NCBI GenBank assembly: GCA_037134875.1
Contig: JBAXLH010000001.1
Location: 106,646-170,645, forward strand
DNA: 64,000 bases
Direction: 5' to 3'
Origin: a bacterium
GTDB taxonomy: Bacteria > Patescibacteriota > Minisyncoccia > Phycocordibacterales > DATDWN01
In this document: positions 1-64,000 of the stretch, piece after piece
Position numbering within the stretch: the stretch's first letter is position 1
How the letters are laid out: each line of letters opens with the position of its first letter
Notes under the pieces: generated by a model
Told to the model about the DNA's origin: nothing
Databases searched by the model: none
What the model saw: the letters and a program-made list of their open reading frames with translations, nothing else
Program-made: the position numbers and the translations under genes

Positions 1-2948
1 AAGACAGATTTCGACTTGTTCTCCTTGCAGTAGATCAGATTGGCTACAAAAATCTCATCAAACTTGTTACATATTCACACATCGAGGGTTTCTATTACAA
101 ACCACGACTCGACAGAGAACTGTTGGAAAAATATAAAGAAGGTTTGATTGCCATCTCGCCGTCATTTGCTGGAGATGTAGTCAAATCACTCACTCTTCGT
201 GACAAAGAAAAAGCTCTGGAAAAAGTGGAGTGGTACAAAAAAACATTTGGATCGGAAAATTTCTTTTTGGAAATCACTCATCATCCAGAAATAAAAGGCC
301 ACGAGGAAAAAATGAAAAACCTTGTCGATTTTGCCCGCGAAACAAATATAAATATAATGGCAGCACACGATGTGTACTATCTAGACCCAGCCGACCGGCT
401 CGCTCGCGAAACACTTATGGCAGTGCAAAACAACGCGGATATTTCTGACAAAATGAGCTCTGGCGACACCGAGGATTTTTCTTTTATTTCTCCAGAAAAA
501 GCAGAAGAATTTTTTGCGAGCCTACCAGATGCACTCCAAAACACTGAAAAAATAGCCGAGAGGTGCAATCTCGCACTCACACTCGGTAAATGGCTTTTCC
601 CGCAGTACATCGTGGAAAGTGGACTTTCTGCTGATGATGAGCTCCGCAAAATCACAGAGGAAGGAATAGCAAAGCGCGGAGTACCAGACACACCCGAGAC
701 TCGCGAGAGAATGAACTACGAACTCAAAGTCATTGGCGACAAAGGATATGCACCATACTTTCTGGTGGTGTCCGACCTCTTGCGATTTGCCAGGGAAAAA
801 GGAATTCTCTCAAACATTCGAGGTTCGGTGTCCGGCTCTCTTGTTACGTATCTCTCCGGCATTACAAACATCAACCCAATTGAATATGAAATTCCATTCG
901 AGCGATTTCTCAATCCCGATCGACCATCCGCTCCCGATATTGATATGGACTTTGCCGACGACAGACGTGACGAAATGATTGAATATGCACGAGAAAAATA
1001 TGGTGCAGACAAAGTTGCACAAATCGGAACATTTGGAACAATGGCTGCGCGCGGATCCGTGAGGGACGTGACACGCGCAATGGGACTTCCGTACGGAGTC
1101 GGAGACTCGATAGCCAAACTGATTCCGATGGGTTCACAAGGTTTTCCAATGACCATCGACAAAGCAATGGAAGATGTTGAGGAACTCAAAGAAAGATACA
1201 AAAATGAACCCGACGTCAAAAAGATTATTGATATGGCGAAAAAAATTGAAGGTTGCGCCAGACATATGGGAGTTCACGCAGCTGGTGTGGTGATTTCTCC
1301 GATGCCACTCACTGATATTGTACCGCTACAATACGATCCAAAAGGCGAAGGGAAAATTATCACGCAATACGATATGTATAGTGTGGACGAAAACAATGCC
1401 GGACTTTTGAAATTTGACTTTCTTGGTCTCAAAAACCTTTCAATCATCGCCGACACAATCAACCTCATCAAACATACAACTGGTGTAGTTGTTGACCCCG
1501 ACACAATGCCGATCAATGACAAAAAAACATTTCAGATGCTCGCCAAAGGAGACACGACTGACCTCTTTCAGCTCAATGGCGAAGGAATGACAAAATTTTT
1601 GGTTGATCTCAAGCCAAATACAATCCACGATATCAATGCCATGGTGGCACTCTACCGTCCTGGTCCAATTCAATTCATTCCCGACTACATCAAGCGAAAA
1701 CATAATCCGAAACTCATCACATATCTCGATCCAGCACTCGAACCGATTTTGAAAAAAACAAATGGAATTTTGGTGTACCAAGACGACCTCCTCATGATGG
1801 CACACAAACTCGCTGGTTATACTTGGGGTGAGGTAGACAAATTCCGCAAAGCCGTCGGTAAAAAAATCCCCGAAGAAATGGAAAAACAAAAAGAAAAATT
1901 TATAAACGGCTGTGTCGAACATTCCGGGTGGCCACTTAGGAAAGCACAGGAAATCTGGGGCTGGATCGAGCCCTTTGCGTCGTACGGTTTCAACAAAGCA
2001 CACTCGGTTTCCTATGGACGAGTGGCGTATCAGACTGCATACCTCAAAGCAAACTTTCCCGCAGAATATATGGCGAGTGTCCTCACACACGAGGCCGGCG
2101 ATGTAGACAAAGTCGCCGAATCAATCGCGGAATGTAAACGAATCGGCATTAGTATTTTGCCACCAGACATAAATGAATCGTTCAAGGATTTTACTGTTAT
2201 CAAATCAACCGGAGATGGCAAGGCAGATGCAATCCGTTTCGGACTCAAGACAATTAAAAACTTTGGCGAAGGAATTGCAGACTCTATTATTGCCGAGCGC
2301 AAAAAAAATGGACCGTTCACCAGTCTCTCAGAATTTCTCACTCGTGTGACAGACAAAAATCTCAACAAAAAATCTTTGGAGTCTCTCATCAAAGCCGGTG
2401 CACTCGATGCATTCAGTGACAGGCATACGCTCCTCCACAACCTCGACCGACTCCTGACATTTCACAAAGAAGAAAGCACAAAAGAGTCTGCTCAAGATTC
2501 CCTCTTTTCTCTTTTTGGTGGAGGTGGTCACTCAGAGCTAGCTCTAGAAAAAGCTCCGACGAGTAATCCGACTGATCAGCTCCTGTGGGAAAAAGAACTT
2601 CTGGGATTGTACATTTCTGGTCACCCACTCGACAGCTTCAAACAAAAACTTGCAACTCGTGACACAGATATCAAAAAAATAAAAGAGCGATCAAAAGATA
2701 AACAAACCGTCGTCTTTGGTGGCATTATTGAAGAAATGAAAGATATCGTCACAAAAAAAGGAGACAAAATGCTGTTCCTCCGTGTCGCTGATATGTCTGA
2801 CTCGATTGAGTGCGTGGTATTTCCAAAAGTTCTTGAGGAATTTCAAGATGTGCTCATTCCGGAAGCCTGTATTGTCATCAAAGGCACATTTTCTACACGC
2901 AATGAAGGCAAAAGTGTTATCGCGGAGAAAATAAAAGCTTTGGAATAA
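1..2948 (+). CDS. dnaE: DNA polymerase III alpha subunit (DnaE), 5'-truncated by window edge
   Basis: ORF open to position 1 in the same frame. Long DnaE-like protein with a C-terminal OB-fold region. Confidence 0.85.
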   Translation, partial: DRFRLVLLAVDQIGYKNLIKLVTYSHIEGFYYKPRLDRELLEKYKEGLIAISPSFAGDVVKSLTLRDKEKALEKVEWYKKTFGSENFFLEITHHPEIKGHEEKMKNLVDFARETNINIMAAHDVYYLDPADRLARETLMAVQNNADISDKMSSGDTEDFSFISPEKAEEFFASLPDALQNTEKIAERCNLALTLGKWLFPQYIVESGLSADDELRKITEEGIAKRGVPDTPETRERMNYELKVIGDKGYAPYFLVVSDLLRFAREKGILSNIRGSVSGSLVTYLSGITNINPIEYEIPFERFLNPDRPSAPDIDMDFADDRRDEMIEYAREKYGADKVAQIGTFGTMAARGSVRDVTRAMGLPYGVGDSIAKLIPMGSQGFPMTIDKAMEDVEELKERYKNEPDVKKIIDMAKKIEGCARHMGVHAAGVVISPMPLTDIVPLQYDPKGEGKIITQYDMYSVDENNAGLLKFDFLGLKNLSIIADTINLIKHTTGVVVDPDTMPINDKKTFQMLAKGDTTDLFQLNGEGMTKFLVDLKPNTIHDINAMVALYRPGPIQFIPDYIKRKHNPKLITYLDPALEPILKKTNGILVYQDDLLMMAHKLAGYTWGEVDKFRKAVGKKIPEEMEKQKEKFINGCVEHSGWPLRKAQEIWGWIEPFASYGFNKAHSVSYGRVAYQTAYLKANFPAEYMASVLTHEAGDVDKVAESIAECKRIGISILPPDINESFKDFTVIKSTGDGKADAIRFGLKTIKNFGEGIADSIIAERKKNGPFTSLSEFLTRVTDKNLNKKSLESLIKAGALDAFSDRHTLLHNLDRLLTFHKEESTKESAQDSLFSLFGGGGHSELALEKAPTSNPTDQLLWEKELLGLYISGHPLDSFKQKLATRDTDIKKIKERSKDKQTVVFGGIIEEMKDIVTKKGDKMLFLRVADMSDSIECVVFPKVLEEFQDVLIPEACIVIKGTFSTRNEGKSVIAEKIKALE

Positions 2949-2968
2949 AAGGAAACAAACTAAATTCT

Positions 2969-3149
2969 CCAAGACACGCATAAAGCCCTACTGGGGCTTT
3001 TGCTATGCTCGGAAATCAAGAAAACAATCGTCCTCACTCCAGAGCCTTCTCGCAAACTCGCTTTGCTCGCCCCTTCTTGCAGAGGGGTTGAGTGCTTCAG
3101 GCTTCTTTCCGTTCGTCGTTGTTTTCTAATTTCCTGCGCAATGTCTTGG
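2969..3149. repeat. ~180-nt structured intergenic element, copy 1 (candidate ncRNA or MITE-like element)
   Basis: Near-identical second copy at 50622-50801. 8-bp terminal inverted repeat ccaagaca/tgtcttgg. The internal hairpin aagccctactggggctt is replaced in copy 2 by attcgcttgctagcgaat, which is fully compensatory. Confidence 0.55.
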
Positions 3150-3243
3150 ATAATTCAGTTTGTTTCTTCAAATATCATAATTAATACAAAAAAAAGATCA
3201 CTGGGCGTACCATATGATCATTATTGTGTCCGCAGACACATAT

Positions 3244-4158
3244 CTATTTTAAGATTTTCGAATCGACTCCGGTCGTGTTGCAGATCCGGGCTTTCACATT
3301 GAACTTAGAAATTATGGATCGGAAATCGTCCTCGTGTACAAATCCGTACACAATTGCCACATTGGTTTTCCCTGTGGCTTGCATATCTCGGAGAGCTTTG
3401 GTGACAACATAGGCACTCCTCATCTCCGACAACGACGTAATAAGGGAACGTGTATTTGAAACCGGAAATTCCCTATTAACAAGTTTTGCCATAAGTGCAG
3501 TAAATGGCAGTGACTCGCCCGCCACAAAGTTTGCACTCGTGTCAGCTTCAATCTTTCTCCAATCATTTTGTGACGTCCATCTGCCACGCAACAATTCCAC
3601 AAGCTTTGGAACAGTCTGCATTGGAGATGTAACATCCACTCCCTGATCTCGCAAAAAGCTTGCGAGTGGAGAATTCTTTTCATATTTCAATCTTCCAAAT
3701 ATCTCCATGGCTTCTGCTACTGGAGAGAAACCATCGAGACTTGATCCTTCCATCAGGATCATTTCGTATTTATTTTTTTGAATGAAATCCGAAATGAGTT
3801 TTCTGCTTTGTGATGGATCAAACCGAACCGCCTGACCCGTAGTAGCATCCTCATGGATCTGCAAAAGAAAATCTATCGAACCTTTTGTCTCAGAATTCGA
3901 CAGTGCCTTGAATGAAGTACGAAGTCGTTCGCACTCATTAATTACATCAGATGCAAGCAGAGACTCTTGCGGAGATCTCTTGCTGACGACCTGCATAATT
4001 TCAATAATATAATCCAGCTCACGATCCAAATTGACCGCGCCTGTGGTTTGTTGTACCACTTCACAGACACCAACATCCGTCTGTTTGAAAAGTCTCGGAA
4101 TGTACACGACGGCAATCCCGAGTACTAGCAAACCTACAAAAATCTTTGCTTTTTTCAT
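3244..4158 (-). CDS. hypothetical membrane-anchored protein (N-terminal signal anchor)
   Basis: 304-aa ORF from MKKAKIFVGLLVLGIAVVY. Hydrophobic N-terminus. No recognisable catalytic motif. Confidence 0.45.
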   Translation of the reverse strand: MKKAKIFVGLLVLGIAVVYIPRLFKQTDVGVCEVVQQTTGAVNLDRELDYIIEIMQVVSKRSPQESLLASDVINECERLRTSFKALSNSETKGSIDFLLQIHEDATTGQAVRFDPSQSRKLISDFIQKNKYEMILMEGSSLDGFSPVAEAMEIFGRLKYEKNSPLASFLRDQGVDVTSPMQTVPKLVELLRGRWTSQNDWRKIEADTSANFVAGESLPFTALMAKLVNREFPVSNTRSLITSLSEMRSAYVVTKALRDMQATGKTNVAIVYGFVHEDDFRSIISKFNVKARICNTTGVDSKILK

Positions 4159-4240
4159 TTTTGCTCCAAAAATAAAATAACATAAAATTTGAAGTATTGT
4201 CAATGTCTACCAAATTCACAAAAAGTGTTATATTTGTTAT

Positions 4241-5998
4241 ATGGAAAACAAAAATCTAGAGCTTGTTCGTCATTCCCTCTCACACCTTATGAGTATGGCG
4301 GTGCAAGAAATTTATCCGCAGGTTGGTCTCGGGGTTGGACCAGTTATTGAAAATGGTTTTTATCAGGACTATGACTTCCCCGAAGTCGTCACTCCGGAGC
4401 TTTTGCCAAAACTCGAAAAGAGAATGCGCGAACTCATCAAAGAAAACATAAAATTTGAGCAACACGATATAGATTTTGATACAGCTTTGAAACTCTACAA
4501 AAATGATCCATACAAAACAGAACTCATTAACGACCTCAAAACTGCTGGCGAGAAAAAAGTTAGCTTTTACAAATCCGGTGATTTTGATAACCTCTGCGCC
4601 GGTCCACACGTTGCCTCCACAAAAGAAATCAAACCAGACGCATTCAAGCTAACCCATATCGCCGGAGCATATTGGCGTGGCAATGAAAAAAATAAAATGC
4701 TTACTCGTATTTACGGTATTGCATTTGATTCAAAACAAGATTTGGAAGCGTATGAACTGCAACAAGAGGAGGCACGCAAACGCGACCACCGCATACTCGG
4801 CAAACAACTCGAGCTTTTTACATTTTCACCACTTGTTGGCTCGGGACTACCACTTTGGCTTCCCAAAGGTGCAACAGTTCGTCGTGTTATCGAGCGATTT
4901 ATTGTAGACACAGAACTCGAATGGGGATATTTGCATGTAAACACTCCTGACCTCGCCAAAATTGATCTCTACAAAACTTCCGGCCATTATCCATACTACA
5001 AAGAGTCAATGTATCCGCCAATCAAAATCGATGACGAGGAATTTATGCTCCGTCCGATGACATGCCCCCATCATTTTCAGATTTTTACTGACAAACCGAG
5101 AAGTTACAAAGAATTGCCAATGCGTATTGCCGAGCTGGCAAAACTATACAGATACGAAGCATCTGGCGAACTTACAGGACTTTTGCGTGTTCGAGGATTT
5201 TGTCTTGCCGACGCACATATTATTTGTGCCGACAGAGACCAAGCAAAAATGGAAGTGACTCAGGCACTCGACCTTATTGACTACGTTTCAAAAGTTTTTG
5301 GTCTCAAACAAGACATTGACTACTGGTACCGACTTTCAAAAGGCGACAGAAATGATGAGAAAAAATATTATAAAAATGACCAAGGCTGGGACGAGGGCGA
5401 ACAAGTGCTCCGAGAGGTTTTGCAAGAAAGAAAATGCAAGTTTTATGAAGCAGAAAATGAAGCCGCTTTTTATGGACCAAAAATTGATGTCCAAATGAGA
5501 GATGTGCGAGGAAAAGAAAATACTGCGTTTACCGTGCAATACGATTTCTGCCTACCAGATCGATTTGATTTGAAATATGTAAACAAAGAAGGTAAAGAAC
5601 AACGAGCACTCGTCGTGCACAGATCATCTGTCGGAGCTATCGAACGAGTGATGGCATTCCTCATCGAGCATTACGCCGGCAACTTCCCTCTCTGGCTCGC
5701 ACCAGTGCAAGTCAAAGTGATTCCTGTTCGAACAAACCACAACGAGTATGCAAAAAGGGTGTACGAGCTTTTGCGAAAAGCAGATGTGCGAGTGGAGTTT
5801 GATGATGCAGACTCAAACCTCGGTGGCAAAGTTCGTGACGCAAAAAATAACAAAATTCCATACTGGATTGTTATCGGAGACAAAGAAGTTGAAGCAAACG
5901 AAGTCACACTGGAGTCTCGTGACGCCGGACAAATCGGTAAAATGTCAGTCGATGATCTCACCAAAAAATTGACTGAAGAAATAAGAGAGAAAAAATAA
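4241..5998 (+). CDS. thrS: threonyl-tRNA synthetase, lacking N-terminal TGS domain
   Basis: Class II aaRS core plus C-terminal anticodon-binding domain. Editing-domain HxxxH motif (RHSLSHLMSMAV) sits at the N-terminus. 585 aa. Confidence 0.9.
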   Translation: MENKNLELVRHSLSHLMSMAVQEIYPQVGLGVGPVIENGFYQDYDFPEVVTPELLPKLEKRMRELIKENIKFEQHDIDFDTALKLYKNDPYKTELINDLKTAGEKKVSFYKSGDFDNLCAGPHVASTKEIKPDAFKLTHIAGAYWRGNEKNKMLTRIYGIAFDSKQDLEAYELQQEEARKRDHRILGKQLELFTFSPLVGSGLPLWLPKGATVRRVIERFIVDTELEWGYLHVNTPDLAKIDLYKTSGHYPYYKESMYPPIKIDDEEFMLRPMTCPHHFQIFTDKPRSYKELPMRIAELAKLYRYEASGELTGLLRVRGFCLADAHIICADRDQAKMEVTQALDLIDYVSKVFGLKQDIDYWYRLSKGDRNDEKKYYKNDQGWDEGEQVLREVLQERKCKFYEAENEAAFYGPKIDVQMRDVRGKENTAFTVQYDFCLPDRFDLKYVNKEGKEQRALVVHRSSVGAIERVMAFLIEHYAGNFPLWLAPVQVKVIPVRTNHNEYAKRVYELLRKADVRVEFDDADSNLGGKVRDAKNNKIPYWIVIGDKEVEANEVTLESRDAGQIGKMSVDDLTKKLTEEIREKK

Positions 5999-6054
5999 AA
6001 AATAAAAACAACCCAAAACTTTCACAATTTGGATGAGATTCGACGTTGAGAAAT

Positions 6055-6100
6055 AAAAAATACTCGGAGACGTACAAGAGTACGTTGACGAGTATTTTTT
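6055..6100. terminator. bidirectional rho-independent terminator between convergent thrS and gyrB (member of hairpin motif family)
   Basis: A-tract, then 12-bp outer stem aaaaaatactcg/cgagtatttttt enclosing inner hairpin acgtac-aaga-gtacgt, then T-tract. Confidence 0.55.
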
Positions 6101-6139
6101 ATTTCGAAACTAGAATATCGCCAAATTTGGAAGTTTTGG

Positions 6140-8272
6140 TTAGATGTCGAGAGTGGCAGTGTTGGCGTTTGACTGTATAAACGACTTTCTCGCCGGCACA
6201 TCCGTACCCATAAGCACATCAAAAACTTTGTCGGCAGCAACAGTATCCGCGATAGCGACTTGGAGCAAAATTCTGCGAGCCGGATCCATTGTTGTCTCCC
6301 AAAGTTCCTCGGCGTTCATTTCTCCGAGACCTTTGTATCGCTGAATAGAAATTTTGGATGTTTTTGGTTTGTCGTCTTTTTTGCCTTTTTTGTTTTCTGT
6401 TTCTTCCGATTCCTCGTCTTCGTCAGTAGCTTCTTCGCCACTTTCTACCTCGACAATCTCATCTTCTTTCACATCTTTTCCGACAATAGCAAACTTCTCT
6501 TCGTCTGAATATGCATAATGAACCTCCTTTCCTTTTTTGATTTTGAAAAGTGGTGGCTGTGCGATGTACACAAAACCTCCATCGATGAGCGGACGGAAAA
6601 ATCTATACAACAAAGTCAAAATGAGTGTGCGAATATGTGCGCCGTCCACGTCGGCATCTGTTGCAATAATTATTTTGTGATAGCGGAGTTTAGAAATATC
6701 AAACGTATCTCCGATCGCAGTGCCGAGAGCCACGACAAGATTTTTGATTTGCTCAGACTCGAGCATTCTATCGAGTCGCGCTCTCTCGATGTTGAGAATT
6801 TTTCCTCGCAAAGGAAGTATCGCCTGTGTACGTCGGTCACGACCGGTTTTTGCTGTACCTCCAGCAGAATCTCCCTCCACAATAAAGAGTTCTGACTCCT
6901 CTGCTGATTTGCTCTGACAGTCAGCAAGCTTGCCAGGAAGCGTCATTCCCTCGAGTGCACCTTTGCGGAGCACCGAATCCTTTGCGGCTTTTGCTGCCTT
7001 TCGAGCTTTGAGTGCGAGCACAACTTTGCCAATGATGGCCTTTGCGTCGTCAGGATTTTCTTCCAAAAAGTAATTGAACGCCTCTGAGAAAACAGAGTTT
7101 ACACTCGCCTGTGCCTCCACAGTTCCGAGTTTTGCTTTTGTTTGTCCTTCAAACTGAATTTCACGGAGCTTTACAGAGATAACGGCAGTAAGTCCTTCGA
7201 GCACATCCTCGCCAGTAAAATTGTCTTCACTTTCTTTTATCAGATTATTTTTTCGGCCATAGGCATTGAGTGTTCGTGTCAGAGCAGTTTTGAAACCAGT
7301 CACGTGTGTACCGCCTTCTGGGTTATAAATATTGTTTGCAAATGGCAAAATACGAGAAGAAATATCATCAACATATTGGAGCGAAACTTCGACTGACTCG
7401 TACTCGTTTGTCTTTTTTTCTATATAGAAAACATTTTTGTGAATTGGCTTGAGCGTACTGTTATAAAATTTGACGAGAGAGAGCAAGCCACCTTCGAAAT
7501 AAAATGACATTGATGGAATCTCCAAACCGAGCTCGGAAATTTTGAATACATCATCATCTTTTATTTTGCCAATATATTCACTCGCATCATTGACTGTAAT
7601 ATGCAAACCTTTGACGAGATATGCCTGCTGGCGAAGATGATCAACAACACGCTTGGCGTCAAATTTTATTTCTGGGAAAATCGCTGGGTCTGGCTCAAAT
7701 GTTACAATCGTGCCTGTGAGTTTTGTGCTACCGATTTTTTTGACCGCAGCTTTTTTCTTGCCTTGTGAATATTCCTGCATGTAAATACCACCCTCCTTGT
7801 GAACAACGACTTTACAATAAATAGAAAGTGCGTTGACCACAGATGCACCCACACCGTGGAGACCTCCGGAAACTTTGTATCCACCATCCTCACCACCAAA
7901 TTTTCCTCCAGCGTGGAGAGTAGTCATAATCGTTTCCAGAGCAGAAACTTTTGTTTGTTTGTGAATATCCACCGGAATACCTCGGCCGTTGTCTGTGACA
8001 CGAATGCGATTGTCTGGGAGCAGAGTCACTTCTATTTCGTCTGCAAAACCTCCCATCGCTTCATCGCGAGAGTTATCAAAAATTTCCCAAATGAGATGGT
8101 GGAGTCCGTCTGGACCAGTCGTACCAATGTACATTCCCGGTCGCTTTCGCACCGGTTCTAGTCCTTCCAAAATCTGGATTGCATCTGCACCATAACTGTC
8201 TTTCTTTGACTCGCCGTAGCCTTTGCCGGAGGCAGTTTTGGCCGTTTTTTCAGCCTTTTTTGATGTCGCCAT
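6140..8272 (-). CDS. gyrB: DNA gyrase subunit B
   Basis: GHKL ATPase motifs (HAGGKFGG...GLHGVGASVVNALS), Toprim region and QRYKGLGEM. Acidic insertion in the C-terminal part. Confidence 0.9.
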   Translation of the reverse strand: MATSKKAEKTAKTASGKGYGESKKDSYGADAIQILEGLEPVRKRPGMYIGTTGPDGLHHLIWEIFDNSRDEAMGGFADEIEVTLLPDNRIRVTDNGRGIPVDIHKQTKVSALETIMTTLHAGGKFGGEDGGYKVSGGLHGVGASVVNALSIYCKVVVHKEGGIYMQEYSQGKKKAAVKKIGSTKLTGTIVTFEPDPAIFPEIKFDAKRVVDHLRQQAYLVKGLHITVNDASEYIGKIKDDDVFKISELGLEIPSMSFYFEGGLLSLVKFYNSTLKPIHKNVFYIEKKTNEYESVEVSLQYVDDISSRILPFANNIYNPEGGTHVTGFKTALTRTLNAYGRKNNLIKESEDNFTGEDVLEGLTAVISVKLREIQFEGQTKAKLGTVEAQASVNSVFSEAFNYFLEENPDDAKAIIGKVVLALKARKAAKAAKDSVLRKGALEGMTLPGKLADCQSKSAEESELFIVEGDSAGGTAKTGRDRRTQAILPLRGKILNIERARLDRMLESEQIKNLVVALGTAIGDTFDISKLRYHKIIIATDADVDGAHIRTLILTLLYRFFRPLIDGGFVYIAQPPLFKIKKGKEVHYAYSDEEKFAIVGKDVKEDEIVEVESGEEATDEDEESEETENKKGKKDDKPKTSKISIQRYKGLGEMNAEELWETTMDPARRILLQVAIADTVAADKVFDVLMGTDVPARKSFIQSNANTATLDI

Positions 8273-8333
8273 AGGTATATATTATAGCAAAAAAAGGTAA
8301 GGACAACAAGTGAATTTTGTGTGGATTTTTATA

Positions 8334-8376
8334 TAAAAAAATCCCAGCAGAATGCTCTTTGAGCACCCCACTGGGT
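8334..8376 (-). terminator. rho-independent terminator downstream of 8383..8934 gene
   Basis: Minus-strand hairpin cccagtgggg...ctggg followed by a U7 tract. Confidence 0.45.
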
Positions 8377-8382
8377 TAATTA

Positions 8383-8934
8383 TTACCTACCTTTTGAGGG
8401 ACAGACTAGTCTGTCCGGAAGCTTGAATGGAAACGCGTTGATCCGTATTTCCATATAACCCGGGCCGGTTTCTTTCCCGGCCGGATTTTTCATAAGCGAC
8501 CACGTTGCTTCCGCAGTGGCCGGTGAAAAAAGTCCGTTAGGATCAGCTTGTGGAAGCCGAGTCGCTCCATAATGCCTGTCAGAACCAGGAGCTTTCAGGT
8601 TGTACGTCTGAACCGTCTCCGGTGCTGTGTACTGGGTAGCATACGGCAAGGGATACCCTACCGTTTCCCCCATATACAGGAAGCAGGCATTATAATCACT
8701 GAAGACATACGTATACGTGATCAAACCTGTCTGGTCACGTAGCTCCAGAATATCCTTAGCAAGCTTTCGCTCACGGAAATTCTTGATATTCGGCATACCC
8801 GTCTGGGCAGTAGCCTCATTCAAAAGTTTATTCTGCTGATCCCGTTGGACGTCGTTACTCGTCGGAGGCGGGGCACAAGCACAGCAAATCAAAAGAATGA
8901 AAATCGAAATGATTGCGATGATGTTTTTCAGCAT
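8383..8934 (-). CDS. hypothetical secreted/lipoprotein-like protein
   Basis: N-terminal signal peptide MLKNIIAIISIFILLICCACA. GC-rich relative to surroundings. Confidence 0.5.
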   Translation of the reverse strand: MLKNIIAIISIFILLICCACAPPPTSNDVQRDQQNKLLNEATAQTGMPNIKNFRERKLAKDILELRDQTGLITYTYVFSDYNACFLYMGETVGYPLPYATQYTAPETVQTYNLKAPGSDRHYGATRLPQADPNGLFSPATAEATWSLMKNPAGKETGPGYMEIRINAFPFKLPDRLVCPSKGR

Positions 8935-8967
8935 GATGACCTTTTCTCTTACAACGGAACCTCAATA

Positions 8968-9345
8968 CTACCGAGCTTCCATTCGTTCCTTGGTCAATTG
9001 TGCAATGAATGATCTCAGATCCGCCGGAACAATCGGATCTTCCATATTGAAACCAGATGTGCGATGCAAAATGATGCTAGCCAGAGCATCCTTTGCATTC
9101 TTGTCCGGGGTCTTAATATAGTCGAACCTCATGTTTTGAAGTTCCTGTACCATACCCGCGTTCCAAGAACGCGTTTGCTCGAAGACTTGCCGTTCGGCGG
9201 CAGCTTGCTTCGGCGCGAAATATTTGTACATAAAGAAATCATTGCCCTGGAAGACCCACGTCAGGGCCAAAACAACGATAACAAAAACGAGAAGATAAAA
9301 CACCATCTTCCCTATCGAAATATCATCGTAATCGGACATTTGCAA
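8968..9345 (-). CDS. hypothetical small membrane protein
   Basis: 125-aa ORF with one TM helix (FYLLVFVIVVLALTWVF). Co-oriented with the upstream lipoprotein gene. GC-rich. Confidence 0.45.
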   Translation of the reverse strand: MQMSDYDDISIGKMVFYLLVFVIVVLALTWVFQGNDFFMYKYFAPKQAAAERQVFEQTRSWNAGMVQELQNMRFDYIKTPDKNAKDALASIILHRTSGFNMEDPIVPADLRSFIAQLTKERMEAR

Positions 9346-9511
9346 CTTCCCTTTCAGAGAACAATTTCGTGATAGACATCACGAGTGAGCGGGTCACCAA
9401 GAATAGTTCCCGTACCGCGCGTATTTATAGCATACATAATTTTGCCTGTCAATAATAGTTTTTATTGACCTTTCGGGGTATTTAGAATAGTCTTTGTGGC
9501 GGAAGTGACAA

Positions 9512-10066
9512 ATGATATATCTCGCACGGCATGGCCGAAGTAAATATAATAATGAGGAATTGCTCAATGGGCAATTTGATGACCCACTCATTGAACAAGG
9601 AGAAAAAGAAGCCGAAATTTTGGCAAAAAAAGCTAGGATGTTGAGAATCGAGGAAATTTATTCTTCTCAACTCATCCGAGCATTTGTGACCGCAAGGATT
9701 GTTGCAACTACACTTGGAATAAGCAAAATAACTTCTCTCAAAGGTTTAAACGAAAGAGACTTTGGTAAGCTGACGCACCAGCCTGTCAGCAAAATCATTG
9801 AACTCTCCGATGTTGTTTTGAGAGCAAATGAAAATTCCATTTTTTGTTTGTCAGGACTTGGTGTGGAAACTTTTCCAAAACTCATTCAACGATTGAAACC
9901 AATATACCACGAACTTGTAAAGTGGAGATATTCAAAAGAGAGCATTCTTGTTGTGAGCCACGGCGATGTAATGAAAGCACTCGAAACAATTCATCGGGAT
10001 GTTGACTACCAACAAGTCCTGATGGAAGGACATTATCCGAACTGTCACATTGTACATTTGAAATAG
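9512..10066 (+). CDS. histidine phosphatase family protein (phosphoglycerate mutase-like)
   Basis: RHG motif (LARHGRS) and second catalytic His (SHGDVMKAL). Confidence 0.75.
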   Translation: MIYLARHGRSKYNNEELLNGQFDDPLIEQGEKEAEILAKKARMLRIEEIYSSQLIRAFVTARIVATTLGISKITSLKGLNERDFGKLTHQPVSKIIELSDVVLRANENSIFCLSGLGVETFPKLIQRLKPIYHELVKWRYSKESILVVSHGDVMKALETIHRDVDYQQVLMEGHYPNCHIVHLK

Positions 10067-10173
10067 TTCTGTTTATTTTATAATACTGCCGATAACGATC
10101 GGTGGTTTTTCTTTTTCCGGACAAACACCGCAAACCTTGAATTGTCGGCGAAATTGATTTACAATAAAAAATT

Positions 10174-11370
10174 ATGGACAATATATACAATTCTAGTGAT
10201 CTAGAACGCAAAGATTACAATGTTTCTCTCGGCGACGAAAAAAAGTTTTTAACCGAGCTTGCACAGAGGACAGATACAGAGGCACGCAGAATGGAGCGAT
10301 ACCTTGCGATGGCAGATCTCGCACGCACACAGGACAGCCCCCTTTCAGAAATCATAAACAAAGTTCTCGGTCTCCCAACATTCAAAAAATTCCACAACAT
10401 TCACATTCCGGAGATTGTACCCGCATCAGAGAGTTTTGATCTCTTTGACTTCCCTGCAAATCATCCCGCACGAAGCAAGTCAGACACATACTATGTAGAC
10501 GAAAAAAATATTTTGCGTACTCACACAACAGTGATGTGGTATTACTATTTCGGTCTGCCAGAAATCAAAGAGAAGCTCAAAGCGCGCAAACCTCTCGGTG
10601 TTGTTTCATACGGAAAAGTATATCGCAAGGACGAGATCGATCGCAGACATATGAACATCTTCCACCAGATCGACGGACTCTTTGTGTGCCCAAAAGATAT
10701 GCACACAATCACACAGCAAGACCTCAAAAATGTTTTGATCGAGGTTGCTCAGGGAGTATTCGGCGAAAAAATAAAATACAGATTTAATCCAGACACATTT
10801 CCATACACGTGGGATAGTTTGGAAATGGAAGTTGATAAAAACAGTTTGAATGATGAAAAGAAAGACGAGGAATGGGTAGAGGTGCTCGGCGCCGGTATTG
10901 TACAGCCGACAGTTTTGGAAAAGCTCGGTGTGGACTCATCTGTCTACAACGGCTGGGCATTCGGCTTTGGTCTCGAGCGACTTGCGATCATCAGTATGGA
11001 ACTCCCCGACATTCGCCTCCTTTGGTCACAAGATGAGAAGGTTAAAAAACAACTCAAAATGGGAAACAAGTTTGTGGAGGTTTCAAAATACCCAGCAATT
11101 GTTCGCGACATCTCTTTTGTGGTCAAAAATGACTTCATCCCAAACAACTATTTTGACCTTGTTCGTGATGTTGCCGGCGATCTCGCCGAAGAGGTTCTGC
11201 TACTAGACAAATACGAAAATACAGAAAAATTTGGAGCTGGAAATGTGAGCTATGCGTACCGAATCACATACAGATCTCTGGATCGCACACTGACTAGCGC
11301 CGAAATCGACGCTCTGCACAAAAAACTCGAGGAAATCACTGCCTCTACATACCAAGCCAAAATCCGCTAG
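10174..11370 (+). CDS. pheS: phenylalanyl-tRNA synthetase, single-chain mitochondrial-type (PheS catalytic core + C-terminal FDX-ACB anticodon-binding domain)
   Basis: Class II motifs FPANHPARSKSDTYY, LRTHTT, YRKDEIDRRHMNIFHQ, GWAFGFGLERLAI. C-terminal KYPAIVRDISFVV...YAYRITYRSLDRTLT matches FDX-ACB. No pheT adjacent. Confidence 0.8.
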   Translation: MDNIYNSSDLERKDYNVSLGDEKKFLTELAQRTDTEARRMERYLAMADLARTQDSPLSEIINKVLGLPTFKKFHNIHIPEIVPASESFDLFDFPANHPARSKSDTYYVDEKNILRTHTTVMWYYYFGLPEIKEKLKARKPLGVVSYGKVYRKDEIDRRHMNIFHQIDGLFVCPKDMHTITQQDLKNVLIEVAQGVFGEKIKYRFNPDTFPYTWDSLEMEVDKNSLNDEKKDEEWVEVLGAGIVQPTVLEKLGVDSSVYNGWAFGFGLERLAIISMELPDIRLLWSQDEKVKKQLKMGNKFVEVSKYPAIVRDISFVVKNDFIPNNYFDLVRDVAGDLAEEVLLLDKYENTEKFGAGNVSYAYRITYRSLDRTLTSAEIDALHKKLEEITASTYQAKIR

Positions 11371-11414
11371 AGAGATTGAAAAATGAGTGAAAACGTGATA
11401 TATTTGTAAAAATT

Positions 11415-12659
11415 ATGGAGTTACAAAATTACCCTCTGTATGTTTTTCTATTTCTCTCACTTTATTTTGAGGTTTTTTTGCTTATCACCTACTTTGAAAA
11501 GAGAGTTGACTTGAAGGAGGAAAATCTGCGATCCAAACGAGCTATCAGAAAATATCCAACGGTTACCATAATGGTTCCATGCTGGAATGAAGAAAAAACA
11601 CTTTCCAAAACAATCCATTCCCTTCTCAATTTAAACTACCCGAAAGACAAGCTAAAAATAATGATTATTGATGACGGCTCAACTGACAATACATGGAGTG
11701 TGGCACAAAAGTTTGCGGGCAAAAAACAAGTCGAACTATATCACAAAGAAAATGGTGGAAAATACACCGCACTCAACTTTGGACTTTCAAAAGTGACTTC
11801 TGATCTCGTTGGATGTCTCGATGCTGACTCGTATGTGGACAAAGATGCTCTCAAAAATATCGTCATTTATTTTGAAGACAAAGAGACAATGGCCGTAACT
11901 CCGAGCGTCAAAGTCTGGAAACCAAAAACAATCATCCAACTCATACAAAAAGTCGAATACGGCTGGGGAATTTTTGTTCGAAAACTTCTTTCATATATTG
12001 GCGCAATGTATGTCACTCCTGGACCATTTTCAATATTCAGACGTGAAGTTTTTGAAAACCTTGGAGGATACCGACATGCTCACCAGACCGAGGATATGGA
12101 ACTCGCCGTTCGTATGCAATCAAACCATTACAAAATAGTAAATTCTCACAACGCGGTCGTGTACACAGTTGCACCAAGTACATTTTGGAAACTCTACAAA
12201 CAGCGTCTGCGATGGACCAACGGCTTCATACACAATGTTGTCGACTACAAACATTTATTTTTCAAAAAAGAATATGGCAACCTCGGTGTATTTATTCTAC
12301 CCATGGCAACACTTTCTATTCTCTCTGCTATTTATGTACTCAGTGTCACGGTTATCAGTATCGTAACAAAAATAATAAATGAGATAATAAAAATCCGGAC
12401 AGTCGGTCTCGACTTTCACTTTGATGGATTTAGTTTTGACTGGTTTTATATAAATACACAAGTTATGGCAATCGGTTCTCTCGTCGCACTCTTGGGTACA
12501 ATTATTATCATACTGCTCTCCCGCAAAATGGCCGAGGGCAAAGTCAGATTTGGACTTGATTTGGTTTACTTTTTTGCGCTCTATGCCCTCATAGCTCCGA
12601 TTTGGATGGCAAAAGCACTTTATAATTCACTGTTTGCTGTTAAAACTACCTGGAGATAA
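11415..12659 (+). CDS. family-2 glycosyltransferase, processive membrane-embedded type
   Basis: DDGSTDNT (DxD-region) and QRLRWTNG (QxxRW). TM helices at both ends. Confidence 0.75.
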   Translation: MELQNYPLYVFLFLSLYFEVFLLITYFEKRVDLKEENLRSKRAIRKYPTVTIMVPCWNEEKTLSKTIHSLLNLNYPKDKLKIMIIDDGSTDNTWSVAQKFAGKKQVELYHKENGGKYTALNFGLSKVTSDLVGCLDADSYVDKDALKNIVIYFEDKETMAVTPSVKVWKPKTIIQLIQKVEYGWGIFVRKLLSYIGAMYVTPGPFSIFRREVFENLGGYRHAHQTEDMELAVRMQSNHYKIVNSHNAVVYTVAPSTFWKLYKQRLRWTNGFIHNVVDYKHLFFKKEYGNLGVFILPMATLSILSAIYVLSVTVISIVTKIINEIIKIRTVGLDFHFDGFSFDWFYINTQVMAIGSLVALLGTIIIILLSRKMAEGKVRFGLDLVYFFALYALIAPIWMAKALYNSLFAVKTTWR

Positions 12660-12664
12660 ATTAT

Positions 12665-13384
12665 ATGGAACACAACAAAATTGATTGGAAAAAATATCTG
12701 TTTACTTTTATTATCACTGCAATTATTTTTGCAACGGCTATTTATTTGAGTAATTATTTCAACCAGAAAAAAATAGATGAAATCCGTGGTATTCAAGACA
12801 AAATTTCGATAGACATTCTTTCGAGTGAGACACAATTTTCACTTTTGGAAGATTCTTCCTGTGCAAATATTGGAGGATCCAGTGCCCTATCGACCGAGCT
12901 CGGCACACTGGAGGAAAAGCTGACATACGCAGAAAAAAATAATAGTGTAAATGATACAGATATTCAGACTCTCAAGAGATACTACTCACTTTTGGAAATC
13001 AAAGACTATATACTGATGAACAAGATTAGTGAAAAATGTAAAAAGACACCGCTCACAATTATCTATTTCTATTCCACAAAAAATGACTGTTCTGATTGTG
13101 AAAAAGAGGGATATGTGTTGACACAACTCCGCCAGGATTATCCAGAGTTACGCGTCTATTCATTTGACTACGATCTCGACCTCTCCGCCGTAAAAACGTT
13201 TATATCTATTTACAAAGTGGAGAACAAACTTCCAGTAGTCTTTATCAAAGGCAAACCATACTACGGCTTTCAAAGTATTGATGATATAGAAAAAGCTATG
13301 CCAGAACTTTTGGTTCTCAAAGCAGAGAAAAATGCATCTAGCACGACAGCAACAACAACTCAAAGTAAGCCGATAAAAAAATAA
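12665..13384 (+). CDS. hypothetical membrane-anchored thioredoxin-fold-like protein (CxxC)
   Basis: N-terminal TM helix. CSDC motif in a thioredoxin-like context (YFYSTKNDCSDCEK). Start is 6 nt after the glycosyltransferase stop. Confidence 0.4.
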   Translation: MEHNKIDWKKYLFTFIITAIIFATAIYLSNYFNQKKIDEIRGIQDKISIDILSSETQFSLLEDSSCANIGGSSALSTELGTLEEKLTYAEKNNSVNDTDIQTLKRYYSLLEIKDYILMNKISEKCKKTPLTIIYFYSTKNDCSDCEKEGYVLTQLRQDYPELRVYSFDYDLDLSAVKTFISIYKVENKLPVVFIKGKPYYGFQSIDDIEKAMPELLVLKAEKNASSTTATTTQSKPIKK

Positions 13385-13385
13385 T

Positions 13386-14087
13386 ATGGACTCATTCCCA
13401 ATGCGGATAAACAAATACTTGGCTCACAAGGGTGTGGCGACACGCACCGGTGTTGACGAACTCATCAAATCGAGCAAAGTACTCATCAACGGCAAAATCG
13501 CCAAACTCGGCGACAAGGTTTTGGAAACCGACAAAGTAGAGGTGCGAGAAAAACATATCAAAAAAGATTACGTGTATCTCGCCTACAACAAACCCGTCGG
13601 CGTCGTCACTGCAAATCCCCAAGGAGATGAAAAAGATATTATAAGCTCGATTGCATCAGAGAAGAAAGTTTTTCCTGTCGGCCGACTCGACAAGGATTCT
13701 CACGGACTCATTATTTTGACAAACGATGGCAGAATTACTGACAGACTACTCAATCCAATGTACGACCACGAAAAAGAATATGTGGTAGAGACCGACAGAC
13801 CATTTACTCCCGCATTTTTGAAACATATACAAGACGGCGTAGTGATTGACGACTACACAACACAAAAGGCAAAAGCAAAAAAACTCGGTGATACAAAGTT
13901 TAGCCTCATTTTGACTGAGGGAAAAAATAGACAAATCCGCAAAATGGTTGACCGCCTCGGCTACACAGTGATCGATCTCAAACGAATTCGTATCCAAAAT
14001 ATCAAACTAGAAAAAATCCCCGCAAACTCCTACCGACAAATCGTCGGCGAAGAAAAAGAAACATTTTTGAAATCAATAGGATTGTGA
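13386..14087 (+). CDS. pseudouridine synthase, RsuA/RluB family (S4 domain + catalytic domain)
   Basis: S4-like N-terminus (INKYLAHKGVATR) and catalytic motif GRLDKDSHGLIILTNDG. Confidence 0.8.
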   Translation: MDSFPMRINKYLAHKGVATRTGVDELIKSSKVLINGKIAKLGDKVLETDKVEVREKHIKKDYVYLAYNKPVGVVTANPQGDEKDIISSIASEKKVFPVGRLDKDSHGLIILTNDGRITDRLLNPMYDHEKEYVVETDRPFTPAFLKHIQDGVVIDDYTTQKAKAKKLGDTKFSLILTEGKNRQIRKMVDRLGYTVIDLKRIRIQNIKLEKIPANSYRQIVGEEKETFLKSIGL

Positions 14088-14090
14088 TAT

Positions 14091-14753
14091 TTATTTTAAT
14101 TGTGAAATTTCTCCAACAATTTTTTCAATGTTTGGAAATTCTCGCTCAAAAATCTCAGAAATTTTATCTGCACCTTCCGGGTTTCTTTGAAGTCTCTTAT
14201 TGTCGGGAAAGAATTTGTTCATTATTAAATCTACCACTCTCTCTTTAGTCCAATGATCTATTTTGTATTTTTTAATTAAATGCTCAATAGTTAAATGCAC
14301 AATTTCGTGAGCAATGGTAAATGATGATCTGTTTGTTTGATTTAGATTCAGTTGAATACGATTTGGTGTTCCATAACTACCACCAGTTCCATATTTAGTA
14401 ATAGAGAGAAAATATTTTTTTTGCAGTGGTAAATTGAGAGTTTTCAGATTTTGAAAAAAACCTTCTTTTATTTTATCCCATTCTTTTTTTGTCTGTGATA
14501 TTTCTTTTTCATTAACAGAAGTATCAAATTCACTTTTAACTGCGTCAGAAATATCGTCCTCCGTTATACTTTCTCCACTATCTAATTTTTCTTGTATAGC
14601 TTTTGGATATGTTGGCTCATATCTATTTTCTTTATACCAACTATATTTACTACACAAATATTTTACACGATTTATTTCATCCTTAACTAGGCAACCAAAA
14701 ACCACTTCAATTGATGATTCTGATTTTTGTGTAGAAGTATTTTCGATTATCAT
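14091..14753 (-). CDS. hypothetical protein with HExxH (putative zinc metallopeptidase)
   Basis: IAHEIVHLTIEH motif. No other similarity recognised. Confidence 0.45.
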   Translation of the reverse strand: MIIENTSTQKSESSIEVVFGCLVKDEINRVKYLCSKYSWYKENRYEPTYPKAIQEKLDSGESITEDDISDAVKSEFDTSVNEKEISQTKKEWDKIKEGFFQNLKTLNLPLQKKYFLSITKYGTGGSYGTPNRIQLNLNQTNRSSFTIAHEIVHLTIEHLIKKYKIDHWTKERVVDLIMNKFFPDNKRLQRNPEGADKISEIFEREFPNIEKIVGEISQLK

Positions 14754-14783
14754 AATTTTATTTTATAAATAACATCAACAATA

Positions 14784-15287
14784 TTATCCTAATATTTTAT
14801 TAAAAAACGCGTATTTTTTTCTCATATACTCTTTGAAATCGATCGGGCCATACGGCATTTTTGTTTGTTCGTATTCACCTCGTAATCCTTTGTTTTGTGA
14901 AAGCATTTCAAATACACGAATCTGATCTTGTAGATTTGGTGAATTTTTGTCAGTCAAATATAATTCAACATCAAAACCTTCCTCTACAAATTCCCATTTG
15001 ATCGATGTTCCTTTTCGTTTTGGCTTACCAAATAATTTTTCAACGATTGGAAAATATTCATCATACTTTTTTGGAACTGTAAGAATATTTATATCTATAT
15101 CATTTTGTCCGGCTATCCCTAGTGCAGCTGCACCACCAAAATGAATCTGCAAGTCAGGCAACACTTTTTGCAAATTACCTACTATTTTTCTCGCAACTTC
15201 CTGAACTTTTGGATCAAATGGTTTTACGACAATAACCTTTCCATCTGGAAGTGTTGAAAGATATTTTTCTTGTGATTCTTTTATCAT
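14784..15287 (-). CDS. GrpB-family (UPF0157) nucleotidyltransferase-fold protein
   Basis: HFGGAAALGIAGQNDIDI resembles the GrpB HIGSTAVPGL...IDI signature. Confidence 0.55.
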   Translation of the reverse strand: MIKESQEKYLSTLPDGKVIVVKPFDPKVQEVARKIVGNLQKVLPDLQIHFGGAAALGIAGQNDIDINILTVPKKYDEYFPIVEKLFGKPKRKGTSIKWEFVEEGFDVELYLTDKNSPNLQDQIRVFEMLSQNKGLRGEYEQTKMPYGPIDFKEYMRKKYAFFNKILG

Positions 15288-15365
15288 AATTATTCATAGT
15301 ATACCATTTTTATATATCAGGCTAACATCAGAGAAATTATACCCAGCTTGTAGTAGAATATGTGA

Positions 15366-15530
15366 ATGGAAAGAAAAAAACTTGTATGGTTTGGACTTTT
15401 TGTAGGATCAGCTCTGGGAGGATTCATTCCAACTCTCTGGGGAGATAGTGCTTTTTCAATGAGCTCTGTGTTTGGCACTGCTATTGGCGGATTTGTTGGC
15501 ATCTGGGCTGGTTGGAAAATCGGAGAGTAA
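15366..15530 (+). CDS. small glycine-zipper membrane protein (54 aa), not in the supplied ORF track
   Basis: ATG at 15366. MERKKLVWFGLFVGSALGGFIPTLWGDSAFSMSSVFGTAIGGFVGIWAGWKIGE. Repeated GxxxG pattern. The antisense 15317..15502 ORF is probably spurious. Confidence 0.4.
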   Translation: MERKKLVWFGLFVGSALGGFIPTLWGDSAFSMSSVFGTAIGGFVGIWAGWKIGE

Positions 15531-15544
15531 CATTTTATAAAAAT

Positions 15545-16561
15545 TTACATAACAAAAGGGAGTAACTCTTTAATCTGGTTAGCCTCCAGACTGTATGCTC
15601 GTACAAACGAGTCATCTACATGAGCATACAAAATCCCGTGACCATTTTCCGTCTCCACAAACTGACTGGCAAATGTAATTGTTGTTGCCTCACTATCTAT
15701 GATAAGTGGCTCGGGAGACACCCAATCTATTTTGCCGTGCTCATAGTCGTATATAAATAGTCCAACAGAAAACATTCCATATTTTGTTTTGCCTCCGATT
15801 TTTTTATTCGCTTCCCGTCCATTTAATATTCCCACAAGTTTGTTTTCTCCGACGTCAATAAATGTTTTCGGCAAAAATGGTCCAGGAGATGCGTGTCCAC
15901 CAATCCACGAAATATTATGATCCTCTGGATTAAATATTGTTTCGCCAAATTCCCATGGCTTTCCCATATCATGAGCAATAGCTACTCTGACCGTCGAGTA
16001 TGTCCAGTGTTTTCCTTTTTTACTCGATTCAATGAGATTAAGTCTCACACCTTTGCTGTTTACTGGAGCGATAGATAATTCCTTTGCACTACCATCACCC
16101 GTATCAACCAACGTCGGCTCTGTCATTTCGAGAGAATCAATATTTTTTCCGACAGCATGCCCGAGATTGATAGAAAAATGATCTTTGTGTTTGTGCTTGG
16201 TCGGCAGGGTAAAATAGACATGCATCAAATCAGTTTTTTCATCAATCCAAATGTCAGGATCCTCAAGTCCAATAAAATCTCCGTCTTTTCCTGTAAATTT
16301 TTGTATTATTTCTTCCTGATTTTTTATTACGATTTTTTCGCCAATATCAAAATGTTCTAAAGAGCTACCTGTAGCTTTGTACAAAGCACTTCTGTCGACG
16401 TATCCTCCGACCGAGACATCTCCCTCACGACTCAAAATGCATCTGACAATTCCCTCCGTGTAGCCTGTTCTAGGGTCGAGAGCAATAGCCATGACGTGTT
16501 CAAAACGGCTACCAGCCTCTACCACTTTCCCCGAATGTTCAAGGTATGATTGTATTTCCAT
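15545..16561 (-). CDS. hypothetical beta-propeller glycosidase/phosphorylase-like protein (GH130/GH43-like)
   Basis: Acidic EDP-containing blades (GLEDPDIW, FNPEDHN). Weak assignment. Confidence 0.35.
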   Translation of the reverse strand: MEIQSYLEHSGKVVEAGSRFEHVMAIALDPRTGYTEGIVRCILSREGDVSVGGYVDRSALYKATGSSLEHFDIGEKIVIKNQEEIIQKFTGKDGDFIGLEDPDIWIDEKTDLMHVYFTLPTKHKHKDHFSINLGHAVGKNIDSLEMTEPTLVDTGDGSAKELSIAPVNSKGVRLNLIESSKKGKHWTYSTVRVAIAHDMGKPWEFGETIFNPEDHNISWIGGHASPGPFLPKTFIDVGENKLVGILNGREANKKIGGKTKYGMFSVGLFIYDYEHGKIDWVSPEPLIIDSEATTITFASQFVETENGHGILYAHVDDSFVRAYSLEANQIKELLPFVM

Positions 16562-16570
16562 ATGTTTGTT

Positions 16571-17359
16571 TTATTGAATTAAATTTTTCCAATACTCAAC
16601 AAGTTTTTCTTTTTCGGCGTCGTCCAAAACTCCTTTGATACGTGGGTCTATTATATTTTTTGACCAGAGCTTGTATCCACCAGAGAAAACTTTATCAACC
16701 ATTTCGGAATACATTTTAAATTTTTCTTTTACAGATGAGGCTCTGAGACACGTCGTGTAGAGAGTGTAAAATTCTAGATCATTTTCTTTCAAATATTTTA
16801 CAACTTGCTTTTCCCCTCTCCACGGAATATTTCTGAATTCAAAATAACCCATAAAAACAGTATACGTATCCTGTAACAACTTGAGCTCTAATGCTTCCAA
16901 GTATTCCGGGTTGCCCGACTCAAAATATCTTCTGTTTGTAATATATCCAGAACTTATAAGTGACTGAAATTTCTTCATCTCGGCCACCGGCACCTGCATT
17001 TTCTTTTTGAGATTAGGCACCATTTCTTTCATGCGAGTCGCAGTACCCGATTTATCAAACTCAATATTCGCTTTTGCCAGCCAATCCACGAGCACCGCAT
17101 CCATTGTGTTGGCCGGTATCTCTGCGTCTGACATTAATTTCTCGAGAAGTGGAATATCATAGAAAAATATGTCGGCAGGTATGTCCTCAATAAATTGAAA
17201 AAGTGAGAAGAGTTTTTGTGTGTTTTCTTTGAAAATAATAACGAGATCAATATCACTGTATGGCTTTTCCTCTCCAATCCCTCGTGATCCTGTAACAAAT
17301 ACAGCATCTACTTCGTCTTTCAGTTTGAGTGCTTGAATTAGGTTTTGTAAATTTTGCAT
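16571..17359 (-). CDS. nucleotidyltransferase-domain protein (Lnu/ANT-like minimal NTase + helical C-domain)
   Basis: GS-x9-DxD signature: VFVTGSRGIGEEKPYSDIDLVII. Confidence 0.55.
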   Translation of the reverse strand: MQNLQNLIQALKLKDEVDAVFVTGSRGIGEEKPYSDIDLVIIFKENTQKLFSLFQFIEDIPADIFFYDIPLLEKLMSDAEIPANTMDAVLVDWLAKANIEFDKSGTATRMKEMVPNLKKKMQVPVAEMKKFQSLISSGYITNRRYFESGNPEYLEALELKLLQDTYTVFMGYFEFRNIPWRGEKQVVKYLKENDLEFYTLYTTCLRASSVKEKFKMYSEMVDKVFSGGYKLWSKNIIDPRIKGVLDDAEKEKLVEYWKNLIQ

Positions 17360-17422
17360 ACGTATATGATACCAGATTAAAGAAAATTTGTTTTGTGTAC
17401 ATTATTATTAAAAAATATTGTT

Positions 17423-17851
17423 ATGAATACTCAAGAAGAAAATAAAAATCTCGTCAAAAGATTTGTTGAAGAAGTAAAGAATCAGAGAAAGCTTGATAGA
17501 ATGGAAAATTATTTTGCAACTGACTATGTTGAACACAATCAGACTGTGGCCTCGTTTGGTCCGAGCATAGAAGGCTACCAAAAATTTCTTGGACACCTGT
17601 TTACTGCTTTCCCGGATGACGTCTTGAAACTGGAAATGATTTTGGCAGATGGGGATATGGTCTCATACAGAGCCACGGAGTCTGGTAGTCACCAAGATAC
17701 CTTTCTCGGCATACCAGCTACAAAAAAGTCAGCAGTCTGGACCGAGATTCAATTCTTTAAAATAAAGAATGGCAAAATAGTGGAACATTGGGTGGACGTA
17801 GATATATATTCTTGGTTTATGCAACTCGGGGTTATTCCAAGTAATACCTAA
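17423..17851 (+). CDS. SnoaL-like ester cyclase (NTF2-fold)
   Basis: Predicted ester-cyclase signature (DYVEHN...). Start taken at MNTQEENKN. Confidence 0.65.
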   Translation: MNTQEENKNLVKRFVEEVKNQRKLDRMENYFATDYVEHNQTVASFGPSIEGYQKFLGHLFTAFPDDVLKLEMILADGDMVSYRATESGSHQDTFLGIPATKKSAVWTEIQFFKIKNGKIVEHWVDVDIYSWFMQLGVIPSNT

Positions 17852-18492
17852 AAGGTGTTGCCGGTATTCAAAACAGTATCAGTTTTTGGCTCAACTTTTC
17901 GTACACTCTTAAAAAACACGGCGCAATTGTAGACAACCTGAATAAATACAAGTAGACAAACAGCGAGAATCGGTTTGTGAGTTATTCCAAACACAGCTGA
18001 GCCAAAAATCACAGTAAACTGTAGGAAAAAAATTCTTGCATACAATGTGTTCAGTTCTTTTCTTGCATTCTTACTTTTATTTGAAAGTGGCGGTTCGTAC
18101 TCCTGATTTTTTATAAAATAAAAAAGTTCGTATGCGTAATTTAACAACACAAGAAAAATACCAAGCGAGATCGATCCTAAAGCGCTAGACAATATTGTCT
18201 TGACTTGTGCCCATTCAAGCTGGGTCACTCCATTGAAAATCAATGTAGAAATAACAAGATGAATATAAATAAAGAAAATCAGTGGCACAGTCACAAACAT
18301 TACAAACAAGGCAAACCATTGACCTTTTATAACCCTAAAAAGTAATTTTGCTTGAAATGTGAGAAAAATAATAAGCGTCTCAAACCAAAAAATAAGTATA
18401 GTGTTGAATGGACTCCAACCGAGAAAAAACAGACCATACAAAGGAAAGAGGTTTGAGGCGAGCATAAGCAGAAACCGAATTGCATTTCGCAT
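17848..18492 (-). CDS. hypothetical polytopic membrane protein
   Basis: Five or more hydrophobic helices. No motif. Confidence 0.45.
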   Translation of the reverse strand: MRNAIRFLLMLASNLFPLYGLFFLGWSPFNTILIFWFETLIIFLTFQAKLLFRVIKGQWFALFVMFVTVPLIFFIYIHLVISTLIFNGVTQLEWAQVKTILSSALGSISLGIFLVLLNYAYELFYFIKNQEYEPPLSNKSKNARKELNTLYARIFFLQFTVIFGSAVFGITHKPILAVCLLVFIQVVYNCAVFFKSVRKVEPKTDTVLNTGNTF

Positions 18493-18552
18493 AAATTAAT
18501 TATAGCAAAATATAAAAAAATACTCACCAAGCTATTGCTAGCTGGTGAGTTA

Positions 18553-18975
18553 TTATACAGTGATGTCGGTAACCATCTCGTCGTCCCAGACAACTTCATT
18601 GTCCGGAATAGCGAGATTGCGTTCCCATTCAACTGGCTCACTGTCCGCCAAAATATGTTCCATAAATTCTTTTTGCGGGTCTTCCGACTTGCTATCCTTT
18701 AGTCTCCAACCCCTCAGAACAAAAGCAACAAAACTCATATGACGAGAATGTCGCATGTATGCCTGATAGTCCTCAACGGACCTAAAAGAAACAAAAAGTG
18801 CAACATCGTATTGATTATTTCCGACAACTCGGACGAAGTCGACAACTCGACCAACCCAGAAGTCCTTCACGAGTAGCGGAATATCTTTGAGCCATTTTGT
18901 GGCTTCATTGATTATCAGATCCACAGCCTGTGGATTGCCAGGGTAGGCTTTATAAAAAACGATGTGCAAGATCAT
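18553..18975 (-). CDS. hypothetical protein (possible Dabb/stress-responsive alpha-beta barrel)
   Basis: Size and pattern only. Confidence 0.3.
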   Translation of the reverse strand: MILHIVFYKAYPGNPQAVDLIINEATKWLKDIPLLVKDFWVGRVVDFVRVVGNNQYDVALFVSFRSVEDYQAYMRHSRHMSFVAFVLRGWRLKDSKSEDPQKEFMEHILADSEPVEWERNLAIPDNEVVWDDEMVTDITV

Positions 18976-18982
18976 TTTCGTT

Positions 18983-19252
18983 TTAGACAGATTGGATGAA
19001 TACCAAATGAAGAGAAGAAGTATTCACCCATGTGTCTTTGACGCTATTATTGCCCGGATAGGTCCGGTTGTTTGTCATGAGAACCATCGTGCCATCCACG
19101 GCCGACACGGTGGCCTTATAGGGATTAGGCATAAATTTGTCCCGTTCCCAAGCCAGGATAGAATATAAAACTTCCTTACCTATCAAACTCGTGAGATTCA
19201 TGTTTTTTCTCCGCGGAAAACTATACCATATACAGAAAAAAACACAAGGCAT
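18983..19252 (-). CDS. hypothetical small protein
   Basis: ORF only. Confidence 0.25.
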   Translation of the reverse strand: MPCVFFCIWYSFPRRKNMNLTSLIGKEVLYSILAWERDKFMPNPYKATVSAVDGTMVLMTNNRTYPGNNSVKDTWVNTSSLHLVFIQSV

Positions 19253-19266
19253 ACATAAAACCCTCT

Positions 19267-19680
19267 TTACTTTGTATTCAAAAATGCATCTATCAGCTCG
19301 ATATCCTTCATATCCTTTTCCCTACCGAGTTTCAGTTTTATCTTTTTCAAATGCTCGAGGTTTATAAACTTCACACCGTGAAAAGTGTCTGCATGCCCAA
19401 ACATTTCCTCGAGTGGCACTATTTCTGAGTTGCCAAATACCGATTGATGCGGAGAGAGAATTTCAATATCATCTGGGAGAACAACACGATCTACACCACT
19501 TTGACTGACAACCGGATATTTCGTAATAAGCTCGTCCCACAACTCCTGCGTCACAACAACATCTATATCTTTTGCCTCCCGTATTCCCCGCACAGCGAGC
19601 GCACCAGAACTCACAACTAAAAACTGACCTGCCGACAGATTTAGTTTTTTCAAATTTGAGAGCTGAGTGGAGAAATCCAT
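19267..19680 (-). CDS. hypothetical minimal nucleotidyltransferase-like protein
   Basis: SSGALAVRGIREAKDIDVVV fits the G[SG]-x(9-13)-DxD NTase signature. Confidence 0.35.
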   Translation of the reverse strand: MDFSTQLSNLKKLNLSAGQFLVVSSGALAVRGIREAKDIDVVVTQELWDELITKYPVVSQSGVDRVVLPDDIEILSPHQSVFGNSEIVPLEEMFGHADTFHGVKFINLEHLKKIKLKLGREKDMKDIELIDAFLNTK

Positions 19681-19699
19681 AAATTAAAATAGTTTCTAC

Positions 19700-20227
19700 T
19701 TAATTGTTTCGGGCAATATAGTCTTCCAATCGGTCATTCAATCTGGCCACCTCCTCTTTGGTGGGAGAATCTTCACAGCTATCTAGGAAACTGCGTATAA
19801 ATACACAGTATTCGTTGTGGGTAAATTTTTTTAAATCATTCTCTCCTGTAAACGCTCCGATAAACTTTACAAGGTGTGATTTAAAATCTGCCAACTTAAT
19901 CATTTTTCCGCCCCATGAGATATGTTTAATTTTTTCGTAATACTCTTTTTTCTCTTCTGCGTTGTAGTTTTTTGGATGAGAAACTTCCTCTACCATCTGA
20001 GCTACATTTTTTCCAAAAATATTTTCAATTTCGTCATATGTAGTATCGGTATCTTCCAATGTATCGTGAAGCAACCCAGCAATTAAAATATCTGGATCAT
20101 TGACCCCAAAATCTTCTTTCAATATCTGGCATACTTCCAAAAAATGATTTCCTGTGCCAGCCTCTTTAAATTTCCTCTCTGCAAATTCTTTTGCCAACTC
20201 TATTTTATTTTGATGTAATTCTTCCAT
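19700..20227 (-). CDS. HD-domain protein, RelA/SpoT-like (p)ppGpp hydrolase domain only (small alarmone hydrolase-like)
   Basis: HD motif GLLHDTLEDTD within the SpoT hydrolase-domain pattern. 175 aa. Confidence 0.6.
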   Translation of the reverse strand: MEELHQNKIELAKEFAERKFKEAGTGNHFLEVCQILKEDFGVNDPDILIAGLLHDTLEDTDTTYDEIENIFGKNVAQMVEEVSHPKNYNAEEKKEYYEKIKHISWGGKMIKLADFKSHLVKFIGAFTGENDLKKFTHNEYCVFIRSFLDSCEDSPTKEEVARLNDRLEDYIARNN

Positions 20228-20248
20228 ATGTATAGTATATCAACCGGT

Positions 20249-20263
20249 GCTGCGGGACTTGGA
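20249..20263 (-). repeat. partial direct repeat of tRNA-Gln 3' end (island boundary / att remnant)
   Basis: 15/15 nt identical to 40477-40491 (gctgcgggacttgga), same orientation as the intact tRNA-Gln. Confidence 0.55.
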
Positions 20264-20544
20264 ATTTCTCCTCCGAATTTTTTCGTCTCGACAGACGAAA
20301 AAATTCTAGGCGCCGGATTGTCGACAAGCCGTGGTCGGCTCGTAAACCGCCAATCCGTTCAAATCCAAGTCGCAAATTTTCAATTTGCTTCCCGTCAGCA
20401 AAGCTAATGCTTCGCCTTTGCTTTGCTGACTGACTCGGTCTAGAACCATCCACGGTGAGACACCGTAAGGGTTCCTTGAGTACTTTTAGTGTAACAAATT
20501 TAGGGCTCTCAGTCGGGCTACCTCAAGCGCGAGTGTTACAAATG

Positions 20545-21861
20545 TTACGACTTTTTCCGTCGTTTCGGGCGAGCCGCCTTTTTGGCTCGCTTCTCCTCCC
20601 ATTTACGCTTCTCCTCAGCTTCCCGGGCAGCCATCTCCTCGGGAGGAACCACTCTCATATGCTCCAAGATCTTATAGCCCTTTAGGTGTTTAAGAGGATC
20701 AACAAAGTGGTACCACGGATGCATTGTGCTCCAAGTCTTACCGTCCTTCACCTCACTCGTCGACTGGGACTTAACCATGTCCTTGGGAGGCAAGAAGTCT
20801 TTGTTATCTTCCAACAGAAAGATTTCGCAATGAATACCCTGACCGTAACGGCTGATAGTACGAGATTTAAGGAGCCCATCCTTGACCCACTTTTTGAGGG
20901 TTTGGTGCTTAAGGTTGAAAGCTCGATCAAGATCCCACTTGCTGTACCAGCTATCTTTATCCTTCGCTAAGGAAGCCGGGATCTCTCCCTCATCGATAGC
21001 TTTCTGACAGACCAAACACTTCACGCCGTACTCGTCGTACCAACTGCCATCATCTTGCGATGACTCTCCGCATATAGCGCAGTTGCGACCACGACCTTCA
21101 AGAATGAAGCCCTTCGGATTTGCCTTTAATTTTTCTGCCCACTCCTCCTCTTGTTTCTTGAATTCTTCCATGAGCTTGCCGAGCTGTTCCATGTTGTACT
21201 TGGACTGCTCATACTCCCGACCTTCTTCGTCGGTCATACAGAAACGATCACGATCAGTGGCGAAGTTTGGATCAAACTCTTCGTCTTTAGGCGTTGACCA
21301 TTCGTGCTCGTCGACTTCAACATGTCCGCACTTCGGACACGTACGAGTGATAACGCATTTCTTTTTGTCGTCCTCTACTTTTTCTTCATAGGCAACATCG
21401 CAGCGCGGACAGAGGTGCGGCTTTACTCTCCACTCCTCACCATCAGAGAAAAAAGAACGCATCGGCAAACACTTGTTCGGGCATTCGTACATAAAGAGCA
21501 CTCGGTCTGGCTTATCCATCTCCATCCAAAGTTGCGAGAATGTCGGCTTTACCAAGTTGCGGCATGTGAGACAGCGAATGCCTTCTGGTGCTTTCGCATT
21601 CTCAAGTAAGTCATCGCGATTACGGTCGGCATCCATCCACTCGCGAATTGTTTTAGACTTATTCGTATACCGCTCTCCCTTGTCCATGTAGAGCATGAAC
21701 TTCTTTACTCCCGCCTTAACGCGCTCGTGCTCCTCTTTGTCTGTCCCCTCGGGGATATCGTCATCGCCGTCAAAAAGCTTTTCAGTCCTGCGGCATTTTT
21801 CAACCGTAAAACGGTCGTATAGGTCAGAATAGTAGAGATGGTCTTTAAGGTGTTTAGTCAT
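20545..21861 (-). CDS. hypothetical Cys-rich multi-zinc-ribbon protein with basic C-terminal tail
   Basis: Multiple CxxC pairs (CLTCRN, CPNKC, CPRCD, CPKCGH, CAICGE, CLVCQK). Tail KRKWEEKRAKKAARPKRRKKS. Island cargo. Confidence 0.5.
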   Translation of the reverse strand: MTKHLKDHLYYSDLYDRFTVEKCRRTEKLFDGDDDIPEGTDKEEHERVKAGVKKFMLYMDKGERYTNKSKTIREWMDADRNRDDLLENAKAPEGIRCLTCRNLVKPTFSQLWMEMDKPDRVLFMYECPNKCLPMRSFFSDGEEWRVKPHLCPRCDVAYEEKVEDDKKKCVITRTCPKCGHVEVDEHEWSTPKDEEFDPNFATDRDRFCMTDEEGREYEQSKYNMEQLGKLMEEFKKQEEEWAEKLKANPKGFILEGRGRNCAICGESSQDDGSWYDEYGVKCLVCQKAIDEGEIPASLAKDKDSWYSKWDLDRAFNLKHQTLKKWVKDGLLKSRTISRYGQGIHCEIFLLEDNKDFLPPKDMVKSQSTSEVKDGKTWSTMHPWYHFVDPLKHLKGYKILEHMRVVPPEEMAAREAEEKRKWEEKRAKKAARPKRRKKS

Positions 21862-21885
21862 ATCTATATTAAAATTATATAAAAT

Positions 21886-22032
21886 ATGAAAAAGAAGAAA
21901 AAGAGGCAGCTTACCGAGACCGAAGAAAAGGACGTGGATCGCTTTGTAGATAGGCTTGCGGAGATTTTACTCATGCAAGTTGAGCAGGAAGCACTAGCTA
22001 AAGAACTGCCAGGGAATGATAAGAAACGATAG
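21886..22032 (+). CDS. hypothetical small basic protein (48 aa), not in ORF track
   Basis: MKKKKKRQLTETEEKDVDRFVDRLAEILLMQVEQEALAKELPGNDKKR. Lies in the divergent intergenic region. Confidence 0.2.
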   Translation: MKKKKKRQLTETEEKDVDRFVDRLAEILLMQVEQEALAKELPGNDKKR

Positions 22033-22245
22033 GAATTGACATGAGTTGATAAGCGTGTGGTTATCCACAGTTATCTTTTTTAAGACCGGACAGATTATTT
22101 TGAGAAGCGTACAATGGTTAGTGAGAGCTATCCCTCCTAACGGTCTTCGTTTTGGATATAAACAGCTAACTCTCTTTATTGAAAAAAAGAGCGTCTTTTT
22201 GCTGTTACCAACTAACCAATACTAAGCGGTCGACTTATATCGCTG

Positions 22246-23661
22246 ATGCGAACTCCGCGTCACGAATCTTTTATCGAAATCAATTCGACACTCTTTCATA
22301 TTATCCAGCTAGTTTATAACCCCATGATTAAAAACAGTCTAAAGATTGAGTACGTTCCTATCGACTCACTCCATCACGTGGAATACAACCCACGTATTAT
22401 CAACGAAACTACGAAAGCATCAGTACGCGCGAGTATTGAGATGCACGGTATACAAGACCCCCTCATCATCAACCGTGCCCCCGAACGCAAGGGCGGTATT
22501 ATCGGCGGCAACCTCCGCTACGAGGTCATGAAGGATCTCGGCTTCACCGAAGTGCCCGTTATTTTTGTCGACATTCCAGAACTCGAACGAGAGAAAGATC
22601 TGTGCTTGCGTCTCAATAAGGCCGTCGGAGAGTGGGACCTCATCTTACTCGCCGAATTCGATGAGTCCTTCCTAACCAATGTAGGCTTCAACAGCGAGGA
22701 GATTGATGAAATATTTCCGGTCGACGAGACTCCGACTGAGTTCTCGCTCAAGCACGAACTTGAAAAGATAGGTATAGACGGTGTGACCGTAAAGAAAGGC
22801 GACCTATACGATCTCGATGGCTCCCGGCTCTATGTCGGCGATTCAACCGTCGAGTCAGACATGCTCGCCCTCTTTGGTGAGCACAAAGCAGATATGTGTA
22901 TGACCGACCCGCCGTACGATCTTGCATACCTCCACGGTAAAAAGCGTAACGGCAAAGCGACCGAAGGGTTCGGGCTCAAGCGTGATCGTAAGTATCTCGA
23001 AACCGATGAGTTGCCGGATGACTTTACGGATTTGTGGATGGCCAATGTCGCTAAAATTCAAAAGCCCGACTTCTCGATTATTGTCTACGAAGCTCCGAAG
23101 AACCTGCGCACCATTTGGAACGCGCTCGAGGCTCACTGGAAGTACCGCAACACGATAGTCTGGACGATTCCGAATCGTGTGCAAGGATTTTCAGCCAAGC
23201 TCAAGTTCTTCAATAAGCACGACATCGCTGTTGTAGGGACTTCGGGTGAGGTCGCGCTCCATACCGAGCCGGAAGACAACTTGCTATTCCAAAACGAATA
23301 TGAGACAGCTCTGTTTGCCACCTCAGGTAGGCCGCATTGGGAGTCGTATGGAAAAGACAAGCGATACTGTCCGACCGATGTTATTGACCACGTAGCTGCC
23401 GATGAAAAAGCATCAGGGCAAGGCATCATCTTTGGAGTGAAGCCGCTCCCTATACTCATCCCGTACATTAAGGTGCTGACCAAGCGTGGTGACATCGTTG
23501 TTGAACCCTTTGGAGGAAGCGGGTCGACCCTCATCGCCTCAAACACTATCGGTCGTCGCTGCTTCATTATGGAGAAGGTGCCGACCTATGCTGAGGTCAT
23601 TCTGAACCGCTGGGAGAAGTTCTCGGGCAAGAAGCGGGTAAAGATCCATGCACAAGCGTGA
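22246..23661 (+). CDS. ParB-like nuclease domain / DNA methyltransferase (N4/N6, DPPY) fusion
   Basis: N-terminal ParB domain (IEYVPIDSL...GGNLRYEVM). Methyltransferase motif IV DPPY (MTDPPYDLAY) and motif I FGGSGST. Confidence 0.8.
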   Translation: MRTPRHESFIEINSTLFHIIQLVYNPMIKNSLKIEYVPIDSLHHVEYNPRIINETTKASVRASIEMHGIQDPLIINRAPERKGGIIGGNLRYEVMKDLGFTEVPVIFVDIPELEREKDLCLRLNKAVGEWDLILLAEFDESFLTNVGFNSEEIDEIFPVDETPTEFSLKHELEKIGIDGVTVKKGDLYDLDGSRLYVGDSTVESDMLALFGEHKADMCMTDPPYDLAYLHGKKRNGKATEGFGLKRDRKYLETDELPDDFTDLWMANVAKIQKPDFSIIVYEAPKNLRTIWNALEAHWKYRNTIVWTIPNRVQGFSAKLKFFNKHDIAVVGTSGEVALHTEPEDNLLFQNEYETALFATSGRPHWESYGKDKRYCPTDVIDHVAADEKASGQGIIFGVKPLPILIPYIKVLTKRGDIVVEPFGGSGSTLIASNTIGRRCFIMEKVPTYAEVILNRWEKFSGKKRVKIHAQA

Positions 23662-24544
23662 TCAGCAAACCACACTGATTAAAACCCTCGCTGAGGGATA
23701 CACCATAACCGCCGCCTGCAAGCGAGCGGGTGTCTCTCGCATGTTCTATAACCGGCACTACAAGACAGATCTTGAATTCCGAAAGAAAGTAGACCGCGCG
23801 TATGTACTTGGCAAGCAAGTGAATGACGACCGTGTGTTGTCTGTGTACATGAAGCAGATAAATGAGGCTAGGGACTGGCGGCCCATTAAATATTATCTAG
23901 AACATAACGTGGGACCATACATGCAAAAAAATACTCCCTCACCGCCTGCGGCGGGTATGCTCAGTAGAGTTGAGGCTGCAACGTCTGAAATAGAAAAGTA
24001 CACCCAGTTCATTCGCTGGAGTTCCATGACTGCTGAAGAGCGTGCGTGGCACGGTATTGAAACGCGAGAGCAGTTTTGTAAGGCATACCAAGTACCAAAC
24101 CTTGGCATGCTTGCAATCTGGACACAACGTAAAGACTTCGAGCCACGAGTTAAAACGCTTCGCGAAGAATGGGTCTTTTCTAAAACCAGTGAGATACTCG
24201 GTGGCGTATATACAGCCGCTAGCAATGGTGATCACAAAAGTCAGAAACTATGGCTAGAGCATGTGTATCACATGACCGAAAAGAAGGAGGAAAATGTTCC
24301 AGGCCAAGTAGTAATTGCGCCGGGTGATATTAGATTCCTCATTGAGTCACTACCCGAGCCTCTCAAAACGAAACACTATTCGAGACTGAGAGAGCTCCTC
24401 GACGACTCAGCTGCAGCTGCTCAAGCAGGGACGCTTAAGGACTATCAGGACGCAGGGATCTTGGATAAAAATGGAGAAATAATAAATGACCTCGAGGGCA
24501 AGGAGCGTGACATAAATCACAAGCTAGACATCTATGACATCTAG
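23648..24544 (+). CDS. hypothetical HTH protein (terminase-small-subunit/transposase-like N-terminal HTH)
   Basis: TITAACKRAGVSRMFYNRHY HTH-like segment. Otherwise unknown. Confidence 0.4.
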   Translation: MHKRDQQTTLIKTLAEGYTITAACKRAGVSRMFYNRHYKTDLEFRKKVDRAYVLGKQVNDDRVLSVYMKQINEARDWRPIKYYLEHNVGPYMQKNTPSPPAAGMLSRVEAATSEIEKYTQFIRWSSMTAEERAWHGIETREQFCKAYQVPNLGMLAIWTQRKDFEPRVKTLREEWVFSKTSEILGGVYTAASNGDHKSQKLWLEHVYHMTEKKEENVPGQVVIAPGDIRFLIESLPEPLKTKHYSRLRELLDDSAAAAQAGTLKDYQDAGILDKNGEIINDLEGKERDINHKLDIYDI

Positions 24545-24801
24545 CGTCTCTTACGAGGTTCACTAAAAAGGTTGAGCTGGCTGGAGGGAGGTGGTGGCTT
24601 CTGCCTCTTCTCAATCTGCCACAATAGCTGCAAGAGCTTGAGTAAGTAGTGCCATATGGCATAGGCCTCTCCGAGCGAAATATTGCGCCCTGTGGCCTCC
24701 TTGATGATCCGCCGAAGCTCGGTAGCGCTTTGCTTGGAGAGAATAGCCATAAGGCCATTCCAGCTTAGATCTGGAGGTTTGCGAAGTGGGTTGTCTACAC
24801 G

Positions 24802-25395
24802 CTACTTTGAGAGAGATTGAATATCTGCGCGAGCCTTTGTGATATCGTCAGTGACCTTCTGCTCATCTGCACGTAACTTAGTAGTTGTTACTTCTTTGAT
24901 CTGCCAACTAACTGCGTCGCCAGCCCAGAGACAGATATCGCTTGCCGCGTTATTGATATCCTCATTCCAATTACCGAGCGCATCGGGTGAAGTGCCGGAG
25001 TATAAGTTATCGGCTTCTTGATAGGCACTCATTGCGTTAGTGCCCGGATCATTCTTGAGGCAGGTATTGGTGCGGAATGAACCGAGCTGGCTTGCGGCCG
25101 AACTTGGATCGTTAAGCGCTTTCAGACCTGCGTTCGCATCTGCGTACTGCGTTGTGCCGAGCACAGTCTTGGCAGAGCTTAATAACGACACGTAGTGGTC
25201 GGTGCTTGCCGAAAGAATTGCAGCAACCTTTTGCTTATCTGGAGCAGACGATGTCGCGACTACTACAGGATTTTGCACGGGCGCACTTTCCTGTGCCTGC
25301 TTGATAGGCTGCGGCGTATTTAGACCAATTATAAGTAACAAAACAAAACCGAGAACAACTACTCCGACAACGGAGTAGAGAACTTTTTTAGCCAT
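24802..25395 (-). CDS. hypothetical secreted/membrane-anchored protein
   Basis: N-terminal TM helix VLYSVVGVVVLGFVLLLIIGL. GC-rich island cargo. Confidence 0.45.
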   Translation of the reverse strand: MAKKVLYSVVGVVVLGFVLLLIIGLNTPQPIKQAQESAPVQNPVVVATSSAPDKQKVAAILSASTDHYVSLLSSAKTVLGTTQYADANAGLKALNDPSSAASQLGSFRTNTCLKNDPGTNAMSAYQEADNLYSGTSPDALGNWNEDINNAASDICLWAGDAVSWQIKEVTTTKLRADEQKVTDDITKARADIQSLSK

Positions 25396-25560
25396 AAAAT
25401 CTAGCGGGATTTTAGATGGTGGGAACCCTCAGGTAATCAAAAGGCTCCTCGCCATTGCGATGAGAACCTTTCGGCCCCCACCCATACCGGTTTCCCGATA
25501 TGACCCGCTAGAGTGACTCTGACGAGGAGTCCTTTGATCTCTAGCGGGATTTGCAACCAT
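25396..25560 (-). promoter_or_regulatory. candidate structured 5' leader with triplicated 9-nt motif (mutually exclusive helices)
   Basis: tctagcggg at 25400-25408 and 25540-25548; its complement cccgctaga at 25505-25513. GC-rich nested helices between (ggtggg/cccacc, gggaacc/ggtttccc). The proximal motif abuts the start codon at 25395. Confidence 0.3.
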
Positions 25561-25698
25561 ATCCTAAGAATTTGACTTCCTAGGGGTTAGGTCGGCTTAT
25601 ATTCAATTGTGCAAGTACATGATAGCAGAAATTGCTATCGTTTGACCACCTTAGCTTAGCTTTGAGAGCTTGCAAAGTAGGTTATCTACTCCTCAATT

Positions 25699-26268
25699 TT
25701 AATGAAAAGTGACACCGCTCTTTTTGAGCTCATTACGTACCTCAGCATAGTTCGGAATAGTCTGTGATACGAGTTTCCAAAACTTCTTTGAATGATTAAA
25801 TTCTTTTAGGTGGCAGAGCTCGTGGACAATTATGTAATCAGATAGAGGCTTTGGTAAAAGTGCGATTTTATAGTTGAAATTAAGGTTACCTTTTCGAGAA
25901 CAGCTACCCCAACGCGTCTTCTGATTTTTGATATTGATCCGATTGAAATTAAACTCCCGTTTCTGATTGAAGTAGTTAACTCGATTTACTGCCAGTTTAT
26001 ATGCCTCGTCTTTGTACTTGAGGTAGTCCTCTTGGCTATACCTCGCAATTGCCTTACCCTTGAACTGCTTGAAAAAAGCAATTTTTGAGAAAAGCCATTC
26101 ACTTTTCTCATTAATGAATTTGTCGACAATGGTTTCTTTGAGATCAAAAGGGGTCGTGACCACAATGCTCCCATCACAGTACACAGCAAGGCGCATTCTT
26201 CGTGCCCGATGACTTTTTCGGAGAGTATAGGTAACTTGTTTATTTTCAAGTGCTATATGTTTCTTCAT
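25699..26268 (-). CDS. YgjP-like (DUF45) metal-dependent hydrolase
   Basis: WGSC...HELCHLKEFNHSKKFW (HExxH in DUF45 context). Immediately downstream of hsdR. Confidence 0.7.
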   Translation of the reverse strand: MKKHIALENKQVTYTLRKSHRARRMRLAVYCDGSIVVTTPFDLKETIVDKFINEKSEWLFSKIAFFKQFKGKAIARYSQEDYLKYKDEAYKLAVNRVNYFNQKREFNFNRINIKNQKTRWGSCSRKGNLNFNYKIALLPKPLSDYIIVHELCHLKEFNHSKKFWKLVSQTIPNYAEVRNELKKSGVTFH

Positions 26269-26270
26269 GG

Positions 26271-29177
26271 TTAGAATTTTTTGACCACAATATCGACCAG
26301 ACGGTTGAGATATTTATGAAAGTCGTCAACCTTAATTTTTTCTCTATATTCTTTAAGTACCAACTCTTGAACAATGCGCTTTACTTCTTTCAAGAATTCA
26401 TCACGTTTCGAGGACTCTTGCCAACCCTCATCGAGCACATCCTCAAGTCGTGCTGTCATATCCTTTATGAAGTCCCTGATCACGTCTTTATCTCCCGTGA
26501 TAAATTCCTCAGAGATAACAAACAGGCCATATTCATTGAGGGAATACCCGAGCTCCTTAGCCTCGTCTCCTTTTTTCTTTATATCTTCAAGAAGCCCTTG
26601 GTATCGCTTGATACGTTCCGATAAATCAATTTGATTTTGTTCAAACTCTTTCCTGATTGCTGAAAGTCGTTCACTAAACTTTTTATACGCAGGATTAGTA
26701 TCGACATTTATAGAGATTTCCTGCTTAAGCATTTTCTCAAGATTGAGAGCTTTCTCCTCATCATCCATCTTATTAAGACGCTCCATAACGTAAAGGTCGT
26801 TGACATTAAGCTCACGGAAATTCTTAGTGATGCCTTCGTAGTCCACACGTTGCTGGATAAGAAGTTTAACTTTCTCGCCAAACTCAGCAAGAAGTTCTGC
26901 ATCAGTTGTTCTCGCTCCGTATTCTTTGTCAAACGCAATATAAACACTGGCAAGCCACTCAAATGCTCGGATATGTGTTTTCAGGAAGGGGTCTGGCGAG
27001 AGTACCTCAAACAAAAGCTTAAGACGGGCATATTTTTCACGGAAAAACTTCTGCTTGTCTGTATTCTCCGCAAAAATCTTCAAACAGCGGCGCAGGTTTT
27101 CAATTGAAGGATCTTCAATATTTACACCCACGAATACATCCATAATTTCGTCAAGTACGTCGACGAATTCTTCTTTGAGTTTATCGATATTGATCATCGC
27201 AGAATCAACCACACTCTCGTCAAAATTGAGTGCCTTGTGAAGACTCTTGGTAATGCCGTAATAGTCAATTACTTTTCCAGCACCCTTGTTTGGATACACG
27301 CGGTTTGTGCGTGCGATTGCTTGTAGAAGATTATGATCCCAAAGCGGCTTGTCGAGGTACATCACCTGTTCAATTGGGGCATCAAAGCCAGTGAGAAGCA
27401 TGTCGCAGACAAGCAAGAATTTGAGCGGACTATTTGGATCCTTGAATTCATTTATGAGCTTTTCTCGCTTAGCTTTAGTCGTATTGTATTTCTGAAGGTC
27501 CTCAGCACTTGTGTTGGGATCGCCAGCAGAATAGATAACCGCAGACCACTCTTTCGGAATTAACTCATCCAGTATTTCTTTGTATTTTGCCGTCGCTTCA
27601 CGGTCATAGCAGACAACTTGAGCCTTGAAACCAGCAGGCTCTACATAAAGCTTAAAGTGCTCGACTATATCTTGAGCAACAGCACGCATACGCTTATCGA
27701 GTTTAACGATTGCTTCTTTCTTTCCATATTTCTTTGCAACTTGATCCTTCTCTTTATCTGAGAGTCCTTGGGTCAATTCTTCAAACTGCTTGTCTATTTT
27801 CTCCTCATCAATAAAGAATTTTGAGAGTCTAGCCTCATAGGTAACAGGGAGTGTGGCTCCGTCTTCTACGGCTTGCTGAATAGAATAATAATCCAAGTAA
27901 CGTTCGCCCTCCTCGCCGAAGTTACGATGAGTATTAAGTGTTGCCTTATCGATAGGAGTACCGGTAAAGCCAAAGAAGAACGCGTTCTTTAAGGAACTGC
28001 GGAGATTAATTGCCGAAACGCCTTCATTATCTCTATGTGCCTCGTCTGAAAGTACGATAATGTTCTCGTCGAGGTTTTCTGTTGTATTTCCAAGTTCAGA
28101 GAATTTCTGGATTGTAGAAATGAAGATTCCTCTCTCGGAAGACTTTATCTTCTTCTCAAGATCTTGACGCGAATCCACACGAACGACGTTCTTGCCACCA
28201 CAATTTACGAAAGTCTCGTAAATCTGATCATCAAGATCTATACGATCCACTAAGATAAAAATCTTTGGGTTTTTGAGCGCCTTATCAAAGCGTAGCTTCC
28301 AAGCCGTAAAGAACATGGTGAGCGATTTGCCCGACCCTTGAGTATGCCAAATGAGCCCACGCTTCTGGTCACCTCCAGCAACTCGCTCAACAATCTTGTT
28401 TGTTGCTCTAAGTTGCTGGTATCGTGCAATTTTCTTTACAGTGCGCTCCTTTTCTTTTTCAAAAAGAATAAAATTCCTGACTATATCGAGAAGCCTCTCT
28501 TTTGAGAGTAGGGCTGTAAGCGTCATTTCCAACTCTCCCCCTGTTTGTTTTTGAAGCTCTTCATCACGCCAACGTAGAAAGTACTGCGCAGGTGCGTAAG
28601 TAGCTCCGTAGACGGTTTGAAGGCCATCTGTAGCTATGTTGAAGCAGTTAGGCCAAAACAATTTAAAAGCATTTCGCTCATATCGCTTTATCTGTCCAAC
28701 AGCATTGGAATAGTTCACGCTGCTTGCTGCAGTAGGGCTCTTTGCCTCTATATCTACCAAAGGCAAACCATTCAGGAAGACCATTATGTCTGGGCGGATA
28801 TTCTCGGAGTTTCCCTCGAAGTAGAACTGATTGGTAGCGACAAACTGGTTGTTATCGGTTGTCTCAAAATCAACGACGTAGTAGTCGCGCATCTTGCCAG
28901 TCTGAGAATCTTTCAAGTTCACACCATCACGAAGCATTTTAAGAAATGCCTCGTTATTATCTATTTTCTTCACCTCTCGGACAATAGAAATAGCCTCATC
29001 TTCCTGTATTCCGTTAATTCGCTTAACGGCCTCAAGAAGTAGCGGAGTGATAATGTATTCGTTCTCAAACTCACGGAGCTTCGAAAACTCCTGCGATTTG
29101 ATGTATTTGTAACCAAGCTTCTCCTGGAGAAACTTAATGACGTGATTTTCTACTGTGTGTTGTTCGTTGAATTTCAT
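26271..29177 (-). CDS. hsdR: Type I restriction enzyme R subunit
   Basis: 968 aa. SF2 helicase motifs including the DEAH box (VLSDEAHRDNEG). N-terminal nuclease region. Confidence 0.9.
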   Translation of the reverse strand: MKFNEQHTVENHVIKFLQEKLGYKYIKSQEFSKLREFENEYIITPLLLEAVKRINGIQEDEAISIVREVKKIDNNEAFLKMLRDGVNLKDSQTGKMRDYYVVDFETTDNNQFVATNQFYFEGNSENIRPDIMVFLNGLPLVDIEAKSPTAASSVNYSNAVGQIKRYERNAFKLFWPNCFNIATDGLQTVYGATYAPAQYFLRWRDEELQKQTGGELEMTLTALLSKERLLDIVRNFILFEKEKERTVKKIARYQQLRATNKIVERVAGGDQKRGLIWHTQGSGKSLTMFFTAWKLRFDKALKNPKIFILVDRIDLDDQIYETFVNCGGKNVVRVDSRQDLEKKIKSSERGIFISTIQKFSELGNTTENLDENIIVLSDEAHRDNEGVSAINLRSSLKNAFFFGFTGTPIDKATLNTHRNFGEEGERYLDYYSIQQAVEDGATLPVTYEARLSKFFIDEEKIDKQFEELTQGLSDKEKDQVAKKYGKKEAIVKLDKRMRAVAQDIVEHFKLYVEPAGFKAQVVCYDREATAKYKEILDELIPKEWSAVIYSAGDPNTSAEDLQKYNTTKAKREKLINEFKDPNSPLKFLLVCDMLLTGFDAPIEQVMYLDKPLWDHNLLQAIARTNRVYPNKGAGKVIDYYGITKSLHKALNFDESVVDSAMINIDKLKEEFVDVLDEIMDVFVGVNIEDPSIENLRRCLKIFAENTDKQKFFREKYARLKLLFEVLSPDPFLKTHIRAFEWLASVYIAFDKEYGARTTDAELLAEFGEKVKLLIQQRVDYEGITKNFRELNVNDLYVMERLNKMDDEEKALNLEKMLKQEISINVDTNPAYKKFSERLSAIRKEFEQNQIDLSERIKRYQGLLEDIKKKGDEAKELGYSLNEYGLFVISEEFITGDKDVIRDFIKDMTARLEDVLDEGWQESSKRDEFLKEVKRIVQELVLKEYREKIKVDDFHKYLNRLVDIVVKKF

Positions 29178-30409
29178 ATGGTTCTTTTCTTACCGGTCAG
29201 TAGATCTTGCATGAGGCCTTTTTTGAGAAGAGATAATTTTGATTTCAGTTCCTGATTAGTCGCAATCCTTTCTTCAATCGAAGAAAGGATGCTAGCAATT
29301 TTTTTCTGCTCCTGTATGGACGGAACAGGGACTTTATAACTTTTCATATAAGAAAGATTCAAGTGTGAGATATGCCCCTGAATTCCACCACTACGCAGTA
29401 ATTCATATTGGCTTTTCAAAAAAAGCCATAGATACTCGGAATCAATTTCTGTATTCGGTTCAATAGCAGCGGCGTTTTGTGTTGTGCATGCCTCGATTTT
29501 AAGGAGTGCAGTCTGTCCCCGTGTCTTTCCTTGACCATACATTGCAACAAGGATCGTTCCTGGCTGATATCTTTTTAGCCGATAGTCCTGAACTGCTTTA
29601 TCAGAAATATGCACCTCTGCCCGTTCAATTTTCTTATTTACAATCTCTCCCGTTTTGATAAAAGGATTATTGCCTTCGTAATACTCTTTTTTGCCTGTAG
29701 ACGGCGTGGTGCCGGTTGAGATAGTAGCTAGTTCTTCTAAATTTCTAAAAACAAATTTGGTTTTACCTGTTCCACTAGTAAAGAGATCTTTCATTAGCCC
29801 GCGCTTGAGTTTATCTGTCGCTTCAATAACTTCCTGTGTTTTTGCAATATCCTTATCAACTGTTCCCAAAATCTCTGCAATTTTCTGCTGTTCTTTTTTT
29901 GATTCCGGAATCAAGACTTGAATGGATTCAAATTTGCCTTTTGAAATAGTGTAGCGCGTTGCACCAACAGACGCTTTTTCAAATTGTCTAAGTACATCTC
30001 TAGCATTACAAAAATACGCTCGAAAATTAATGTCGATCTTATTGTCGTACTCCTCGTTAAATCTCAGTCGCGCCAAATGATAACTAAAGAGAGTATTCGG
30101 CAAATCCTTAGCCACTACAGCTGAGTGGCCAATATCATCAGGCGTTTCAGAAGAGGGGGTGAATAACATATCTCCAACCCTGACCTGTGCTACCTTAATT
30201 TCACTATCGCTGGCAGTCACTTCCATAAAATTAATGGAGTCATCAATAAATCCATGCTTGTAGACATCCATGTAGTTAACGAGCCTCACAGGCTTTTCGT
30301 CCCGCGCTATCTTTTTATCCACTCCACCGGTCTTAAACTCTCCCAAATCTGAAAGGTTTTTTATAACCCAACCACGCGGAATATTCTGTTGTTTCGTGTT
30401 AGTTGTCAT
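29174..30409 (-). CDS. hsdS: Type I R-M specificity subunit (two target-recognition domains)
   Basis: 411 aa, duplicated TRD architecture with conserved central/C-terminal helices. 4-nt overlap with hsdR. Confidence 0.8.
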   Translation of the reverse strand: MTTNTKQQNIPRGWVIKNLSDLGEFKTGGVDKKIARDEKPVRLVNYMDVYKHGFIDDSINFMEVTASDSEIKVAQVRVGDMLFTPSSETPDDIGHSAVVAKDLPNTLFSYHLARLRFNEEYDNKIDINFRAYFCNARDVLRQFEKASVGATRYTISKGKFESIQVLIPESKKEQQKIAEILGTVDKDIAKTQEVIEATDKLKRGLMKDLFTSGTGKTKFVFRNLEELATISTGTTPSTGKKEYYEGNNPFIKTGEIVNKKIERAEVHISDKAVQDYRLKRYQPGTILVAMYGQGKTRGQTALLKIEACTTQNAAAIEPNTEIDSEYLWLFLKSQYELLRSGGIQGHISHLNLSYMKSYKVPVPSIQEQKKIASILSSIEERIATNQELKSKLSLLKKGLMQDLLTGKKRTI

Positions 30410-31229
30410 CTCGTTTTTCTACGGCAATTTCTTGCTGAATTTGCTGCAATTGTTTTTTGACCATCGCGTCCTTTTCATTCTTTTTTGCTTCTTCTATTTT
30501 CTGATCGAGAATCAATTCAATAGAGAGTTTGATAGGCGCAAAATATCGTAAACATTCTTCTTCAGTTAATTCGTGTACACCCTTGCTCAAAATAGAGTAG
30601 ACACCTTTCATTTCCACAAGTTGGCTAGGGAGAAAAGTTTTCAATGTCTCAACCTTATCCAGCATTCTTTGTTTTTTGAAATCGATTTCGCTTATTTTAG
30701 TAGCGCCAGCATTGTTCGTGTATGTTTCAAGAATTAATTTCTCAAAAATCCTTCTGAGATAAACAAAAGAGCCGGCACCAGCCCCATGGGAAACCAGTCC
30801 AATTGCCTTTTTGAGATTTTTTAGGTCCTCAACTGGCAAAACCTTGTCATACTTCTTACCAATCTCTGCGAACTGTAAATCTGCTAACGATGGCCATTGT
30901 CCTATCTTCATGACGATTTCTCTATTTCGAAAAACTATAAAGCGTATTACATCGTTATCCTTCCGCTTACACTTCAAGGTAATGAGAAAGAACCCAACAT
31001 CAACACTATTACCTTTTTCTGCTGACCAATCGCTCCATGTATCGGTTGAATCAATGCTGATGGAATAGGTCGTTTCCGTACTATTCTTTGCGCTATACGC
31101 ATCCACGTCACCGCCGAAGGCATTTTTTTCTAGCTCACTAATTGACACAACCTCGTATAAAGGAGTTTCAAAATAGAAATCGTGTTTGCTCATTATTTTA
31201 GCCTCTCCCAACTGTAGTTCGTTAGCCAT
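30399..31229 (-). CDS. hypothetical protein embedded between hsdM and hsdS
   Basis: 276-aa ORF overlapping hsdS by 11 nt. No catalytic motif recognised. C-terminal half helical (VSHGAGAGSFVYLRRIFEKLI...). Confidence 0.5.
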   Translation of the reverse strand: MANELQLGEAKIMSKHDFYFETPLYEVVSISELEKNAFGGDVDAYSAKNSTETTYSISIDSTDTWSDWSAEKGNSVDVGFFLITLKCKRKDNDVIRFIVFRNREIVMKIGQWPSLADLQFAEIGKKYDKVLPVEDLKNLKKAIGLVSHGAGAGSFVYLRRIFEKLILETYTNNAGATKISEIDFKKQRMLDKVETLKTFLPSQLVEMKGVYSILSKGVHELTEEECLRYFAPIKLSIELILDQKIEEAKKNEKDAMVKKQLQQIQQEIAVEKRDDN

Positions 31230-31233
31230 AAAT

Positions 31234-32979
31234 TTAATACTTCAATTCCTTTAGATACCCTTCGACCTTTGTATCAATTGCCGTACGCTCCTTTTCGAGA
31301 GTAGCTAACTCCTTGCGTACAGCAGACACATCAATAATTTCCTCTTTATCACCGTTCTCAATGTAGCGGCGAACGTTGAGGTTGTACTCATTCGTTTCTA
31401 TCTCCTTCAGGTCAACGACGCGGGCATAACCATCAATATCCTTAAAACCATCGTAAGTTTTAACAATTTTCTGAATGTCCTGATAACGGAGCGAATTCTG
31501 ATTCTTACCCTCAGAGAAGTCCTTCTCGGCATCTACGATCAACACTTTACCTTTGTGACCTCCCGCCTTGTTCTTGTTGAAAATGATAATGGCCGCTGGA
31601 ATGCCCGTGCCGTAGAAGAGCTTTGACGGAAGTGCAATCACAGCTTCGATGAGGTCATTCTTAAGTATTTGTTCCCGAATACGGCCTTCGGAACCACCTC
31701 GGAAGAGGACACCGTGCGGGAGCACAATACCGGCACGGCCATTAGAGTTCATCGACTTGATGATGTGGAGCACAAAGGCGTAGTCAGCGTTTTTGTTTGG
31801 TGGCAGTTCGTACCCGTCGATGCGACCGTATTTATCGGACTTGAACATCTCGTACTCCCAGTCGTTGATTGAGTAGGGTGGGTTTGCAACGCAAATATCA
31901 AATGTCTTGAGACTACCGTTTGGGTTCAAAAACTGCGGGTTCGCGAGTGTGTCGCCCCGCTGAATGTCGGCGCTATCAAGTCCGTGGAGAAACATGTTGA
32001 TCTTGGCGATCGCATAAGTGCCAATATTAATCTCCTGGCCATAAAGATAGAGCGTGCGCGCAATCTGCTCGCCCTCTTTCTCTTTCAGATGATGAAAAGC
32101 CTCCAAAAGGAATCCGCCTGAGCCGACCGTGGGGTCGTAAATATGATCTTTCTTGTGTGGCTTAAGTATCTGTATGATGACGCGTTCAACTTCACGCGGT
32201 GTATAAAACTCACCGCCTTTCTTTCCGGCGTCAGCCGCAAACTGTTTGATGAGGTATTCGTACGCATCGCCAAGGACATCGGAGTTGATGTATGTGTCGC
32301 CAAAGTTGTATTGAGAGAAGTGGTTGATGAGGCGCTGAGTCGTTTCGTTCGGGAAGCGGTCCTTGTTGGCAAAGTCGAGGTCATCAAAAATCCTGTCGAG
32401 CTTCGGACTATTGGCGTTGGCAAGCTTTTCAAAAATCTCATTGAGTTTCTTGCCGATGTTTTCTGCTTTTTCCTCAACAACCGACCAACGACACTCCTTC
32501 GGCACCTGAAAGCGATGGTTGTAGTCGGCGCGAGCGATCGTTTCGTCTTTGAACTCTTCCATTACCTTCGCGTACTCTTCATCCCAGACGTCGCTGATGC
32601 GTTTGAAAAAGAGAAGGCCAAAGATGTACTTCTTGTAGTCAGAACTGTCGATTTTGCCGCGGAGAATATCCGCACTCTTCCAGAGGAACTGCTCGAGCTG
32701 TGGAAGAGTGAGCTTGCTACCCATCTTGTCGACTATTGCTCGTATATCTTCAGGGCGATATTTACGATCCCCGCGTTTACCGGCACGCATGGGTACTAAA
32801 ATGCCCTCCTTTTCCCAGTTACGGAGGGTGTCTGGATGGATATTAAAGATTTCAGCGACCTGTCCTATTGAAAGGAGGTCGGGCATTTCTTTGAGTTTTG
32901 CTTGTATATCTTTGCGCATATTGTTAAGTACTATCCTATCGCGGGCTAAATATAATGTCAAGCGTTCATAGGTTATCAT
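31234..32979 (-). CDS. hsdM: Type I R-M methyltransferase subunit with N-terminal MerR/excisionase-type HTH extension
   Basis: N6-adenine methyltransferase motifs (NPPY: VANPPYS) and HsdM N-domain. The first ~75 aa (LLSIGQVAEIFNIHPDTLRNWEKEGILVP...KYRPEDI) match a MerR/HTH_17-like domain. Confidence 0.85.
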   Translation of the reverse strand: MITYERLTLYLARDRIVLNNMRKDIQAKLKEMPDLLSIGQVAEIFNIHPDTLRNWEKEGILVPMRAGKRGDRKYRPEDIRAIVDKMGSKLTLPQLEQFLWKSADILRGKIDSSDYKKYIFGLLFFKRISDVWDEEYAKVMEEFKDETIARADYNHRFQVPKECRWSVVEEKAENIGKKLNEIFEKLANANSPKLDRIFDDLDFANKDRFPNETTQRLINHFSQYNFGDTYINSDVLGDAYEYLIKQFAADAGKKGGEFYTPREVERVIIQILKPHKKDHIYDPTVGSGGFLLEAFHHLKEKEGEQIARTLYLYGQEINIGTYAIAKINMFLHGLDSADIQRGDTLANPQFLNPNGSLKTFDICVANPPYSINDWEYEMFKSDKYGRIDGYELPPNKNADYAFVLHIIKSMNSNGRAGIVLPHGVLFRGGSEGRIREQILKNDLIEAVIALPSKLFYGTGIPAAIIIFNKNKAGGHKGKVLIVDAEKDFSEGKNQNSLRYQDIQKIVKTYDGFKDIDGYARVVDLKEIETNEYNLNVRRYIENGDKEEIIDVSAVRKELATLEKERTAIDTKVEGYLKELKY

Positions 32980-33067
32980 AGGTCTAAACCTTAGCTTGCT
33001 ATGTAAAATAAGGGTAATTTGGCTATCAACAGGTGTCCTGGACTCCCTAGAGCCTTTACGTCATTGA

Positions 33068-34360
33068 TTGATGTATATGGAAACAAAGCAATTGGAGGCC
33101 CTCCGGTACTGCCTCTACGCACGCAAAAGTACCGAAGCAGAGGATAAACAGGCCCTTTCAATAGAGTCGCAGGTAAAGGAGATGCAAGTGCTCGCCGAGC
33201 GGGACGGGCTCCATATCGTAGAGATAAAGCGAGAGTCACACTCCTCCAAGGAGGTAGGCCAGCGGCCGGTATATAACCAGATGCTCGAGGACCTACGCTC
33301 ACAGAAGTTCAATGCAATACTCACATGGGCTCCGGATCGGTTGAGCCGCAATGCCGGAGACTTGGGGTCGGTCGTAGACCTCATGGACCAGAAGCTGCTG
33401 CATGAGATACGCACCTACGGGCAGAAGTTTACCAACAACCCGAATGAGAAGTTTTTGCTGATGATACTCGGGAGCCAAGCGAAACTTGAGAACGATAACA
33501 AGGCGGTGAATGTTAAGCGTGGATTGCGCACACGATGCGAGATGGGGTGGAGGCCCGGCGTTGCACCAACCGGATACTTAAACGAAAAGCACGTTGATAA
33601 AAAGTGCCAATGTAGGGTTGATCCAAAGCGCGGACCGGTCATCAAACAGATGTTTGAAAAAGTAGCCAATGAACAGTGGAGTGGGCGCAAGCTATATCGC
33701 TGGTTGAGAGAAATCGACTTCAAGACGCATCGCGGCAAGCCGTTGGTGCTGGCGAATGTGTACATAATTTTGCGAAACCCTTTTTATTACGGCGACTTTG
33801 AATACCCGGTCGGTGGAGGCAAGTGGTACACAGGCAAGCACACGCCAATCATTGATAAGGAGTTGTATACAAAAGTGCAAATGACACTGAACGCGAACTT
33901 TATACCCAAAACTGAGAGTAAAGAGTTTGCCTTTACCAAGCTCATACGATGCGGACACTGCGGCTCGGGCATATCCGCAGATGAGAAGTTCAAGAAGTTA
34001 AAAGACGGCGGTGTAAACAGGCACGTGTACTACTTCTGCACCAAGGCTCGGAATATAGACTGCAAGAATCCGGCCATAAATGAGCCGGGTCTGATCGAGG
34101 AGCTTATAGGTCTCATGGATAAGGTCAACATGGACGAACTAGGCATACGAACCCGGATAGAGGATGAAATAAAACGGTTTAACAAATTTAGGTCAGGCGT
34201 ACTTGGACACAAGCAAGACAAAATAGAGATCGACGTAGATGTAAGAAATTACACCAAGTACCTATTGAGAGAAGGGACGCTTATAGAGAAGCGCGAACTG
34301 CTCGGATGCCTTCAAAGCAAACTATTTCTGAATGACAAAAAAATCAGAATGGATAATTAA
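33068..34360 (+). CDS. large serine recombinase (integrase) 1
   Basis: Resolvase catalytic domain (YCLYARKSTEAED...SIESQ), recombinase domain and zinc ribbon (CGHCGS...YYFC). Confidence 0.85.
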   Translation: MMYMETKQLEALRYCLYARKSTEAEDKQALSIESQVKEMQVLAERDGLHIVEIKRESHSSKEVGQRPVYNQMLEDLRSQKFNAILTWAPDRLSRNAGDLGSVVDLMDQKLLHEIRTYGQKFTNNPNEKFLLMILGSQAKLENDNKAVNVKRGLRTRCEMGWRPGVAPTGYLNEKHVDKKCQCRVDPKRGPVIKQMFEKVANEQWSGRKLYRWLREIDFKTHRGKPLVLANVYIILRNPFYYGDFEYPVGGGKWYTGKHTPIIDKELYTKVQMTLNANFIPKTESKEFAFTKLIRCGHCGSGISADEKFKKLKDGGVNRHVYYFCTKARNIDCKNPAINEPGLIEELIGLMDKVNMDELGIRTRIEDEIKRFNKFRSGVLGHKQDKIEIDVDVRNYTKYLLREGTLIEKRELLGCLQSKLFLNDKKIRMDN

Positions 34361-35309
34361 TTGCAGTCCAATCGAGCACCAGAGGGTTGGGTTTTCCTGA
34401 ATTAGAATCTAACTCAAACTTAGGAATATAAAATTCCTTTTCATACTTCTCAAAACCAGTCGTAACAATCTTGAATATATTCCTAATGAGGGGGCTCTTC
34501 TGGTCAAAAAATCCAGTGCCAAAGTTAAGTCCGAATTGCGCATGGAACATTACTACCGCAGCGCCAACTGCGTAGACTGCATTTTCCAAAGTCGCGAACT
34601 TTAGATTTTCCTCTCGGTCGTGTTTAGTCTTGTTATAGGAGTCATACCAATTCAATGATGTCGTTGGATTACTAACATCCCACCCCTTAAAAGGTGCAAA
34701 AGCTGGGAAGTTCGGATATGACTGCAAAGATAGTTCGTATCCGTCTAAAAGCATCGGGTGATGCAGTTTTACATAGTCATTGGTAGTTAACCTCGGTGAG
34801 GAATACGTATTCTCTTTTAAGACCGCCGTCCACGATGACTCAACTTCCATAGATGCCAGTAGAATGATCTCCCTGATTTTGTGACCATAGACTGATAAAT
34901 TATCCTTGTTTGGTTCAATGGTTTCAAAGAGATATTCCAATTTGCCGAGCAATATACGCAGTGAGACAAAAGACTCATTTAATTTTTCTTGATAGGCAAT
35001 ATTAAATGGACGCCCTCCACATGCAAGAGGCCTCCACATTCTTTTGTAATAAGTGCCAAGGACGTAACTTGATTCAACCGGTTCGCTGTCACCAAAACTC
35101 TTTGTAACCCAATCTTTAATGTCGGTGAAGGTTGTATTTGGAACTTTAACGAAATGTACCTCACCTCCATGATTAACTCCCGAGGCAAAGAGGACACCCT
35201 GACCCTCGAAAGCAACTCCGCTCTCGTGGTGAAAAAAGAAGTCTTGATCAAAATTTGGTCCTTGTTTCCCATTAGGGAAAAATTTGTTTTGAAAAAATAA
35301 TATCTTCAT
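34344..35309 (-). CDS. hypothetical protein (unknown function) abutting repeat A
   Basis: ORF from MKILFFQNKFF. No motif. The upstream region is the 202-bp repeat A. Confidence 0.4.
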   Translation of the reverse strand: MKILFFQNKFFPNGKQGPNFDQDFFFHHESGVAFEGQGVLFASGVNHGGEVHFVKVPNTTFTDIKDWVTKSFGDSEPVESSYVLGTYYKRMWRPLACGGRPFNIAYQEKLNESFVSLRILLGKLEYLFETIEPNKDNLSVYGHKIREIILLASMEVESSWTAVLKENTYSSPRLTTNDYVKLHHPMLLDGYELSLQSYPNFPAFAPFKGWDVSNPTTSLNWYDSYNKTKHDREENLKFATLENAVYAVGAAVVMFHAQFGLNFGTGFFDQKSPLIRNIFKIVTTGFEKYEKEFYIPKFELDSNSGKPNPLVLDWTAINYPF

Positions 35310-35351
35310 AATCTGCGACCGACGTGTCTCAGTCACCTGACTTAGTATATG

Positions 35352-35553
35352 TTGGCTGTGTCTCCTGAACAAAATCCGAACTTTTTTCCAAACTAATCCG
35401 ACTGAGGATTAATCTGCGCGCCTCGCCCGCTCCCTTCGGTCGCGGGAGCAAAAACCAAAAATTTTCCTTACCTTTCTTATTTTCTTCGGCGGGGGGTGTG
35501 GGGGGAGCCGACAAAAAATGGAAAGGAAATTTTTGGTTTTGCTTCGCCGCTAC
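35352..35553. repeat. inverted repeat A (202 bp), left copy
   Basis: Near-identical inverted copy at 38588-38789. Outer end is ttggctg. Confidence 0.85.
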
Positions 35554-35819
35554 AGACTACGAAATGAACATTTACATTATATCATTTGTGGTTCTTTGGA
35601 GTTGTTCATTTCTCCGTCCTTGCGGCGATACGAGGCGCTTCCTCTCCGCGTTTGGTGATAGCTTGAAACTTTGTGCCTCCGACCGAGTTTAGTGGTACCT
35701 CACAAAGCGGATTGTGCTTGGCACAAACAAATCTTATTGTGCTTGCCCCGCCCGCCCTGTGCGCGCACAAATCCCCGCCGTTTTTAGGAAATATTATAAA
35801 ACGGCGGGGATTGCCTCCC

Positions 35820-36686
35820 TTATGCCGACTCAAATGCTTTTTTGAAAGCTGGTTCTTGCATAGCGGCATGGCTCGCGCCATACACGACAAAAACTCGCTT
35901 GTGAGTTTTGAATGCTTCAAGAATATCTCCAACAATTTTTTTATCTCTAAAAAGCGACGAGGCTTCGCCAATTCGATTCAAAATTGTTTGTTTTTCTTTT
36001 TTCTCGTCCCACGGTATCGGGTCAATCCGATCAAGTGCATTTGGGTCATTTTCAACATCTACAGCTTCGCCGAAAATCTGCTCGCCAAGTTTTATAGCGC
36101 GTTCGTATGAGTAATCGAAACCTTCCCAATTAGTTGTTCGTTTGAATCGGTCAATAAATCCAGAAACATATTTTTCAAATCCCTCTCGTTTCATTTGTCG
36201 ATTATATTGCGGAAGAATGTGGAAAACATCCCATGCAAATATTTGGTCTTTTGAAAATCCTTTGGCGAGCAAGTCGTTATACAAATCCTCGTCGGTTGGT
36301 TCGGGAGATTCCCAGTCAATTCCTTTTTCAACTCCTAATTTCAATGTAAGACCTGACTCGCCCATACGGTCAATTGCTTCCTCGCGTGTGGCAGATTTTA
36401 CTCTCTCATTAAATTTTGTTTTATCTCCGCGAACATTCATACCCTCGACAAAAACAATATCAGGATTCGCTTTATTGAAAGCGGCCTCAATTTCTGCGAA
36501 TAGAGGATTACTTGGGTCGCTTGTGTGAGGCGAGCCGAAGTAATAAAGTTCTTTATCTCCCGCTTTCAATTCAAAAACATATGGTGTTGCGTGTTCAATT
36601 TTGCTGTATTCCTCGGCAGTCATTATGCTACTCAAAACTGATTCTGTCGTTTCGGATTTATTTTTTGGTTGTTCAAATGTTTCCAT
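35820..36686 (-). CDS. TraB/GumN-family protein
   Basis: YYFGSPHTSDP and VYGASHAAM resemble TraB/GumN signatures. Inside the inverted-repeat-flanked cassette. Confidence 0.5.
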   Translation of the reverse strand: METFEQPKNKSETTESVLSSIMTAEEYSKIEHATPYVFELKAGDKELYYFGSPHTSDPSNPLFAEIEAAFNKANPDIVFVEGMNVRGDKTKFNERVKSATREEAIDRMGESGLTLKLGVEKGIDWESPEPTDEDLYNDLLAKGFSKDQIFAWDVFHILPQYNRQMKREGFEKYVSGFIDRFKRTTNWEGFDYSYERAIKLGEQIFGEAVDVENDPNALDRIDPIPWDEKKEKQTILNRIGEASSLFRDKKIVGDILEAFKTHKRVFVVYGASHAAMQEPAFKKAFESA

Positions 36687-36688
36687 AA

Positions 36689-37447
36689 TTATTTTTTGGA
36701 AACATAATCAATTATCTTGTCCCAATCGAGGTTATCTTTTGTATAAAAAAGGTCAATGACATCTTTTGTCATTTCGTTGATTTTCTTTACATAAAGTTGT
36801 TTAAAACTATCGTCTCGTTTCTTAGCTTCCTTATCCAGTGGTTGAATGATTTTTTTATACAATTCGTTATCGCCAGAGATAAGTTCCCAAAAAGCTTGTC
36901 CGCAAATTTTGTAATAACTAAGGTCGGGGTCTTTATTCACCTTATGTGGAACATTGTCTCGTCCATAAATACAGCCGTTTACAGAAACAATACTATTTTT
37001 ATTGAGTTCGGCACGAAGTAACTTTTTAGCAATTTTCAAGTTTCTTTTCAATGTATTTACTTGGTCAGAATTTCCCCAGTTTGGTCCGGATTTAATACCA
37101 ACGATATAGGTTTTTTCATCTCGATCAAAAATTAAATCAACGCTACGATATTTCCCTTCCTCCGCTTTTTTGCCCTTAAATACTTCGTGGCAAACATGGA
37201 TAGCCAGATTTTCCATCAAATCGCCGAAAATTGTTTCCTCTTGTGATGACAAAAAAGCGTCAAGAATACTTTTTGCCAAATCTCCTGCGGTCTCGATGTT
37301 CTTGGCCTTAAATAAGTAAGGATTTTTTCGTTTTGAAATATAAGAAAGTTTTGCCGATTCAAGTCGAGCAAGCCGTATTTCATAAAATGGTTTTATAACA
37401 TCAGAAGCGATAAAGGTATTTAGTTTTTCGTAGTTTAGTTTTTTCAT
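36689..37447 (-). CDS. putative Type II restriction endonuclease (PD-(D/E)xK)
   Basis: Position immediately downstream of C-protein and methyltransferase. Candidate D...D/ExK (SVDLIFDRDEKTYIVGIK). Confidence 0.5.
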   Translation of the reverse strand: MKKLNYEKLNTFIASDVIKPFYEIRLARLESAKLSYISKRKNPYLFKAKNIETAGDLAKSILDAFLSSQEETIFGDLMENLAIHVCHEVFKGKKAEEGKYRSVDLIFDRDEKTYIVGIKSGPNWGNSDQVNTLKRNLKIAKKLLRAELNKNSIVSVNGCIYGRDNVPHKVNKDPDLSYYKICGQAFWELISGDNELYKKIIQPLDKEAKKRDDSFKQLYVKKINEMTKDVIDLFYTKDNLDWDKIIDYVSKK

Positions 37448-37448
37448 A

Positions 37449-38315
37449 TTATTTCGTTTGCTCGTTAATATTTTCGACAGCCAGTTTGTGATATTCCTCC
37501 TGTATTTCAATACCTATTGAATTACGGTCAAGCTGAAAAGCGGCAATAGAAGTCGTGCCGGAACCCAAAAATGGGTCTAGAACGACGTCTCCGGGTTTTG
37601 TAAAAAGTTTAATAAACCAACTCGGTAGTTCTTTGGGAAAGACTGCACTATGTTTTTTGTTGGAACTTTCGGTCGCCATTGAAAGTACATTTGTAGGATA
37701 AGCTAAATCGCGACCTACCCAATTTGATACATTTTTTCCAAAACCGCTACCAACTTTTGAGTTATCTCGTTGCTTATCAGTTTCGCTAAGATTTTTCAAA
37801 CGAGTTTTTGCCCAATCTCCCATGGGGACTCTTACCTCATCTTGATACATATTAAAATCTTTTGATTTATTGAATTGCAAAAGTCGTTCCCAAGAATCAC
37901 GAAAACGGTTAGGCCACTTGCCCGGAAAGCAATTTTTTTTGTGCCAAATAAATTCTTCTGTCCAAAGCCAGCCCTGTTTTCGCATTGCGATAATTAGCTC
38001 CATGACATAGGTATGACGCTCACCATTTGCAACTTTTTCTTTAATATTCAAAACGAACGTTCCTTTTGGATGTAAAACTCGTAATAATTCTGCCGTCATA
38101 GGCAAAAACCATTCAACATATTTATCAGGACTAATTCCGCCGTAAGTGCTTTTCCTTTGGTCTGCGTAAGGTGGTGATGTGACGATAAGATCGACGGAAT
38201 TTTCTGGCAAACTTTTTAAAACATCAAGACAGTCGCCAAGAATAACATCCGCTTTTACTTTGGCTTTTGTCTTTGCATTAAACAAGTCAATTTTTTCTAT
38301 AGTGTTAATTGTCAT
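37449..38315 (-). CDS. Type II DNA methyltransferase (N4-C/N6-A, beta class)
   Basis: SPPY motif (LIVTSPPYAD) and motif I FLGSGTT. Confidence 0.85.
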   Translation of the reverse strand: MTINTIEKIDLFNAKTKAKVKADVILGDCLDVLKSLPENSVDLIVTSPPYADQRKSTYGGISPDKYVEWFLPMTAELLRVLHPKGTFVLNIKEKVANGERHTYVMELIIAMRKQGWLWTEEFIWHKKNCFPGKWPNRFRDSWERLLQFNKSKDFNMYQDEVRVPMGDWAKTRLKNLSETDKQRDNSKVGSGFGKNVSNWVGRDLAYPTNVLSMATESSNKKHSAVFPKELPSWFIKLFTKPGDVVLDPFLGSGTTSIAAFQLDRNSIGIEIQEEYHKLAVENINEQTK

Positions 38316-38320
38316 AAAAT

Positions 38321-38527
38321 TTATTTCAGCAATTCATCTGTTGAAACGCTAAGTGCTTTTGCAATATTGGAAATGGTAGAAAGAGTTGGATTTGTTTTGC
38401 CATTTTCGATATTGCTCACAAAACTTCGGCTAACGCCGAGTGTTCGCACAATATCGCCTTGTGTAATGCCTTTTTCTGTTCTGATTCGCTTTAGGTTTTT
38501 ACCCAACTTTGCAGACTCGCTTTTCAT
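38321..38527 (-). CDS. controller (C) protein, XRE-family HTH
   Basis: LGKNLKRIRTEKGITQGDIVRTLGVSRSFVSNIENGK. First gene of the C-M-R operon. Confidence 0.75.
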   Translation of the reverse strand: MKSESAKLGKNLKRIRTEKGITQGDIVRTLGVSRSFVSNIENGKTNPTLSTISNIAKALSVSTDELLK

Positions 38528-38587
38528 ATCCACAAGTATACCACTTCCAATTACATTATACACCAATATTATAGTATAATGTAATAG

Positions 38588-38789
38588 GTAGCGGCGAAGC
38601 AAAACCAAAAATTTCCTTTCCATTTTTTGTCGGCTCCCCCCACACCCCCCGCCGAAGAAAATAAGAAAGGTAAGGAAAATTTTTGGTTTTTGCTCCCGCG
38701 ACCGAAGGGAGCGGGCGAGGCGCGCAGATTAATCCTCAGTCGGATTAGTTTGGAAAAAAGTTCGGATTTTGTTCAGGAGACACAGCCAA
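38588..38789. repeat. inverted repeat A' (right copy)
   Basis: Reverse complement of 35352-35553. Confidence 0.85.
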
Positions 38790-38914
38790 GTTTCGGAATT
38801 CGTTTTTTCGCCAAAATTCGGAGCGTCGCAAAGCGACGCGACTGGGGTTTCCGCCAGAATTCGCCAAGGGTTTTTGAAATCCAAAAGAAGCGAGCGGGAC
38901 GCGAGGCGGGGGTT
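38783..38914. repeat. inverted repeat B (left copy), abuts A' sharing cagccaa
   Basis: Reverse complement matches 40349-40480. Confidence 0.8.
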
Positions 38915-38998
38915 TATGATGAGTACATCATTCAAAACAAAGTTTTGCGAGCCAATCTTGAAGCGATAATTATCAATATTTAACATAAACCTTTTTCT

Positions 38999-40537
38999 AT
39001 GAACAAATTCTTTCTGTATGCGAGAAAATCTACCGACGAGCCAGATCGTCAGATTTTGAGTATTGAATCGCAGATTGACGAGTTGAAAGAATTTGCAAAG
39101 CGAGAGCAGTTGGAAATTGTTGAAACTTTTATTGAATCACAAACCGCCAAAGAGCCGGGGCGACCTATTTTCAACAATATGCTCTCGCTTATAGAAAAAG
39201 GTAAAGCGTCAGGAATTTTAGCTTGGCACCCCGATAGATTGGCGAGAAATAGTATTGATGGTGGAAAGATAATCTATCTGTGCGACCTTGGTAAAATTAA
39301 AGAGCTAAAATTCCCGACGTTTTGGTTCGACGCTACGCCACAAGGTAAGTTTATGTTAAATATTGCTTTTGGGCAGAGCAAATACTATGTAGATAATCTT
39401 TCAGAGAATGTGAAGCGCGGACTTCGACAAAAAGTAAGACGAGGCGAACAGAGCGGTCAAGCTCCGACGGGATATGTGAATGATAAGTTGAACAAGAAAA
39501 TTATTCCCGATGTGGAAAGATTTCGCCTCGTCAGGAAAATGTTCGAAGTCTACGCCACGGGAAATTATTCTCTGAAAGATACAAGGAATTTGCTCGCCCA
39601 AAAGGGCTTGGTGTCTAAAAATGGTAAAGTTCTCACTGTTTCAAACACGCAAATGATATTGAAAAATCCGTTCTACTATGGAATGTTTTTCTTTAACAAA
39701 GAACTTTACCAAGGAAAGCACGAGCCAGCGATTTCAAAGAAACTTTTTGATAAATGCGCTGAAGTATCGGCGAGGAATGCTCACCCGATGAAGCGAGGAA
39801 TTAACAAACATATCTTTCGCGGAATACTTTCGTGTGCAGAATGCGGATGTGGTATCACTAGCGAAGTGCAAAAGGGTCATACCTACTATCGTTGCACCAA
39901 AAAGAAAGGTGTCTGCACACAAAAATATATCCGCGAAGAATTCCTCGCCGAACAAGCTAATGATATTATCAAAAAAGTTTCTTTGCCGTCCGAGTGGAAA
40001 GAATTCATGCTCGCTGAACTCGAAAAGGAACAAGCGAGCAGTTTCCACTCTGACGCCCTTTTCGTTCAAAATCTGAAAAATCAAATCAAAAGTGTTGAGG
40101 AGACGCTAGACAAGCTCCTTGACGCTCATTTGGATAGCACAATTACGAGCGAGGAGTATATCGGCAAGAAGCAAAAGCTCCTCAACCAAAAAATTGATTT
40201 TTCAGAGAAATTGAAAGATTTTGAACGAAAAGGCAATCGCTGGCTCGAACTTTCTCGTCAATTCATTTTAGACAGTAACCAAGCCATAATTATCGCTTCC
40301 GAAGAAAATCTCGAAGCCAAAAGAGATTTTCTTAAAAAGATTGGCTCGAACCCCCGCCTCGCGTCCCGCTCGCTTCTTTTGGATTTCAAAAACCCTTGGC
40401 GAATTCTGGCGGAAACCCCAGTCGCGTCGCTTTGCGACGCTCCGAATTTTGGCGAAAAAACGAATTCCGAAACTTGGCTGCGGGACTTGGATTCGAACCA
40501 AGATGACACGATTCAGAGTCGCGTATCCTACCATTAG
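38999..40537 (+). CDS. large serine recombinase (integrase) 2; last ~60 codons read through repeat B' and antisense tRNA-Gln
   Basis: Resolvase domain (FLYARKSTDEPDRQILSIESQ), recombinase domain and zinc ribbon (CAECGCG...YYRC). Confidence 0.8.
   Translation: MNKFFLYARKSTDEPDRQILSIESQIDELKEFAKREQLEIVETFIESQTAKEPGRPIFNNMLSLIEKGKASGILAWHPDRLARNSIDGGKIIYLCDLGKIKELKFPTFWFDATPQGKFMLNIAFGQSKYYVDNLSENVKRGLRQKVRRGEQSGQAPTGYVNDKLNKKIIPDVERFRLVRKMFEVYATGNYSLKDTRNLLAQKGLVSKNGKVLTVSNTQMILKNPFYYGMFFFNKELYQGKHEPAISKKLFDKCAEVSARNAHPMKRGINKHIFRGILSCAECGCGITSEVQKGHTYYRCTKKKGVCTQKYIREEFLAEQANDIIKKVSLPSEWKEFMLAELEKEQASSFHSDALFVQNLKNQIKSVEETLDKLLDAHLDSTITSEEYIGKKQKLLNQKIDFSEKLKDFERKGNRWLELSRQFILDSNQAIIIASEENLEAKRDFLKKIGSNPRLASRSLLLDFKNPWRILAETPVASLCDAPNFGEKTNSETWLRDLDSNQDDTIQSRVSYH
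40349..40480. repeat. inverted repeat B' (right copy), ends at tRNA-Gln CCA terminus
   Basis: Reverse complement of 38783-38914. Confidence 0.8.
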
Positions 40538-40548
40538 ATGATCCCGCA
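40475..40548 (-). tRNA. tRNA-Gln (anticodon CUG)
   Basis: Cloverleaf read by hand. Acceptor UGCGGGA/UCCCGCA, D-arm with GG, anticodon stem CGCGA/UCGUG, loop CUCUGAA, T-arm CUUGG-UUCGAAU-CCAAG. CCA encoded. Confidence 0.8.
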
Positions 40549-40753
40549 ATATAAACGTCATTTCAGAATACCCGAAAATTGACTTTTTTACAAGAAAAAT
40601 GAGACAAGATAAAGGGCGCCACACCCCGCGTGAGTGTTTGGCGCCCGTGCGACTGTTTCCTGAGGGGGAAAGGTCTTTGGCTGGAACGTCGCCCAAAGGG
40701 CCAATTAATACTGACCTGTTCCAGTAATAACTATACCATATCCAGAGACGATT

Positions 40754-41632
40754 TCAACCAGTTATTGATGCCAAAATAATAGCAGAAATGACAGCCAGAA
40801 CAAGACCACATTTCTGATGAAATTTTATTTTTTCTTTGTTGACTGTTAGTCCCAAGATGACTGCAATAATAATGTAGCTTTCGGACAGCGCCACGACAAT
40901 ACCGATCGGGGCGAGAGACATTGCAAATGCAAACGCGACCCACGCAATCTTGTCCGGAATAGACATAAAAAGCAAAATCTTTTTATTCTCAATCATATGT
41001 TTCATCATAGATTTCATTCTGCCTGTAACTAGCAGGAAAATTGCTGTGCCGACAAGTAGAAATAGATCAGAAACAAAATTTGCTGTAATAGGGTCGCTGA
41101 GACGCGCGCTCCAGCCCATCAGAAAATTTGCAGCACCCATAAGTATTGCAGCAAAAAAAGCGATGACTGTTCCCTTTTCAAATAAAATATTTTTGAAATT
41201 AAGTTTGTCTTTGACAGATACCAGAGCGAGACCGACAAGCAAAAATACTATGAGTAGAATTTGTGTAGAGTTTATTCTTTCGCCCAAAATAAAGAAAGCG
41301 AGTAGAGCCGAGACTGGTACCTCAAACGACCAGATAGGTTCTACCACTGCTAGCTTGCCAAGACGGAGAGATTCAAAGTCTAGGAGAGCTGCGATGAAAA
41401 GAATTATGCACAGTATGACGAGTACAATCACAGTACTCAATGATCCGGAGAGAATCGGTCCAATATTTCCGTACGCAAAGGGTAACAAAATAACCGCACT
41501 AAAAAGCGACATAAAAAAGAGAGCTTCCCAACTACCAATTTTTCTGGCAGATTTTTGAATGTAAAAATCGCCAATCCCCCACGCGAGCATTGCTACAAAA
41601 CCGAGCGCAATACCGATATGAATAATACTCAT
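40754..41632 (-). CDS. EamA/DMT-family transporter
   Basis: 10-TM profile with two EamA-like halves. Confidence 0.7.
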   Translation of the reverse strand: MSIIHIGIALGFVAMLAWGIGDFYIQKSARKIGSWEALFFMSLFSAVILLPFAYGNIGPILSGSLSTVIVLVILCIILFIAALLDFESLRLGKLAVVEPIWSFEVPVSALLAFFILGERINSTQILLIVFLLVGLALVSVKDKLNFKNILFEKGTVIAFFAAILMGAANFLMGWSARLSDPITANFVSDLFLLVGTAIFLLVTGRMKSMMKHMIENKKILLFMSIPDKIAWVAFAFAMSLAPIGIVVALSESYIIIAVILGLTVNKEKIKFHQKCGLVLAVISAIILASITG

Positions 41633-41634
41633 AT

Positions 41635-43314
41635 TTATTTTTTATTTTTTAAACACGCTTCAATAAATGCAGAGAAAAGTGGATGTGGATGCAGTGGTCT
41701 AGCTTTGAATTCTGGGTGAAATTGTGTACCGAGCAAAAATGGATGCATATCCTTTGGAAGTTCTGCGATTTCCATAAGTCTGCCGTCGGGAGATGTGCCA
41801 GAAAATACGAGGCCAGCTTTTTCTATTTCCGCGATGTATTCTGGATTGACTTCGTATCGATGTCGGTGACGCTCAGAGACTTCGGTTTTCTCGTCCGCCT
41901 TCGCCAAGGCTTCGGCGGACAAGTATGCTTTTTGTGCTATTGTTCCATCTTTGAGTACGGCAGGATACGCGCCGAGACGCATTGTTGCTCCATATTTATT
42001 TTCCTCCAAAAGTTTTTTCTGCTCTGGCATAATATCAATAACCACATGAGATGCTTTCGGATTTATTTCTGCCGTGTGTGCATCTTTCCAACCGATAACA
42101 TTTCGGCAAAATTCAATCACAGCAAGTTGCATACCGTAGCAGAGACCGAGATATGGAATCTTGTGCACACGAGCATACTCTATCGCCATTATCACACCCT
42201 CGATACCACTCTCACCAAATCCGCCAGGGACAATGATACCATCATAGTTTTTGAGTTCCGATACTTTTTTTGGATCCTGTTCGTAATCCTTTGAGTTTAT
42301 CCACGTGAGCTCTGGTCGCGCATCCTTCCAGTATGATGAAAATTTAATTGCTTCGATGACCGACACGTAGGCATCGGAGAGAACAAAATCTCCTGTATCA
42401 AAATATTTTCCGACGACTGCGATTTTCAATTCCTTTTTCGCGTTCTTTGATTTGTTTACAAATTTCCTCCATTCGTCGAGCTCGCCATTGTGCGCTTTTG
42501 TGCGCATATGAAGTGTTTTCAAAATAACTGATGCGATTTTGTCTTTTTCAAAATTGAGTGGCACGTCATACACACTTTTTATGTCCGGTGCAGAGATAAC
42601 ATTTTCTGGTGGCAAGGCGCACGAGAAAGCAATTTTCTCTTTGCGTTTGTGGTCGAGAGGCAAAGCACTGCGCGCAATAATAATGTCCGGCTGAACACCA
42701 TACGAGTTGAGCTGACGAACGGCGTTTTGTGTTGGGCGGGTTTTCATTTCGCCGAGAGAACCCGGAATAGGCAAGTACGAGACCATAATAAACATCACAT
42801 CTTGTGGATATTTGATCTTGAGAATTCTAGCCGCCTCGATGAACATTATGTTTTGGTAGTCGCCGATTGTTCCGCCGATTTCAATGAGGGAAATGTCCGA
42901 CTCGTGGAGGTCTGCTGACTTTTTCCATCTGCGAATAATCTCCTCTGTGATATGCGGAATCGCTTCCACACATTTGCCACGATAGCCGAGATTGCGTTCC
43001 TTTTCGATCACATATTTGTAGACCATTCCGGAAGTCATATAGTCGTCCGGTCCGAGATTTGCTTCCAAAAATCGCTCGTAGTTGCCCATATCCTGATCTG
43101 TTTCGAGTCCAGAATCAATCACAAATACTTCGCCGTGCTCTGTCGGATTCATATTTCCAGCATCAACATTTAAATAAGGGTCAACCTTTATGGGGTTGAC
43201 CGAGAAGCCTTTGCTTTGAAGGATTTTGCCGACTGATGATGAAGCGATTCCTTTTCCGACTCCTGACATAACGCCACCTACCACAAAAATATACTTATGA
43301 TTTTTCTTTTTCAT
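41635..43314 (-). CDS. pyrG: CTP synthase
   Basis: N-terminal synthetase motif (GGVMSGVGKGI) and C-terminal glutamine amidotransferase domain. Confidence 0.9.
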   Translation of the reverse strand: MKKKNHKYIFVVGGVMSGVGKGIASSSVGKILQSKGFSVNPIKVDPYLNVDAGNMNPTEHGEVFVIDSGLETDQDMGNYERFLEANLGPDDYMTSGMVYKYVIEKERNLGYRGKCVEAIPHITEEIIRRWKKSADLHESDISLIEIGGTIGDYQNIMFIEAARILKIKYPQDVMFIMVSYLPIPGSLGEMKTRPTQNAVRQLNSYGVQPDIIIARSALPLDHKRKEKIAFSCALPPENVISAPDIKSVYDVPLNFEKDKIASVILKTLHMRTKAHNGELDEWRKFVNKSKNAKKELKIAVVGKYFDTGDFVLSDAYVSVIEAIKFSSYWKDARPELTWINSKDYEQDPKKVSELKNYDGIIVPGGFGESGIEGVIMAIEYARVHKIPYLGLCYGMQLAVIEFCRNVIGWKDAHTAEINPKASHVVIDIMPEQKKLLEENKYGATMRLGAYPAVLKDGTIAQKAYLSAEALAKADEKTEVSERHRHRYEVNPEYIAEIEKAGLVFSGTSPDGRLMEIAELPKDMHPFLLGTQFHPEFKARPLHPHPLFSAFIEACLKNKK

Positions 43315-43368
43315 ACTGAATTCCGATTAACCAATAAAAAATAAAACTCCATTAAAAGTTTTGAGGAT

Positions 43369-43469
43369 TTTTGCTCAAGTTCAAGGCGGATGAGAAATTT
43401 GATTGGAGCCGTACTTATGATACGGTGAGAATCAAATTTTGAAATCCAACGCAGAAATTGAGCAAAAAT
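43369..43469. promoter_or_regulatory. ~100-bp imperfect palindrome in ftsX-pyrG spacer (terminator/attenuator candidate; contains hairpin-family copy 3)
   Basis: Outer arms ttttgctcaa/ttgagcaaaa, inner aaatttgatt/aatcaaattt, core ccgta-cttatga-tacgg. Followed by TCCAACGCAGAA at 43445-43456. Confidence 0.35.
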
Positions 43470-43476
43470 ACCAAAA

Positions 43477-44406
43477 CTACACTTTCAAATACTTGCGCAC
43501 AGCTAAATAACTCGATATCGCACCGATCGCAATTCCCGAACCGACAACGATAAGAAATATCTGTCCGAAATTTGCCGTGTAGTAATGAAACAGATTGAGG
43601 CCCACAAAGAAGCTCTCTGTGGTACTGCCGAGCCACAAAGTGACTGGGTAAAAAATAATAAGTGTAATGATGCCCGAGATACATCCATAAATAGCACCTG
43701 CCACAAAGAATGGTCCGCGAATGTAGCCGGTAGAAGCACCGACGAGTCGCATCACGGAAATTTCATCACGCGACATATAAATCACAAGCCGAATCGTGTT
43801 GAATGTAATCAGTATTGAAATAATAATAAGAAGGAGTGTCAGCACAAAGCCAAGCTTGTTTGCCGAGTTTATAATGCTGGTCAGCCGATCAATCGCATCT
43901 TTGTTTTGAGAATAATTTACTTTGTCTATAATACTCGTACCGTCACTCGAGAGTGCGCTCTTGCTCTGCAAAAAGGTTGCAATACTTTCGTACTGTGATG
44001 GATCTTTTGCGCGGATGTTGAGTGTTGCGCCGAGCGGATTGTCACCGAGCTCATCGAGTGCCTGCAGTGTCAGATTGTCATTCTCGTGACGCTTTTTGAA
44101 TTCAGCTAGAGCGACATCTCGCGATGTGTAGATGACCGGCGGAGCGACTTCGGGGAGCTGGTCGAGGCGTTGTTTGATTGTATTGATATCATCCTCGCTC
44201 GCACTACTTGCAAAATAAACATTGATATCAACTTTGTCTTTGAGCGCCTGAAGAGTTGATTTTAAAATAGCTCCGGAGAAAATAGTCGAGCCGATAACAA
44301 AGAGTGTGACTACCATCACAAGGACTGATGACAGAGAAATAAAACCATTTCGCCAAAAACTAAAGAAACCTGATCTGATTATTCTTTTTGTTGTTATCCA
44401 CAGCAT
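43477..44406 (-). CDS. ftsX: cell-division permease FtsX
   Basis: Four-TM ABC permease topology with large periplasmic loop. Follows ftsE. Confidence 0.8.
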   Translation of the reverse strand: MLWITTKRIIRSGFFSFWRNGFISLSSVLVMVVTLFVIGSTIFSGAILKSTLQALKDKVDINVYFASSASEDDINTIKQRLDQLPEVAPPVIYTSRDVALAEFKKRHENDNLTLQALDELGDNPLGATLNIRAKDPSQYESIATFLQSKSALSSDGTSIIDKVNYSQNKDAIDRLTSIINSANKLGFVLTLLLIIISILITFNTIRLVIYMSRDEISVMRLVGASTGYIRGPFFVAGAIYGCISGIITLIIFYPVTLWLGSTTESFFVGLNLFHYYTANFGQIFLIVVGSGIAIGAISSYLAVRKYLKV

Positions 44407-44410
44407 AGTT

Positions 44411-45109
44411 TTAAATTATATATTTACCCTCCATATCATCGCGAATAATTTTGCCGTTTTCCATCGTGATCACGCGCCTGTTCAGAGAATCAATCACGCC
44501 TTTGTTGTGAGTCGTGAGCACCACTGTCGTACCGAGGTCATTTATTTTTTTCAAAATTTGCACGATGTCGTATGTGTTGAGCGGATCAAGATTTCCAGTC
44601 GGCTCGTCGGCAATAATAACATCTGGCTGGTTTACGATGGCACGTGCTATTGCCACTCGCTGTTTCTCTCCACCCGAGAGCTCGTGTGGAAAATTCCAGA
44701 TCTTTTTGCTGAGATCAACAAGCTCGAGCACATGTGGCACATCCGCCTCTATCTCGCTGTCTTCTCTGCCAGCTGCCTCCATTGCGAACGCGATATTTTC
44801 GTACACATTCTTGTCCGGCAACAGTCGAAAATCCTGAAAAACGACACCTACCTTTCGACGAAATTCATTTATTTCTTTTTTTGATAACGAATGAACATTG
44901 GTTGATTCAAAAAAAACTTTTCCTTCGCTTGGCTTTTCTTCGGCCAAAATCATTTTGATGAGAGTTGTTTTGCCGGCACCACTATGACCGACGATGGAGA
45001 CGAATTCTTTTGGTTCGACACTGAATGATACATTTTCCAGAGCGATGGAATTGTCTGGATATACCTTTGAGACCTTATCGAAATAAATCATATGTCCATT
45101 ATAACTCAT
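44411..45109 (-). CDS. ftsE: cell-division ABC ATPase FtsE
   Basis: Walker [13 protein letters not shown] signature LSGGEKQR, Walker B. Confidence 0.9.
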
Positions 45110-45129
45110 ATGGCGAGATGCGCAAAACT

Positions 45130-46024
45130 TTATTTGATATCTTTTTCAGCTTCAATAAATTCATCAAGCTCTCCGGCCAAAATCTTGTCCACATTGCCGG
45201 TCTCGACGCCTGTGCGATGATCCTTTACTAGTTTGTATGGATGAAGCACATACGAGCGGATCTGATTCCCCCATTCAATCTGAGTCGTTTTTGAGACGTA
45301 CATACCCTTTTCCTTGGCCACCCTATCCTCCTCAAGCGCTTTGTAGATTTTACCCTTGAGAATCTTGAGCGCAGTCTCTTTATTTTGAGCCTGAGAGCGC
45401 TCCGTTTCGCTGGCCGCCGAAATGTTGGTTGGAATGTGCACAACGCGCACAGCGGTCTCACGCTTGTTTACGTTTTGTCCACCCGGGCCGGATGAGCGCG
45501 AGGTCTCCACACGGATTTCGTCCTCGGGAATTTCAAAATCTGTTACTTTTTCAAATTCCGGAATAACCTCCACCATCGAAAACGATGTGTGACGTTTTGC
45601 ATTTGCATTGAATGGCGAAATACGTACAAGTCGGTGCACACCAGACTCGTTTTTGAGCGTACCATATGCCTGCTTGCCTTTTATTTCGATAGTAATATTT
45701 CGAAACCCACCATGATCGTTTTGATTTTGATGCACAATCGTGACAGCAAAATTTTTTCGCTCGCAAAATTTGAGATACATATCCAAAAGTATTCCAGAAA
45801 AATCCTCGGCGTCGTCTCCACCCGCACCAGAAAAAATAGTCATAAGCGCGTTGCCTTTGTCGTATTTTCCCACACCTTCAATTTCAACTTTCAAGTCTGC
45901 AATTCTACGAATAGTTGCTTGCGCCTTGTCCTTGTCCACCCAAAAATCCGCCGATATCATTTCGGCTTCAAGCACTTCGAGTTCTTTTTTTAAATCTTCT
46001 ATATTTTTTTCCATAATGAGCCAA
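45130..46024 (-). CDS. prfB: peptide chain release factor 2 (N-terminally short, no frameshift site)
   Basis: SPF motif (RISPFNANAKR) and GGQ (SGPGGQNVNK). The supplied ORF's N-terminal extension runs through a tRNA gene; start taken at MEKNIEDL. Confidence 0.8.
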
Positions 46025-46097
46025 AGGAGAGAATCGGACTCTCGTTCCTGCTTTACGAAAGCAGTGTTCTGCCACTGAACTACTTTGGCATAATAAA

Positions 46098-46173
46098 TGG
46101 AGCCGTTGACCGGGATTGAACCGGTGACCTCGTCATTACCAATGGCGTGCTCTACCAACTGAGCTACAACGGC
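46098..46173 (-). tRNA. tRNA-Thr (anticodon GGU)
   Basis: Acceptor GCCGUUG/CAACGGC, D-arm GCUC-AGUUGGUA-GAGC, anticodon loop UUGGUAA, T-arm ACCGG-UUCAAUC-CCGGU. CCA encoded. Confidence 0.8.
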
Positions 46174-46196
46174 TTGCAAAATATATTACATTATTT

Positions 46197-47312
46197 TCAG
46201 ACATTATCCACTCCGATTGCTTCGCTCACATTTTTGAATCCATCGCGGGATAATTTTTCTGACAATCCACGATTGATTTCGCTTATGAGCTGTGGGCCTT
46301 CAAAAATCATTCCGGTAATCATTTGAATCAGTGTCGCACCGTTGCGGATCGCCATATACGCATCGTCAGCAGAGAAAATTCCTCCACAAAAAACATAGAC
46401 AAATTTTGTTGGCTCTTTCTTATACATATATGAGAGCAAATCCATCGCTTTTGGAAACACCATTTTGCCAGACAATCCGCCGTGTGGTGGGATCGGGTCA
46501 AGAACGTCTTTTTGTTCAAATCGTTTTGTCAGGTTGGAACAAATAATTCCGTCTACTTTGTGTTCTCGACTAATTCGCAGAAACTCATCAATCGCCTCTT
46601 TGCTCATATCCGGAGAAATTTTTACAAAAATAGGTTTTTTGGTTTCGATCTTGTCCAGATGAGTCATGAGCTTGTCATAATTTTCCAAAATAACAAACGG
46701 TTGACCGCCGGATGTGTTTGGGCAACTGATATTTACGGTAATGTAGTCAGCTATTCCAAACACCACACCGAAACCGGCAACGTAGTCGGCGATCGCCATA
46801 TCAATGTCCAAATTTTCTTTGCAATTTGTAAACGCGACACTGACACCGAGAGGTAGTCTGCGTTTTTTGCCGTACAATTTTTTCACGAGTACTCCGGCAC
46901 TTTTATTTTTGAGTCCATACCACACACCGAGAGATTTTGATTTCGGCAAACGCCAGAGTCGTGGTCGAGGGTTGCCTTCGTATGGCTTTGCGGTCACAGA
47001 ACCGAGCTCGGCAAATCCAAACCCAACAGAGTCAATAATATCTGTGAGTACACCATCCTTGTCAAAACCAGCAGAAAGTCCCACAGGATTTGCGAATGTA
47101 ATTCCGAGTACATTCTGATTCAACATCAGATTTTTGTATCCAAACATCATTCGTGTCTTCCACCGAGTCAAAGAAAATTTTCCGAGCAGTGTTCCAACAA
47201 ACAAAAAACTGTCATGGATATTTTCCGGATCATTCAAAAAAAGAATCGGTTTCAAAACCCGCGTGTAGAGAAAGTGAATGACCGCATTTCGATATTTATA
47301 ATATGTATTCAT
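46197..47312 (-). CDS. pyrD: dihydroorotate dehydrogenase (class 2, quinone-dependent)
   Basis: GFGFAELGSVTAKPYEGNPRPRLWRL and FMN-binding C-terminal GG motifs. Confidence 0.85.
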   Translation of the reverse strand: MNTYYKYRNAVIHFLYTRVLKPILFLNDPENIHDSFLFVGTLLGKFSLTRWKTRMMFGYKNLMLNQNVLGITFANPVGLSAGFDKDGVLTDIIDSVGFGFAELGSVTAKPYEGNPRPRLWRLPKSKSLGVWYGLKNKSAGVLVKKLYGKKRRLPLGVSVAFTNCKENLDIDMAIADYVAGFGVVFGIADYITVNISCPNTSGGQPFVILENYDKLMTHLDKIETKKPIFVKISPDMSKEAIDEFLRISREHKVDGIICSNLTKRFEQKDVLDPIPPHGGLSGKMVFPKAMDLLSYMYKKEPTKFVYVFCGGIFSADDAYMAIRNGATLIQMITGMIFEGPQLISEINRGLSEKLSRDGFKNVSEAIGVDNV

Positions 47313-47329
47313 TTTTTGAGTATACCATA

Positions 47330-47740
47330 TTACTTTAATCCCTTGCAGTTACCGCCTGGCACGTAGCCAGCTGAGCGAGCATCTGCGATCGAGGCAAACG
47401 TGACCTGATTTTCTGGTTTGATCATTTTGACTGTGCCACACCACGGAAAGTAGTATTTTTTGCCAGACTTTGAACCGATAACCTGCTCACTACCTTGTCC
47501 GGATGCAGGATTTGCACCGGTTTGACCACCCCCTATCCCGGCACTCTGGGAGAGAGAATTTATGGTAGAGCCAGTTTGTGACCCATTTGGGTAAAATATG
47601 CGTACAGGCGTTTTTTGCTCCTCTAGGGCCGAAATACGGCCTAAAGCAAAGAAAATACTGGCCACAACGAGGAGTAAAATAGGGGTATAAAACCGGGCTA
47701 TTTCGGACTTTACTTTTTCTGCGATTTCCTTTATACTCAT
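47330..47740 (-). CDS. hypothetical secreted protein with Ada-like zinc-binding C-terminal domain
   Basis: N-terminal TM helix. C-terminal YYFPWCGTVKMIKPENQVTFASIADARSAGYVPGGNC. Confidence 0.35.
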   Translation of the reverse strand: MSIKEIAEKVKSEIARFYTPILLLVVASIFFALGRISALEEQKTPVRIFYPNGSQTGSTINSLSQSAGIGGGQTGANPASGQGSEQVIGSKSGKKYYFPWCGTVKMIKPENQVTFASIADARSAGYVPGGNCKGLK

Positions 47741-47825
47741 ATCACTGTAATTTTAGCAATTATTTAGATTTATTACGAGGCATACGCAGATGGATGCTAT
47801 TCAAGGTGGACGAAGAAAAAGGCGA

Positions 47826-47875
47826 GGAGATGTACGAGAGTACATTGACGAGAATTTTTCAAGTCCAACGCAGAA
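47826..47875. promoter_or_regulatory. hairpin-family copy 2 + TCCAACGCAGAA motif, upstream of rpmA
   Basis: ggagatgtac-gaga-gtacattgacgagaattttt, then tccaacgcagaa at 47864-47875. Confidence 0.4.
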
Positions 47876-47904
47876 GAGCGCCATATGCGTGAGCCGTAAC
47901 ATTT

Positions 47905-48177
47905 ATGGCACATAAGAAATCCGCAGGTACAACAAAAAACGGTAGAGATTCCAATCCAAAGTATCTCGGCGTCAAAATAACAGAAGGAGACAAAGCACAG
48001 GCAGGATCTGTGATTATTCGCCAGCGTGGTACAGATGTCTTGGCAGGCAAAAACGTCGGCATGGGAAAAGACCACACTCTCTTCGCTCTCACTTCCGGCA
48101 CAGTCAAATTCAGCAAAATGCGAAAAACTCATTTCGACAACACAGTCAAAGTTAAAAAAGTAGTAAATGTTATCTAA
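47905..48177 (+). CDS. rpmA: 50S ribosomal protein L27
   Basis: [16 protein letters not shown]...RQRGT...GKDHTLFAL. Confidence 0.85.
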
Positions 48178-48240
48178 ATCTGTTATACACAAAAAACATT
48201 CTGATCTGCAGAATGTTTTTTTGTATGTGTGGTTTCAATA

Positions 48241-50001
48241 TTATTGAGACACAACTTCCCTGCTTTGACTTCTGGAAATAAATGCCGTACTGATAAACAA
48301 AACTCCGAGGACAATAAACGTCACGATGCGTAAAGTAAGTTCCATATTCCAAACATCCACAAAGACGAGACGAGCAACAACAGCGATGAGAAGTGCCATT
48401 CCATAATTTTTCAAAACCAAGTGGCGGTTGAAAAGACCGACGAAATGTGTAATCAAGCCTATGATTGTATACACAAAGAGAGAGATAAATACTGCCATGT
48501 CTTTCTGAGTTAGAAGGGCGTGGGATGAAAGCCAAACGAGCGCGTACAAATAGACTGTGGAACAAATAAACATAAAGTGGCCCATTTTGAGCTCGGATTT
48601 TGACACCTCGCCGTTTGCTCTAAAGAATACACCAAGCACGGCCAACAATATTGTCATAATAAAGAGTACAACAAAATCTGAATGCATTATTCCGGTATCC
48701 CATTTTGACGAGAATAAACTCGAGAGCGACAACAGAAATGGAACAATCATAAGCGCGGAGAAATTTTCTGCTATTTTTATTTTTCTCGTTACAACAAATG
48801 ATGACAAACAAATAATAACTGCTTCAAATTCAGATGCGATGACCATTGTCTGACCACTAAATTCAATTGAGGTCGCAACGGCCAAAAACAGGGTTGAAGC
48901 TAGTGTGTGAATATAAAACATCTGATCATTTTGAGTGGTCTTGTAAACAAAATATCCCGAAATCGCATAGAACAATGTCCAACCAATCAAGAAAATACTT
49001 TGATAATCTTTTGTTACAATACTTGTTGTGAATCCCAAGATAATTATTGTATTTACAATAGTCAAATATACATCTCCACTGTTTATGGCAATTTTATTTT
49101 TTATCAAACCAAACATATTCACACCTAAATACAAAAGTGACATTATGTAGGAAATTAACAGAATAGTATATTTTGTTGTTTCTATATTTGCCACTCCTCC
49201 CCAAAACACCTGCAAGCTGTACAATAACACTCCGGTAATACCCATAACCGTCGGTGATTTCCATTTTTTGAGAACAGAAATCCAAATAGTACCGATTGAA
49301 ACAACAAGAAGATATGTATACAGAAGTACAGGATCCATCGAATCGGTGTGAGAAAAATATGGTGCACAAAGAGACAGAATGAGGGCATAAGCGACCAAGT
49401 CTTCATATGATTTATACAGAGCGGTAATACTTACATATACCGACACAATAAATGCTATCGCGAGAACAATAATTGGTGAGAAAAAATTATAGAAGTATTG
49501 ACCAGCGAGGACACTAATAACAACAAGTGCCGAACCTAAAATGGTGAAAGCAACTCCTTGTACTTTATTTTTTCCAAGTCTAAATGATCCAAATATTGTA
49601 AGAAGTACCCCCAATGCAACACCTAGAGAAATTCTGCCTTCTGGACCAATCCAGTTGTGCATAAACGCATAACTAGCAAACCAGCCGAAACCAGCAAGAA
49701 TCATGAGAATTCCAATTTTTATAATGATATTTTCTTTAAACCAATTTTCCAACTGATTTTCCGCTCGTACTTCCTTTTTTATTTCATCAACTTGGGAAAC
49801 GGAAATTTTTACGACATTTGAAGGTTGTGAAAGTGGTACAGACTGTACTGTGTTTTGGGTTGAATTTGAAACATTACCTGCCGACAGATTTGCTTTGATA
49901 ATTTGTATTTCAGCCTGCAGTTTTTTTATAGAATCATCTAAATGAGCAAGCCGTGTAAAAACGACAACTAATAAAATTAAAGCCAATATAAAATAAATCA
50001 T
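48241..50001 (-). CDS. hypothetical large polytopic membrane protein (DUF2339-like)
   Basis: 586 aa with more than 15 predicted TM helices after an N-terminal coiled segment. Confidence 0.45.
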   Translation of the reverse strand: MIYFILALILLVVVFTRLAHLDDSIKKLQAEIQIIKANLSAGNVSNSTQNTVQSVPLSQPSNVVKISVSQVDEIKKEVRAENQLENWFKENIIIKIGILMILAGFGWFASYAFMHNWIGPEGRISLGVALGVLLTIFGSFRLGKNKVQGVAFTILGSALVVISVLAGQYFYNFFSPIIVLAIAFIVSVYVSITALYKSYEDLVAYALILSLCAPYFSHTDSMDPVLLYTYLLVVSIGTIWISVLKKWKSPTVMGITGVLLYSLQVFWGGVANIETTKYTILLISYIMSLLYLGVNMFGLIKNKIAINSGDVYLTIVNTIIILGFTTSIVTKDYQSIFLIGWTLFYAISGYFVYKTTQNDQMFYIHTLASTLFLAVATSIEFSGQTMVIASEFEAVIICLSSFVVTRKIKIAENFSALMIVPFLLSLSSLFSSKWDTGIMHSDFVVLFIMTILLAVLGVFFRANGEVSKSELKMGHFMFICSTVYLYALVWLSSHALLTQKDMAVFISLFVYTIIGLITHFVGLFNRHLVLKNYGMALLIAVVARLVFVDVWNMELTLRIVTFIVLGVLFISTAFISRSQSREVVSQ

Positions 50002-50128
50002 AAAAATGCTTATAAATAATATGTTTAAATTATATCAAAATATTGTTTAATTTGATTCTTATTATCCACACAAGTTTTTCATAACAAAAAAGACCAAGGG
50101 CTTTCCTTGGTCTTTTTTTATTTAAATG

Positions 50129-50572
50129 TTACTCTGCCTCAACGACGACTGTAAATTCTGCTTTTTTGCCGAGAGCCTCGACTTTGATTTTATGCTCGCC
50201 CACCTCTTTGAGCGGTTTATCGAGCTTGATGAAATCTACATCAAGATTGACACGTGCTGACTTTGTTACTTCGTCAGCGAGCATTTCTTTTGTAATACCA
50301 GCAAAGAGATGACCTTTTTCGTTGGCTTTGCCTTTCAGAGTTACTTTGATACTCTTTATCATCTCAATATTTTTTGCCAAAAGTTCTTCCTGAATTTTTT
50401 CCTCCGCTCGCGCTTTTTCTTTTTCGGCGTTTATTTTTGCAATCGCCGGAGCTGTTGCAACGACTGCCAAACCGCGTGGAATAAGAAGGTTTAGCGCGTG
50501 ACCCTCTGCCACATCTTTGACATCAAACCGTTTACCCAACTTTGGAACATCTTTAAGTAATATTATTTTCAT
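50129..50572 (-). CDS. rplI: 50S ribosomal protein L9
   Basis: MKIILLKDVPKLGKRFDVKDVAEGHALNLLIPRGLA. Confidence 0.85.
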   Translation of the reverse strand: MKIILLKDVPKLGKRFDVKDVAEGHALNLLIPRGLAVVATAPAIAKINAEKEKARAEEKIQEELLAKNIEMIKSIKVTLKGKANEKGHLFAGITKEMLADEVTKSARVNLDVDFIKLDKPLKEVGEHKIKVEALGKKAEFTVVVEAE

Positions 50573-50621
50573 ATGACCCCTATACTACCACAAAAAACTA
50601 GTCAAAGTCGAGTAAACTTTT

Positions 50622-50801
50622 CCAAGACACGCATATTCGCTTGCTAGCGAATTGCTATGCTCGGAAATCAAGAAAACAATCGTCCTCACTCCAGAGCCTT
50701 CTCGCAAACTCGCTTTGCTCGCCCCTTCTTGCAGAGGGGTTGAGTGCTTCAGGCTTCTTTCCGTTCGTCGTTGTTTTCTAATTTCCTGTGCAATGTCTTG
50801 G
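50622..50801. repeat. ~180-nt structured intergenic element, copy 2
   Basis: See copy 1. Lies between ctpA stop and rplI start. Confidence 0.55.
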
Positions 50802-50820
50802 GAAAGATTCCCTCGACTTT

Positions 50821-52056
50821 TTAGTCCTTGAGTAGTTCCAGCGCTTTATTCATCTGTGTGTCGTTGCCTTTTGCAAACTCTTTGTCATCTAGCTTTACAA
50901 CAACATCAGGAGTGAGTCCACCGTGAGAAATAGAGATGCCGTTTGGTGTCAGCCATTTTGCAATCGTGACCTTGAGTGATGTGTCGGGTGTAATATTGAC
51001 GAGCTCTTGCACAGAGCCTTTGCCGAATGACTGTGTACCGACGAGTGTACCAACGCCGTTTTCATGGAGTGCACCGGCAAGAATTTCTGATGCGCTCGCA
51101 GAACCACCGTCAATGAGTACAACGAGTTTCAATTTGTCATTAAATATATTGTATCCTTTGCTTCTATACACCTGTGCGTCCTGCGCGTTTCTGAAATCTT
51201 CTTTGACAACGACTTTGCCGGCTGGGAGAAACCATGACGCCATATCAATAGCGGCATCCAAGTATCCACCAGGGTTGCCTCGCAAATCCAAAACCATTTT
51301 GTATTTTCCAGATTCGATAAATTTTCTGAGTGCATCTCTGAAAAGATTTGGGGAGATTGCGGAGAAGTTGTAGAGACGAATGACAAACACGTCCCCTTTT
51401 ATTTCTGTATCAATTGTAGGAATATCGATCACATCCCGCACAACCTTGACTTCAAATGGATCTTTGACACCTTCTCGTGCAAGCAAAAGAGTGACCTCGG
51501 TTCCCTTTTTGCCACGAATCATTTTTATGGCTTCGTCGGTACTCAGTCCATTTGTGATAGTGCTGTTTATTTTGAGAATCTTGTCTCCTGTTTTTATACC
51601 CGCTCTGTATGCCGGTGTCCCTTTGAGTGGAGCAACGACAGTCAATATACTGTCTCGGATACCAATCTCCATACCGACACCTTCAAAGTTACCTGCTATT
51701 TCATCGGCAAAACTTTTTGCCTGCACTGGTGGAAAAAATGTTGTATATGGATCACCGAGTGATTTTGTCATTCCTTCTATCGCTCCCCATACACGATCCT
51801 GATTTGAAACTTTTTCTGTTGATGTACTGTTTGTTGAAACATATTTCTCGTCGAGCACCTGCCATGCTTTCCAGAAAGGAGCAAAATCTGCCTTTACACT
51901 TCCATTCATATTTGAAACTTCGTCAGAAAGTCTGTTTGAATCCGACACGGTTTTTCCAGAATAAAATCCAATAGTAAAAACAACGATAACAACGAGTATG
52001 CCTACAACAACATACTTTGATCTGAGCTGAGTAAGAAAGTTTTTCATTACACACAA
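50821..52056 (-). CDS. carboxyl-terminal processing protease (S41) with PDZ domain
   Basis: PDZ (GDKILKINS) and S41 catalytic region (VLIDGGSASASEILAGAL). N-terminal TM helix. Confidence 0.85.
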   Translation of the reverse strand: MCVMKNFLTQLRSKYVVVGILVVIVVFTIGFYSGKTVSDSNRLSDEVSNMNGSVKADFAPFWKAWQVLDEKYVSTNSTSTEKVSNQDRVWGAIEGMTKSLGDPYTTFFPPVQAKSFADEIAGNFEGVGMEIGIRDSILTVVAPLKGTPAYRAGIKTGDKILKINSTITNGLSTDEAIKMIRGKKGTEVTLLLAREGVKDPFEVKVVRDVIDIPTIDTEIKGDVFVIRLYNFSAISPNLFRDALRKFIESGKYKMVLDLRGNPGGYLDAAIDMASWFLPAGKVVVKEDFRNAQDAQVYRSKGYNIFNDKLKLVVLIDGGSASASEILAGALHENGVGTLVGTQSFGKGSVQELVNITPDTSLKVTIAKWLTPNGISISHGGLTPDVVVKLDDKEFAKGNDTQMNKALELLKD

Positions 52057-52109
52057 TTATCGCAAATAAATATATTGTGGTCAAACCAAAATAACTATAT
52101 AATAAATGT

Positions 52110-53030
52110 ATGATTACAAAACGCACGTACAAAAATGAAACGTGGGTTGATATAGATCACGGCACACCAGAAGAAATTCTCTCTATTATGGACACGTACG
52201 CCATACATCCTATGGTGGCGAGAGACCTCACATCAGCGACTCCAAAATCACGCATAGAATTTCACAACGGATACATATATTGTATTCTGCATTTTCCTGT
52301 GTACAAACATTCACACTCCGACACCGAACAAAAAGAACAGGAGGTTGATTTTGTGATTGGCAAAAATGTATTGGTGACCGCCCGCTATGACACCATAGAC
52401 GCACTGGACAAATTTGGCAAAATCATTGAGGTCAAAGAGATTTTGGAAAAGAAAAATTCTACTGAGTCTGAAATGGCAATGTTTACTGGTATGATTCGCG
52501 AGTTATATGGATCAATTTTTGAAGAGTTGGAATATATCGAGGACGTTACCGATGGTATTACCGCAAAAATTTTCAAAGGCAAAGAAAAAGAAATGGTTGT
52601 GTCAATTTCCGAAATGATGCGAGTACTCATCGACTTCAAAAAGACAACCGACTTCCACAAAGAAATACTCGAGATGATTTATCATCGTGGTGGCGAAATG
52701 TTTGGGGATAGTTTCGCAAAAGATATGCGACTCATTATTTTGGACTACTTGAAAATCAACACGACAATACACAACAACCTCGAAACACTCCGCGAGCTCC
52801 GTGACACAAACAACTCCCTCCTCACCAGCAAACAAAATGAGACAGTCAAACAACTCACGGTTTTAAACGCTATCGTTTTGCCACTCGACCTGATCGCCTT
52901 TATTTTTGCTATGCGCACCAACGGAATGCCTCTCATCGACAATCCCAACGCGTTTTGGATTGTCATCACACTAATGTGTACAATAACACTCATTACACTC
53001 ACCTTTATAAAACACAAAAAATGGCTATAA
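52110..53030 (+). CDS. CorA-family (MIT) divalent cation transporter-like protein with diverged GMN motif
   Basis: CorA-like N-domain and two C-terminal TM helices. The YGMNF position reads RTNGMP. Confidence 0.5.
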   Translation: MITKRTYKNETWVDIDHGTPEEILSIMDTYAIHPMVARDLTSATPKSRIEFHNGYIYCILHFPVYKHSHSDTEQKEQEVDFVIGKNVLVTARYDTIDALDKFGKIIEVKEILEKKNSTESEMAMFTGMIRELYGSIFEELEYIEDVTDGITAKIFKGKEKEMVVSISEMMRVLIDFKKTTDFHKEILEMIYHRGGEMFGDSFAKDMRLIILDYLKINTTIHNNLETLRELRDTNNSLLTSKQNETVKQLTVLNAIVLPLDLIAFIFAMRTNGMPLIDNPNAFWIVITLMCTITLITLTFIKHKKWL

Positions 53031-53082
53031 TTGCCAGGACGTGATTTCGACAAAATCTTGTTATTTGTGGTTTAATAGAGTT

Positions 53083-54474
53083 ATGGACATACATTTACAC
53101 AACACGCTCTCGGGCAAGAAAGAAGTTTTTAAGCCTATCACGGAGGGCTCAGTTTCAATGTACAATTGTGGACCGACAGTCTACAACTATGCACATATCG
53201 GAAATCTCCGAAGCTACGTTTTTGCTGACACACTCAGACGAATGTTCGAATGGAACGGATACGAAGTCAAACAAGTTATAAACATTACAGATGTCGGACA
53301 TTTGACTTTTGACGGTGCAGGAAATGAAGACAAAATGGAAAAAGGAGCAGAGCGCGAAGGCAAGACGGCAAAAGAAATAAGTATTCAATATACAAAATCT
53401 TTTTTTGATGATTTGGATGCACTCAATATTTCTCGCGATCATATACAATTTCCTCGAGCCACAGAGTACATTGCTGAACAAATAGAAATGGTTCAAACTT
53501 TGGAAAAAAATGGGTACACCTACAAAACAAGTGATGGAATATATTTTGATACCAGCAAGTTTCCAGAATATGGAAAATTGGGAAATATAGATTTGAAAGG
53601 TTTGGAAGAGGGTGCTCGTGTCATGATAAACACAGAAAAGAAAAATCCAACCGATTTTGTTCTTTGGAAATTTAGCCCAACAGATCACAAACGAGAAATG
53701 GAATGGGAATCTCCGTGGGGTGTCGGTTTTCCCGGCTGGCATATTGAGTGTTCGGCAATGTCAAAAAGTCTCCTCGGAGCAACCTTTGATATTCACACCG
53801 GTGGCATCGACCACATACCAGTCCACCACAACAACGAAATCGCCCAGTCGGTCTGCGCCAATCACACTCCATTTGTTCATTACTGGATGCATAACGCCTT
53901 TTTAACAATCAACAGTGGGAAAATGTCAAAATCAGATGATAACTTTATCAGACTCCAGACTCTCGTAGAAAAAAATATAGATCCTCTCGCTTATCGCTAC
54001 TTACTTTTGACTGCACGATATTCATCACCACTCCAATTTAGCTTCGAAGCACTCGAGGGCGCACAGAATGCACTGCGAAAACTGAAAGCAAAAATAAACG
54101 AAACAAATGAATCAGAGAAAACAGAGAATGAAACTGTTCTCATTGAAAATAAAAATACATTTACTGAATATATAAATGATGATTTGGACACACCAAAAGC
54201 TCTGGCTCTTGTGTGGGAAATTTTGAAAGATGATAGACTGTCCAGTGCTGACAAACGAAAACAAATTCTTGATTTTGACAAAGTCCTCGGACTCAACCTC
54301 GATTCAAATGAAGATGTTGAGATACCTGAAAATGTCCGCGAGCTCATTTCAGAACGCGACAAAGCTCGAGAAAACAAAGACTTTGCCACAAGTGACGCTC
54401 TCCGTAAAGAAATAGAGTCTTTTGGTTTTGAAGTAAAAGACACTCCCGAAGGCACAAAAATAGCACGAAAATAG
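53083..54474 (+). CDS. cysS: cysteinyl-tRNA synthetase
   Basis: HIGH (AHIGN), zinc-site CGPT, KMSKS (GKMSKS). Confidence 0.9.
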   Translation: MDIHLHNTLSGKKEVFKPITEGSVSMYNCGPTVYNYAHIGNLRSYVFADTLRRMFEWNGYEVKQVINITDVGHLTFDGAGNEDKMEKGAEREGKTAKEISIQYTKSFFDDLDALNISRDHIQFPRATEYIAEQIEMVQTLEKNGYTYKTSDGIYFDTSKFPEYGKLGNIDLKGLEEGARVMINTEKKNPTDFVLWKFSPTDHKREMEWESPWGVGFPGWHIECSAMSKSLLGATFDIHTGGIDHIPVHHNNEIAQSVCANHTPFVHYWMHNAFLTINSGKMSKSDDNFIRLQTLVEKNIDPLAYRYLLLTARYSSPLQFSFEALEGAQNALRKLKAKINETNESEKTENETVLIENKNTFTEYINDDLDTPKALALVWEILKDDRLSSADKRKQILDFDKVLGLNLDSNEDVEIPENVRELISERDKARENKDFATSDALRKEIESFGFEVKDTPEGTKIARK

Positions 54475-54551
54475 CCTGTCCACACATTTCCCACAGTTTA
54501 TGAACCTTTGACTAGTAGCGGTCGAAAACCTGTGCGTGGTAGAATGTCTCT

Positions 54552-55943
54552 ATGACTCAAACTATCATCACACAGACAGTCAAAAATCGACTGCGAATAC
54601 CTCCGCAAAACCTGGATGCCGAAATGGCACTTCTCGGATCTATTATGCTCCGTCCAGAAGCAATGTACGAAATCATTGATATTATTTCTGTTGATTCTTT
54701 TTATTCCGAAAAACATCGCATTGTGTTTGAAACGATGATGGATCTATTTACAAAGAGACAGCCGATCGATATGCTCTCTGTTTCTGCAAAACTCAAAGAG
54801 AAAAACTGGCTCGATCAAATCGGCGGAAACACATATCTCACAGAAATCGTAAATGTCGTTCCCTCTTCGTCAAACATCGTCTACTACGCGCAAATCGTCC
54901 AGAAAAAATATATGATGCGACGACTCATCGAGGCGTCTGACTTCATTTCACAAATCGGCTATGATGAAAATAAAGAACTCGAAGAAATTCTAGACGGTGC
55001 AGAGAAAAAACTTTTTGAAGTCACAAATTTCAACACATCACACAAATTTGTTCATCTCAAAGACGAGCTCGCCGAAGCGTGGGAGCGACTCGACAGATTG
55101 CACACCGAAGGCAAAAGTATGCGAGGAATCCCGACTGGCTTTGCTGAGATCGACAACAAACTTTCTGGTTTGCAAAAATCAGATCTGATTATTCTCGCAG
55201 CGCGACCATCAATGGGAAAAACTTCGCTGGCACTCGACATTGCTAGGCAGACAGCGGTCAATCACAACACACCAGTCGGAATATTTTCTCTGGAAATGAG
55301 TAGTCAGCAACTCGTGGACAGAATGATGGCAGCTCAAGCAAATGTGGACGCATGGAAACTCCGCACCGGTACACTCTCACGACAAGATGATTTTGATGCG
55401 CTCCGCGAATCTCTGGACAAACTCAACAAAGCACCGATATTTATTGATGACCAACCAGGAAATAACATTCTCAAAATGCGTTCCGTCGCACGCCGTCTCA
55501 AGAGTGAGCATGGCCTCGGACTTCTCGTTGTCGACTACCTCCAGCTCATGGTACCGACACAGACCAAAAATGATAACGTCGTTCAGCAAGTCACAGAAAT
55601 TTCACGATCTCTCAAAAACCTCGCCCGCGAGCTCGACGTACCAGTTCTCGCTCTCTCTCAGCTCTCCCGAGCAGTGGAACAACGTGGTGGTCGCCCTCGT
55701 CTCTCTGACCTTCGAGACTCTGGATCTATCGAGCAAGACGCCGACGTGGTAATGTTCATTCACCGCGAGGACAAATACAAAGACGAAGCCGAAAAAAACA
55801 ACATTGCCGAAATACTCATCGAGAAACATCGAAACGGAGAAACTGGCAAAGTGGATCTGTTCTTCAACGACAAAAAGGCCACGTTTCAGAGTATTGATAA
55901 GGCGGAGTACAAAGGCGCAGAAAAGGAGTTTGCGGAGTTCTAG
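54552..55943 (+). CDS. dnaB: replicative DNA helicase DnaB
   Basis: N-terminal DnaB domain, Walker A ARPSMGKTS, RecA-like fold motifs. Confidence 0.9.
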   Translation: MTQTIITQTVKNRLRIPPQNLDAEMALLGSIMLRPEAMYEIIDIISVDSFYSEKHRIVFETMMDLFTKRQPIDMLSVSAKLKEKNWLDQIGGNTYLTEIVNVVPSSSNIVYYAQIVQKKYMMRRLIEASDFISQIGYDENKELEEILDGAEKKLFEVTNFNTSHKFVHLKDELAEAWERLDRLHTEGKSMRGIPTGFAEIDNKLSGLQKSDLIILAARPSMGKTSLALDIARQTAVNHNTPVGIFSLEMSSQQLVDRMMAAQANVDAWKLRTGTLSRQDDFDALRESLDKLNKAPIFIDDQPGNNILKMRSVARRLKSEHGLGLLVVDYLQLMVPTQTKNDNVVQQVTEISRSLKNLARELDVPVLALSQLSRAVEQRGGRPRLSDLRDSGSIEQDADVVMFIHREDKYKDEAEKNNIAEILIEKHRNGETGKVDLFFNDKKATFQSIDKAEYKGAEKEFAEF

Positions 55944-55990
55944 TTTCTGGCTCGTTGTACTATTTTTGGAGACTCAGAAAAATACAAAAA

Positions 55991-56608
55991 ATGAATAATA
56001 CAGAAAAACTTATAGAATTATTCAAAGAATTTCCTGGGATTGGACCGCGACAAGCCAAGCGGTTTGTTTATTTTTTGCTTACCAGAAACAACGGCTACTC
56101 TACCGAGCTCGCCAAACTCATCTCGGAAGTAAAATCGCATGTTGCGATCTGTGATTCGTGTTTTCGATTTTTCACAAAAAATGGTTCAAAGAGTGACACC
56201 TGCTCAGTTTGCCGAGATGAGAACCGCGACAAAACTTTCTTGATGATCGTCTCTCACGATATTGATTTTGAAAATATTGAGAAAACAAAATTTTTTAACG
56301 GATACTATTTTATTCTCGGTGGCACAGTACCAATCCTCGAAAAAAACCCAGAAAACAAAATCCGTCAAAAAGAATTACTGGAAATAGTCCAGAAAAAAAT
56401 AGATGGTGGTCTCAAAGAAATTATTATCGCCCTCAACTACAATCCTGAAGGCGAAAACACACTGACATATATACACAATCTACTTCGCCCAATTGGTCTC
56501 ACACATACGATAAAAATCTCAACACTCGGTCGTGGACTCTCCACAGGCACAGAGCTCGAATACTCTGACTCCGATACAATCAAAAACGCTCTCAAAAATC
56601 GTCAGTAA
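55991..56608 (+). CDS. recR: recombination protein RecR
   Basis: HhH (FPGIGPRQAKR), C4 zinc finger (CDSCFRF...CSVCRD), Toprim. Confidence 0.85.
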   Translation: MNNTEKLIELFKEFPGIGPRQAKRFVYFLLTRNNGYSTELAKLISEVKSHVAICDSCFRFFTKNGSKSDTCSVCRDENRDKTFLMIVSHDIDFENIEKTKFFNGYYFILGGTVPILEKNPENKIRQKELLEIVQKKIDGGLKEIIIALNYNPEGENTLTYIHNLLRPIGLTHTIKISTLGRGLSTGTELEYSDSDTIKNALKNRQ

Positions 56609-56634
56609 AATTTAGATAAAAAAACCTGCCACCC

Positions 56635-57192
56635 CTATGAGGTAGCAGTATTATCCGAAACGCGCGTCTGGTATCCGCCCAGAATGTGCGTATTAATTCT
56701 TGTAGCCAAACCGATCGGAAAGACCGGATCGTGCTTTTTGAGCACACAAGCAATAAATTTACATATAAACTTAAAATCTCCATCCTTGCCGAGCAACTCA
56801 TCTCTGAAAATCAGATGAGTCTCATGCTTCGGCTTCTTGTGACGTAGAGTAAGGTCCATCGTCACGACCGTCCCCCGATAATAAAAGAAACAATCAGCGC
56901 CGTGCAGATCTGCCGGCCTGTTGATTCCTAAAAAAACAACTACCAAATTGCGCTCCTCGGGAGCAAAGTGACTCCTCACTTCCCGAAGGACATATTTGAT
57001 ATGAGGCTGTGGGTCGTACGGAAACCCAAAGTCCTGTCTCTTCATTGACTCATACAGGGCACGAACAAACTCCATCGTGCCTCCCGGGTAGATAATGTGC
57101 CGTGAAGGCTCTCCCAGCATAAAGGTCTCAAAAGCCCGACCCTCCTGGGAGCAACCCCCGAAATCCCAACTGTGGTTTTGATTTCCGTTCAT
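56635..57192 (-). CDS. hypothetical protein
   Basis: ORF only. Start uncertain. Confidence 0.35.
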   Translation of the reverse strand: MNGNQNHSWDFGGCSQEGRAFETFMLGEPSRHIIYPGGTMEFVRALYESMKRQDFGFPYDPQPHIKYVLREVRSHFAPEERNLVVVFLGINRPADLHGADCFFYYRGTVVTMDLTLRHKKPKHETHLIFRDELLGKDGDFKFICKFIACVLKKHDPVFPIGLATRINTHILGGYQTRVSDNTATS

Positions 57193-57244
57193 AGGAAACC
57201 TCCAAAAATTACTCTACCACACAATAAAAATCTTGTAAAGTACC

Positions 57245-57874
57245 CTATTTTTTGTATTCCACAATCTTCCCTGCCTCGATTTCGATAGGATCTGCTTTGC
57301 GCAGATGTTTGATTTGCTGACTGTTTAGTATCGGATAATGCTTTACATCGTCCAAATGCGATGGAATTTCAAAAAGATTTTTGTCCGATGTTCTCCACTC
57401 CAGAGTATTGAAAAAATTGAGGTCAAACGGCTTTGTGTATTCGCGCAGAGTTTTCTGTCCGTTGCTATTCAAAAAATATTCGTGAAAATATGAAAGCACA
57501 AGCTCACGGATAGTTTTGTACACCGGCTCACGATATCTGAGCACGGCGTGATTTGTTTTTGATATCGCACCATAACAACCAAATTTTTTATACACCGCGA
57601 TAATGTGATCAAAATCAAATGGCTTTGTCGAGGATCGCAAATCCATCACAAGGGGTTTTTCTCCATGAAATTCGAGTACCGCTCCCGCAAACATCGCACC
57701 TTCCATACAATGTGCCTTGCCGACTTTGAGCACCTCTCGCGGAGACATACAGGTATCCCCTTTTTCTTCAAAATTGAATGGGAGTGAATTCAAAAAATCT
57801 TGAATCTTTGCTGGAGAATTTAATTTTTTGAATATTTTTATTTCCTCTTTCGTATACTCAATCCTTTTTTTCAT
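57245..57874 (-). CDS. transglutaminase-like cysteine peptidase-fold protein
   Basis: Candidate Cys (KAHCMEGAMF) and His (FDHIIAV) of a transglutaminase-like core. Confidence 0.45.
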   Translation of the reverse strand: MKKRIEYTKEEIKIFKKLNSPAKIQDFLNSLPFNFEEKGDTCMSPREVLKVGKAHCMEGAMFAGAVLEFHGEKPLVMDLRSSTKPFDFDHIIAVYKKFGCYGAISKTNHAVLRYREPVYKTIRELVLSYFHEYFLNSNGQKTLREYTKPFDLNFFNTLEWRTSDKNLFEIPSHLDDVKHYPILNSQQIKHLRKADPIEIEAGKIVEYKK

Positions 57875-58451
57875 ATTTATTTTGATATGCAGAATAAATT
57901 ATATACGACACAACAACTACAACAAGCAACGATCCAACAGTAGTAACAAGACCAGAAATATTATTCCAATAATCACCAATGAAATAGCCGATCACCACAA
58001 GCAATGTGATTTCAATAAAATTTCCAAGCAAGTCATAGATAATAAATTTTATTGGAGAAACCCCAACGTATCCTGAAATAAAATTAACCATTGGACCGAG
58101 TACCCCGACAAATCGAGAGATAAATATTGTAAACCCAGAATGTTTCTTGAAATACTCTTCCAGATTCAAAAAGAAAGAATACTTTTTTATATATCTTTCT
58201 CTGACTACGATATGTCCATATTTTCTGAATATAGCATAGTCGATAAGATCACCGAGAAAATTTGCAGAGAGTGCTACAAAGACAGCCATTTTGAAATCAA
58301 AAAATCCCTGACTGGAAAATGCACCCACAGCGATGAGAGTAATATCTATTGGCAGTGGCAAAATAACGGCTGCAGAAAAAACAACCAGAAACAAAGCTGT
58401 ATATTTGTAGAGAAGTAGGTATGAAAGAAGAAAAGATAGTATAGAACTCAT
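57858..58451 (-). CDS. DedA-family (VTT domain) membrane protein
   Basis: DedA signature region (FISRFVGVLGPMVNFISGYVGV). Confidence 0.7.
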   Translation of the reverse strand: MSSILSFLLSYLLLYKYTALFLVVFSAAVILPLPIDITLIAVGAFSSQGFFDFKMAVFVALSANFLGDLIDYAIFRKYGHIVVRERYIKKYSFFLNLEEYFKKHSGFTIFISRFVGVLGPMVNFISGYVGVSPIKFIIYDLLGNFIEITLLVVIGYFIGDYWNNISGLVTTVGSLLVVVVVSYIIYSAYQNKYEKKD

Positions 58452-58843
58452 TGATGTGATTTGATATAGTCGCCCACAGCATTCTGCAGAGTTGTCATAA
58501 AAATACCAACATCAAATTTTTGATTTTTTGCATATTTGGAAATAACAACTTTTGGATATTTTGGATCAATGATAGTGAGAGAATTTTTCAAATATTCCGG
58601 TGGCAAATTGAAAACCCTGTTTACATAATCAAACGTCATCCACTGCTGAATCACAGACACATCACCCGAAGTAAGAGATCGATTCTTTTTTATATTCGCG
58701 ATTAACTCTCTGTATGAATTTGCTACTTCCACTCTCCGAAGATGATCATACTCTTTGACGAGCCTATAAAAAAGAATTGCAAAGACGATGAGTAAAACAA
58801 CCAAAATCGTCTGGACGATATGGAGTGTGTTTTTTGATTTCAT
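58448..58843 (-). CDS. hypothetical single-pass membrane protein
   Basis: Start taken at MKSKNTLHIVQTILVVLLIVF. Confidence 0.35.
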   Translation of the reverse strand: MKSKNTLHIVQTILVVLLIVFAILFYRLVKEYDHLRRVEVANSYRELIANIKKNRSLTSGDVSVIQQWMTFDYVNRVFNLPPEYLKNSLTIIDPKYPKVVISKYAKNQKFDVGIFMTTLQNAVGDYIKSHQ

Positions 58844-58901
58844 ACCAAAATCATAGCATATTTTCCAAATGAAAAGAGACGCTCGAGACGTCCCATTGAA
58901 A

Positions 58902-59651
58902 TCACTTTCCCATATTTGACTCGCCGACGAGCACATACGAACCGGCAAAAATAACTGGAGTTCTGTTGCGAGGAAGTACAGAACGTCCTCTTGTATTTTT
59001 TTCATATTCAGCATCTAGAATGCCAAACTGGTCAAGAAATTTATTAAATTTATGAGACACTCTGATGCATCCCTTTGATCCAACTTCACCGAGTCTGATT
59101 TCTCCATACACCGGATCGGTCGAGTGGAGGAGCATACGAATCTGGTATGGTTCTCCTTTTTTTGTTTGGGTCTCCCGCCAGCCAAAATCCCACACACGGC
59201 TCCCTTTGAGTCCAAGTCCTCGCCAACCTTTGGAATTAACTGTACCGAGAGCACGATAACTCATATGCTTTGGTGAGTTTTTGTGAAAGCCGAGAGGTGT
59301 GACAAAATACCCTTTTCGATTTGGATTACCAGTCGACACTTTGTCAGTACCAATGATAAAAATCTGTCTGGAATCCGGCTCGACAAATACCAGTGTCCCC
59401 AGCTGGACAGTAGGATTACGGTCAACAAACAAGACATATTGTGGTGACTCTATGATGTGCGCAGTCTGAATAACTGTCCGAATTATTCCCAAAATCTCCG
59501 CTTCATATGTTGCGGAAATAGTGATTCCACCGACTCTCTCCGCAAACCACTCTTTGAGTCGCTCCGGCTCGCTTAGGGGTGAAATTATCGGAGAAGACAA
59601 TCCTATTGGAACAACAAAAAGAAAAATAACACCAAAAAACCACTGTGTCAT
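58902..59651 (-). CDS. L,D-transpeptidase (YkuD-fold)
   Basis: Catalytic H...GxGCIRV pattern (LLHSTDP...GSKGCIRVS). N-terminal signal peptide. Confidence 0.65.
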   Translation of the reverse strand: MTQWFFGVIFLFVVPIGLSSPIISPLSEPERLKEWFAERVGGITISATYEAEILGIIRTVIQTAHIIESPQYVLFVDRNPTVQLGTLVFVEPDSRQIFIIGTDKVSTGNPNRKGYFVTPLGFHKNSPKHMSYRALGTVNSKGWRGLGLKGSRVWDFGWRETQTKKGEPYQIRMLLHSTDPVYGEIRLGEVGSKGCIRVSHKFNKFLDQFGILDAEYEKNTRGRSVLPRNRTPVIFAGSYVLVGESNMGK

Positions 59652-59678
59652 TTGAGAACCTCTTATTAAAGTCTATAC

Positions 59679-59978
59679 CTACTCAAAAATTTGAGCAATG
59701 ACCTCGTCTGTCTCATCTGCTGATAGTCTAAAATCTTGGCAAGCCATTATTAGTAGAGCTTCCTTTTCTCTATCTGAAATTTTTCGCCCAGTATTTATCA
59801 TTTCCACTTCTTCCTCTGTAAGGTTTATTTTACTTTCTGGGGCAGTACTTCTTTCCATCAAATACTCAACAAATTTTTCTCTTATCTGTGGTAACAATTC
59901 TTCCACTCTTGATTTTGGTGCTTGTTCCATATACATATAATATCTAATTTTTTTCAAATTTAATAGTATCAAATCCAC
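59679..59978 (-). CDS. hypothetical small protein
   Basis: ORF only. Confidence 0.3.
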   Translation of the reverse strand: MDLILLNLKKIRYYMYMEQAPKSRVEELLPQIREKFVEYLMERSTAPESKINLTEEEVEMINTGRKISDREKEALLIMACQDFRLSADETDEVIAQIFE

Positions 59979-60255
59979 CAGAAAGTGCTTGTTTGGCGAC
60001 CTCTGGCTCTCTCGTAAGCCAATCCTGACAAAGAAATGAAGCGAGTGTGTTTATTCCCATTTCTGTGAGTTTTTTGACTGTATACCCTTCTATTTCGATA
60101 TCTTCGATTTCACCTGCCTCTAAAAATTTAAAAATTCTTCTTTTGATCTCAGAATTAGAATTTTCAATATCTTTTATCATCAAATCCATTTTGTAATCAT
60201 TATAGACTCCAGGAAATCTCAATTGTATTAAATTTTTTATTTGTTCTTTTTCCAT
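59944..60255 (-). CDS. hypothetical small protein
   Basis: ORF only. Confidence 0.3.
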   Translation of the reverse strand: MEKEQIKNLIQLRFPGVYNDYKMDLMIKDIENSNSEIKRRIFKFLEAGEIEDIEIEGYTVKKLTEMGINTLASFLCQDWLTREPEVAKQALSGGFDTIKFEKN

Positions 60256-60395
60256 ATCAAAATTTTACCACAGTTTTTGGATTTAATACTACCTAAAAGT
60301 AGAACTTTGATTAACAAGTTCTACTTTTGACACACAACAAGAATGTTTGACACCGGCATATAAATATTATATATTTTTGTGTAGAAGAAAATTCT

Positions 60396-60641
60396 ATGGC
60401 CGACCGAGAAGTTGTTAGAGTGCATTTAATAGACGCTTTTGAATGCCTGCAAACTCGCAGAAATCAAAAAGGCGAGTTCAGCGATCTTGAGCAATTTAAT
60501 AGAAACCAGCACGACAGGCGACGCCTCTTGGGCAGAGTCCTGTACTGTCGGCAAAATGGTTTTTCGGATGAGGAAATTATAGCCATCATCGGCAATGATT
60601 TGCTTGTCGCCTGCGACAATTCAGACGACGAACCAACATAG
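60396..60641 (+). CDS. hypothetical small protein
   Basis: ORF only. Confidence 0.25.
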   Translation: MADREVVRVHLIDAFECLQTRRNQKGEFSDLEQFNRNQHDRRRLLGRVLYCRQNGFSDEEIIAIIGNDLLVACDNSDDEPT

Positions 60642-60701
60642 AAAATCGACTTTATACAACCTCACGTCAAACCACAAAACCGACGTGGGGCTTTTATTTT
60701 G

Positions 60702-60775
60702 CGCGACCGGCCGGACTTGAACCGGTAACCTCCCACGTGACAGGCGGGTGCTCTAACCAGTTGAGCTACGATCGC
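60702..60775 (-). tRNA. tRNA-Asp (anticodon GUC)
   Basis: Acceptor GCGAUCG/CGGUCGC, D-arm GCUC-AACUGGUUA-GAGC, anticodon loop CUGUCAC, T-arm ACCGG-UUCAAGU-CCGGC. No encoded CCA. Confidence 0.8.
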
Positions 60776-60821
60776 ATAATATGAAATCTATCAGATTTCT
60801 TGCTTTTCTGCAAAAACCTTG

Positions 60822-60895
60822 TGTCGGCGCCAAGACTTGCACTTGGGACCTTAACTTTATGAGTGTTATGCTCTAACTACCTGAGCTACGCCGAC
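60822..60895 (-). tRNA. tRNA with CAU anticodon (elongator Met or Ile2/lysidine type)
   Basis: Acceptor GUCGGCG/CGCCGAC, anticodon loop CUCAUAA. Lacks initiator features (no 3 GC pairs in the anticodon stem, 1:72 paired). Confidence 0.7.
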
Positions 60896-61587
60896 AAAAT
60901 TTGATTTTTAAGAGCTTTTATTAGCCCTACCATTTTATACTTTAAATTTTTACTTCTGCGAACAAACAATCTACAGACACCAAAATATGTATCATAATTT
61001 TCATAGACCTTATTTACCTTTGTATTCACAAAATAAGGCTTCCTGATCTGACTACCTTTCAATCCTAACAGTTTTTTCCAAAAAATCAACACCTTCTTGA
61101 TTCTTTGTTCATGTATTCTGTTAATCTGAATACAACAAACAATATCTTCTTGAAGAACATCCATAACATCAACCAAAAAATTATTCATCAATAGTATCAT
61201 TTCTGGATCAGAATTAACAAACATCCATGTACTAGTAGTATCAGTTTTTGATCCCTCACTCCAATACAATGCTGTTGCAATAAGTAGTAATTCACGTTTT
61301 GATATTTTGCTTACAATTTTTTGTCCTTCTTTTTCTGCAAATAGAATTGCATCAAGTTTTTTTTGTTTATTTCGCTCAGCTCCTATCCTTTGACCCGTTG
61401 TAACAGAAACCCCCTTATTCTTTTGTAACCTTTCATTTTGTTCTTTGGTCAAACTAATATCACGACACCATGCGCTAACCGAACTTTTGGTCACATTAAG
61501 ATCGTGAGCAATTTTTAAAATTGAAATTCCCTTTTTTCTCATTTCTCTCGCTTGTATTCGTTCATTATACTTAGACATATATAACAT
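60886..61587 (-). CDS. hypothetical HTH protein
   Basis: N-terminal HTH-like GISILKIAHDLNVTKSSVSAWCR. Otherwise unknown. Confidence 0.4.
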   Translation of the reverse strand: MLYMSKYNERIQAREMRKKGISILKIAHDLNVTKSSVSAWCRDISLTKEQNERLQKNKGVSVTTGQRIGAERNKQKKLDAILFAEKEGQKIVSKISKRELLLIATALYWSEGSKTDTTSTWMFVNSDPEMILLMNNFLVDVMDVLQEDIVCCIQINRIHEQRIKKVLIFWKKLLGLKGSQIRKPYFVNTKVNKVYENYDTYFGVCRLFVRRSKNLKYKMVGLIKALKNQILSA

Positions 61588-61665
61588 TATATCAAAGGTA
61601 CAATAATACTATCAACATCAAATCTGTTGATAGTATTTAATATACCCTAGATTGTTACAACACAT

Positions 61666-63093
61666 CTAGAATGAGTTGAATTTTGTTCGAGTCATTGGTC
61701 CCATTGTGCCGTAGCCGACCTGACCACTCTTTGCAATACCGTATGCCTCCTGAAATCTCTGCACCGCCTTTTCTGTTGCTCGTCCAAAATACCCTGTCAC
61801 GAGACCCTCTGGATAGTATCCATTTTTTGAGAGAAATTCCTGCAGAGCCGAGACACTGTCGCCCCGAGAACCAAACTTCAATAGTGTTGTGATTTTTCTT
61901 CTTGGGGAAATAATCACACTGTCTATCATATTGTATTTTGTTGTACCAGATGTGGAAAGTGTCGAAGTTGAAACACCAGTGAAAATAACCGGCTGACCTT
62001 TTGGATTTACATTTACAACTATTCGTGAGGCATTGATTCCATCAAACCCTCCATCTTGAAGCTGTGAATACAGTGAAAGATTGGCTTGCTTTATCTGGTT
62101 TGATGAGTTTGAAATTGCCACAGTTATTGATCCATTTGGCGCGAGATATGCACTGGACAGTAGAGCACCACACGCAATTGGGGTTGTCGTAGTCGATGTC
62201 ACGATACTCAGTGTCAGCGAATCATCACATGCCATTTTTATATTCACTCCGGTTGCATATTTTGTCGTCCAGATGAGCGTGAAAGAATCATCGGAGGTTA
62301 TCTGTGGTTGTGATGGTACAAAACTCAAAATCTGTCCTGGCAGTGTTCTGTCAGAAGCAATATCGAGCGTGAGAGATTTTGAGTGTGAGAGATCATACGT
62401 ATTATCCGAAATGTATGGCAGAACAGTCAGATTGACCGTGGCCCTATCAATATTTTTATTTTTGAACCACAAGTCAGCACTTCCCGAGCCAGGGAGTTTT
62501 GTATCAAACGCATTTTTTCCACACTGCAATATCGCTCCCGGAGTGAGAGTGCTCGAAGAAGCTGTCACACCGTCCACACAAGAGAGAATCATATTAACTC
62601 CGTCCAAATATTGCGAAGTCCACGTGACAGTAACCGGCACTCCCGAAACCGTACTCGTCGCAGACGCAAACAAATCAGATAGTGGGTATGGTAGTGCAGA
62701 AACTCCGATGGTTATGTCTTTTGAAGGTGAATATTCTGTACCATTACTGTCCTTTGGAAAAAGTTTGAATGTGACATATCTGTATGAACCACTCGTGTTG
62801 ATGAGGATAAACCCAGCGGAGTCGCCGGACTGATTTGTAGTTGGATTTTTTGAGTCGCATGGATAGATCGATCCGTCATCTTTTTGAATTTTGACCCCCG
62901 GAGTACACACAGCGAGCATATTAAATGAGCTGGCGGTTTGTGATGACCACGTCAGAGAAAAAATCTGTCCGGCAGTCACAGAATACGCCGAAGACGTAAA
63001 CACATCAACAGTCGGCGAAGCAAAAACAAATCCGGAAAAACCAAAGAGAGCAACGAGAACTAATAAAGAGAGAACTATTTTTTGTAATCTCAT
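61666..63093 (-). CDS. secreted Thr/Ser-rich beta-repeat protein with C-terminal peptidoglycan-binding domain
   Basis: Signal peptide. Three similar ~100-aa repeats. C-terminal PG_binding_1-like GDSVSALQEFLSKNGYY...GYFGRATEKAVQRFQ. Confidence 0.55.
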   Translation of the reverse strand: MRLQKIVLSLLVLVALFGFSGFVFASPTVDVFTSSAYSVTAGQIFSLTWSSQTASSFNMLAVCTPGVKIQKDDGSIYPCDSKNPTTNQSGDSAGFILINTSGSYRYVTFKLFPKDSNGTEYSPSKDITIGVSALPYPLSDLFASATSTVSGVPVTVTWTSQYLDGVNMILSCVDGVTASSSTLTPGAILQCGKNAFDTKLPGSGSADLWFKNKNIDRATVNLTVLPYISDNTYDLSHSKSLTLDIASDRTLPGQILSFVPSQPQITSDDSFTLIWTTKYATGVNIKMACDDSLTLSIVTSTTTTPIACGALLSSAYLAPNGSITVAISNSSNQIKQANLSLYSQLQDGGFDGINASRIVVNVNPKGQPVIFTGVSTSTLSTSGTTKYNMIDSVIISPRRKITTLLKFGSRGDSVSALQEFLSKNGYYPEGLVTGYFGRATEKAVQRFQEAYGIAKSGQVGYGTMGPMTRTKFNSF

Positions 63094-63103
63094 ATATAAA
63101 AAA

Positions 63104-63871
63104 TTATTTTGTTAATATAATTGGATCTGTATCTGTGATCGCTATTGTGTGCTCAAAATGCGCGGAGTGTGAGCCGTCAGACGTTTTGTATGTGTAGCCA
63201 TCGCGTGCCAAAATGATCCGCGAGCTTCCCTGTGCGATCATAGGCTCGAGGGCCAAAACCATACCAGGTTTGAGTAATTCCCCTCTGCCCTTACTTCCCT
63301 CGTTTGGAACAAAAGGCTCTTCGTGGACCTTGTAGCCTACGCCATGGCCTGCTAGACCCTCTGGTATACCGTAGCCCAAAGGCCGTATAAAGCTCTCTAT
63401 TGCGTGACTGATATCGCCTATATGTCTTCCCCCTTGCGCAGCTTTTATTCCCAAAAAGAGGGCTTCTCTGCAGTGTTCTATCATTTTCCTATCCTCGTCC
63501 GAGATGTCGCCTACACCCACTGTAATAGCACTGTCTGTAATCATTTTCTGATGAATAATACCGAGGTCGAGCGAAACAATGTCGCCATTTTGCAGTATTC
63601 GTGGTTCTTCGTTTGGTATGCCGTGCACAATCTCGTCGTTTATGGAAACATTAAGCGCTGCCGGATATGGTCGCTTGGCTCCGCGAGGTGTGTAATTCAA
63701 AAACGCCGGAGTGTCTCCGCTTTCTTTGATGAGCTCACGTGCGTAGTCCTCGAGGTGTTGCGTCGAAACTCCAACCATCGCCTTTTTTGCAACTTCGGCC
63801 AAAATAAAAGCATGGCGTCGTCCACCCTCTCTCAAAATTTCTATTTCTTCTTGTGTTTTGATTGTAGTCAT
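63104..63871 (-). CDS. map: methionine aminopeptidase, type I
   Basis: Metal-ligand context DEIVHGIP, DIVSLDLG, FEHTIAIT. Confidence 0.9.
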   Translation of the reverse strand: MTTIKTQEEIEILREGGRRHAFILAEVAKKAMVGVSTQHLEDYARELIKESGDTPAFLNYTPRGAKRPYPAALNVSINDEIVHGIPNEEPRILQNGDIVSLDLGIIHQKMITDSAITVGVGDISDEDRKMIEHCREALFLGIKAAQGGRHIGDISHAIESFIRPLGYGIPEGLAGHGVGYKVHEEPFVPNEGSKGRGELLKPGMVLALEPMIAQGSSRIILARDGYTYKTSDGSHSAHFEHTIAITDTDPIILTK

Positions 63872-63873
63872 TT

Positions 63874-64000
63874 AAATTTTTATCTGTCCGATAATATCGG
63901 TGTGAATATCCTCGATTGTTCGCTCGCCATTAATATCAAAAAATTCAACATTTGGATTTGTTCGCAAATAGTCAACCGCCGGAGCCACATCTGTATCAAA
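63874..64000 (-). CDS. adk: adenylate kinase, 3' end only (runs off window)
   Basis: C-terminal fragment ...FDTDVAPAVDYLRTNPNVEFFDINGERTIEDIHTDIIGQIKI. Conserved adk-map order. Confidence 0.45.

Follow-up and report, generated by a model that had tools for sequence, protein, structure and literature searches.

The window, as we call the whole 64,000-nucleotide stretch of DNA analysed here, carries two copies of an intergenic element that belongs to a repeat family designated F1. Copy A (2969-3149) is located between two convergent genes, dnaE and the gene of a 319-aa protein without a Pfam match, and copy B (50622-50801) fills the spacer between ctpA and rplI, where it is antisense to both genes. 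An initial annotation had described the two as near-identical and in the same absolute orientation. Both copies were indeed found there on the same strand: the 150-nt core (3000-3149 and 50652-50801) is 99% identical with a single C/T difference, and the 15-nt left end TCCAAGACACGCATA is common to both without a mismatch. When the window was searched with a 34-nt core probe, two matches were obtained, one in each copy (0 expected by chance). The 8-bp terminal inverted repeat reported at first (CCAAGACA/TGTCTTGG) is present and reaches about 12 bp (TTTTCCAAGACA/TGTCTTGGAAAA) in most F1 copies, whose size ranges from 161 to 190 bp. The GC content of the element is 50%, compared with 41.6% for the genome.

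The two copies differ in a side hairpin of 17-18 nt, which lies between the left end and the core and is AAAGCCC-tact-GGGGCTTT in copy A (type A) and ATTCGC-ttgcta-GCGAAT, at 50635-50652, in copy B (type B). As the initial annotation had claimed, the two hairpins share no sequence and both are fully paired; each stands on a conserved 3-bp base, GCA/TGC. Its spelling of type A was right with regard to the pairing and wrong in the right arm, which is GGGGCTT rather than gggctt. The internal GC stems that it listed were also seen in the predicted folds.

Two other interpretations of the copies were rejected. The only open reading frame across the element is a TTG-started frame, and a coding role for this 100-aa ORF (3000-3302) was dismissed because the frame is broken in the homologous copy of another organism (locus L014, see below). 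A reading of the two direct copies as attL and attR sites bounding a 47.6-kb segment with serine recombinases was abandoned because this segment contains mostly housekeeping genes and copies also occur on other contigs. Among the other features of the window are a defence/mobile island at about 22200-40600 (Table 1) and a LOOT RNA (Rfam RF03000; 70.5 bits versus a gathering score of 46.4) on the minus strand at 25462-25593.

Table 1. Positions of the parts of the two F1 copies and of the genes of the defence/mobile island in the window
Feature	Position	Strand	Remarks
Copy A, left locus-specific arm	2952-2967	+	GAAACAAACT then AAATTC; pairs with 3151-3166; 4 nt 3' of the dnaE stop (2946-2948)
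Copy A, conserved left end including terminal inverted repeat	2968-2981	+	TCCAAGACACGCAT; identical in copy B and L015; one change each in L016 and L014
Copy A, type A side hairpin	2978-3003	+	GCA/TGC base and variable stem AAAGCCC/GGGCTTT (2982-3000); -14.1 kcal/mol
Copy A, core and right terminal repeat	3000-3150	+	TGTCTTGGA at 3142-3150; an invariant helix of 20 pairs and GC-rich hairpins at the apex are predicted
Copy A, right locus-specific arm	3151-3166	+	TAATTC then AGTTTGTTTC; complement of 2952-2967
Copy B, left locus-specific arm	50604-50617	+	AAAGTCGAG then TAAAC; upstream of the rplI start (50572, minus strand); pairs with 50807-50820
Copy B, conserved left end	50618-50634	+	TTTTCCAAGACACGCAT
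Copy B, type B side hairpin	50631-50655	+	GCA-T-ATTCGC-ttgcta-GCGAAT-TGC; -11.6 kcal/mol; same hairpin in L015
Copy B, core, right terminal repeat and GAAAG	50652-50806	+	TGTCTTGG at 50794-50801
Copy B, right locus-specific arm	50807-50820	+	ATTCC then CTCGACTTT; abuts the ctpA stop (50821-50823, minus strand)
ParB-domain DNA methylase	22246-23661		Defence/mobile island
Type I restriction-modification, hsdR	26271-29177		Island
Type I restriction-modification, hsdS	29174-30409		Island
Type I restriction-modification, hsdM	31234-32979		Island
Two large serine recombinases	33068-34360, 38999-40537		Island
EcoO109I-type endonuclease and its methylase	36689-38315		Island
tRNA gene	40478-40548		Island

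Distribution of F1 in the host genome and in relatives

The 20-nt right end was used as a query for further copies in JGI metagenomes and species-representative genomes. Locus L016 has a copy with the type A hairpin, 3' of an S1-domain gene and in sense orientation, and L015 has one with the type B hairpin, antisense, in the spacer between ileS and a recO-like gene. A complete fifth copy was found on L040, a longer contig of the window's MAG, in the spacer between rpsO and an NYN gene; it is in sense orientation, with one loop change in hairpin A and a more diverged core. The copy of L014, which is 79% identical and lies in the greA-to-lysS spacer of a different organism (that of L014 and L037), carries a third hairpin (type C, AATCGC-tggt-GCGATT). 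Fragments at contig ends were observed in a third organism (L006) and in L018, and the L040/L018 copy was counted once. Matches at L004, L005, L007-L013, L017 and L019-L023 were discarded as chance 20-mer matches, several of which were inside ORFs.

Proteins beside the L015, L016 and L018 copies have accessions of the window's MAG (MEI6842991 to MEI6843523, by exact-sequence look-up), and L040 supplied a complete fifth copy; thus, at least five F1 copies reside in one genome, at unrelated intergenic sites. The density is two copies in the 64 kb of the window and five in approximately 105 kb of the MAG examined (sum of locus lengths). All F1 sites are intergenic and 3' of genes, and the orientation relative to the flanking genes is mixed across copies, in agreement with the initial annotation. 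Several assemblies end precisely at the element, a behaviour typical of repeats. The homologues of RplI and DnaE place the host in the Patescibacteria, the matches being labelled Paceibacterota, Zambryskibacteria or Parcubacteria. A profile search with nhmmer found no further diverged F1 copies in about 330 kb of fetched loci, and there was no F1 match in phage and plasmid collections or viral contigs. No presence/absence polymorphism was seen within the species; every contig of the strain carries the copies.

The orthologous sites of relatives are short. The ctpA-rplI spacer is 248 nt in the window versus 42 nt in L026-29 (L9 76% identical) and 37 nt in L030, and the spacer 3' of dnaE is 295 nt in the window versus 35 nt in L035 and 6 nt in L036. 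The relatives share the gene order around the two window sites, and the short spacers at the orthologous sites indicate that the element is an insertion. The ctpA-rplI spacer of L024 contains an insert of about 95 nt (3838-3935, CCCAA...TTGGG) that is weakly palindromic and was rejected as a family member, as it is not significantly like F1 or F2 (z of at most 2.6 against F1; fold z -2.1). In L036, the closest DnaE relative (85% identical), a diversity-generating retroelement consisting of an RVT_1 reverse transcriptase and bAvd (2169-3532) is located directly 3' of dnaE, at the position of copy A.

Sister families F2 and F3 and the side hairpin

Two sister families, F2 and F3, were recognized, neither of which was found in the window. 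F2 has members in three related Patescibacteria, at L037 (4270-4480, in a proS-like-to-mreB spacer), L034 (4331-4530) and L026 (about 1548-1695). The L037 and L034 members are 70% identical over 159 nt (E 2e-14). That of L034, which is located at the dnaE 3' site of a relative, is decayed (z -1.4 and -2.7); its spacer has no significant similarity to F1, the homology being with L037 and L026. The ends of F2 are TTTTCAGAGACAC...GTGCTCTGAAAA, the former of which agrees with TTTTCCGAGACAC, the end of the L016 F1 copy, at 12 of 13 positions. The layout is that of F1: the left end is followed directly by a side hairpin whose stem differs entirely among the members (GCTTTTC/GAAAAGC versus AAGTACTC/GAGTACTT) and whose loop, C(A/T)GC, is constant. 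F2 also has GC-rich central hairpins and locus-specific outer inverted repeats, and it folds with its flanks at z of about -7.

The F3 family occurs in the window's own MAG, at L040 (about 3371-3481) and L016 (about 3840-3915, minus strand). Its arrangement is like that of F1. The core measures about 90 nt, the outer inverted repeats are 17-20 bp long, and the inner right end CGCAATGTTCCAAAAA resembles the F1 counterpart. Beside the L040 copy of F3 is a solo F1-like right end (ACCTGCGCAATGTCTTAAAAA, 3474-3505). Elsewhere on L040, at 1100-1400, a region of dense strong hairpins (-129 kcal/mol over 300 nt) lies beside a tRNA gene and includes ACTTTTTC-tgct-GAAAAAGT, a hairpin similar to the F2 and F3 side hairpins.

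In the L016 F3 copy, the side hairpin (ATATTCGC-CTGCTG-GCGAATT) shares 19 positions out of 21 with that of F1 type B (ATATTCGC-TTGCTA-GCGAATT). Hairpin A was found at three loci and hairpin B at two; because both recur, the hairpin variants are a property of the sub-lineage and not of the site. Given the near-match between F3 and type B, the A/B swap in otherwise 99% identical copies is best explained by module exchange between families; it looks like the exchange of a ready-made hairpin with a sister family rather than stepwise mutation. A likeness of the dnaE-proximal AAAGGCCCCTACT of L035 to hairpin A was set aside as a coincidence, hairpin A being one that recurs at other loci. The B-like hairpins (copy B, L015 and L016 F3) are exactly the three antisense elements, the other eight being sense (1 in 165 if independent, and noticed post hoc), and on contigs with two elements these were co-oriented in all four cases (P = 1/16, also post hoc).

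Predicted folds and compensatory changes

Because the unique flanks form an inverted repeat, the element and its flanks are predicted to fold into one long, imperfect hairpin on either strand. The predicted RNA folds of the copies with flanks had z values from -6.3 to -8.2, and the predicted single-stranded DNA fold had -48 kcal/mol (z -7.4). In a covariation test, nine of 60 pairs had double-sided changes versus 3.7 +/- 1.3 in shuffles, and none of 500 shuffles reached nine, on a basis of six F1 sequences and with the proviso that related sequences can beat shuffles without structural constraint. A control with slid partners had such changes in 0-1 pairs. Across the F1 family, five of the nine pairs of the side hairpin are altered on both sides; read directly from the sequence, hairpins A and C are separated by two double pair changes and B and C by one. 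In the diverged L040 copy, an internal helix (columns 85-86/139-140) is still paired via double changes. The centre of the L014 copy, on the other side, has an 18-nt deletion and an uncompensated indel, and a between-species comparison revealed that the ends of the element are better conserved than the middle. The covariation shows that the predicted hairpin shape of F1 is maintained. Template switching within quasi-palindromes could also yield paired changes without selection. The initial claim of selection on structure and not on sequence has to be divided: it applies only in part to the A/B difference, for which a ready-made module appears to have been exchanged, and it is in line with the compensatory changes among hairpins A, B and C, in the internal helix of L040 and in the sister families.

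Covariation of this kind might reflect selection at the RNA level, in which case F1 would be a structured RNA module acting in the transcript (as a 3'-UTR or terminator extension, an RNase III substrate, an mRNA stabiliser or an sRNA), spread and kept for this function. The element is directly 3' of stop codons and would be co-transcribed with the upstream gene at most sites, and besides the strong predicted folds and the compensatory changes, hairpins A and C, where the copy is sense to the upstream gene, resemble small terminators (A-tract, stem, TTTT). Moreover, all four mismatches in the outer stem of the L016 F3 copy are A.C on the element strand and G.U on the strand transcribed with the neighbours. 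However, an antisense orientation to both neighbours is seen in two of the six F1 copies, the orthologous sites of relatives are empty, and the L014 centre tolerates the deletion and the indel mentioned above. A whole-window scan with Rfam 15 at gathering thresholds identified no family at the element, only a spurious 8-bit lncRNA match appeared in 2900-3260 at E<=10, and the F2 element of L026 had no Rfam match either. No sigma-70-like promoter was detected in or beside either copy on either strand. Since both strands fold about equally and G.U counts have no clear bias, RNA and single-stranded DNA are not separable as the level at which the shape is maintained. We consider such a module unlikely to be the explanation of F1; an RNA role is compatible with mobility and would be secondary, that is, co-opted. 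The autonomous small RNA gene offered in the initial annotation is not supported, given the lack of an Rfam match and of a promoter, the mixed orientation to neighbours and the absence from orthologous loci.

Insertion sites and flanking inverted repeats

Each window copy is flanked by an inverted repeat that the initial annotation had missed, GAAACAAACT/AGTTTGTTTC (2952-2961/3157-3166) around copy A and AAAGTCGAG/CTCGACTTT (50604-50612/50812-50820) around copy B. Flank inverted-repeat scores were 11-16 in all six full F1 copies (13 for copy A), and scores of at least 11 were obtained at 10 of 11 insertions when F1, F2 and F3 were pooled. Random window positions, which served as the null, scored 5.2 +/- 1.3, with P(>=11) = 0.003. 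The flank repeats differ from locus to locus, so that the target palindromes have no common sequence, and at several sites, for example L014, L026 and the L040 F3 copy, they border directly on the element, leaving a small loop remnant or none. Uninterrupted A-stem-loop-stem-T palindromes with arms of 13-31 nt are common 3' of genes in the window. One example of the hairpin type that is occupied elsewhere is located at 6045-6110, between the convergent thrS and gyrB genes (31-nt arms, 84% complementary, 4-nt centre). It is simplest to assume that the element is placed in the loop or centre of hairpins of the terminator type.

Target-site duplications, which had been expected for a MITE, were not borne out: no direct duplication was consistent at the five loci examined. 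Possible duplications read from the sequence, AATTC at copy A, AATT at L014 and TA at L015, need different element boundaries at each site, and a TA duplication was rejected as it fits L014 and L015 only.

The closest relative at ctpA-rplI, L026, has an empty site that reads TAA-GTAGTCG-GTCGACTT-AAGATGGTTTTGTGGTAG, whereas the window at the same site has TAA-AAAGTCGAG-(about 200 nt)-CTCGACTTT-GACTAGTTTTTTGTGGTAG. An unbroken palindrome of L026, AGTCG-GT-CGACT, is located exactly where the window has AAAGTCGAG, the insert and CTCGACTTT. According to this alignment, both flank arms exist unbroken in the relative and the element lies between them; ctpA-rplI in L026 is the one site at which the flank palindrome was seen to pre-exist. 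Short hairpins are present at the corresponding places of L030 and L035. The site of the L026 F2 copy is empty in the window (17-nt spacer) and in L024 (57 nt), and that of the L016 F3 copy is empty in L006 (43 nt), in each case with no comparable palindrome. This absence carries little weight because the proteins are only 65-85% identical and the spacers are too diverged to align.

It could also be argued that the inverted flanks were produced by the insertion itself, for example by fold-back or template-switch synthesis copying one flank inverted, a mechanism not described for bacterial repeats. Inverted repeats at nearly all insertions, some of them abutting the element, the three empty spacers without a palindrome and the missing direct target-site duplication would be in line with such a reaction. 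However, the sole alignable site already has both arms as an unbroken palindrome, the hairpins of L030 and L035 are at corresponding positions, long unbroken palindromes are common in this genome, and the divergence of the relatives weakens the testimony of their palindrome-free spacers. An origin of the flanks in the insertion is therefore improbable in our judgement, and placement of F1 at the centre of existing hairpins is preferred below.

Comparison with known repeats and mobile elements

MITEs have been defined by Delihas (2011, PMC3184786). F1 shares with them a size under about 400 bp, the lack of a transposase ORF, terminal inverted repeats, dispersed copies, empty versus filled sites and a stem-loop (PMC3184786), and departs from them in having no consistent direct target-site duplication. 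Like the classical MITEs (Correia/NEMIS, ERIC, Nezha, Chunjie and RUP), it is shorter than 200 bp, intergenic and has a very stable predicted stem-loop. In contrast to these, each F1 copy occupies the centre of an unrelated palindrome and has a modular side hairpin, and the scans revealed no parent IS whose ends match.

REPINs, which are mobilised by Y1 RAYT/TnpA-REP, resemble F1 in being small, non-coding and extragenic, in forming a long hairpin of inverted halves with a variable yet paired part, and in lacking a classical target-site duplication. Their variable spacers keep the hairpin form, and compensatory changes are common (PMC3337134, PMC3116915). They are about 90 nt long, are present in tens to hundreds of copies and consist of two short REPs around a variable spacer, whereas F1 has a conserved 165-nt interior, varies in the internal side hairpin and the outermost stem, was seen in about five copies and has no short REP-like consensus. 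A RAYT (Y1/HUH) gene was seen neither in the surveyed ORFs of the window nor in the annotated loci.

REP palindromes are insertion targets of IS elements from five families (PMC1525189). IS1397/ISKpn1 (IS3) and IS621, ISPa11 and ISPpu9/10 (IS110) are like F1 in having a palindromic extragenic target; they are autonomous and target repeated REPs with a species-specific consensus, whereas F1 is non-coding and each of its target palindromes is different in sequence. The latter points to shape recognition or to selection for terminator loops. SPRITE is associated with intrinsic-terminator structures at gene ends (PMC3184786, PMC10969869). It is itself terminator-like, whereas F1 sits within the hairpin, between the two arms. 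Group IIC introns are also terminator-associated; their insertion point is downstream of the hairpin, and they either carry a reverse transcriptase gene or require such an enzyme. With regard to the bridge RNA of IS110 and the omega or reRNA of IS200-IS605, no DEDD recombinase or TnpB/IscB gene is present in the window, where the neighbours of F1 are dnaE, the gene of the 319-aa protein, ctpA and rplI.

Discussion

Our results suggest, with a probability of about 0.65, that F1 is a non-autonomous MITE/REPIN-like palindromic repeat located at hairpin centres in a Paceibacteria-like Patescibacterium, that it is moved in trans, and that the A/B swap is a module exchange. The MITE-like insertion put forward in the initial annotation is well matched by at least five copies at unrelated intergenic sites, empty orthologous sites, assembly breaks and ends that are better conserved than the middle. 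In all likelihood, then, F1 is not a new RNA gene but selfish mobile DNA, of a type already known in broad terms.

Under this interpretation, F1 would be moved by an enzyme encoded elsewhere in the genome or since lost. The enzyme would recognize the tips of hairpins or cruciforms by structure and not by sequence, probably on single-stranded DNA, and recognition of structure would account for both the unrelated targets and the missing target-site duplication. The targets would be the A-stem-loop-stem-T palindromes, which may serve as terminators in this genome; an insert that folds back would reunite the terminator arms, and its insertion would be tolerated. Copies A and B would have come to differ in their hairpins via exchange with a sister family.

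No DDE or Y1 transposase and no reverse transcriptase was found among the window ORFs surveyed or in the Pfam annotations of related loci. The only recombinases of the window are the two large serine recombinases inside the restriction-modification island, and the annotated loci of the same MAG have a Xer-like tyrosine recombinase only. There was no longer element sharing the 20-nt right end, as the genome and metagenome scans returned MITE-sized copies and chance matches. We infer that F1 has more in common with single-strand or site-specific systems (IS200/IS605-RAYT, IS110) than with MITEs of the DDE type, because of the lack of target duplication, the unrelated hairpin targets, the subterminal hairpin and the co-orientation. 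GC skew followed the coding strand and was thus no guide to the direction of replication.

A wider proposal, which is tentative and somewhat doubtful, is that F1, F2 and F3 form a 'hairpin-homing' superfamily of Patescibacteria, whose members would insert at the tip of any long enough DNA hairpin by shape and without target duplication. The exchangeable side hairpin, with its variable stem and a loop of about YTGCTR or CWGC, might then be the handle for the enzyme, for which an HUH/Y1-type nuclease acting on lagging-strand DNA or a reverse-transcriptase system, such as the DGRs common in these bacteria, would be candidates; alternatively, the insertion reaction would create the inverted flanks. 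Finally, it is very improbable that F1 is a domesticated structural repeat at the DNA level, kept by the host as the place where a nucleoid, gyrase-like or recombination protein would bind, a role suggested for BIMEs, since only about five copies were seen, close relatives are without the element, one F2 copy is visibly decayed and no partner protein can be named for the candidate site, even though the repeat is exclusively intergenic, highly conserved between copies and co-oriented on shared contigs (4/4), and REP/BIME repeats bind host proteins (PMC1525189).

Patescibacteria have very small genomes, and neither literature searches nor a search by terms in a 2024 review on the MITEs of prokaryotes turned up an account of MITE-like repeats in them. 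Repeats of the F1 type break metagenome assemblies of these organisms, and they lengthen 3' UTR hairpins and may thereby alter termination or mRNA stability. Recombination between direct repeats such as the two in the window, 47.6 kb apart, can delete the segment between them. If F1 proves to be ordinary selfish DNA, it would count as a helpful annotation and not as a discovery. The three hairpin families occur apparently only at the centres of unrelated palindromes and without target duplication, which suggests structure-specific integration and, if true, would be mechanistically interesting.

What the first reader, a model, noticed from the sequence alone, without database searches (positions are those of the whole stretch)
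10174..11370. Single-chain, mitochondrial-type phenylalanyl-tRNA synthetase (catalytic alpha core + FDX-ACB anticodon-binding domain) in a bacterium
The 398-aa protein has all PheS class II motifs. Its C-terminal ~100 aa (KYPAIVRDISFVV...DLVRDVAGDLAEEVLLLDKY...YAYRITYRSLDRTLT) match the ferredoxin-fold anticodon-binding domain. That domain normally sits at the end of bacterial PheT or in monomeric mitochondrial PheRS. Long collinear stretches match human mitochondrial FARS2: LRTHT, YRxDxIDxxHxxIFHQ, W(L/V)EVLG, GWAFGxGLERLAxI...PDIRL(F/L)W, and the whole FDX-ACB block. No pheT lies downstream; the next gene is a glycosyltransferase. The organism may therefore use a monomeric PheRS without a beta subunit or editing domain. 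That architecture is classically regarded as organellar, so this is either an unusual bacterial lineage trait or a horizontal transfer.
Basis: partly seen in the sequence, partly recalled or inferred. Interest (0 to 1): 0.7.

Follow-up and report, generated by a model that had tools for sequence, protein, structure and literature searches.

The report
Single-chain PheRS in Patescibacteria bacteria
This gene encodes a one-piece phenylalanyl-tRNA synthetase built like the human mitochondrial enzyme; it is a conserved core gene of a large group of ultra-small (CPR/Patescibacteria) bacteria, which probably charge tRNA-Phe without the usual beta subunit and its proofreading domain.

Summary
ORF 10174-11370 (+) encodes 398 aa with a PheS class II core (PF01409, 1e-56) fused to an FDX-ACB anticodon-binding domain (PF03147, 2e-20). 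Its best solved relative is human mitochondrial PheRS, by sequence (E 2e-55) and by fold (AlphaFold pLDDT 91, TM 0.75 to 3CMQ/5MGH). The gene is no chimera and no recent transfer. The identical protein lies on 7 independent contigs. Intact orthologues occur in at least 80 Patescibacteria (Paceibacteria/Parcubacteria) species genomes, in a conserved housekeeping neighbourhood (gyrB, thrS), with dN/dS of 0.01-0.08 and all catalytic residues kept. No PheT core or editing domain occurs in the window or in 1.28 Mb of related loci. In a published marker table for CPR genomes, 17 of 99 near-complete genomes have FDX-ACB but no B5 domain, and 16 of these also lack the PheS N-terminal domain. A rough tree places the bacterial proteins as sister to the mitochondrial and giant-virus enzymes, not inside them. 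The protein is therefore most likely the sole, editing-free PheRS of this lineage. Three things remain unproven: absence of pheT from this particular genome, the monomeric state, and the enzymatic activity. I found no paper describing this.

The parts
10174..11370 (+). Gene for a single-chain phenylalanyl-tRNA synthetase (398 aa plus stop)
   Evidence: ORF list. Pfam finds PF01409 plus PF03147. The exact protein is in public databases as NCBI MAG locus WCK48_00580, named 'hypothetical protein'. The same protein lies on 7 independent contigs.
10174..10320 (+). N-terminal helical region (aa 1-49) that continues into the core. It aligns with part of the bacterial PheS N-terminal region and not with human FARS2.
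   Evidence: The TIGR00468 pheS profile aligns from residue 19, whereas the human mtPheRS alignment starts at residue 65. The AlphaFold model has helices at 20-31, 35-45 and 56-65. PF02912 was not detected.
10321..11052 (+). Class II (IIc) catalytic core, PheS type (aa 50-293)
   Evidence: PF01409, E 1e-56. Active-site residues are conserved across the family.
10612..10677 (+). Motif 2 region, GKVYRKDEIDRRHMNIFHQIDG (aa 147-168)
   Evidence: R151, D153, H159, F163, H164, Q165 and G168 are invariant in 30 family members and shared with canonical PheS and FARS2. Position 167 is Asp where canonical PheS has Glu.
10951..10986 (+). Motif 3 region, GWAFGFGLERLA (aa 260-271), including A262, the Phe-pocket alanine
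   Evidence: G260, W261, A262, F263, G264, G266, E268, R269 and A271 are invariant and are compared across clades.
11083..11367 (+). C-terminal ferredoxin-fold anticodon-binding domain (FDX-ACB, aa 304-398)
   Evidence: PF03147, E 2.1e-20, covering profile positions 1-94 of 94. It matches the C-terminus of TIGR00472 pheT_bact, positions 691-798, and human mtPheRS residues ~300-405.
10137..10165 (+). Promoter-like site TTGAAT-17 nt-TACAAT, ending 8 nt before the ATG. No Shine-Dalgarno sequence is visible.
   Evidence: Consensus scan and direct reading of the sequence. This is a pattern match only; function is not shown.
10085..10116 (+). Terminator-like hairpin plus T-run that closes the upstream histidine-phosphatase gene, so the PheRS gene looks like a separate transcription unit
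   Evidence: Consensus scan. Pattern match only.
6140..8272 (-). gyrB, the conserved neighbour of the gene
   Evidence: A GyrB homologue lies within a few genes of the PheRS gene in 59 of 81 loci.
4241..5998 (+). thrS (threonyl-tRNA synthetase), a recurrent neighbour
   Evidence: Pfam finds tRNA-synt_2b, HGTP_anticodon and tRNA_SAD. It is a neighbour in 28 of 81 loci.

Best explanation
The gene encodes the housekeeping phenylalanyl-tRNA synthetase of a Patescibacteria (Paceibacteria/Parcubacteria) bacterium, in a single-chain form. One polypeptide carries the PheS-type class II catalytic core, which activates Phe with ATP and transfers it to tRNA-Phe. It also carries, at its C-terminus, the ferredoxin-fold domain that in ordinary bacteria sits at the end of the beta subunit PheT and reads the GAA anticodon. 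By analogy with human mitochondrial PheRS, the anticodon-binding domain packs against the core in a closed resting state and must swing open on a hinge to bind tRNA. The protein has no B3/B4 editing domain, so mischarged Tyr-tRNA-Phe cannot be proofread in cis. Shown here: the architecture, the predicted fold, conservation of the active site, wide vertical distribution, purifying selection, the housekeeping gene context, and the absence of PheT from all DNA examined. Inferred: that it is the only PheRS in this genome, that it works as a monomer, that it is specific for Phe, and that it undergoes the open/closed movement.
For: Architecture and similarity: PF01409 plus PF03147. Human mtPheRS is the best PDB match by sequence (E 2e-55 against 3e-35 for bacterial PheS) and by fold. 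The AlphaFold2 model has pLDDT 90.9 and pTM 0.86. Foldseek places 5mgh/3cmq first over the full length (TM 0.75, rmsd ~3 A over ~400 columns, E 1e-33), while the open tRNA-bound form 3tup gives TM 0.55 and bacterial PheS matches only the core. Function retained: motif 2 (R151, D153, H159, F163, H164, Q165), FP(Y)T 209-212, E217, E236, G239/G241, and motif 3 (A262, G264, G266, E268, R269) are invariant in the family and shared with canonical PheS and FARS2. dN/dS is 0.01-0.08 in informative pairs. Core, vertically inherited gene: thousands of homologues, all PF01409 plus PF03147 and ~380-400 aa, from Patescibacteria. Intact ORFs are present in 80 species-representative genomes named Zambryski-, Taylor-, Nomura-, Yanofsky-, Wolfe- and Doudnabacteria, Paceibacterota and Minisyncoccia. 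The neighbourhood is conserved and housekeeping: gyrB in 59 of 81 loci, thrS in 28, plus rpsB, tsf, prfA, rpmE, nusG, rplK and rplA. The gene's G+C content matches that of the window. No beta subunit: tblastn with a Pfam-validated E. coli PheT found no B3_4, B5 or CLM segment in the window plus 80 loci, 1.28 Mb in total, and the large ORFs of the window are other proteins. Genome-wide support: in the anvi'o/Brown et al. CPR single-copy-gene table (PMC8672522, Additional file 1, first 178 genomes), 17 of 99 near-complete genomes have FDX-ACB but no B5. Of these 17, 16 also lack Phe_tRNA-synt_N, against 53 of 74 B5-positive genomes that have it (Fisher p = 6e-7). The 17 share a distinct marker profile (no enolase, RBFA and PNPase present), which indicates a coherent lineage and not random gaps. 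Not an artefact: the identical protein lies on 7 contigs from independent assemblies.
Against: The complete genome of this organism could not be searched; only 64 kb of a 175 kb contig was available. The marker table is anonymised, so its FDX-ACB-positive, B5-negative genomes cannot be tied by name to this lineage, and HMM sensitivity in CPR genomes is imperfect (19 of 99 near-complete genomes show B5 without FDX-ACB). At least one Paceibacteria genome (PMX_810) has canonical pheS and pheT, so the trait is not universal in the class and co-occurrence cannot be excluded by taxonomy alone. The protein reaches no NCBIfam curated cut-off, and its nominal best hit is the 'PheS-related mystery ligase SrmL' model (229.1 bits against a cut-off of 300), about equal to pheS_mito (227.7 against 258.35). 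Two pocket positions differ from the canonical enzyme throughout the clade: Glu to Asp at 167 and Phe to Tyr at 211. No tRNA-Phe gene was available for checking identity elements. No biochemical data exist.
Confidence: 0.8

Rival explanations
1. The protein is a paralogous PheS-related ligase of another function, like NCBI's 'mystery ligase' SrmL, and it coexists with a canonical PheS/PheT encoded elsewhere in the genome.
For: The nominal top NCBIfam hit is NF051887 SrmL (229.1 bits; 250-253 bits for relatives P0109 and P0120). A related single-chain protein in an Oligoflexia MAG sits among non-housekeeping genes. Some Paceibacteria do have canonical pheST. The whole genome of this organism was not searched.
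Against: All scores lie below the SrmL cut-off of 300 and are about equal to the pheS_mito scores. The gene context is housekeeping and conserved across 81 loci. The active site is fully conserved and purifying selection is very strong. A coherent set of near-complete CPR genomes has FDX-ACB but neither B5 nor the PheS N-terminal domain. No PheT segment occurs in 1.28 Mb of DNA.
Confidence: 0.1
2. The protein is the housekeeping PheRS but does not act as a lone monomer. It works as a homodimer, or together with a separate tRNA-binding partner, for example the PheT-B2-like OB-fold protein encoded directly upstream in some relatives.
For: In 19 of 80 related loci, a 120-163 aa ORF lies 0-98 nt upstream of the PheRS gene or overlaps its start, on the same strand. 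This ORF matches the PheT B2/tRNA_bind region best (TIGR00472 positions 41-149, 104 bits, above YtpR at 81 bits). Almost all class II synthetases are dimers. The protein also keeps N-terminal helices that align with the bacterial PheS N-terminal region.
Against: No such ORF lies next to the gene in this window, elsewhere in its 64 kb, or in the other 61 loci. The full-length model superposes on monomeric human mtPheRS. Oligomeric state cannot be assessed with the available tools.
Confidence: 0.08
3. The gene is a recent horizontal acquisition from a eukaryote (FARS2) or from a giant virus.
For: The closest characterised relative is eukaryotic. Giant-virus-like contigs carry single-chain PheRS genes that pass the mitochondrial model's cut-off, in agreement with PMC11304981.
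Against: In a neighbour-joining tree rooted on canonical PheS, the bacterial proteins form their own clade (77% bootstrap), sister to the eukaryote-plus-virus clade (85%), and are not nested within it. Identity to human FARS2 is only ~31%. Synteny is conserved across at least 80 species. Base composition is native. The protein lacks both the FARS2 insertion and a presequence.
Confidence: 0.02
4. The ORF is an assembly chimera, or a decaying fusion of pheS with the 3' end of pheT.
For: None beyond the domain composition itself.
Against: The same protein lies on 7 contigs from independent assemblies. The ORF is intact, at 353-514 aa, in 81 of 81 loci. dN/dS is far below 1. The AlphaFold model is confident throughout.
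Confidence: 0.005

Closest known systems
Mitochondrial phenylalanyl-tRNA synthetase (human FARS2, yeast MSF1; PDB 3CMQ closed form, 3TUP tRNA-bound open form; 'PheRS-M' in AARS Online, PMC11580382)
   Same: Both have a single chain of ~400 aa with the PheS class II core followed by a C-terminal FDX-ACB domain, and neither has a B3/B4 editing domain. Sequence similarity is collinear (E 2e-55, ~31% identity). The full-length fold matches the closed form (TM 0.75).
   Different: This protein is bacterial and chromosomal, and probably serves cytoplasmic translation. It scores below the TIGR00469 equivalog cut-off (227.7 against 258.35). It falls in a sister clade, not within the eukaryotic clade. 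It has no presequence and lacks the eukaryotic insertion between motif 2 and the FPF strand. Its N-terminal helices align with bacterial PheS. Throughout the clade, position 167 is Asp where human has Glu, and position 211 is Tyr where human has Phe.
Canonical bacterial PheRS, the (alpha-beta)2 enzyme PheS plus PheT (e.g. T. thermophilus 1PYS, E. coli 3PCO)
   Same: The catalytic core and active-site residues are the same. The FDX-ACB domain is homologous to the B8 domain at the C-terminus of PheT.
   Different: The FDX-ACB domain is fused directly to the alpha-type core. B1, B3/B4 (editing), B5 and the B6/7 catalytic-like module are absent, no PF02912 coiled coil is detected, and no adjacent pheT is present.
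NCBIfam NF051887 'PheS-related mystery ligase SrmL'
   Same: The two-domain layout is the same: the 349-position profile aligns over residues 72-386. It is the nominal best NCBIfam hit.
   Different: The score of 229 bits lies below the curated cut-off of 300. None of the 10 diverse relatives tested reached the cut-off either. I could not recover any true SrmL member to compare its context or taxonomy. The name implies an unknown function in genomes that already have a PheRS, whereas this gene behaves as a housekeeping gene.
Nucleocytovirus (giant-virus) PheRS, grouped with organellar PheRS in PMC11304981
   Same: These are single-chain proteins with the core plus FDX-ACB, ~345-370 aa.
   Different: The viral proteins pass the mitochondrial equivalog cut-off (260-331 bits) and cluster with eukaryotes. 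The Patescibacteria proteins do neither.
Stand-alone tRNA-binding OB-fold proteins (Trbp111/CsaA/YtpR, TapR; the B2 domain of PheT)
   Same: The ORF found upstream of the PheRS gene in 19 related loci belongs to this fold and is most similar to the PheT B2 domain.
   Different: No such ORF is present next to the gene in this window. Operon linkage of such a protein to a single-chain PheRS has not, to my knowledge, been described. Its role is untested.

Membership tests
Class II aminoacyl-tRNA synthetase, subclass IIc, PheS-type core (Pfam PF01409) | Profile match above the curated cut-off | tested here: met
   192.6 bits against a cut-off of 19.8; residues 50-293 cover profile positions 12-245 of 246.
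Class II aminoacyl-tRNA synthetase, subclass IIc, PheS-type core (Pfam PF01409) | Motif 2 Arg, motif 3 Arg, and the Phe-pocket residues (FPF/T and GxAxGxG) | tested here: met
   R151, R269, F209-P210-Y211-T212 and G260..A262..G264..G266 are invariant in the family. Two changes are conservative: E167D and F211Y.
FDX-ACB anticodon-binding domain (Pfam PF03147) | Full-length profile match above the cut-off | tested here: met
   73.4 bits against a cut-off of 31.1; profile positions 1-94 of 94 at residues 304-398.
Single-chain (mitochondrial-type) PheRS, PheRS-M / TIGR00469 pheS_mito | Architecture: one chain with core plus C-terminal FDX-ACB and no editing or B-domains | tested here: met
   No other domain is detected in the 398 aa.
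Single-chain (mitochondrial-type) PheRS, PheRS-M / TIGR00469 pheS_mito | Equivalog score at or above the curated cut-off (258.35 bits) | tested here: not met
   227.7 bits. Relatives score 233-249 bits.
Single-chain (mitochondrial-type) PheRS, PheRS-M / TIGR00469 pheS_mito | Three-dimensional fold and domain packing of 3CMQ | tested here: met
   The AlphaFold model (pLDDT 90.9) matches 5mgh/3cmq with TM 0.75 and E 1e-33 over ~400 columns. This compares a prediction with a crystal structure.
Single-chain (mitochondrial-type) PheRS, PheRS-M / TIGR00469 pheS_mito | Phylogenetic placement inside the organellar clade | tested here: not met
   The neighbour-joining tree places it in a bacterial clade (77%) sister to the eukaryote-plus-virus clade (85%). 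The method is rough.
Single-chain (mitochondrial-type) PheRS, PheRS-M / TIGR00469 pheS_mito | Active as a monomer and charges tRNA-Phe | not testable with these tools
   This needs biochemistry.
Single-chain (mitochondrial-type) PheRS, PheRS-M / TIGR00469 pheS_mito | It is the only PheRS of its compartment or cell (no alpha/beta enzyme alongside) | tested here: inconclusive
   No PheT is found in the window or in 1.28 Mb of related loci. The CPR marker table shows a lineage with FDX-ACB but without B5 or the PheS N-terminal domain. The complete genome of this organism was not available.
Canonical bacterial PheS (TIGR00468) | Equivalog score at or above 237.45 bits | tested here: not met
   173.9 bits.
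Canonical bacterial PheS (TIGR00468) | N-terminal coiled-coil domain PF02912, and a partner pheT gene (usually adjacent) | tested here: not met
   PF02912 is not reported. The downstream gene is a GT2 glycosyltransferase. No PheT segment occurs in the window.
NCBIfam NF051887 SrmL (PheS-related mystery ligase) | Equivalog score at or above 300 bits | tested here: not met
   229.1 bits. The 13 relatives tested score 194-274 bits.

The most novel reading that the evidence does not exclude
The single-chain PheRS is not a eukaryotic or organellar invention but an old bacterial design. On this reading, a whole radiation of bacteria (many Paceibacteria, the UGA-recoded Gracilibacteria/Absconditabacteria, and scattered others) uses it as its only PheRS and so translates Phe codons with no PheRS editing. 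The mitochondrial FARS2 and giant-virus PheRS lineages would then descend from such a bacterial single-chain ancestor, and not from a fusion made after the mitochondrial endosymbiosis. In one subclade, a separately encoded PheT-B2-like OB-fold protein would serve as a trans-acting tRNA-binding cofactor.
Probability: 0.3. Interest if true: 0.75.

Novelty: new variant of a known kind. Interest (0 to 1): 0.6.

Why it matters
Reviews describe three forms of PheRS: the bacterial (alpha-beta)2 enzyme, the archaeal/eukaryotic cytosolic (alpha-beta)2 enzyme, and a monomer confined to mitochondria (e.g. PMC3275996; AARS Online PMC11580382 lists PheRS-M only with FARS2). If a large bacterial lineage uses the single-chain form as its housekeeping enzyme, several things follow. 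(1) The textbook distribution needs amending. (2) The origin of mitochondrial PheRS becomes testable with real bacterial outgroups. (3) These bacteria become a natural case of translation without PheRS proofreading against Tyr and m-Tyr, which fits CPR genome minimalism. (4) pheT is unsuitable as a universal marker, and its use causes systematic 'missing marker' and 'hypothetical protein' calls: NCBI names this protein hypothetical, and pheT-derived domains (B5, FDX-ACB) and the PheS N-terminal domain are among the single-copy markers of the table used. (5) A compact ~45 kDa bacterial PheRS could be useful for engineering.

Tried and rejected
Literature. Nine full-text searches combined monomeric or mitochondrial-type PheRS with bacteria, Patescibacteria, CPR, Parcubacteria, pheS/pheT, SrmL, FARS2, FDX-ACB and aaRS evolution. 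None found a paper describing a bacterial or CPR single-chain PheRS. Mukai 2017 notes only that many CPR PheT proteins lack the B2 domain. Meheust 2019 notes only that PheS and PheT cluster together.

Whole-genome check for pheT. No tool returns whole genomes. I tried supplementary gene tables instead. The tables of Kuroda 2024 show canonical pheST in Paceibacteria PMX_810. The supplements of the Minisyncoccus and Parcunitrobacter papers held nothing relevant. Tsurumaki 2022 does not mention synthetases. The anonymised anvi'o CPR marker table was the only genome-wide evidence found.

tRNA-Phe identity elements. No tRNA-Phe gene is present in the window or in 60 related loci.

SrmL. I could not recover a true member. 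All 13 diverse relatives tested score below 300 bits, so its taxonomy and context remain unknown.

Naming of representatives. The listing of cluster members returned almost no names for the representative proteins. Only an Oligoflexia MAG and Salpingoeca could be labelled, so the clade labels in the tree rest on few anchors.

Regulatory RNA. Rfam finds no leader, T-box or other RNA near the gene.

Rejected readings. The chimera/pseudogene reading and the recent-transfer-from-eukaryotes reading were both rejected (see the rival explanations).
Full report
1. THE OBSERVATION

Pfam finds the PheS-type class II core (PF01409) at residues 50-293 with E 1e-56. [quoted passage not shown]

Against all PDB sequences, the best matches are the human mitochondrial PheRS entries (8p8x, 5mgu, 3cmq and others), at E 2-5e-55 and collinear over both domains. 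Bacterial PheS alpha chains follow at E 3e-35 and cover only the core. PheT beta chains match only the last ~100 residues.

The next gene downstream (11415-12659) is a family-2 glycosyltransferase. The other large ORFs of the window are DnaE, ThrRS, GyrB, a type I restriction-modification system, a serine recombinase, CTP synthase and a DUF2339 membrane protein. None is a PheT.

2. THE ORGANISM AND THE SPREAD OF THE GENE

The exact protein is in public databases as 'MAG: hypothetical protein WCK48_00580 [bacterium]', on a 175 kb contig. The 120 best homologues are all ~355-450 aa with the same two Pfam domains, and the ones that carry names come from Patescibacteria (Paceibacterota, Zambryskibacteria, Minisyncoccia, Parcubacteria).

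A scan of one genome per GTDB species, using six peptide patterns from this protein, confirmed 101 relatives. The 80 loci kept are all Patescibacteria-type MAGs with 54-77% identity, including Taylor-, Nomura-, Yanofsky-, Wolfe- and Doudnabacteria. The ORF is intact in all 81 loci. The identical protein occurs on 7 contigs from independent assemblies, always in the same arrangement. This excludes a chimera or pseudogene.

The neighbourhood is housekeeping and conserved. gyrB lies within a few genes in 59 of 81 loci and thrS in 28. rpsB, tsf, prfA, rpmE, nusG, rplK/rplA and dnaE recur. The gene's base composition matches that of the window. Synonymous sites are saturated between the window gene and its nearest relatives, while only ~17% of non-synonymous sites differ. 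In closer pairs, dN/dS is 0.01-0.08. The gene is therefore an old, vertically inherited core gene under strong constraint, and not a recent transfer.

3. IS IT A WORKING PheRS?

Thirty family members share 62% mean column identity. The invariant positions include motif 2 (GKVYRxDEIDRxHMNxFHQ), the FPYT strand that lines the phenylalanine pocket, E217, E236, GxG 239-241, and motif 3 (GWAFGxGxERxA).

Compared clade by clade with canonical PheS and with the eukaryote/virus proteins, every catalytic position is kept. There are two conservative, clade-wide substitutions: Asp for Glu at 167 (also seen in 21 of 68 proteins of the eukaryote/virus clade) and Tyr for Phe at 211. The assignment of functional roles to these positions rests on established PheRS structural knowledge (T. 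thermophilus and human mtPheRS structures), not on a test made here.

An AlphaFold2 model built on the 30-sequence alignment is confident (pLDDT 90.9, pTM 0.86). Foldseek against the PDB puts human mtPheRS first over the whole length (5mgh/3cmq, TM 0.75, rmsd ~3 A, ~400 columns, E 1e-33). The tRNA-bound open form 3tup gives TM 0.55, and bacterial PheS chains match only the core. The model thus reproduces the closed domain packing of the mitochondrial enzyme.

4. IS IT THE ONLY PheRS?

This is the crux, and it could be addressed only indirectly, because no tool returns a whole genome.

tblastn with this sequence against the window plus the 80 loci (1.28 Mb) found no B3_4, B5 or catalytic-like-module segment. 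It hit only the FDX-ACB ends of the single-chain genes and a B2-like ORF described in section 6.

(b) Additional file 1 of PMC8672522 reproduces the anvi'o single-copy-gene table for the Brown et al. CPR genomes. It lists B5 and FDX-ACB (both PheT domains) and Phe_tRNA-synt_N (the PheS N-terminal domain) for each genome. I analysed the first 178 genomes. Among the 99 that carry at least 85% of 22 common markers, 17 have FDX-ACB without B5. Of these 17, 16 also lack Phe_tRNA-synt_N, whereas 53 of 74 B5-positive genomes have it (Fisher p = 6e-7). The 17 also share a distinct profile: enolase is absent in ~82%, RBFA is present in 82%, and PNPase in 53% against 12%. This is the pattern expected of a coherent lineage with the single-chain enzyme and no PheS/PheT, and it is not what random assembly gaps would produce. 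The weaknesses are that the table is anonymised and that HMM sensitivity in CPR genomes is imperfect.

(c) Counter-example: a Paceibacteria genome in the supplement of Kuroda et al. 2024 (PMX_810) has adjacent canonical pheS (1062 nt) and pheT (2046 nt, with B3_4, B5, CLM and FDX-ACB). The trait therefore belongs to part of the class, not all of it.

I put the probability that this is the sole housekeeping PheRS of the organism at ~0.8.

5. RELATION TO KNOWN FAMILIES

No NCBIfam equivalog cut-off is reached:
- SrmL 'PheS-related mystery ligase': 229.1 bits against a cut-off of 300.
- pheS_mito: 227.7 against 258.35.
- Bacterial pheS: 173.9 against 237.45.

This explains why NCBI calls the protein hypothetical.

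An exhaustive HMMER search of 1.84 billion cluster representatives found 213 clusters at E below 1e-30. The Paceibacteria family collapses into essentially one full-length representative (P0121). Beyond it lie several other groups:
- Proteins with in-frame UGA at invariant Gly positions. In L083 there are 13 TGA codons, five of them aligned to invariant Gly, which points to code-25 Gracilibacteria/Absconditabacteria.
- An Oligoflexia MAG protein in a non-housekeeping context.
- Many ~350 aa proteins that pass the mitochondrial cut-off. One of these sits on a 252 kb contig full of ORFans, ankyrin-repeat proteins and TK, which looks like a giant virus. This agrees with PMC11304981.
- Longer eukaryotic proteins, for example from Salpingoeca.

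I built a neighbour-joining tree with 100 bootstraps from 80 single-chain proteins, rooted on 8 canonical PheS cores. The single-chain proteins are monophyletic (96%). They split into a bacterial clade containing the Paceibacteria, the code-25 lineages and the Oligoflexia protein (77%), and a eukaryote-plus-virus clade (85%). The method is crude and few tips are labelled. Even so, it argues against a recent eukaryote-to-CPR transfer, and it leaves open that the fused architecture predates mitochondria.

6. MECHANISM

Shown here:
- One chain carries the catalytic core and the anticodon-binding domain.
- There is no editing domain.
- The predicted packing is the closed form.
- The gene appears to be its own transcription unit. 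A terminator-like hairpin at 10085-10106 ends the upstream gene. A TTGAAT-17-TACAAT promoter-like site ends 8 nt before the ATG, with no Shine-Dalgarno sequence and no Rfam leader.

Inferred by analogy with human mtPheRS:
- The enzyme works as a monomer.
- The anticodon-binding domain swings away from the core to bind the GAA anticodon while the acceptor end enters the active site.
- Fidelity against Tyr rests on the synthetic site alone.

One variation is worth recording. In 19 of the 80 related loci, a 120-163 aa ORF lies 0-98 nt upstream of the PheRS gene or overlaps its start, on the same strand. It is most similar to the PheT B2/tRNA_bind domain (104 bits to TIGR00472 positions 41-149, against 81 bits to YtpR). 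It may supply tRNA affinity in trans. This ORF is absent from the window.

7. NOVELTY AND VERDICT

The sequences are public, and some pipelines already label them 'phenylalanine--tRNA ligase'. The architecture is that of a known enzyme. What appears to be undescribed is that this is the housekeeping PheRS of a major bacterial lineage. It forms a bacterial sister clade to the mitochondrial enzyme and probably replaces PheS/PheT and their editing function. Nine literature searches found no such report, and AARS Online (PMC11580382) lists PheRS-M only with FARS2.

I classify it as a new variant of a known kind, with interest 0.6. The finding is solid and mildly surprising to specialists. It also gives a concrete handle on the origin of mitochondrial PheRS and on editing-free translation in minimal bacteria.

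Noticed in passing
L016 8691-9083, L017 9624-10016, L019 9574-9972, L046 9562-9978, L062 8671-9099 and 14 further loci (L020, L021, L024, L026, L029, L031, L033, L034, L037, L039, L042, L048, L070, L072): A 120-163 aa ORF with a PheT-B2-like tRNA_bind OB fold lies immediately upstream of the single-chain PheRS gene on the same strand (gap from -20 to +98 nt). Its best NCBIfam match is pheT_bact positions 41-149 (104 bits), above YtpR and TapR. This looks like an operon, and the ORF could be a trans-acting tRNA-binding partner. It is absent from the window.
   Followed up: partly
L083 8001-9371 (same gene in L084 154-1524): A 456 aa single-chain PheRS homologue (P0127) contains 13 in-frame TGA codons, five of them aligned to invariant Gly positions. 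This indicates genetic code 25, so Gracilibacteria/Absconditabacteria-type CPR bacteria also carry the single-chain enzyme. The gene lies next to an ATP synthase operon.
   Followed up: partly
L081 10001-11083: A 360 aa single-chain PheRS (P0156) passes the mitochondrial equivalog cut-off (331 bits). It sits on a 252 kb contig of mostly ORFans with ankyrin-repeat proteins, thymidine kinase and a C1 peptidase, which looks like a giant virus. This is consistent with published reports of nucleocytovirus PheRS.
   Followed up: partly
L082 10001-11245: An Oligoflexia MAG (MBX7144632.1, named 'hypothetical protein') encodes a 414 aa single-chain PheRS-like protein among non-housekeeping genes (a beta-lactamase-like protein, enolase-superfamily proteins, a peptidase). 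It may be an SrmL-like paralogue and not a housekeeping enzyme.
   Followed up: no
window 25462-25593 (-): A LOOT RNA (Rfam RF03000) matches at 70.5 bits against a gathering score of 46.4. It lies between ORFs 24802-25395 and 25699-26268.
   Followed up: no
window 26271-32979 (-) and 38999-40548: The window carries a type I restriction-modification system: HsdR at 26271-29177, two ORFs at 29174-31229, and HsdM with an N-terminal MerR/HTH domain at 31234-32979. A large serine recombinase follows at 38999-40537, and its 3' end overlaps a tRNA-Gln gene on the opposite strand (40475-40548). G+C varies locally between 0.37 and 0.48. This may be an integrated mobile element.
   Followed up: no
window 10137-10176: The -10-like hexamer TACAAT ends 8 nt before the ATG of the PheRS gene, and no Shine-Dalgarno sequence is visible. 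The mRNA may be leaderless or nearly so.
   Followed up: no
L032 5134-5259: A second short fragment similar to the last 42 residues of the FDX-ACB domain (55% identity, E 3e-7) lies ~1 kb downstream of the intact gene. It is probably a duplicated remnant.
   Followed up: no
window 4241-5998 (+): The ThrRS is short, at 585 aa. Pfam reports tRNA_SAD, the class II core and the HGTP anticodon domain, but no N-terminal TGS domain.
   Followed up: no
L001, L003-L012 and many other loci, ~1-4 kb downstream of the PheRS gene: A tRNA-Thr(UGU) gene on the opposite strand recurs downstream of the PheRS gene in many loci. This adds to the evidence for conserved synteny. The window instead has tRNA-Thr(CGU) and tRNA-Thr(GGU) far away, at 46018-46173.
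   Followed up: no

What the first reader, a model, noticed from the sequence alone, without database searches (positions are those of the whole stretch)
20249..40548. ~20-kb genomic island at the tRNA-Gln(CUG) 3' end, bounded by a 15-nt direct repeat and carrying R-M systems and two serine recombinases
The intact tRNA-Gln (40475-40548, minus strand) has its 3' end facing lower coordinates. An exact 15-nt copy of its 3' segment (gctgcgggacttgga) recurs in the same orientation at 20249-20263, just upstream of the host HD-domain gene. This is the standard footprint of site-specific integration into a tRNA 3' end. Most of the interval (20545-34360) is visibly GC-richer than the ~37% host flanks. 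The cargo is almost all mobile or defence genes: Cys-rich zinc-ribbon protein, ParB-MTase fusion, HTH protein, Type I R-M plus YgjP, two large serine recombinases, Type II C-M-R. Integration at a tRNA by large serine recombinases rather than a tyrosine integrase is less common and worth documenting.
Basis: partly seen in the sequence, partly recalled or inferred. Interest (0 to 1): 0.8.

Follow-up and report, generated by a model that had tools for sequence, protein, structure and literature searches.

The report
Three stacked mobile elements at tRNA-Gln
The 20-kb "island" next to a glutamine tRNA gene of an uncultured Patescibacteria bacterium is a stack of three separately inserted elements, and the newest belongs to a large family of small defence-gene carriers with an unusual mirrored-repeat layout that seems undescribed.

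Summary
tRNA-Gln(CUG) lies at 40475-40548(-). The exact 15-mer occurs only at 20249-20263 and 40477-40491. The listed genes, including two large serine recombinases (LSRs), are present.

The interval is a tandem stack of three units, not one island.
- E0 (20249-20428) is an old 161-bp module plus the 15-nt repeat. A related species (L015) has the same module directly after its tRNA-Gln, with a repeat matching its own tRNA.
- E1 (~20429-35351) carries ParB-methylase, a TerS-like gene, type I R-M and LSR1.
- E2 (35352-40480) carries type II C-M-R and LSR2. It inserted between E1 and the tRNA.

E1 and E2 share only a 4-7-nt core (GCTG) with the tRNA end. Both LSR families recur at tRNA 3' ends elsewhere: 49 of 56 LSR2-family loci abut tRNA-Gln, Ser, Asn or Trp.

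The LSR2 reading frame runs through the attachment site into the antisense tRNA. In 41 of 45 loci the element arm carries the tRNA T-loop motif exactly 5 nt farther from the core, which is the known attP/attB signature.

E2-family elements have nested inverted repeats around the recombinase and around the mostly R-M cargo. This implies a free circle with two inverted attP copies. I found no description of that architecture.

The parts
40475..40548 (-). tRNA-Gln(CUG), the integration target. Its 3' end faces the island, and the CCA and discriminator region is supplied by the E2 P arm.
19700..20227 (-). HD-domain gene, the left flank outside the island
20249..20263 (+). 15-nt direct repeat of the tRNA-Gln 3' end. 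It is the distal boundary of the old module E0.
20264..20424 (.). E0: a 161-bp non-coding module. It contains palindrome 20275-20306 and an inverted T-arm-like piece at 20357-20371. It is 87% identical to L015 6265-6425, where it directly follows tRNA-Gln.
20425..20428 (.). GCTG core at the E0/E1 junction (attL of E1)
20429..20517 (.). E1 left-end arm (ACTGACTCGGTCTAGAACC...TTTTAGTGTAACAAATTTAGG). It is conserved at the left end of the LSR1-family element in L175-L177.
20545..21861 (-). E1 cargo: 438-aa Cys-rich protein (16 Cys, CxxC pairs), no family match
22246..23661 (+). E1 backbone: ParB_N + N6/N4 DNA methylase fusion
23648..24544 (+). E1 backbone: 298-aa protein with a weak small-terminase-like HTH N-terminus
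24802..25395 (-). E1 cargo: 197-aa protein of unknown function
25699..26268 (-). YgjP-like metallopeptidase
26271..29177 (-). Type I restriction subunit HsdR
29174..30409 (-). Type I specificity subunit HsdS
30399..31229 (-). 276-aa protein of unknown function inside the type I operon (phrog_25239)
31234..32979 (-). Type I methylase HsdM with an N-terminal MerR/HTH fusion
33068..34360 (+). LSR1, the large serine recombinase of E1 (37% identical to LSR2)
34344..35309 (-). E1 cargo between LSR1 and the E1 right arm: 321-aa protein (phrog_19461, unknown function). The mechanical ORF extends to 35372.
35326..35351 (.). E1 right-end arm (CTCAGTCACCTGACTTAGTATATG). In L171 and L173-L176 the same arm abuts tRNA-Gln.
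35352..35560 (+). E2 left X arm, beginning with the core TTGGCTG (site A = E1 arm | X)
35820..36686 (-). E2 cargo: 288-aa protein, weak TraB/PrgY/GumN-like match below threshold
36689..37510 (-). E2 cargo: EcoO109I-family type II restriction endonuclease
37449..38315 (-). E2 cargo: N4/N6 DNA methylase
38321..38623 (-). E2 cargo: HTH_3 controller (C) protein. Its 5' end lies in the X arm.
38581..38789 (-). E2 right X arm, the inverted copy (209 nt, 99%; 202 nt exact)
38783..38914 (-). Inverted copy of the P arm. Together with the adjacent X arm it forms an intact inverted attP-type site (site B, core 38783-38789).
38999..40537 (+). LSR2, the large serine recombinase of E2. Its last 21 codons run antisense through the tRNA-Gln gene.
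40349..40480 (+). P arm: the 3' coding end of LSR2 up to the core TTGGCTG at 40474-40480 (site C = P | tRNA, attR)

Best explanation
The region between the HD gene and tRNA-Gln(CUG) is a tandem accretion of three units. Each entered at the extreme 3' end of the same tRNA gene and pushed the older ones away.

(1) E0 (20249-20428) is the oldest unit. It is a 161-bp module ending in the 15-nt copy of the tRNA 3' end.

(2) E1 (~20429-35351, 14.9 kb) belongs to a widespread Patescibacteria element family.
- The family backbone is ParB-methylase, a TerS-like HTH protein and LSR1.
- In the window it is loaded with a type I R-M system, YgjP and genes of unknown function.
- LSR1 recombined E1 with the tRNA at a GCTG core.

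(3) E2 (35352-40480, 5.1 kb) is the youngest unit and carries a type II C-M-R cassette.
- LSR2 recombined an attP (P arm | core | X arm) with the tRNA end. At that time the tRNA was flanked by E1's right arm.
- LSR2 recognises the tRNA T-loop/T-stem as its attB half-site.
- The X arm carries the same TYCGAAC motif 5 nt farther out, as serine-integrase attP half-sites do.
- Because attP lies inside the LSR2 reading frame, integration swaps the recombinase's last ~18 residues for a tail encoded antisense to the tRNA.
- E2 keeps a second, intact, inverted attP copy between cargo and recombinase. The recombinase and the cargo are therefore each bracketed by long inverted repeats.

Most likely model for E2: the free form is a small circle with two inverted attP repeats separating two unique segments. 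Either copy can be used for integration. That gives the two isomers seen in nature (window type and L186 type).

What is shown: coordinates, repeats, arm homologies, family-wide tRNA association, the 5-nt motif shift, the cargo content, and the existence of both isomers in different genomes.

What is inferred: order of insertion, the crossover dinucleotide, the circular two-attP intermediate, current activity, and any regulatory role of the orientation.
For: Layering:
- L015 has tRNA-Gln followed by a module 87% identical to 20264-20424, then a repeat of its own tRNA end.
- The E1 left arm is conserved in L175.
- The E1 right arm CTCAGTCACCTGACTTAGCATATG|TGGCTG abuts tRNA-Gln in L171 and L173-L176, and equals window 35326-35358.

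E1 family:
- The ParB-MTase, HTH protein and LSR1 backbone recurs.
- tRNA-Gln lies 0.1-2.5 kb beyond LSR1 in L171, L173, L175, L188 and L195.

E2 family:
- 49 of 56 loci have an antisense tRNA at the LSR 3' end: 25 Gln, 22 Ser, 1 Asn, 1 Trp.
- 61 of 73 loci have the inverted repeat around the LSR, median 124 nt and 99.25% identity.
- A second repeat pair surrounds a 2-5-kb cargo in about 30 loci.
- The core is 4 nt, GCTG for Gln and GCGG for Ser.
- The T-loop-like heptamer is exactly 5 nt farther out in the X arm than in the tRNA arm in 41 of 45 loci. This matches the attP/attB ZD-motif shift reported for LI integrase (PMC3783163).
- The cargo is mostly R-M and other defence genes.
- Among the 120 best homologues, both C-terminal tail types exist: 49 tRNA-encoded and 13 X-arm-encoded.
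- L186 is a complete flipped isomer with 85-nt arms in a k141 contig.

Composition: E1 and E2 are tetranucleotide outliers.
Against: - No empty site (HD gene directly after tRNA-Gln, or E1 directly abutting the tRNA) was found in any sample. Every contig carrying the identical HD or 321-aa protein also carries E1 or E2, or ends there.
- No circular form, and no pair of orientations within one population, was observed.
- Canonical serine integrases do not recombine attP with attR or attP with attP without extra factors, so in-place inversion by LSR2 is not expected.
- Inverted repeats longer than the assembler k-mer make the cargo orientation arbitrary (window repeat I1, 202 nt, against k=141). 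They may also inflate arm identity through collapse.
- The P arm does not show a clear mirror image of the X-arm motif in the Gln clade.
- The 15-mer's first 11 nt past the core covary with the host tRNA in both the window and L015. This fits a crossover deeper in the tRNA for E0 and is unexplained.
Confidence: 0.7

Rival explanations
1. A single 20-kb genomic island integrated once into tRNA-Gln, with the 15-nt direct repeat as its attL/attR core.
For: The exact 15-mer occurs only at the two ends and in the same orientation. An integrase gene lies next to the tRNA.
Against: - L015 has the distal 161-bp module plus repeat directly after its tRNA, with nothing in between.
- E1 and E2 each have their own conserved end arms and recur separately elsewhere.
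- The LSR att cores are only 4-7 nt.
- The right copy of the 15-mer is simply part of the tRNA.
Confidence: 0.05
2. The nested inverted repeats of E2 are a site-specific inversion switch. LSR2 acts as an invertase. It flips its own gene, which is convergent with the tRNA in one state and co-directional and read-through in the other. It may also flip the R-M cassette, giving phase-variable mobility or defence.
For: - The repeats are conserved and abut at the recombination core in more than 60 loci.
- Both orientations of the LSR segment exist: the window type, and L186, L100 and L106.
- Arm identity is higher within a locus than between loci, 99.25% against 93.7%.
Against: - The two orientations were seen only in different genomes, never within one population.
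- The flanking sites are attP-type and attR-type, a pairing that canonical serine integrases do not recombine (PMC3783163).
- Mismatches between arms show no core-proximal conservation.
- Either isomer can arise at integration from a two-attP circle.
Confidence: 0.2
3. The inverted repeats are passive by-products. They arose as ancient duplications and are kept similar by RecA-dependent gene conversion, with no role in the element's life cycle.
For: - Mismatches are spread evenly along the arms.
- The left P copy continues as a decayed, indel-interrupted copy of the LSR 3' end beyond the identical block.
- Arm identity ranges from 77% to 100%.
- The distant relative L080 lacks the repeats.
Against: The same two-pair architecture, with arms meeting exactly at the core, is kept across clades only ~55% identical in protein and using different tRNAs. 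That is hard to explain without selection.
Confidence: 0.15
4. The repeat architecture is an assembly artefact of de Bruijn graph walks through repeats.
For: The palindromic contigs L117, L168 and L129 look like such walks. Window repeat I1 exceeds k=141.
Against: - The junctions Y|X, X|P and P|tRNA are each spanned by unique sequence.
- The pattern recurs in more than 60 contigs from many studies and assemblers, some over 250 kb.
- Window repeat I2 (132 nt) and the L186 arms (85 nt) are shorter than k.
Confidence: 0.03

Closest known systems
Serine-integrase (large serine recombinase) integration systems such as phiC31, Bxb1 and A118/LI integrase
   Same: Both share the Resolvase + Recombinase + zinc-ribbon architecture and a very short shared core. 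The attP-type half-site carries the zinc-ribbon-domain motif 5 bp farther from the centre than the attB-type half-site (PMC3783163).
   Different: - The target is the 3' end of tRNA genes, and the recognised motif is the T-loop.
- attP lies inside the recombinase reading frame.
- The elements are 2-8-kb defence cassettes, not phages.
- There is a second, inverted attP copy.
- LSR2 is under 28% identical to phage integrases.
Integrases whose attP lies inside their own gene (Mx8 IntP, SSV1-type integrases; recalled from memory, not checked here)
   Same: Integration changes or splits the 3' end of the integrase gene. Here the tail changes from X-arm-encoded (..LLNKIRTFF..NP..) to tRNA-antisense-encoded (..DLDSNQD..SYH).
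   Different: Those are tyrosine recombinases, and no inverted duplicate of attP is involved.
Tycheposons of Prochlorococcus (10.1101/2020.12.28.424599)
   Same: They are cargo-carrying elements at tRNA genes that stack in islands. The preprint reports a tyrosine recombinase in 910 of 937 elements (tycheposons and cryptic elements together) and a large serine recombinase in the rest.
   Different: Tycheposons are mostly tyrosine-recombinase elements and many carry replication modules. No nested inverted repeats are reported there. The host phylum differs.
Mobile restriction-modification units (Furuta, Abe and Kobayashi 2010, PMC2853133)
   Same: [quoted passage not shown]
   Different: There the two forms are separate, and the integrases described at tRNAs are tyrosine-type or unclassified. 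Here one element combines both, and the repeats meet at the recombinase's core.
Yeast 2-micron plasmid (FLP/FRT) and herpes simplex L/S genome isomerisation (recalled from memory)
   Same: Two unique segments are each bracketed by inverted repeats, with the recombination target inside the repeat and the recombinase encoded in one unique segment. Isomers differ by segment orientation.
   Different: - The recombinase is serine-type, not tyrosine-type.
- No replication origin was identified.
- The element is found integrated, and the circular form is inferred rather than seen.

Membership tests
tRNA-integrated genomic island | Intact tRNA gene at one boundary, with its 3' end facing the island | tested here: met
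tRNA-integrated genomic island | Direct repeat of the tRNA 3' end at the far boundary, produced by the integration event | tested here: inconclusive
   The 15-mer is real but bounds only the old 161-bp module, which is also present in L015. E1 and E2 share only GCTG/TTGGCTG with the tRNA.
tRNA-integrated genomic island | Integrase gene at the tRNA-proximal end | tested here: met
   LSR2 overlaps the tRNA. LSR1 lies 1 kb from E1's tRNA-proximal arm.
tRNA-integrated genomic island | Empty site in related genomes | tested here: inconclusive
   - FtsE-FtsX-PyrG-tRNA-Gln synteny is conserved, and only 2 of the 80 related loci fetched have an LSR near that tRNA.
- L015 has the tRNA followed directly by E0.
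- No genome with HD directly after the tRNA was found.
tRNA-integrated genomic island | Atypical composition | tested here: met
   Tetranucleotide distances are 0.259 (E1) and 0.291 (E2), against a host maximum of 0.191. E1 is 44.7% GC against about 40.6% for the flanks.
Large serine recombinase / serine integrase | Resolvase catalytic domain plus Recombinase domain plus zinc beta-ribbon | tested here: met
   Both proteins match above the Pfam cut-offs. A YARKST serine motif is present.
Large serine recombinase / serine integrase | attP and attB half-sites carry the same outer motif, shifted by 5 bp | tested here: met
   For the LSR2 family, 41 of 45 loci show the shift (PMC3783163). E1's left arm shows no such shift: its TCTAGAACC motif sits at the tRNA spacing.
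Large serine recombinase / serine integrase | Catalytic activity and a 2-bp staggered crossover | not testable with these tools
   The shared core narrows the crossover to GCTG/GCGG.
Large serine recombinase / serine integrase | Recombination directionality factor for excision | not tested
   No candidate was identified.
Invertible segment / shufflon controlled by a serine invertase | Inverted repeats flanking the segment, with the crossover site inside them | tested here: met
Invertible segment / shufflon controlled by a serine invertase | Both orientations coexist in one population | tested here: inconclusive
   Both isomers are seen, but in different genomes (window against L186). Repeats at or above the assembler k-mer hide the orientation.
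Invertible segment / shufflon controlled by a serine invertase | Small (about 190 aa) Hin/Gin-type invertase | tested here: not met
   The recombinase is a 512-aa LSR.
2-micron-type plasmid | Circular replicon with its own origin and two inverted repeats carrying the recombination target | tested here: inconclusive
   The repeat layout fits if the element is excised. No circle and no replication gene were found.
2-micron-type plasmid | Tyrosine recombinase (Flp) | tested here: not met
   The recombinase is serine-type.
Prophage or phage satellite (for E1) | Packaging or structural genes (TerL, portal, capsid) | tested here: not met
   E1 has only a weak TerS-like HTH, below threshold. More distant LSR1-family loci in IMG/VR do carry TerS-like plus Terminase_6C genes.
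Type I R-M system | HsdR, HsdM and HsdS together | tested here: met
Type II R-M system with controller protein | Endonuclease, methylase and HTH C-protein in one cluster | tested here: met

The most novel reading that the evidence does not exclude
The LSR2 family defines a new class of miniature integrative defence cassettes in Patescibacteria, with three features.
- Their serine integrase reads the universally conserved tRNA T-loop as its attB motif, which would explain its hopping between tRNA-Gln, Ser, Asn and Trp.
- The recombinase gene itself spans attP.
- The elements exist as two-attP flip-flop molecules, in which recombinase and cargo modules are each bracketed by inverted repeats and can be integrated or inverted in either orientation. 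This possibly couples recombinase expression to read-through from the tRNA promoter.
Probability: 0.35. Interest if true: 0.8.

Novelty: new variant of a known kind. Interest (0 to 1): 0.62.

Why it matters
- It shows how ultra-small, non-conjugative Patescibacteria genomes acquire and stack defence systems. Two unrelated-looking serine-recombinase element families use the same 4-nt core at the end of a tRNA gene.
- It links a family of thousands of uncharacterised recombinases to a defined, highly conserved DNA target, the tRNA T-loop. Serine integrases with natural sites in conserved genes are sought as genome-engineering tools.
- The nested inverted-repeat layout, if functional, would be a new way of organising a serine-integrase element. 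Long reads or a simple in vitro assay could test it directly.
- For annotation, it warns that a direct repeat at a tRNA need not mark the boundaries of the DNA it encloses.

Tried and rejected
- Empty-site search. Exact look-ups of the HD, EamA and 321-aa proteins found only occupied or truncated contigs. HD homologues at 78-87% identity gave no clean tRNA-Gln/HD junction; L183 has tRNA-Gln 3.8 kb upstream of its HD homologue.
- Contig ends. Logan contigs L008 and L010 end exactly at the tRNA 3' end. I considered this evidence of site heterogeneity and rejected it, because sharing of the tRNA between genomes explains it equally well.
- tRNA pseudogene in 20150-20700. Rfam found none. The "degenerate tRNA remnant" at 20426-20448 turned out to be the conserved left arm of E1.
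- A 13-nt repeat, TAACAAATTTAGG, at 20492-20504 and 34180-34192 was considered as an LSR1 att core. It was dropped once the E1 arms were defined by comparison.
- Core-proximal conservation between the P-arm copies, tested as a sign of a selected second attP, showed no gradient.
- Mirror symmetry of the P arm with the X-arm motif is approximate in the Ser clade and not convincing in the Gln clade (by eye).
- The palindromic contigs L117, L168 and L129 were examined as possible composite structures and set aside as probable graph-walk artefacts.
- The literature searches, plus passages read, gave no description of this architecture. The library is incomplete.
- PADLOC, PHROGs and Pfam gave nothing for the 438-, 197- and 288-aa proteins.

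Full report
**Observation**

ARAGORN places tRNA-Gln(CUG) at 40475-40548 on the minus strand. GCTGCGGGACTTGGA occurs exactly twice in the window, at 20249-20263 and 40477-40491, in the same orientation. No third copy appears even with two mismatches, and 0 of 100 shuffles reach two matches. The right copy is the tRNA 3' end, from the first C of CCA into the T-stem.

Pfam confirms the gene list: HD gene, ParB_N-methylase fusion, YgjP, HsdR/S/M, two Resolvase + Recombinase + Zn-ribbon proteins, and an EcoO109I-type endonuclease with methylase and HTH controller.

The host is an uncultured Patescibacteria (Paceibacteria/Zambryskibacteria-like) genome.

GC content is 44.7% for 20429-35351 and 40.3% for 35352-40480, against 40.4% and 40.9% for the flanks. 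Both blocks are tetranucleotide outliers.

**The tRNA site in relatives**

In 80 related species, FtsE-FtsX-PyrG-(EamA)-tRNA-Gln(CUG) is conserved, but nothing from window 1-20 kb follows the tRNA. Only two loci (L060, L080) have a serine recombinase there. The region downstream of this tRNA is therefore a variable hotspot. The island genes are absent from the closest available genomes. No genome with the HD gene directly after the tRNA was found.

**The 15-mer belongs to an old mini-module (E0)**

In L015 (PyrG 80% identical), tRNA-Gln is followed directly by a 161-bp sequence 87% identical to window 20264-20424. Next comes TTCCAAGTCTCGCAGC, a repeat of L015's own tRNA end, which differs from the window's at the same position in both copies. 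The module and its repeat are therefore a separate, older unit. Everything between it and the tRNA in the window was inserted later.

**E1**

LSR1 has thousands of close homologues in Parcubacteria.
- In L171/L172, L175-L177 and L188 it sits in a conserved backbone of ParB-methylase, a 220-aa HTH protein (weakly small-terminase-like), optional cargo, then LSR1.
- tRNA-Gln lies 0.1-2.5 kb beyond LSR1, in L173/L174 as well, and is convergent with it.
- The sequence abutting the tRNA in those loci, CTCAGTCACCTGACTTAGCATATG|TGGCTG, is the sequence at window 35326-35358.
- The left end of the L175 element aligns with window 20424-20517: TGCTG|A..CTCGGTCTRGAACC..GTAAGGGTTC..TTTTAGT.

Hence E1 spans about 20429-35351. 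It entered at a GCTG core between the tRNA and E0. More distant family members in IMG/VR carry TerS-like and TerL-like genes. The window's E1 has no TerL or structural genes.

**E2**

At 35352 the E1 arm is joined through TTGGCTG to a different sequence (the X arm). E2 therefore inserted between E1 and the tRNA.

LSR2 (38999-40537) reads through the junction at 40474-40480, and its last 21 codons are antisense to the tRNA.

Two long inverted repeats are present:
- 38783-38914 against 40349-40480 (132 nt, 100%), bracketing LSR2;
- 35352-35560 against 38581-38789 (209 nt, 99%), bracketing the 288-aa gene and the R-M-C cassette.

The arms meet at the shared core. This gives three sites: A = E1 arm|X, B = inverted P|X, and C = P|tRNA.

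**Family-wide support**

Eighty metagenome loci with LSR2 homologues (53-97% identity) were analysed.
- 49 of 56 with sequence beyond the gene have an antisense tRNA at its 3' end: 25 Gln, 22 Ser, 1 Asn, 1 Trp.
- 61 of 73 have the repeat around the recombinase, median 124 nt and 99.25% identity, against 93.7% between close loci.
- About 30 show the second pair around a 2-5-kb cargo.
- Chains of four segments, as in L150, are two such elements in tandem.
- The sequence shared by sites A, B and C shrinks to 4 nt, GCTG for Gln and GCGG for Ser. This is the last acceptor-stem bases, the discriminator and the first C of CCA.
- In 41 of 45 loci the T-loop-like heptamer TYCGAAC lies exactly 5 nt farther from the core in the X arm than in the tRNA arm.
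- Rutherford et al. describe this same rule for attP against attB half-sites of LI integrase: base pairs 16-24 against 11-19 (PMC3783163). If the crossover dinucleotide is taken to be the TG of the core, the heptamer ends at positions 24 and 19 here.
- So P|X is an attP, the tRNA supplies the attB half-site, and site B is a complete inverted attP retained inside the integrated element.
- The cargo of 31 bracketed segments is dominated by DNA methylases (14) and restriction enzymes (EcoRI, HinP1I, ScaI, MvaI, TdeIII). It also includes ThsB-TIR, AGS_C, AAA_13 and HNH proteins.

**Isomers**

Among the 120 best LSR2 homologues, 49 end in the tRNA-encoded tail (..DLDSNQD..SYH) and 13 in an X-arm-encoded tail (..LLNKIRTFF..NP..). 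Many others are cut at the junction.

L186 is a k141 contig with 85-nt arms. Its layout is tRNA-Gln(+)|P'-LSR-P|X-R-M cargo-X'|flank, which is the window arrangement with the recombinase segment flipped. L100 and L106 look the same but are incomplete.

A circle with two inverted attP copies would give both isomers at integration. In-place inversion would also give them. That could happen through homologous recombination between the arms, or less canonically through the recombinase. I could not distinguish these routes: mismatches between the arms show no core-proximal gradient, and no single population shows both states.

**Caveats**

- Repeats longer than the assembler k-mer make the orientation of the window's 3-kb cargo arbitrary.
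- The same problem may inflate arm identity and probably created the palindromic contigs L117, L168 and L129.
- A 39%-identical relative in a long-read MAG (L080) overlaps tRNA-Gln but has no repeats. The architecture is therefore a derived trait of the LSR2 clade.
- Activity, excision and the circular form are all inferred.

**Comparison with known systems**

- Integration of islands at tRNA 3' ends and their tandem accretion are classical.
- Serine recombinases at tRNAs are uncommon but reported, for example as a minority in the tycheposon study.
- R-M units with integrases at tRNAs, and R-M units flanked by long inverted repeats, were catalogued by Furuta et al..
- LSR2 is under 28% identical to phage integrases.
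- I found no description of a serine-integrase element whose attP lies in the integrase frame, mimics the tRNA T-arm, and is duplicated in inverted orientation so that both modules are bracketed by repeats.
- The nearest formal analogues are the 2-micron plasmid and the herpes simplex L/S arrangement (from memory).

**Verdict**

The finding is real and the tRNA/serine-recombinase link is right. However, the "island" is three stacked elements, and the 15-nt repeat is not their footprint. The island as first framed is ordinary. The E2 family architecture and its T-loop recognition raise the interest.

Noticed in passing
window 45130-46179 (-) and 46018-46173: The mechanical 349-aa RF1 ORF runs over both tRNA-Thr genes. 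Relatives call RF1 as 293 aa ending before tRNA-Thr, so the ORF start is over-extended rather than a true overlap.
   Followed up: partly
L196 607-1684 (equivalent to window ~35465): In sample ERZ27300137 a contig is 100% identical to window 28344-35465. It carries a 1.08-kb insertion inside the left X arm, with a 321-aa gene that has a weak InsA-type zinc ribbon. It looks like an IS-like insertion in a strain variant.
   Followed up: partly
window 20264-20424; L015 6265-6425; L019 13267-13329: A 161-bp non-coding module with a 32-nt palindrome (20275-20306) and an inverted T-arm-like piece is conserved at 84-87% between species. It may be a miniature non-autonomous element or the skeleton of a decayed one. 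The first 11 nt past the core covary with each host's tRNA, which is unexplained.
   Followed up: partly
window 11000-20248: The left flank is GC-poor (37.4%, with a minimum of 29.5% at 14-15 kb). It holds small accessory genes (GrpB, NTP_transf_2, SnoaL, DUF6498, Dabb, HD) that are not syntenic after tRNA-Gln in any of 80 relatives. It may be older variable DNA.
   Followed up: no
L126 9712-11537: An LSR2-family gene lies between two different tRNA-Gln genes in inverted orientation: CTG upstream and TTG at its 3' end. This may be a chromosomal rearrangement through the internal attP.
   Followed up: partly
window 38729-38986 (-): An 85-aa ORF encodes a copy of the last ~44 residues of LSR2 fused to the X-arm tail. 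It is a by-product of the inverted P arm, and it is unknown whether it is expressed.
   Followed up: no
L187 2008-8013: An LSR2-family element carries an unusual cargo: HTH protein, Ymh protein, RadC-C5 methylase fusion, HpaII endonuclease and an RVT_1 reverse transcriptase.
   Followed up: no
window 31234-32979: The type I methylase HsdM carries an N-terminal MerR/HTH_17 DNA-binding domain.
   Followed up: no
L171 5918-6331: A bAvd (diversity-generating retroelement accessory) gene lies just upstream of an E1-type element.
   Followed up: no
L189, L191, L192, L195 (IMG/VR): More distant LSR1-family elements carry a TerS-like HTH gene followed by a ~510-aa Terminase_6C protein, together with R-M cargo. 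No capsid genes appear among the Pfam hits seen. This hints at satellite-like packaging.
   Followed up: partly
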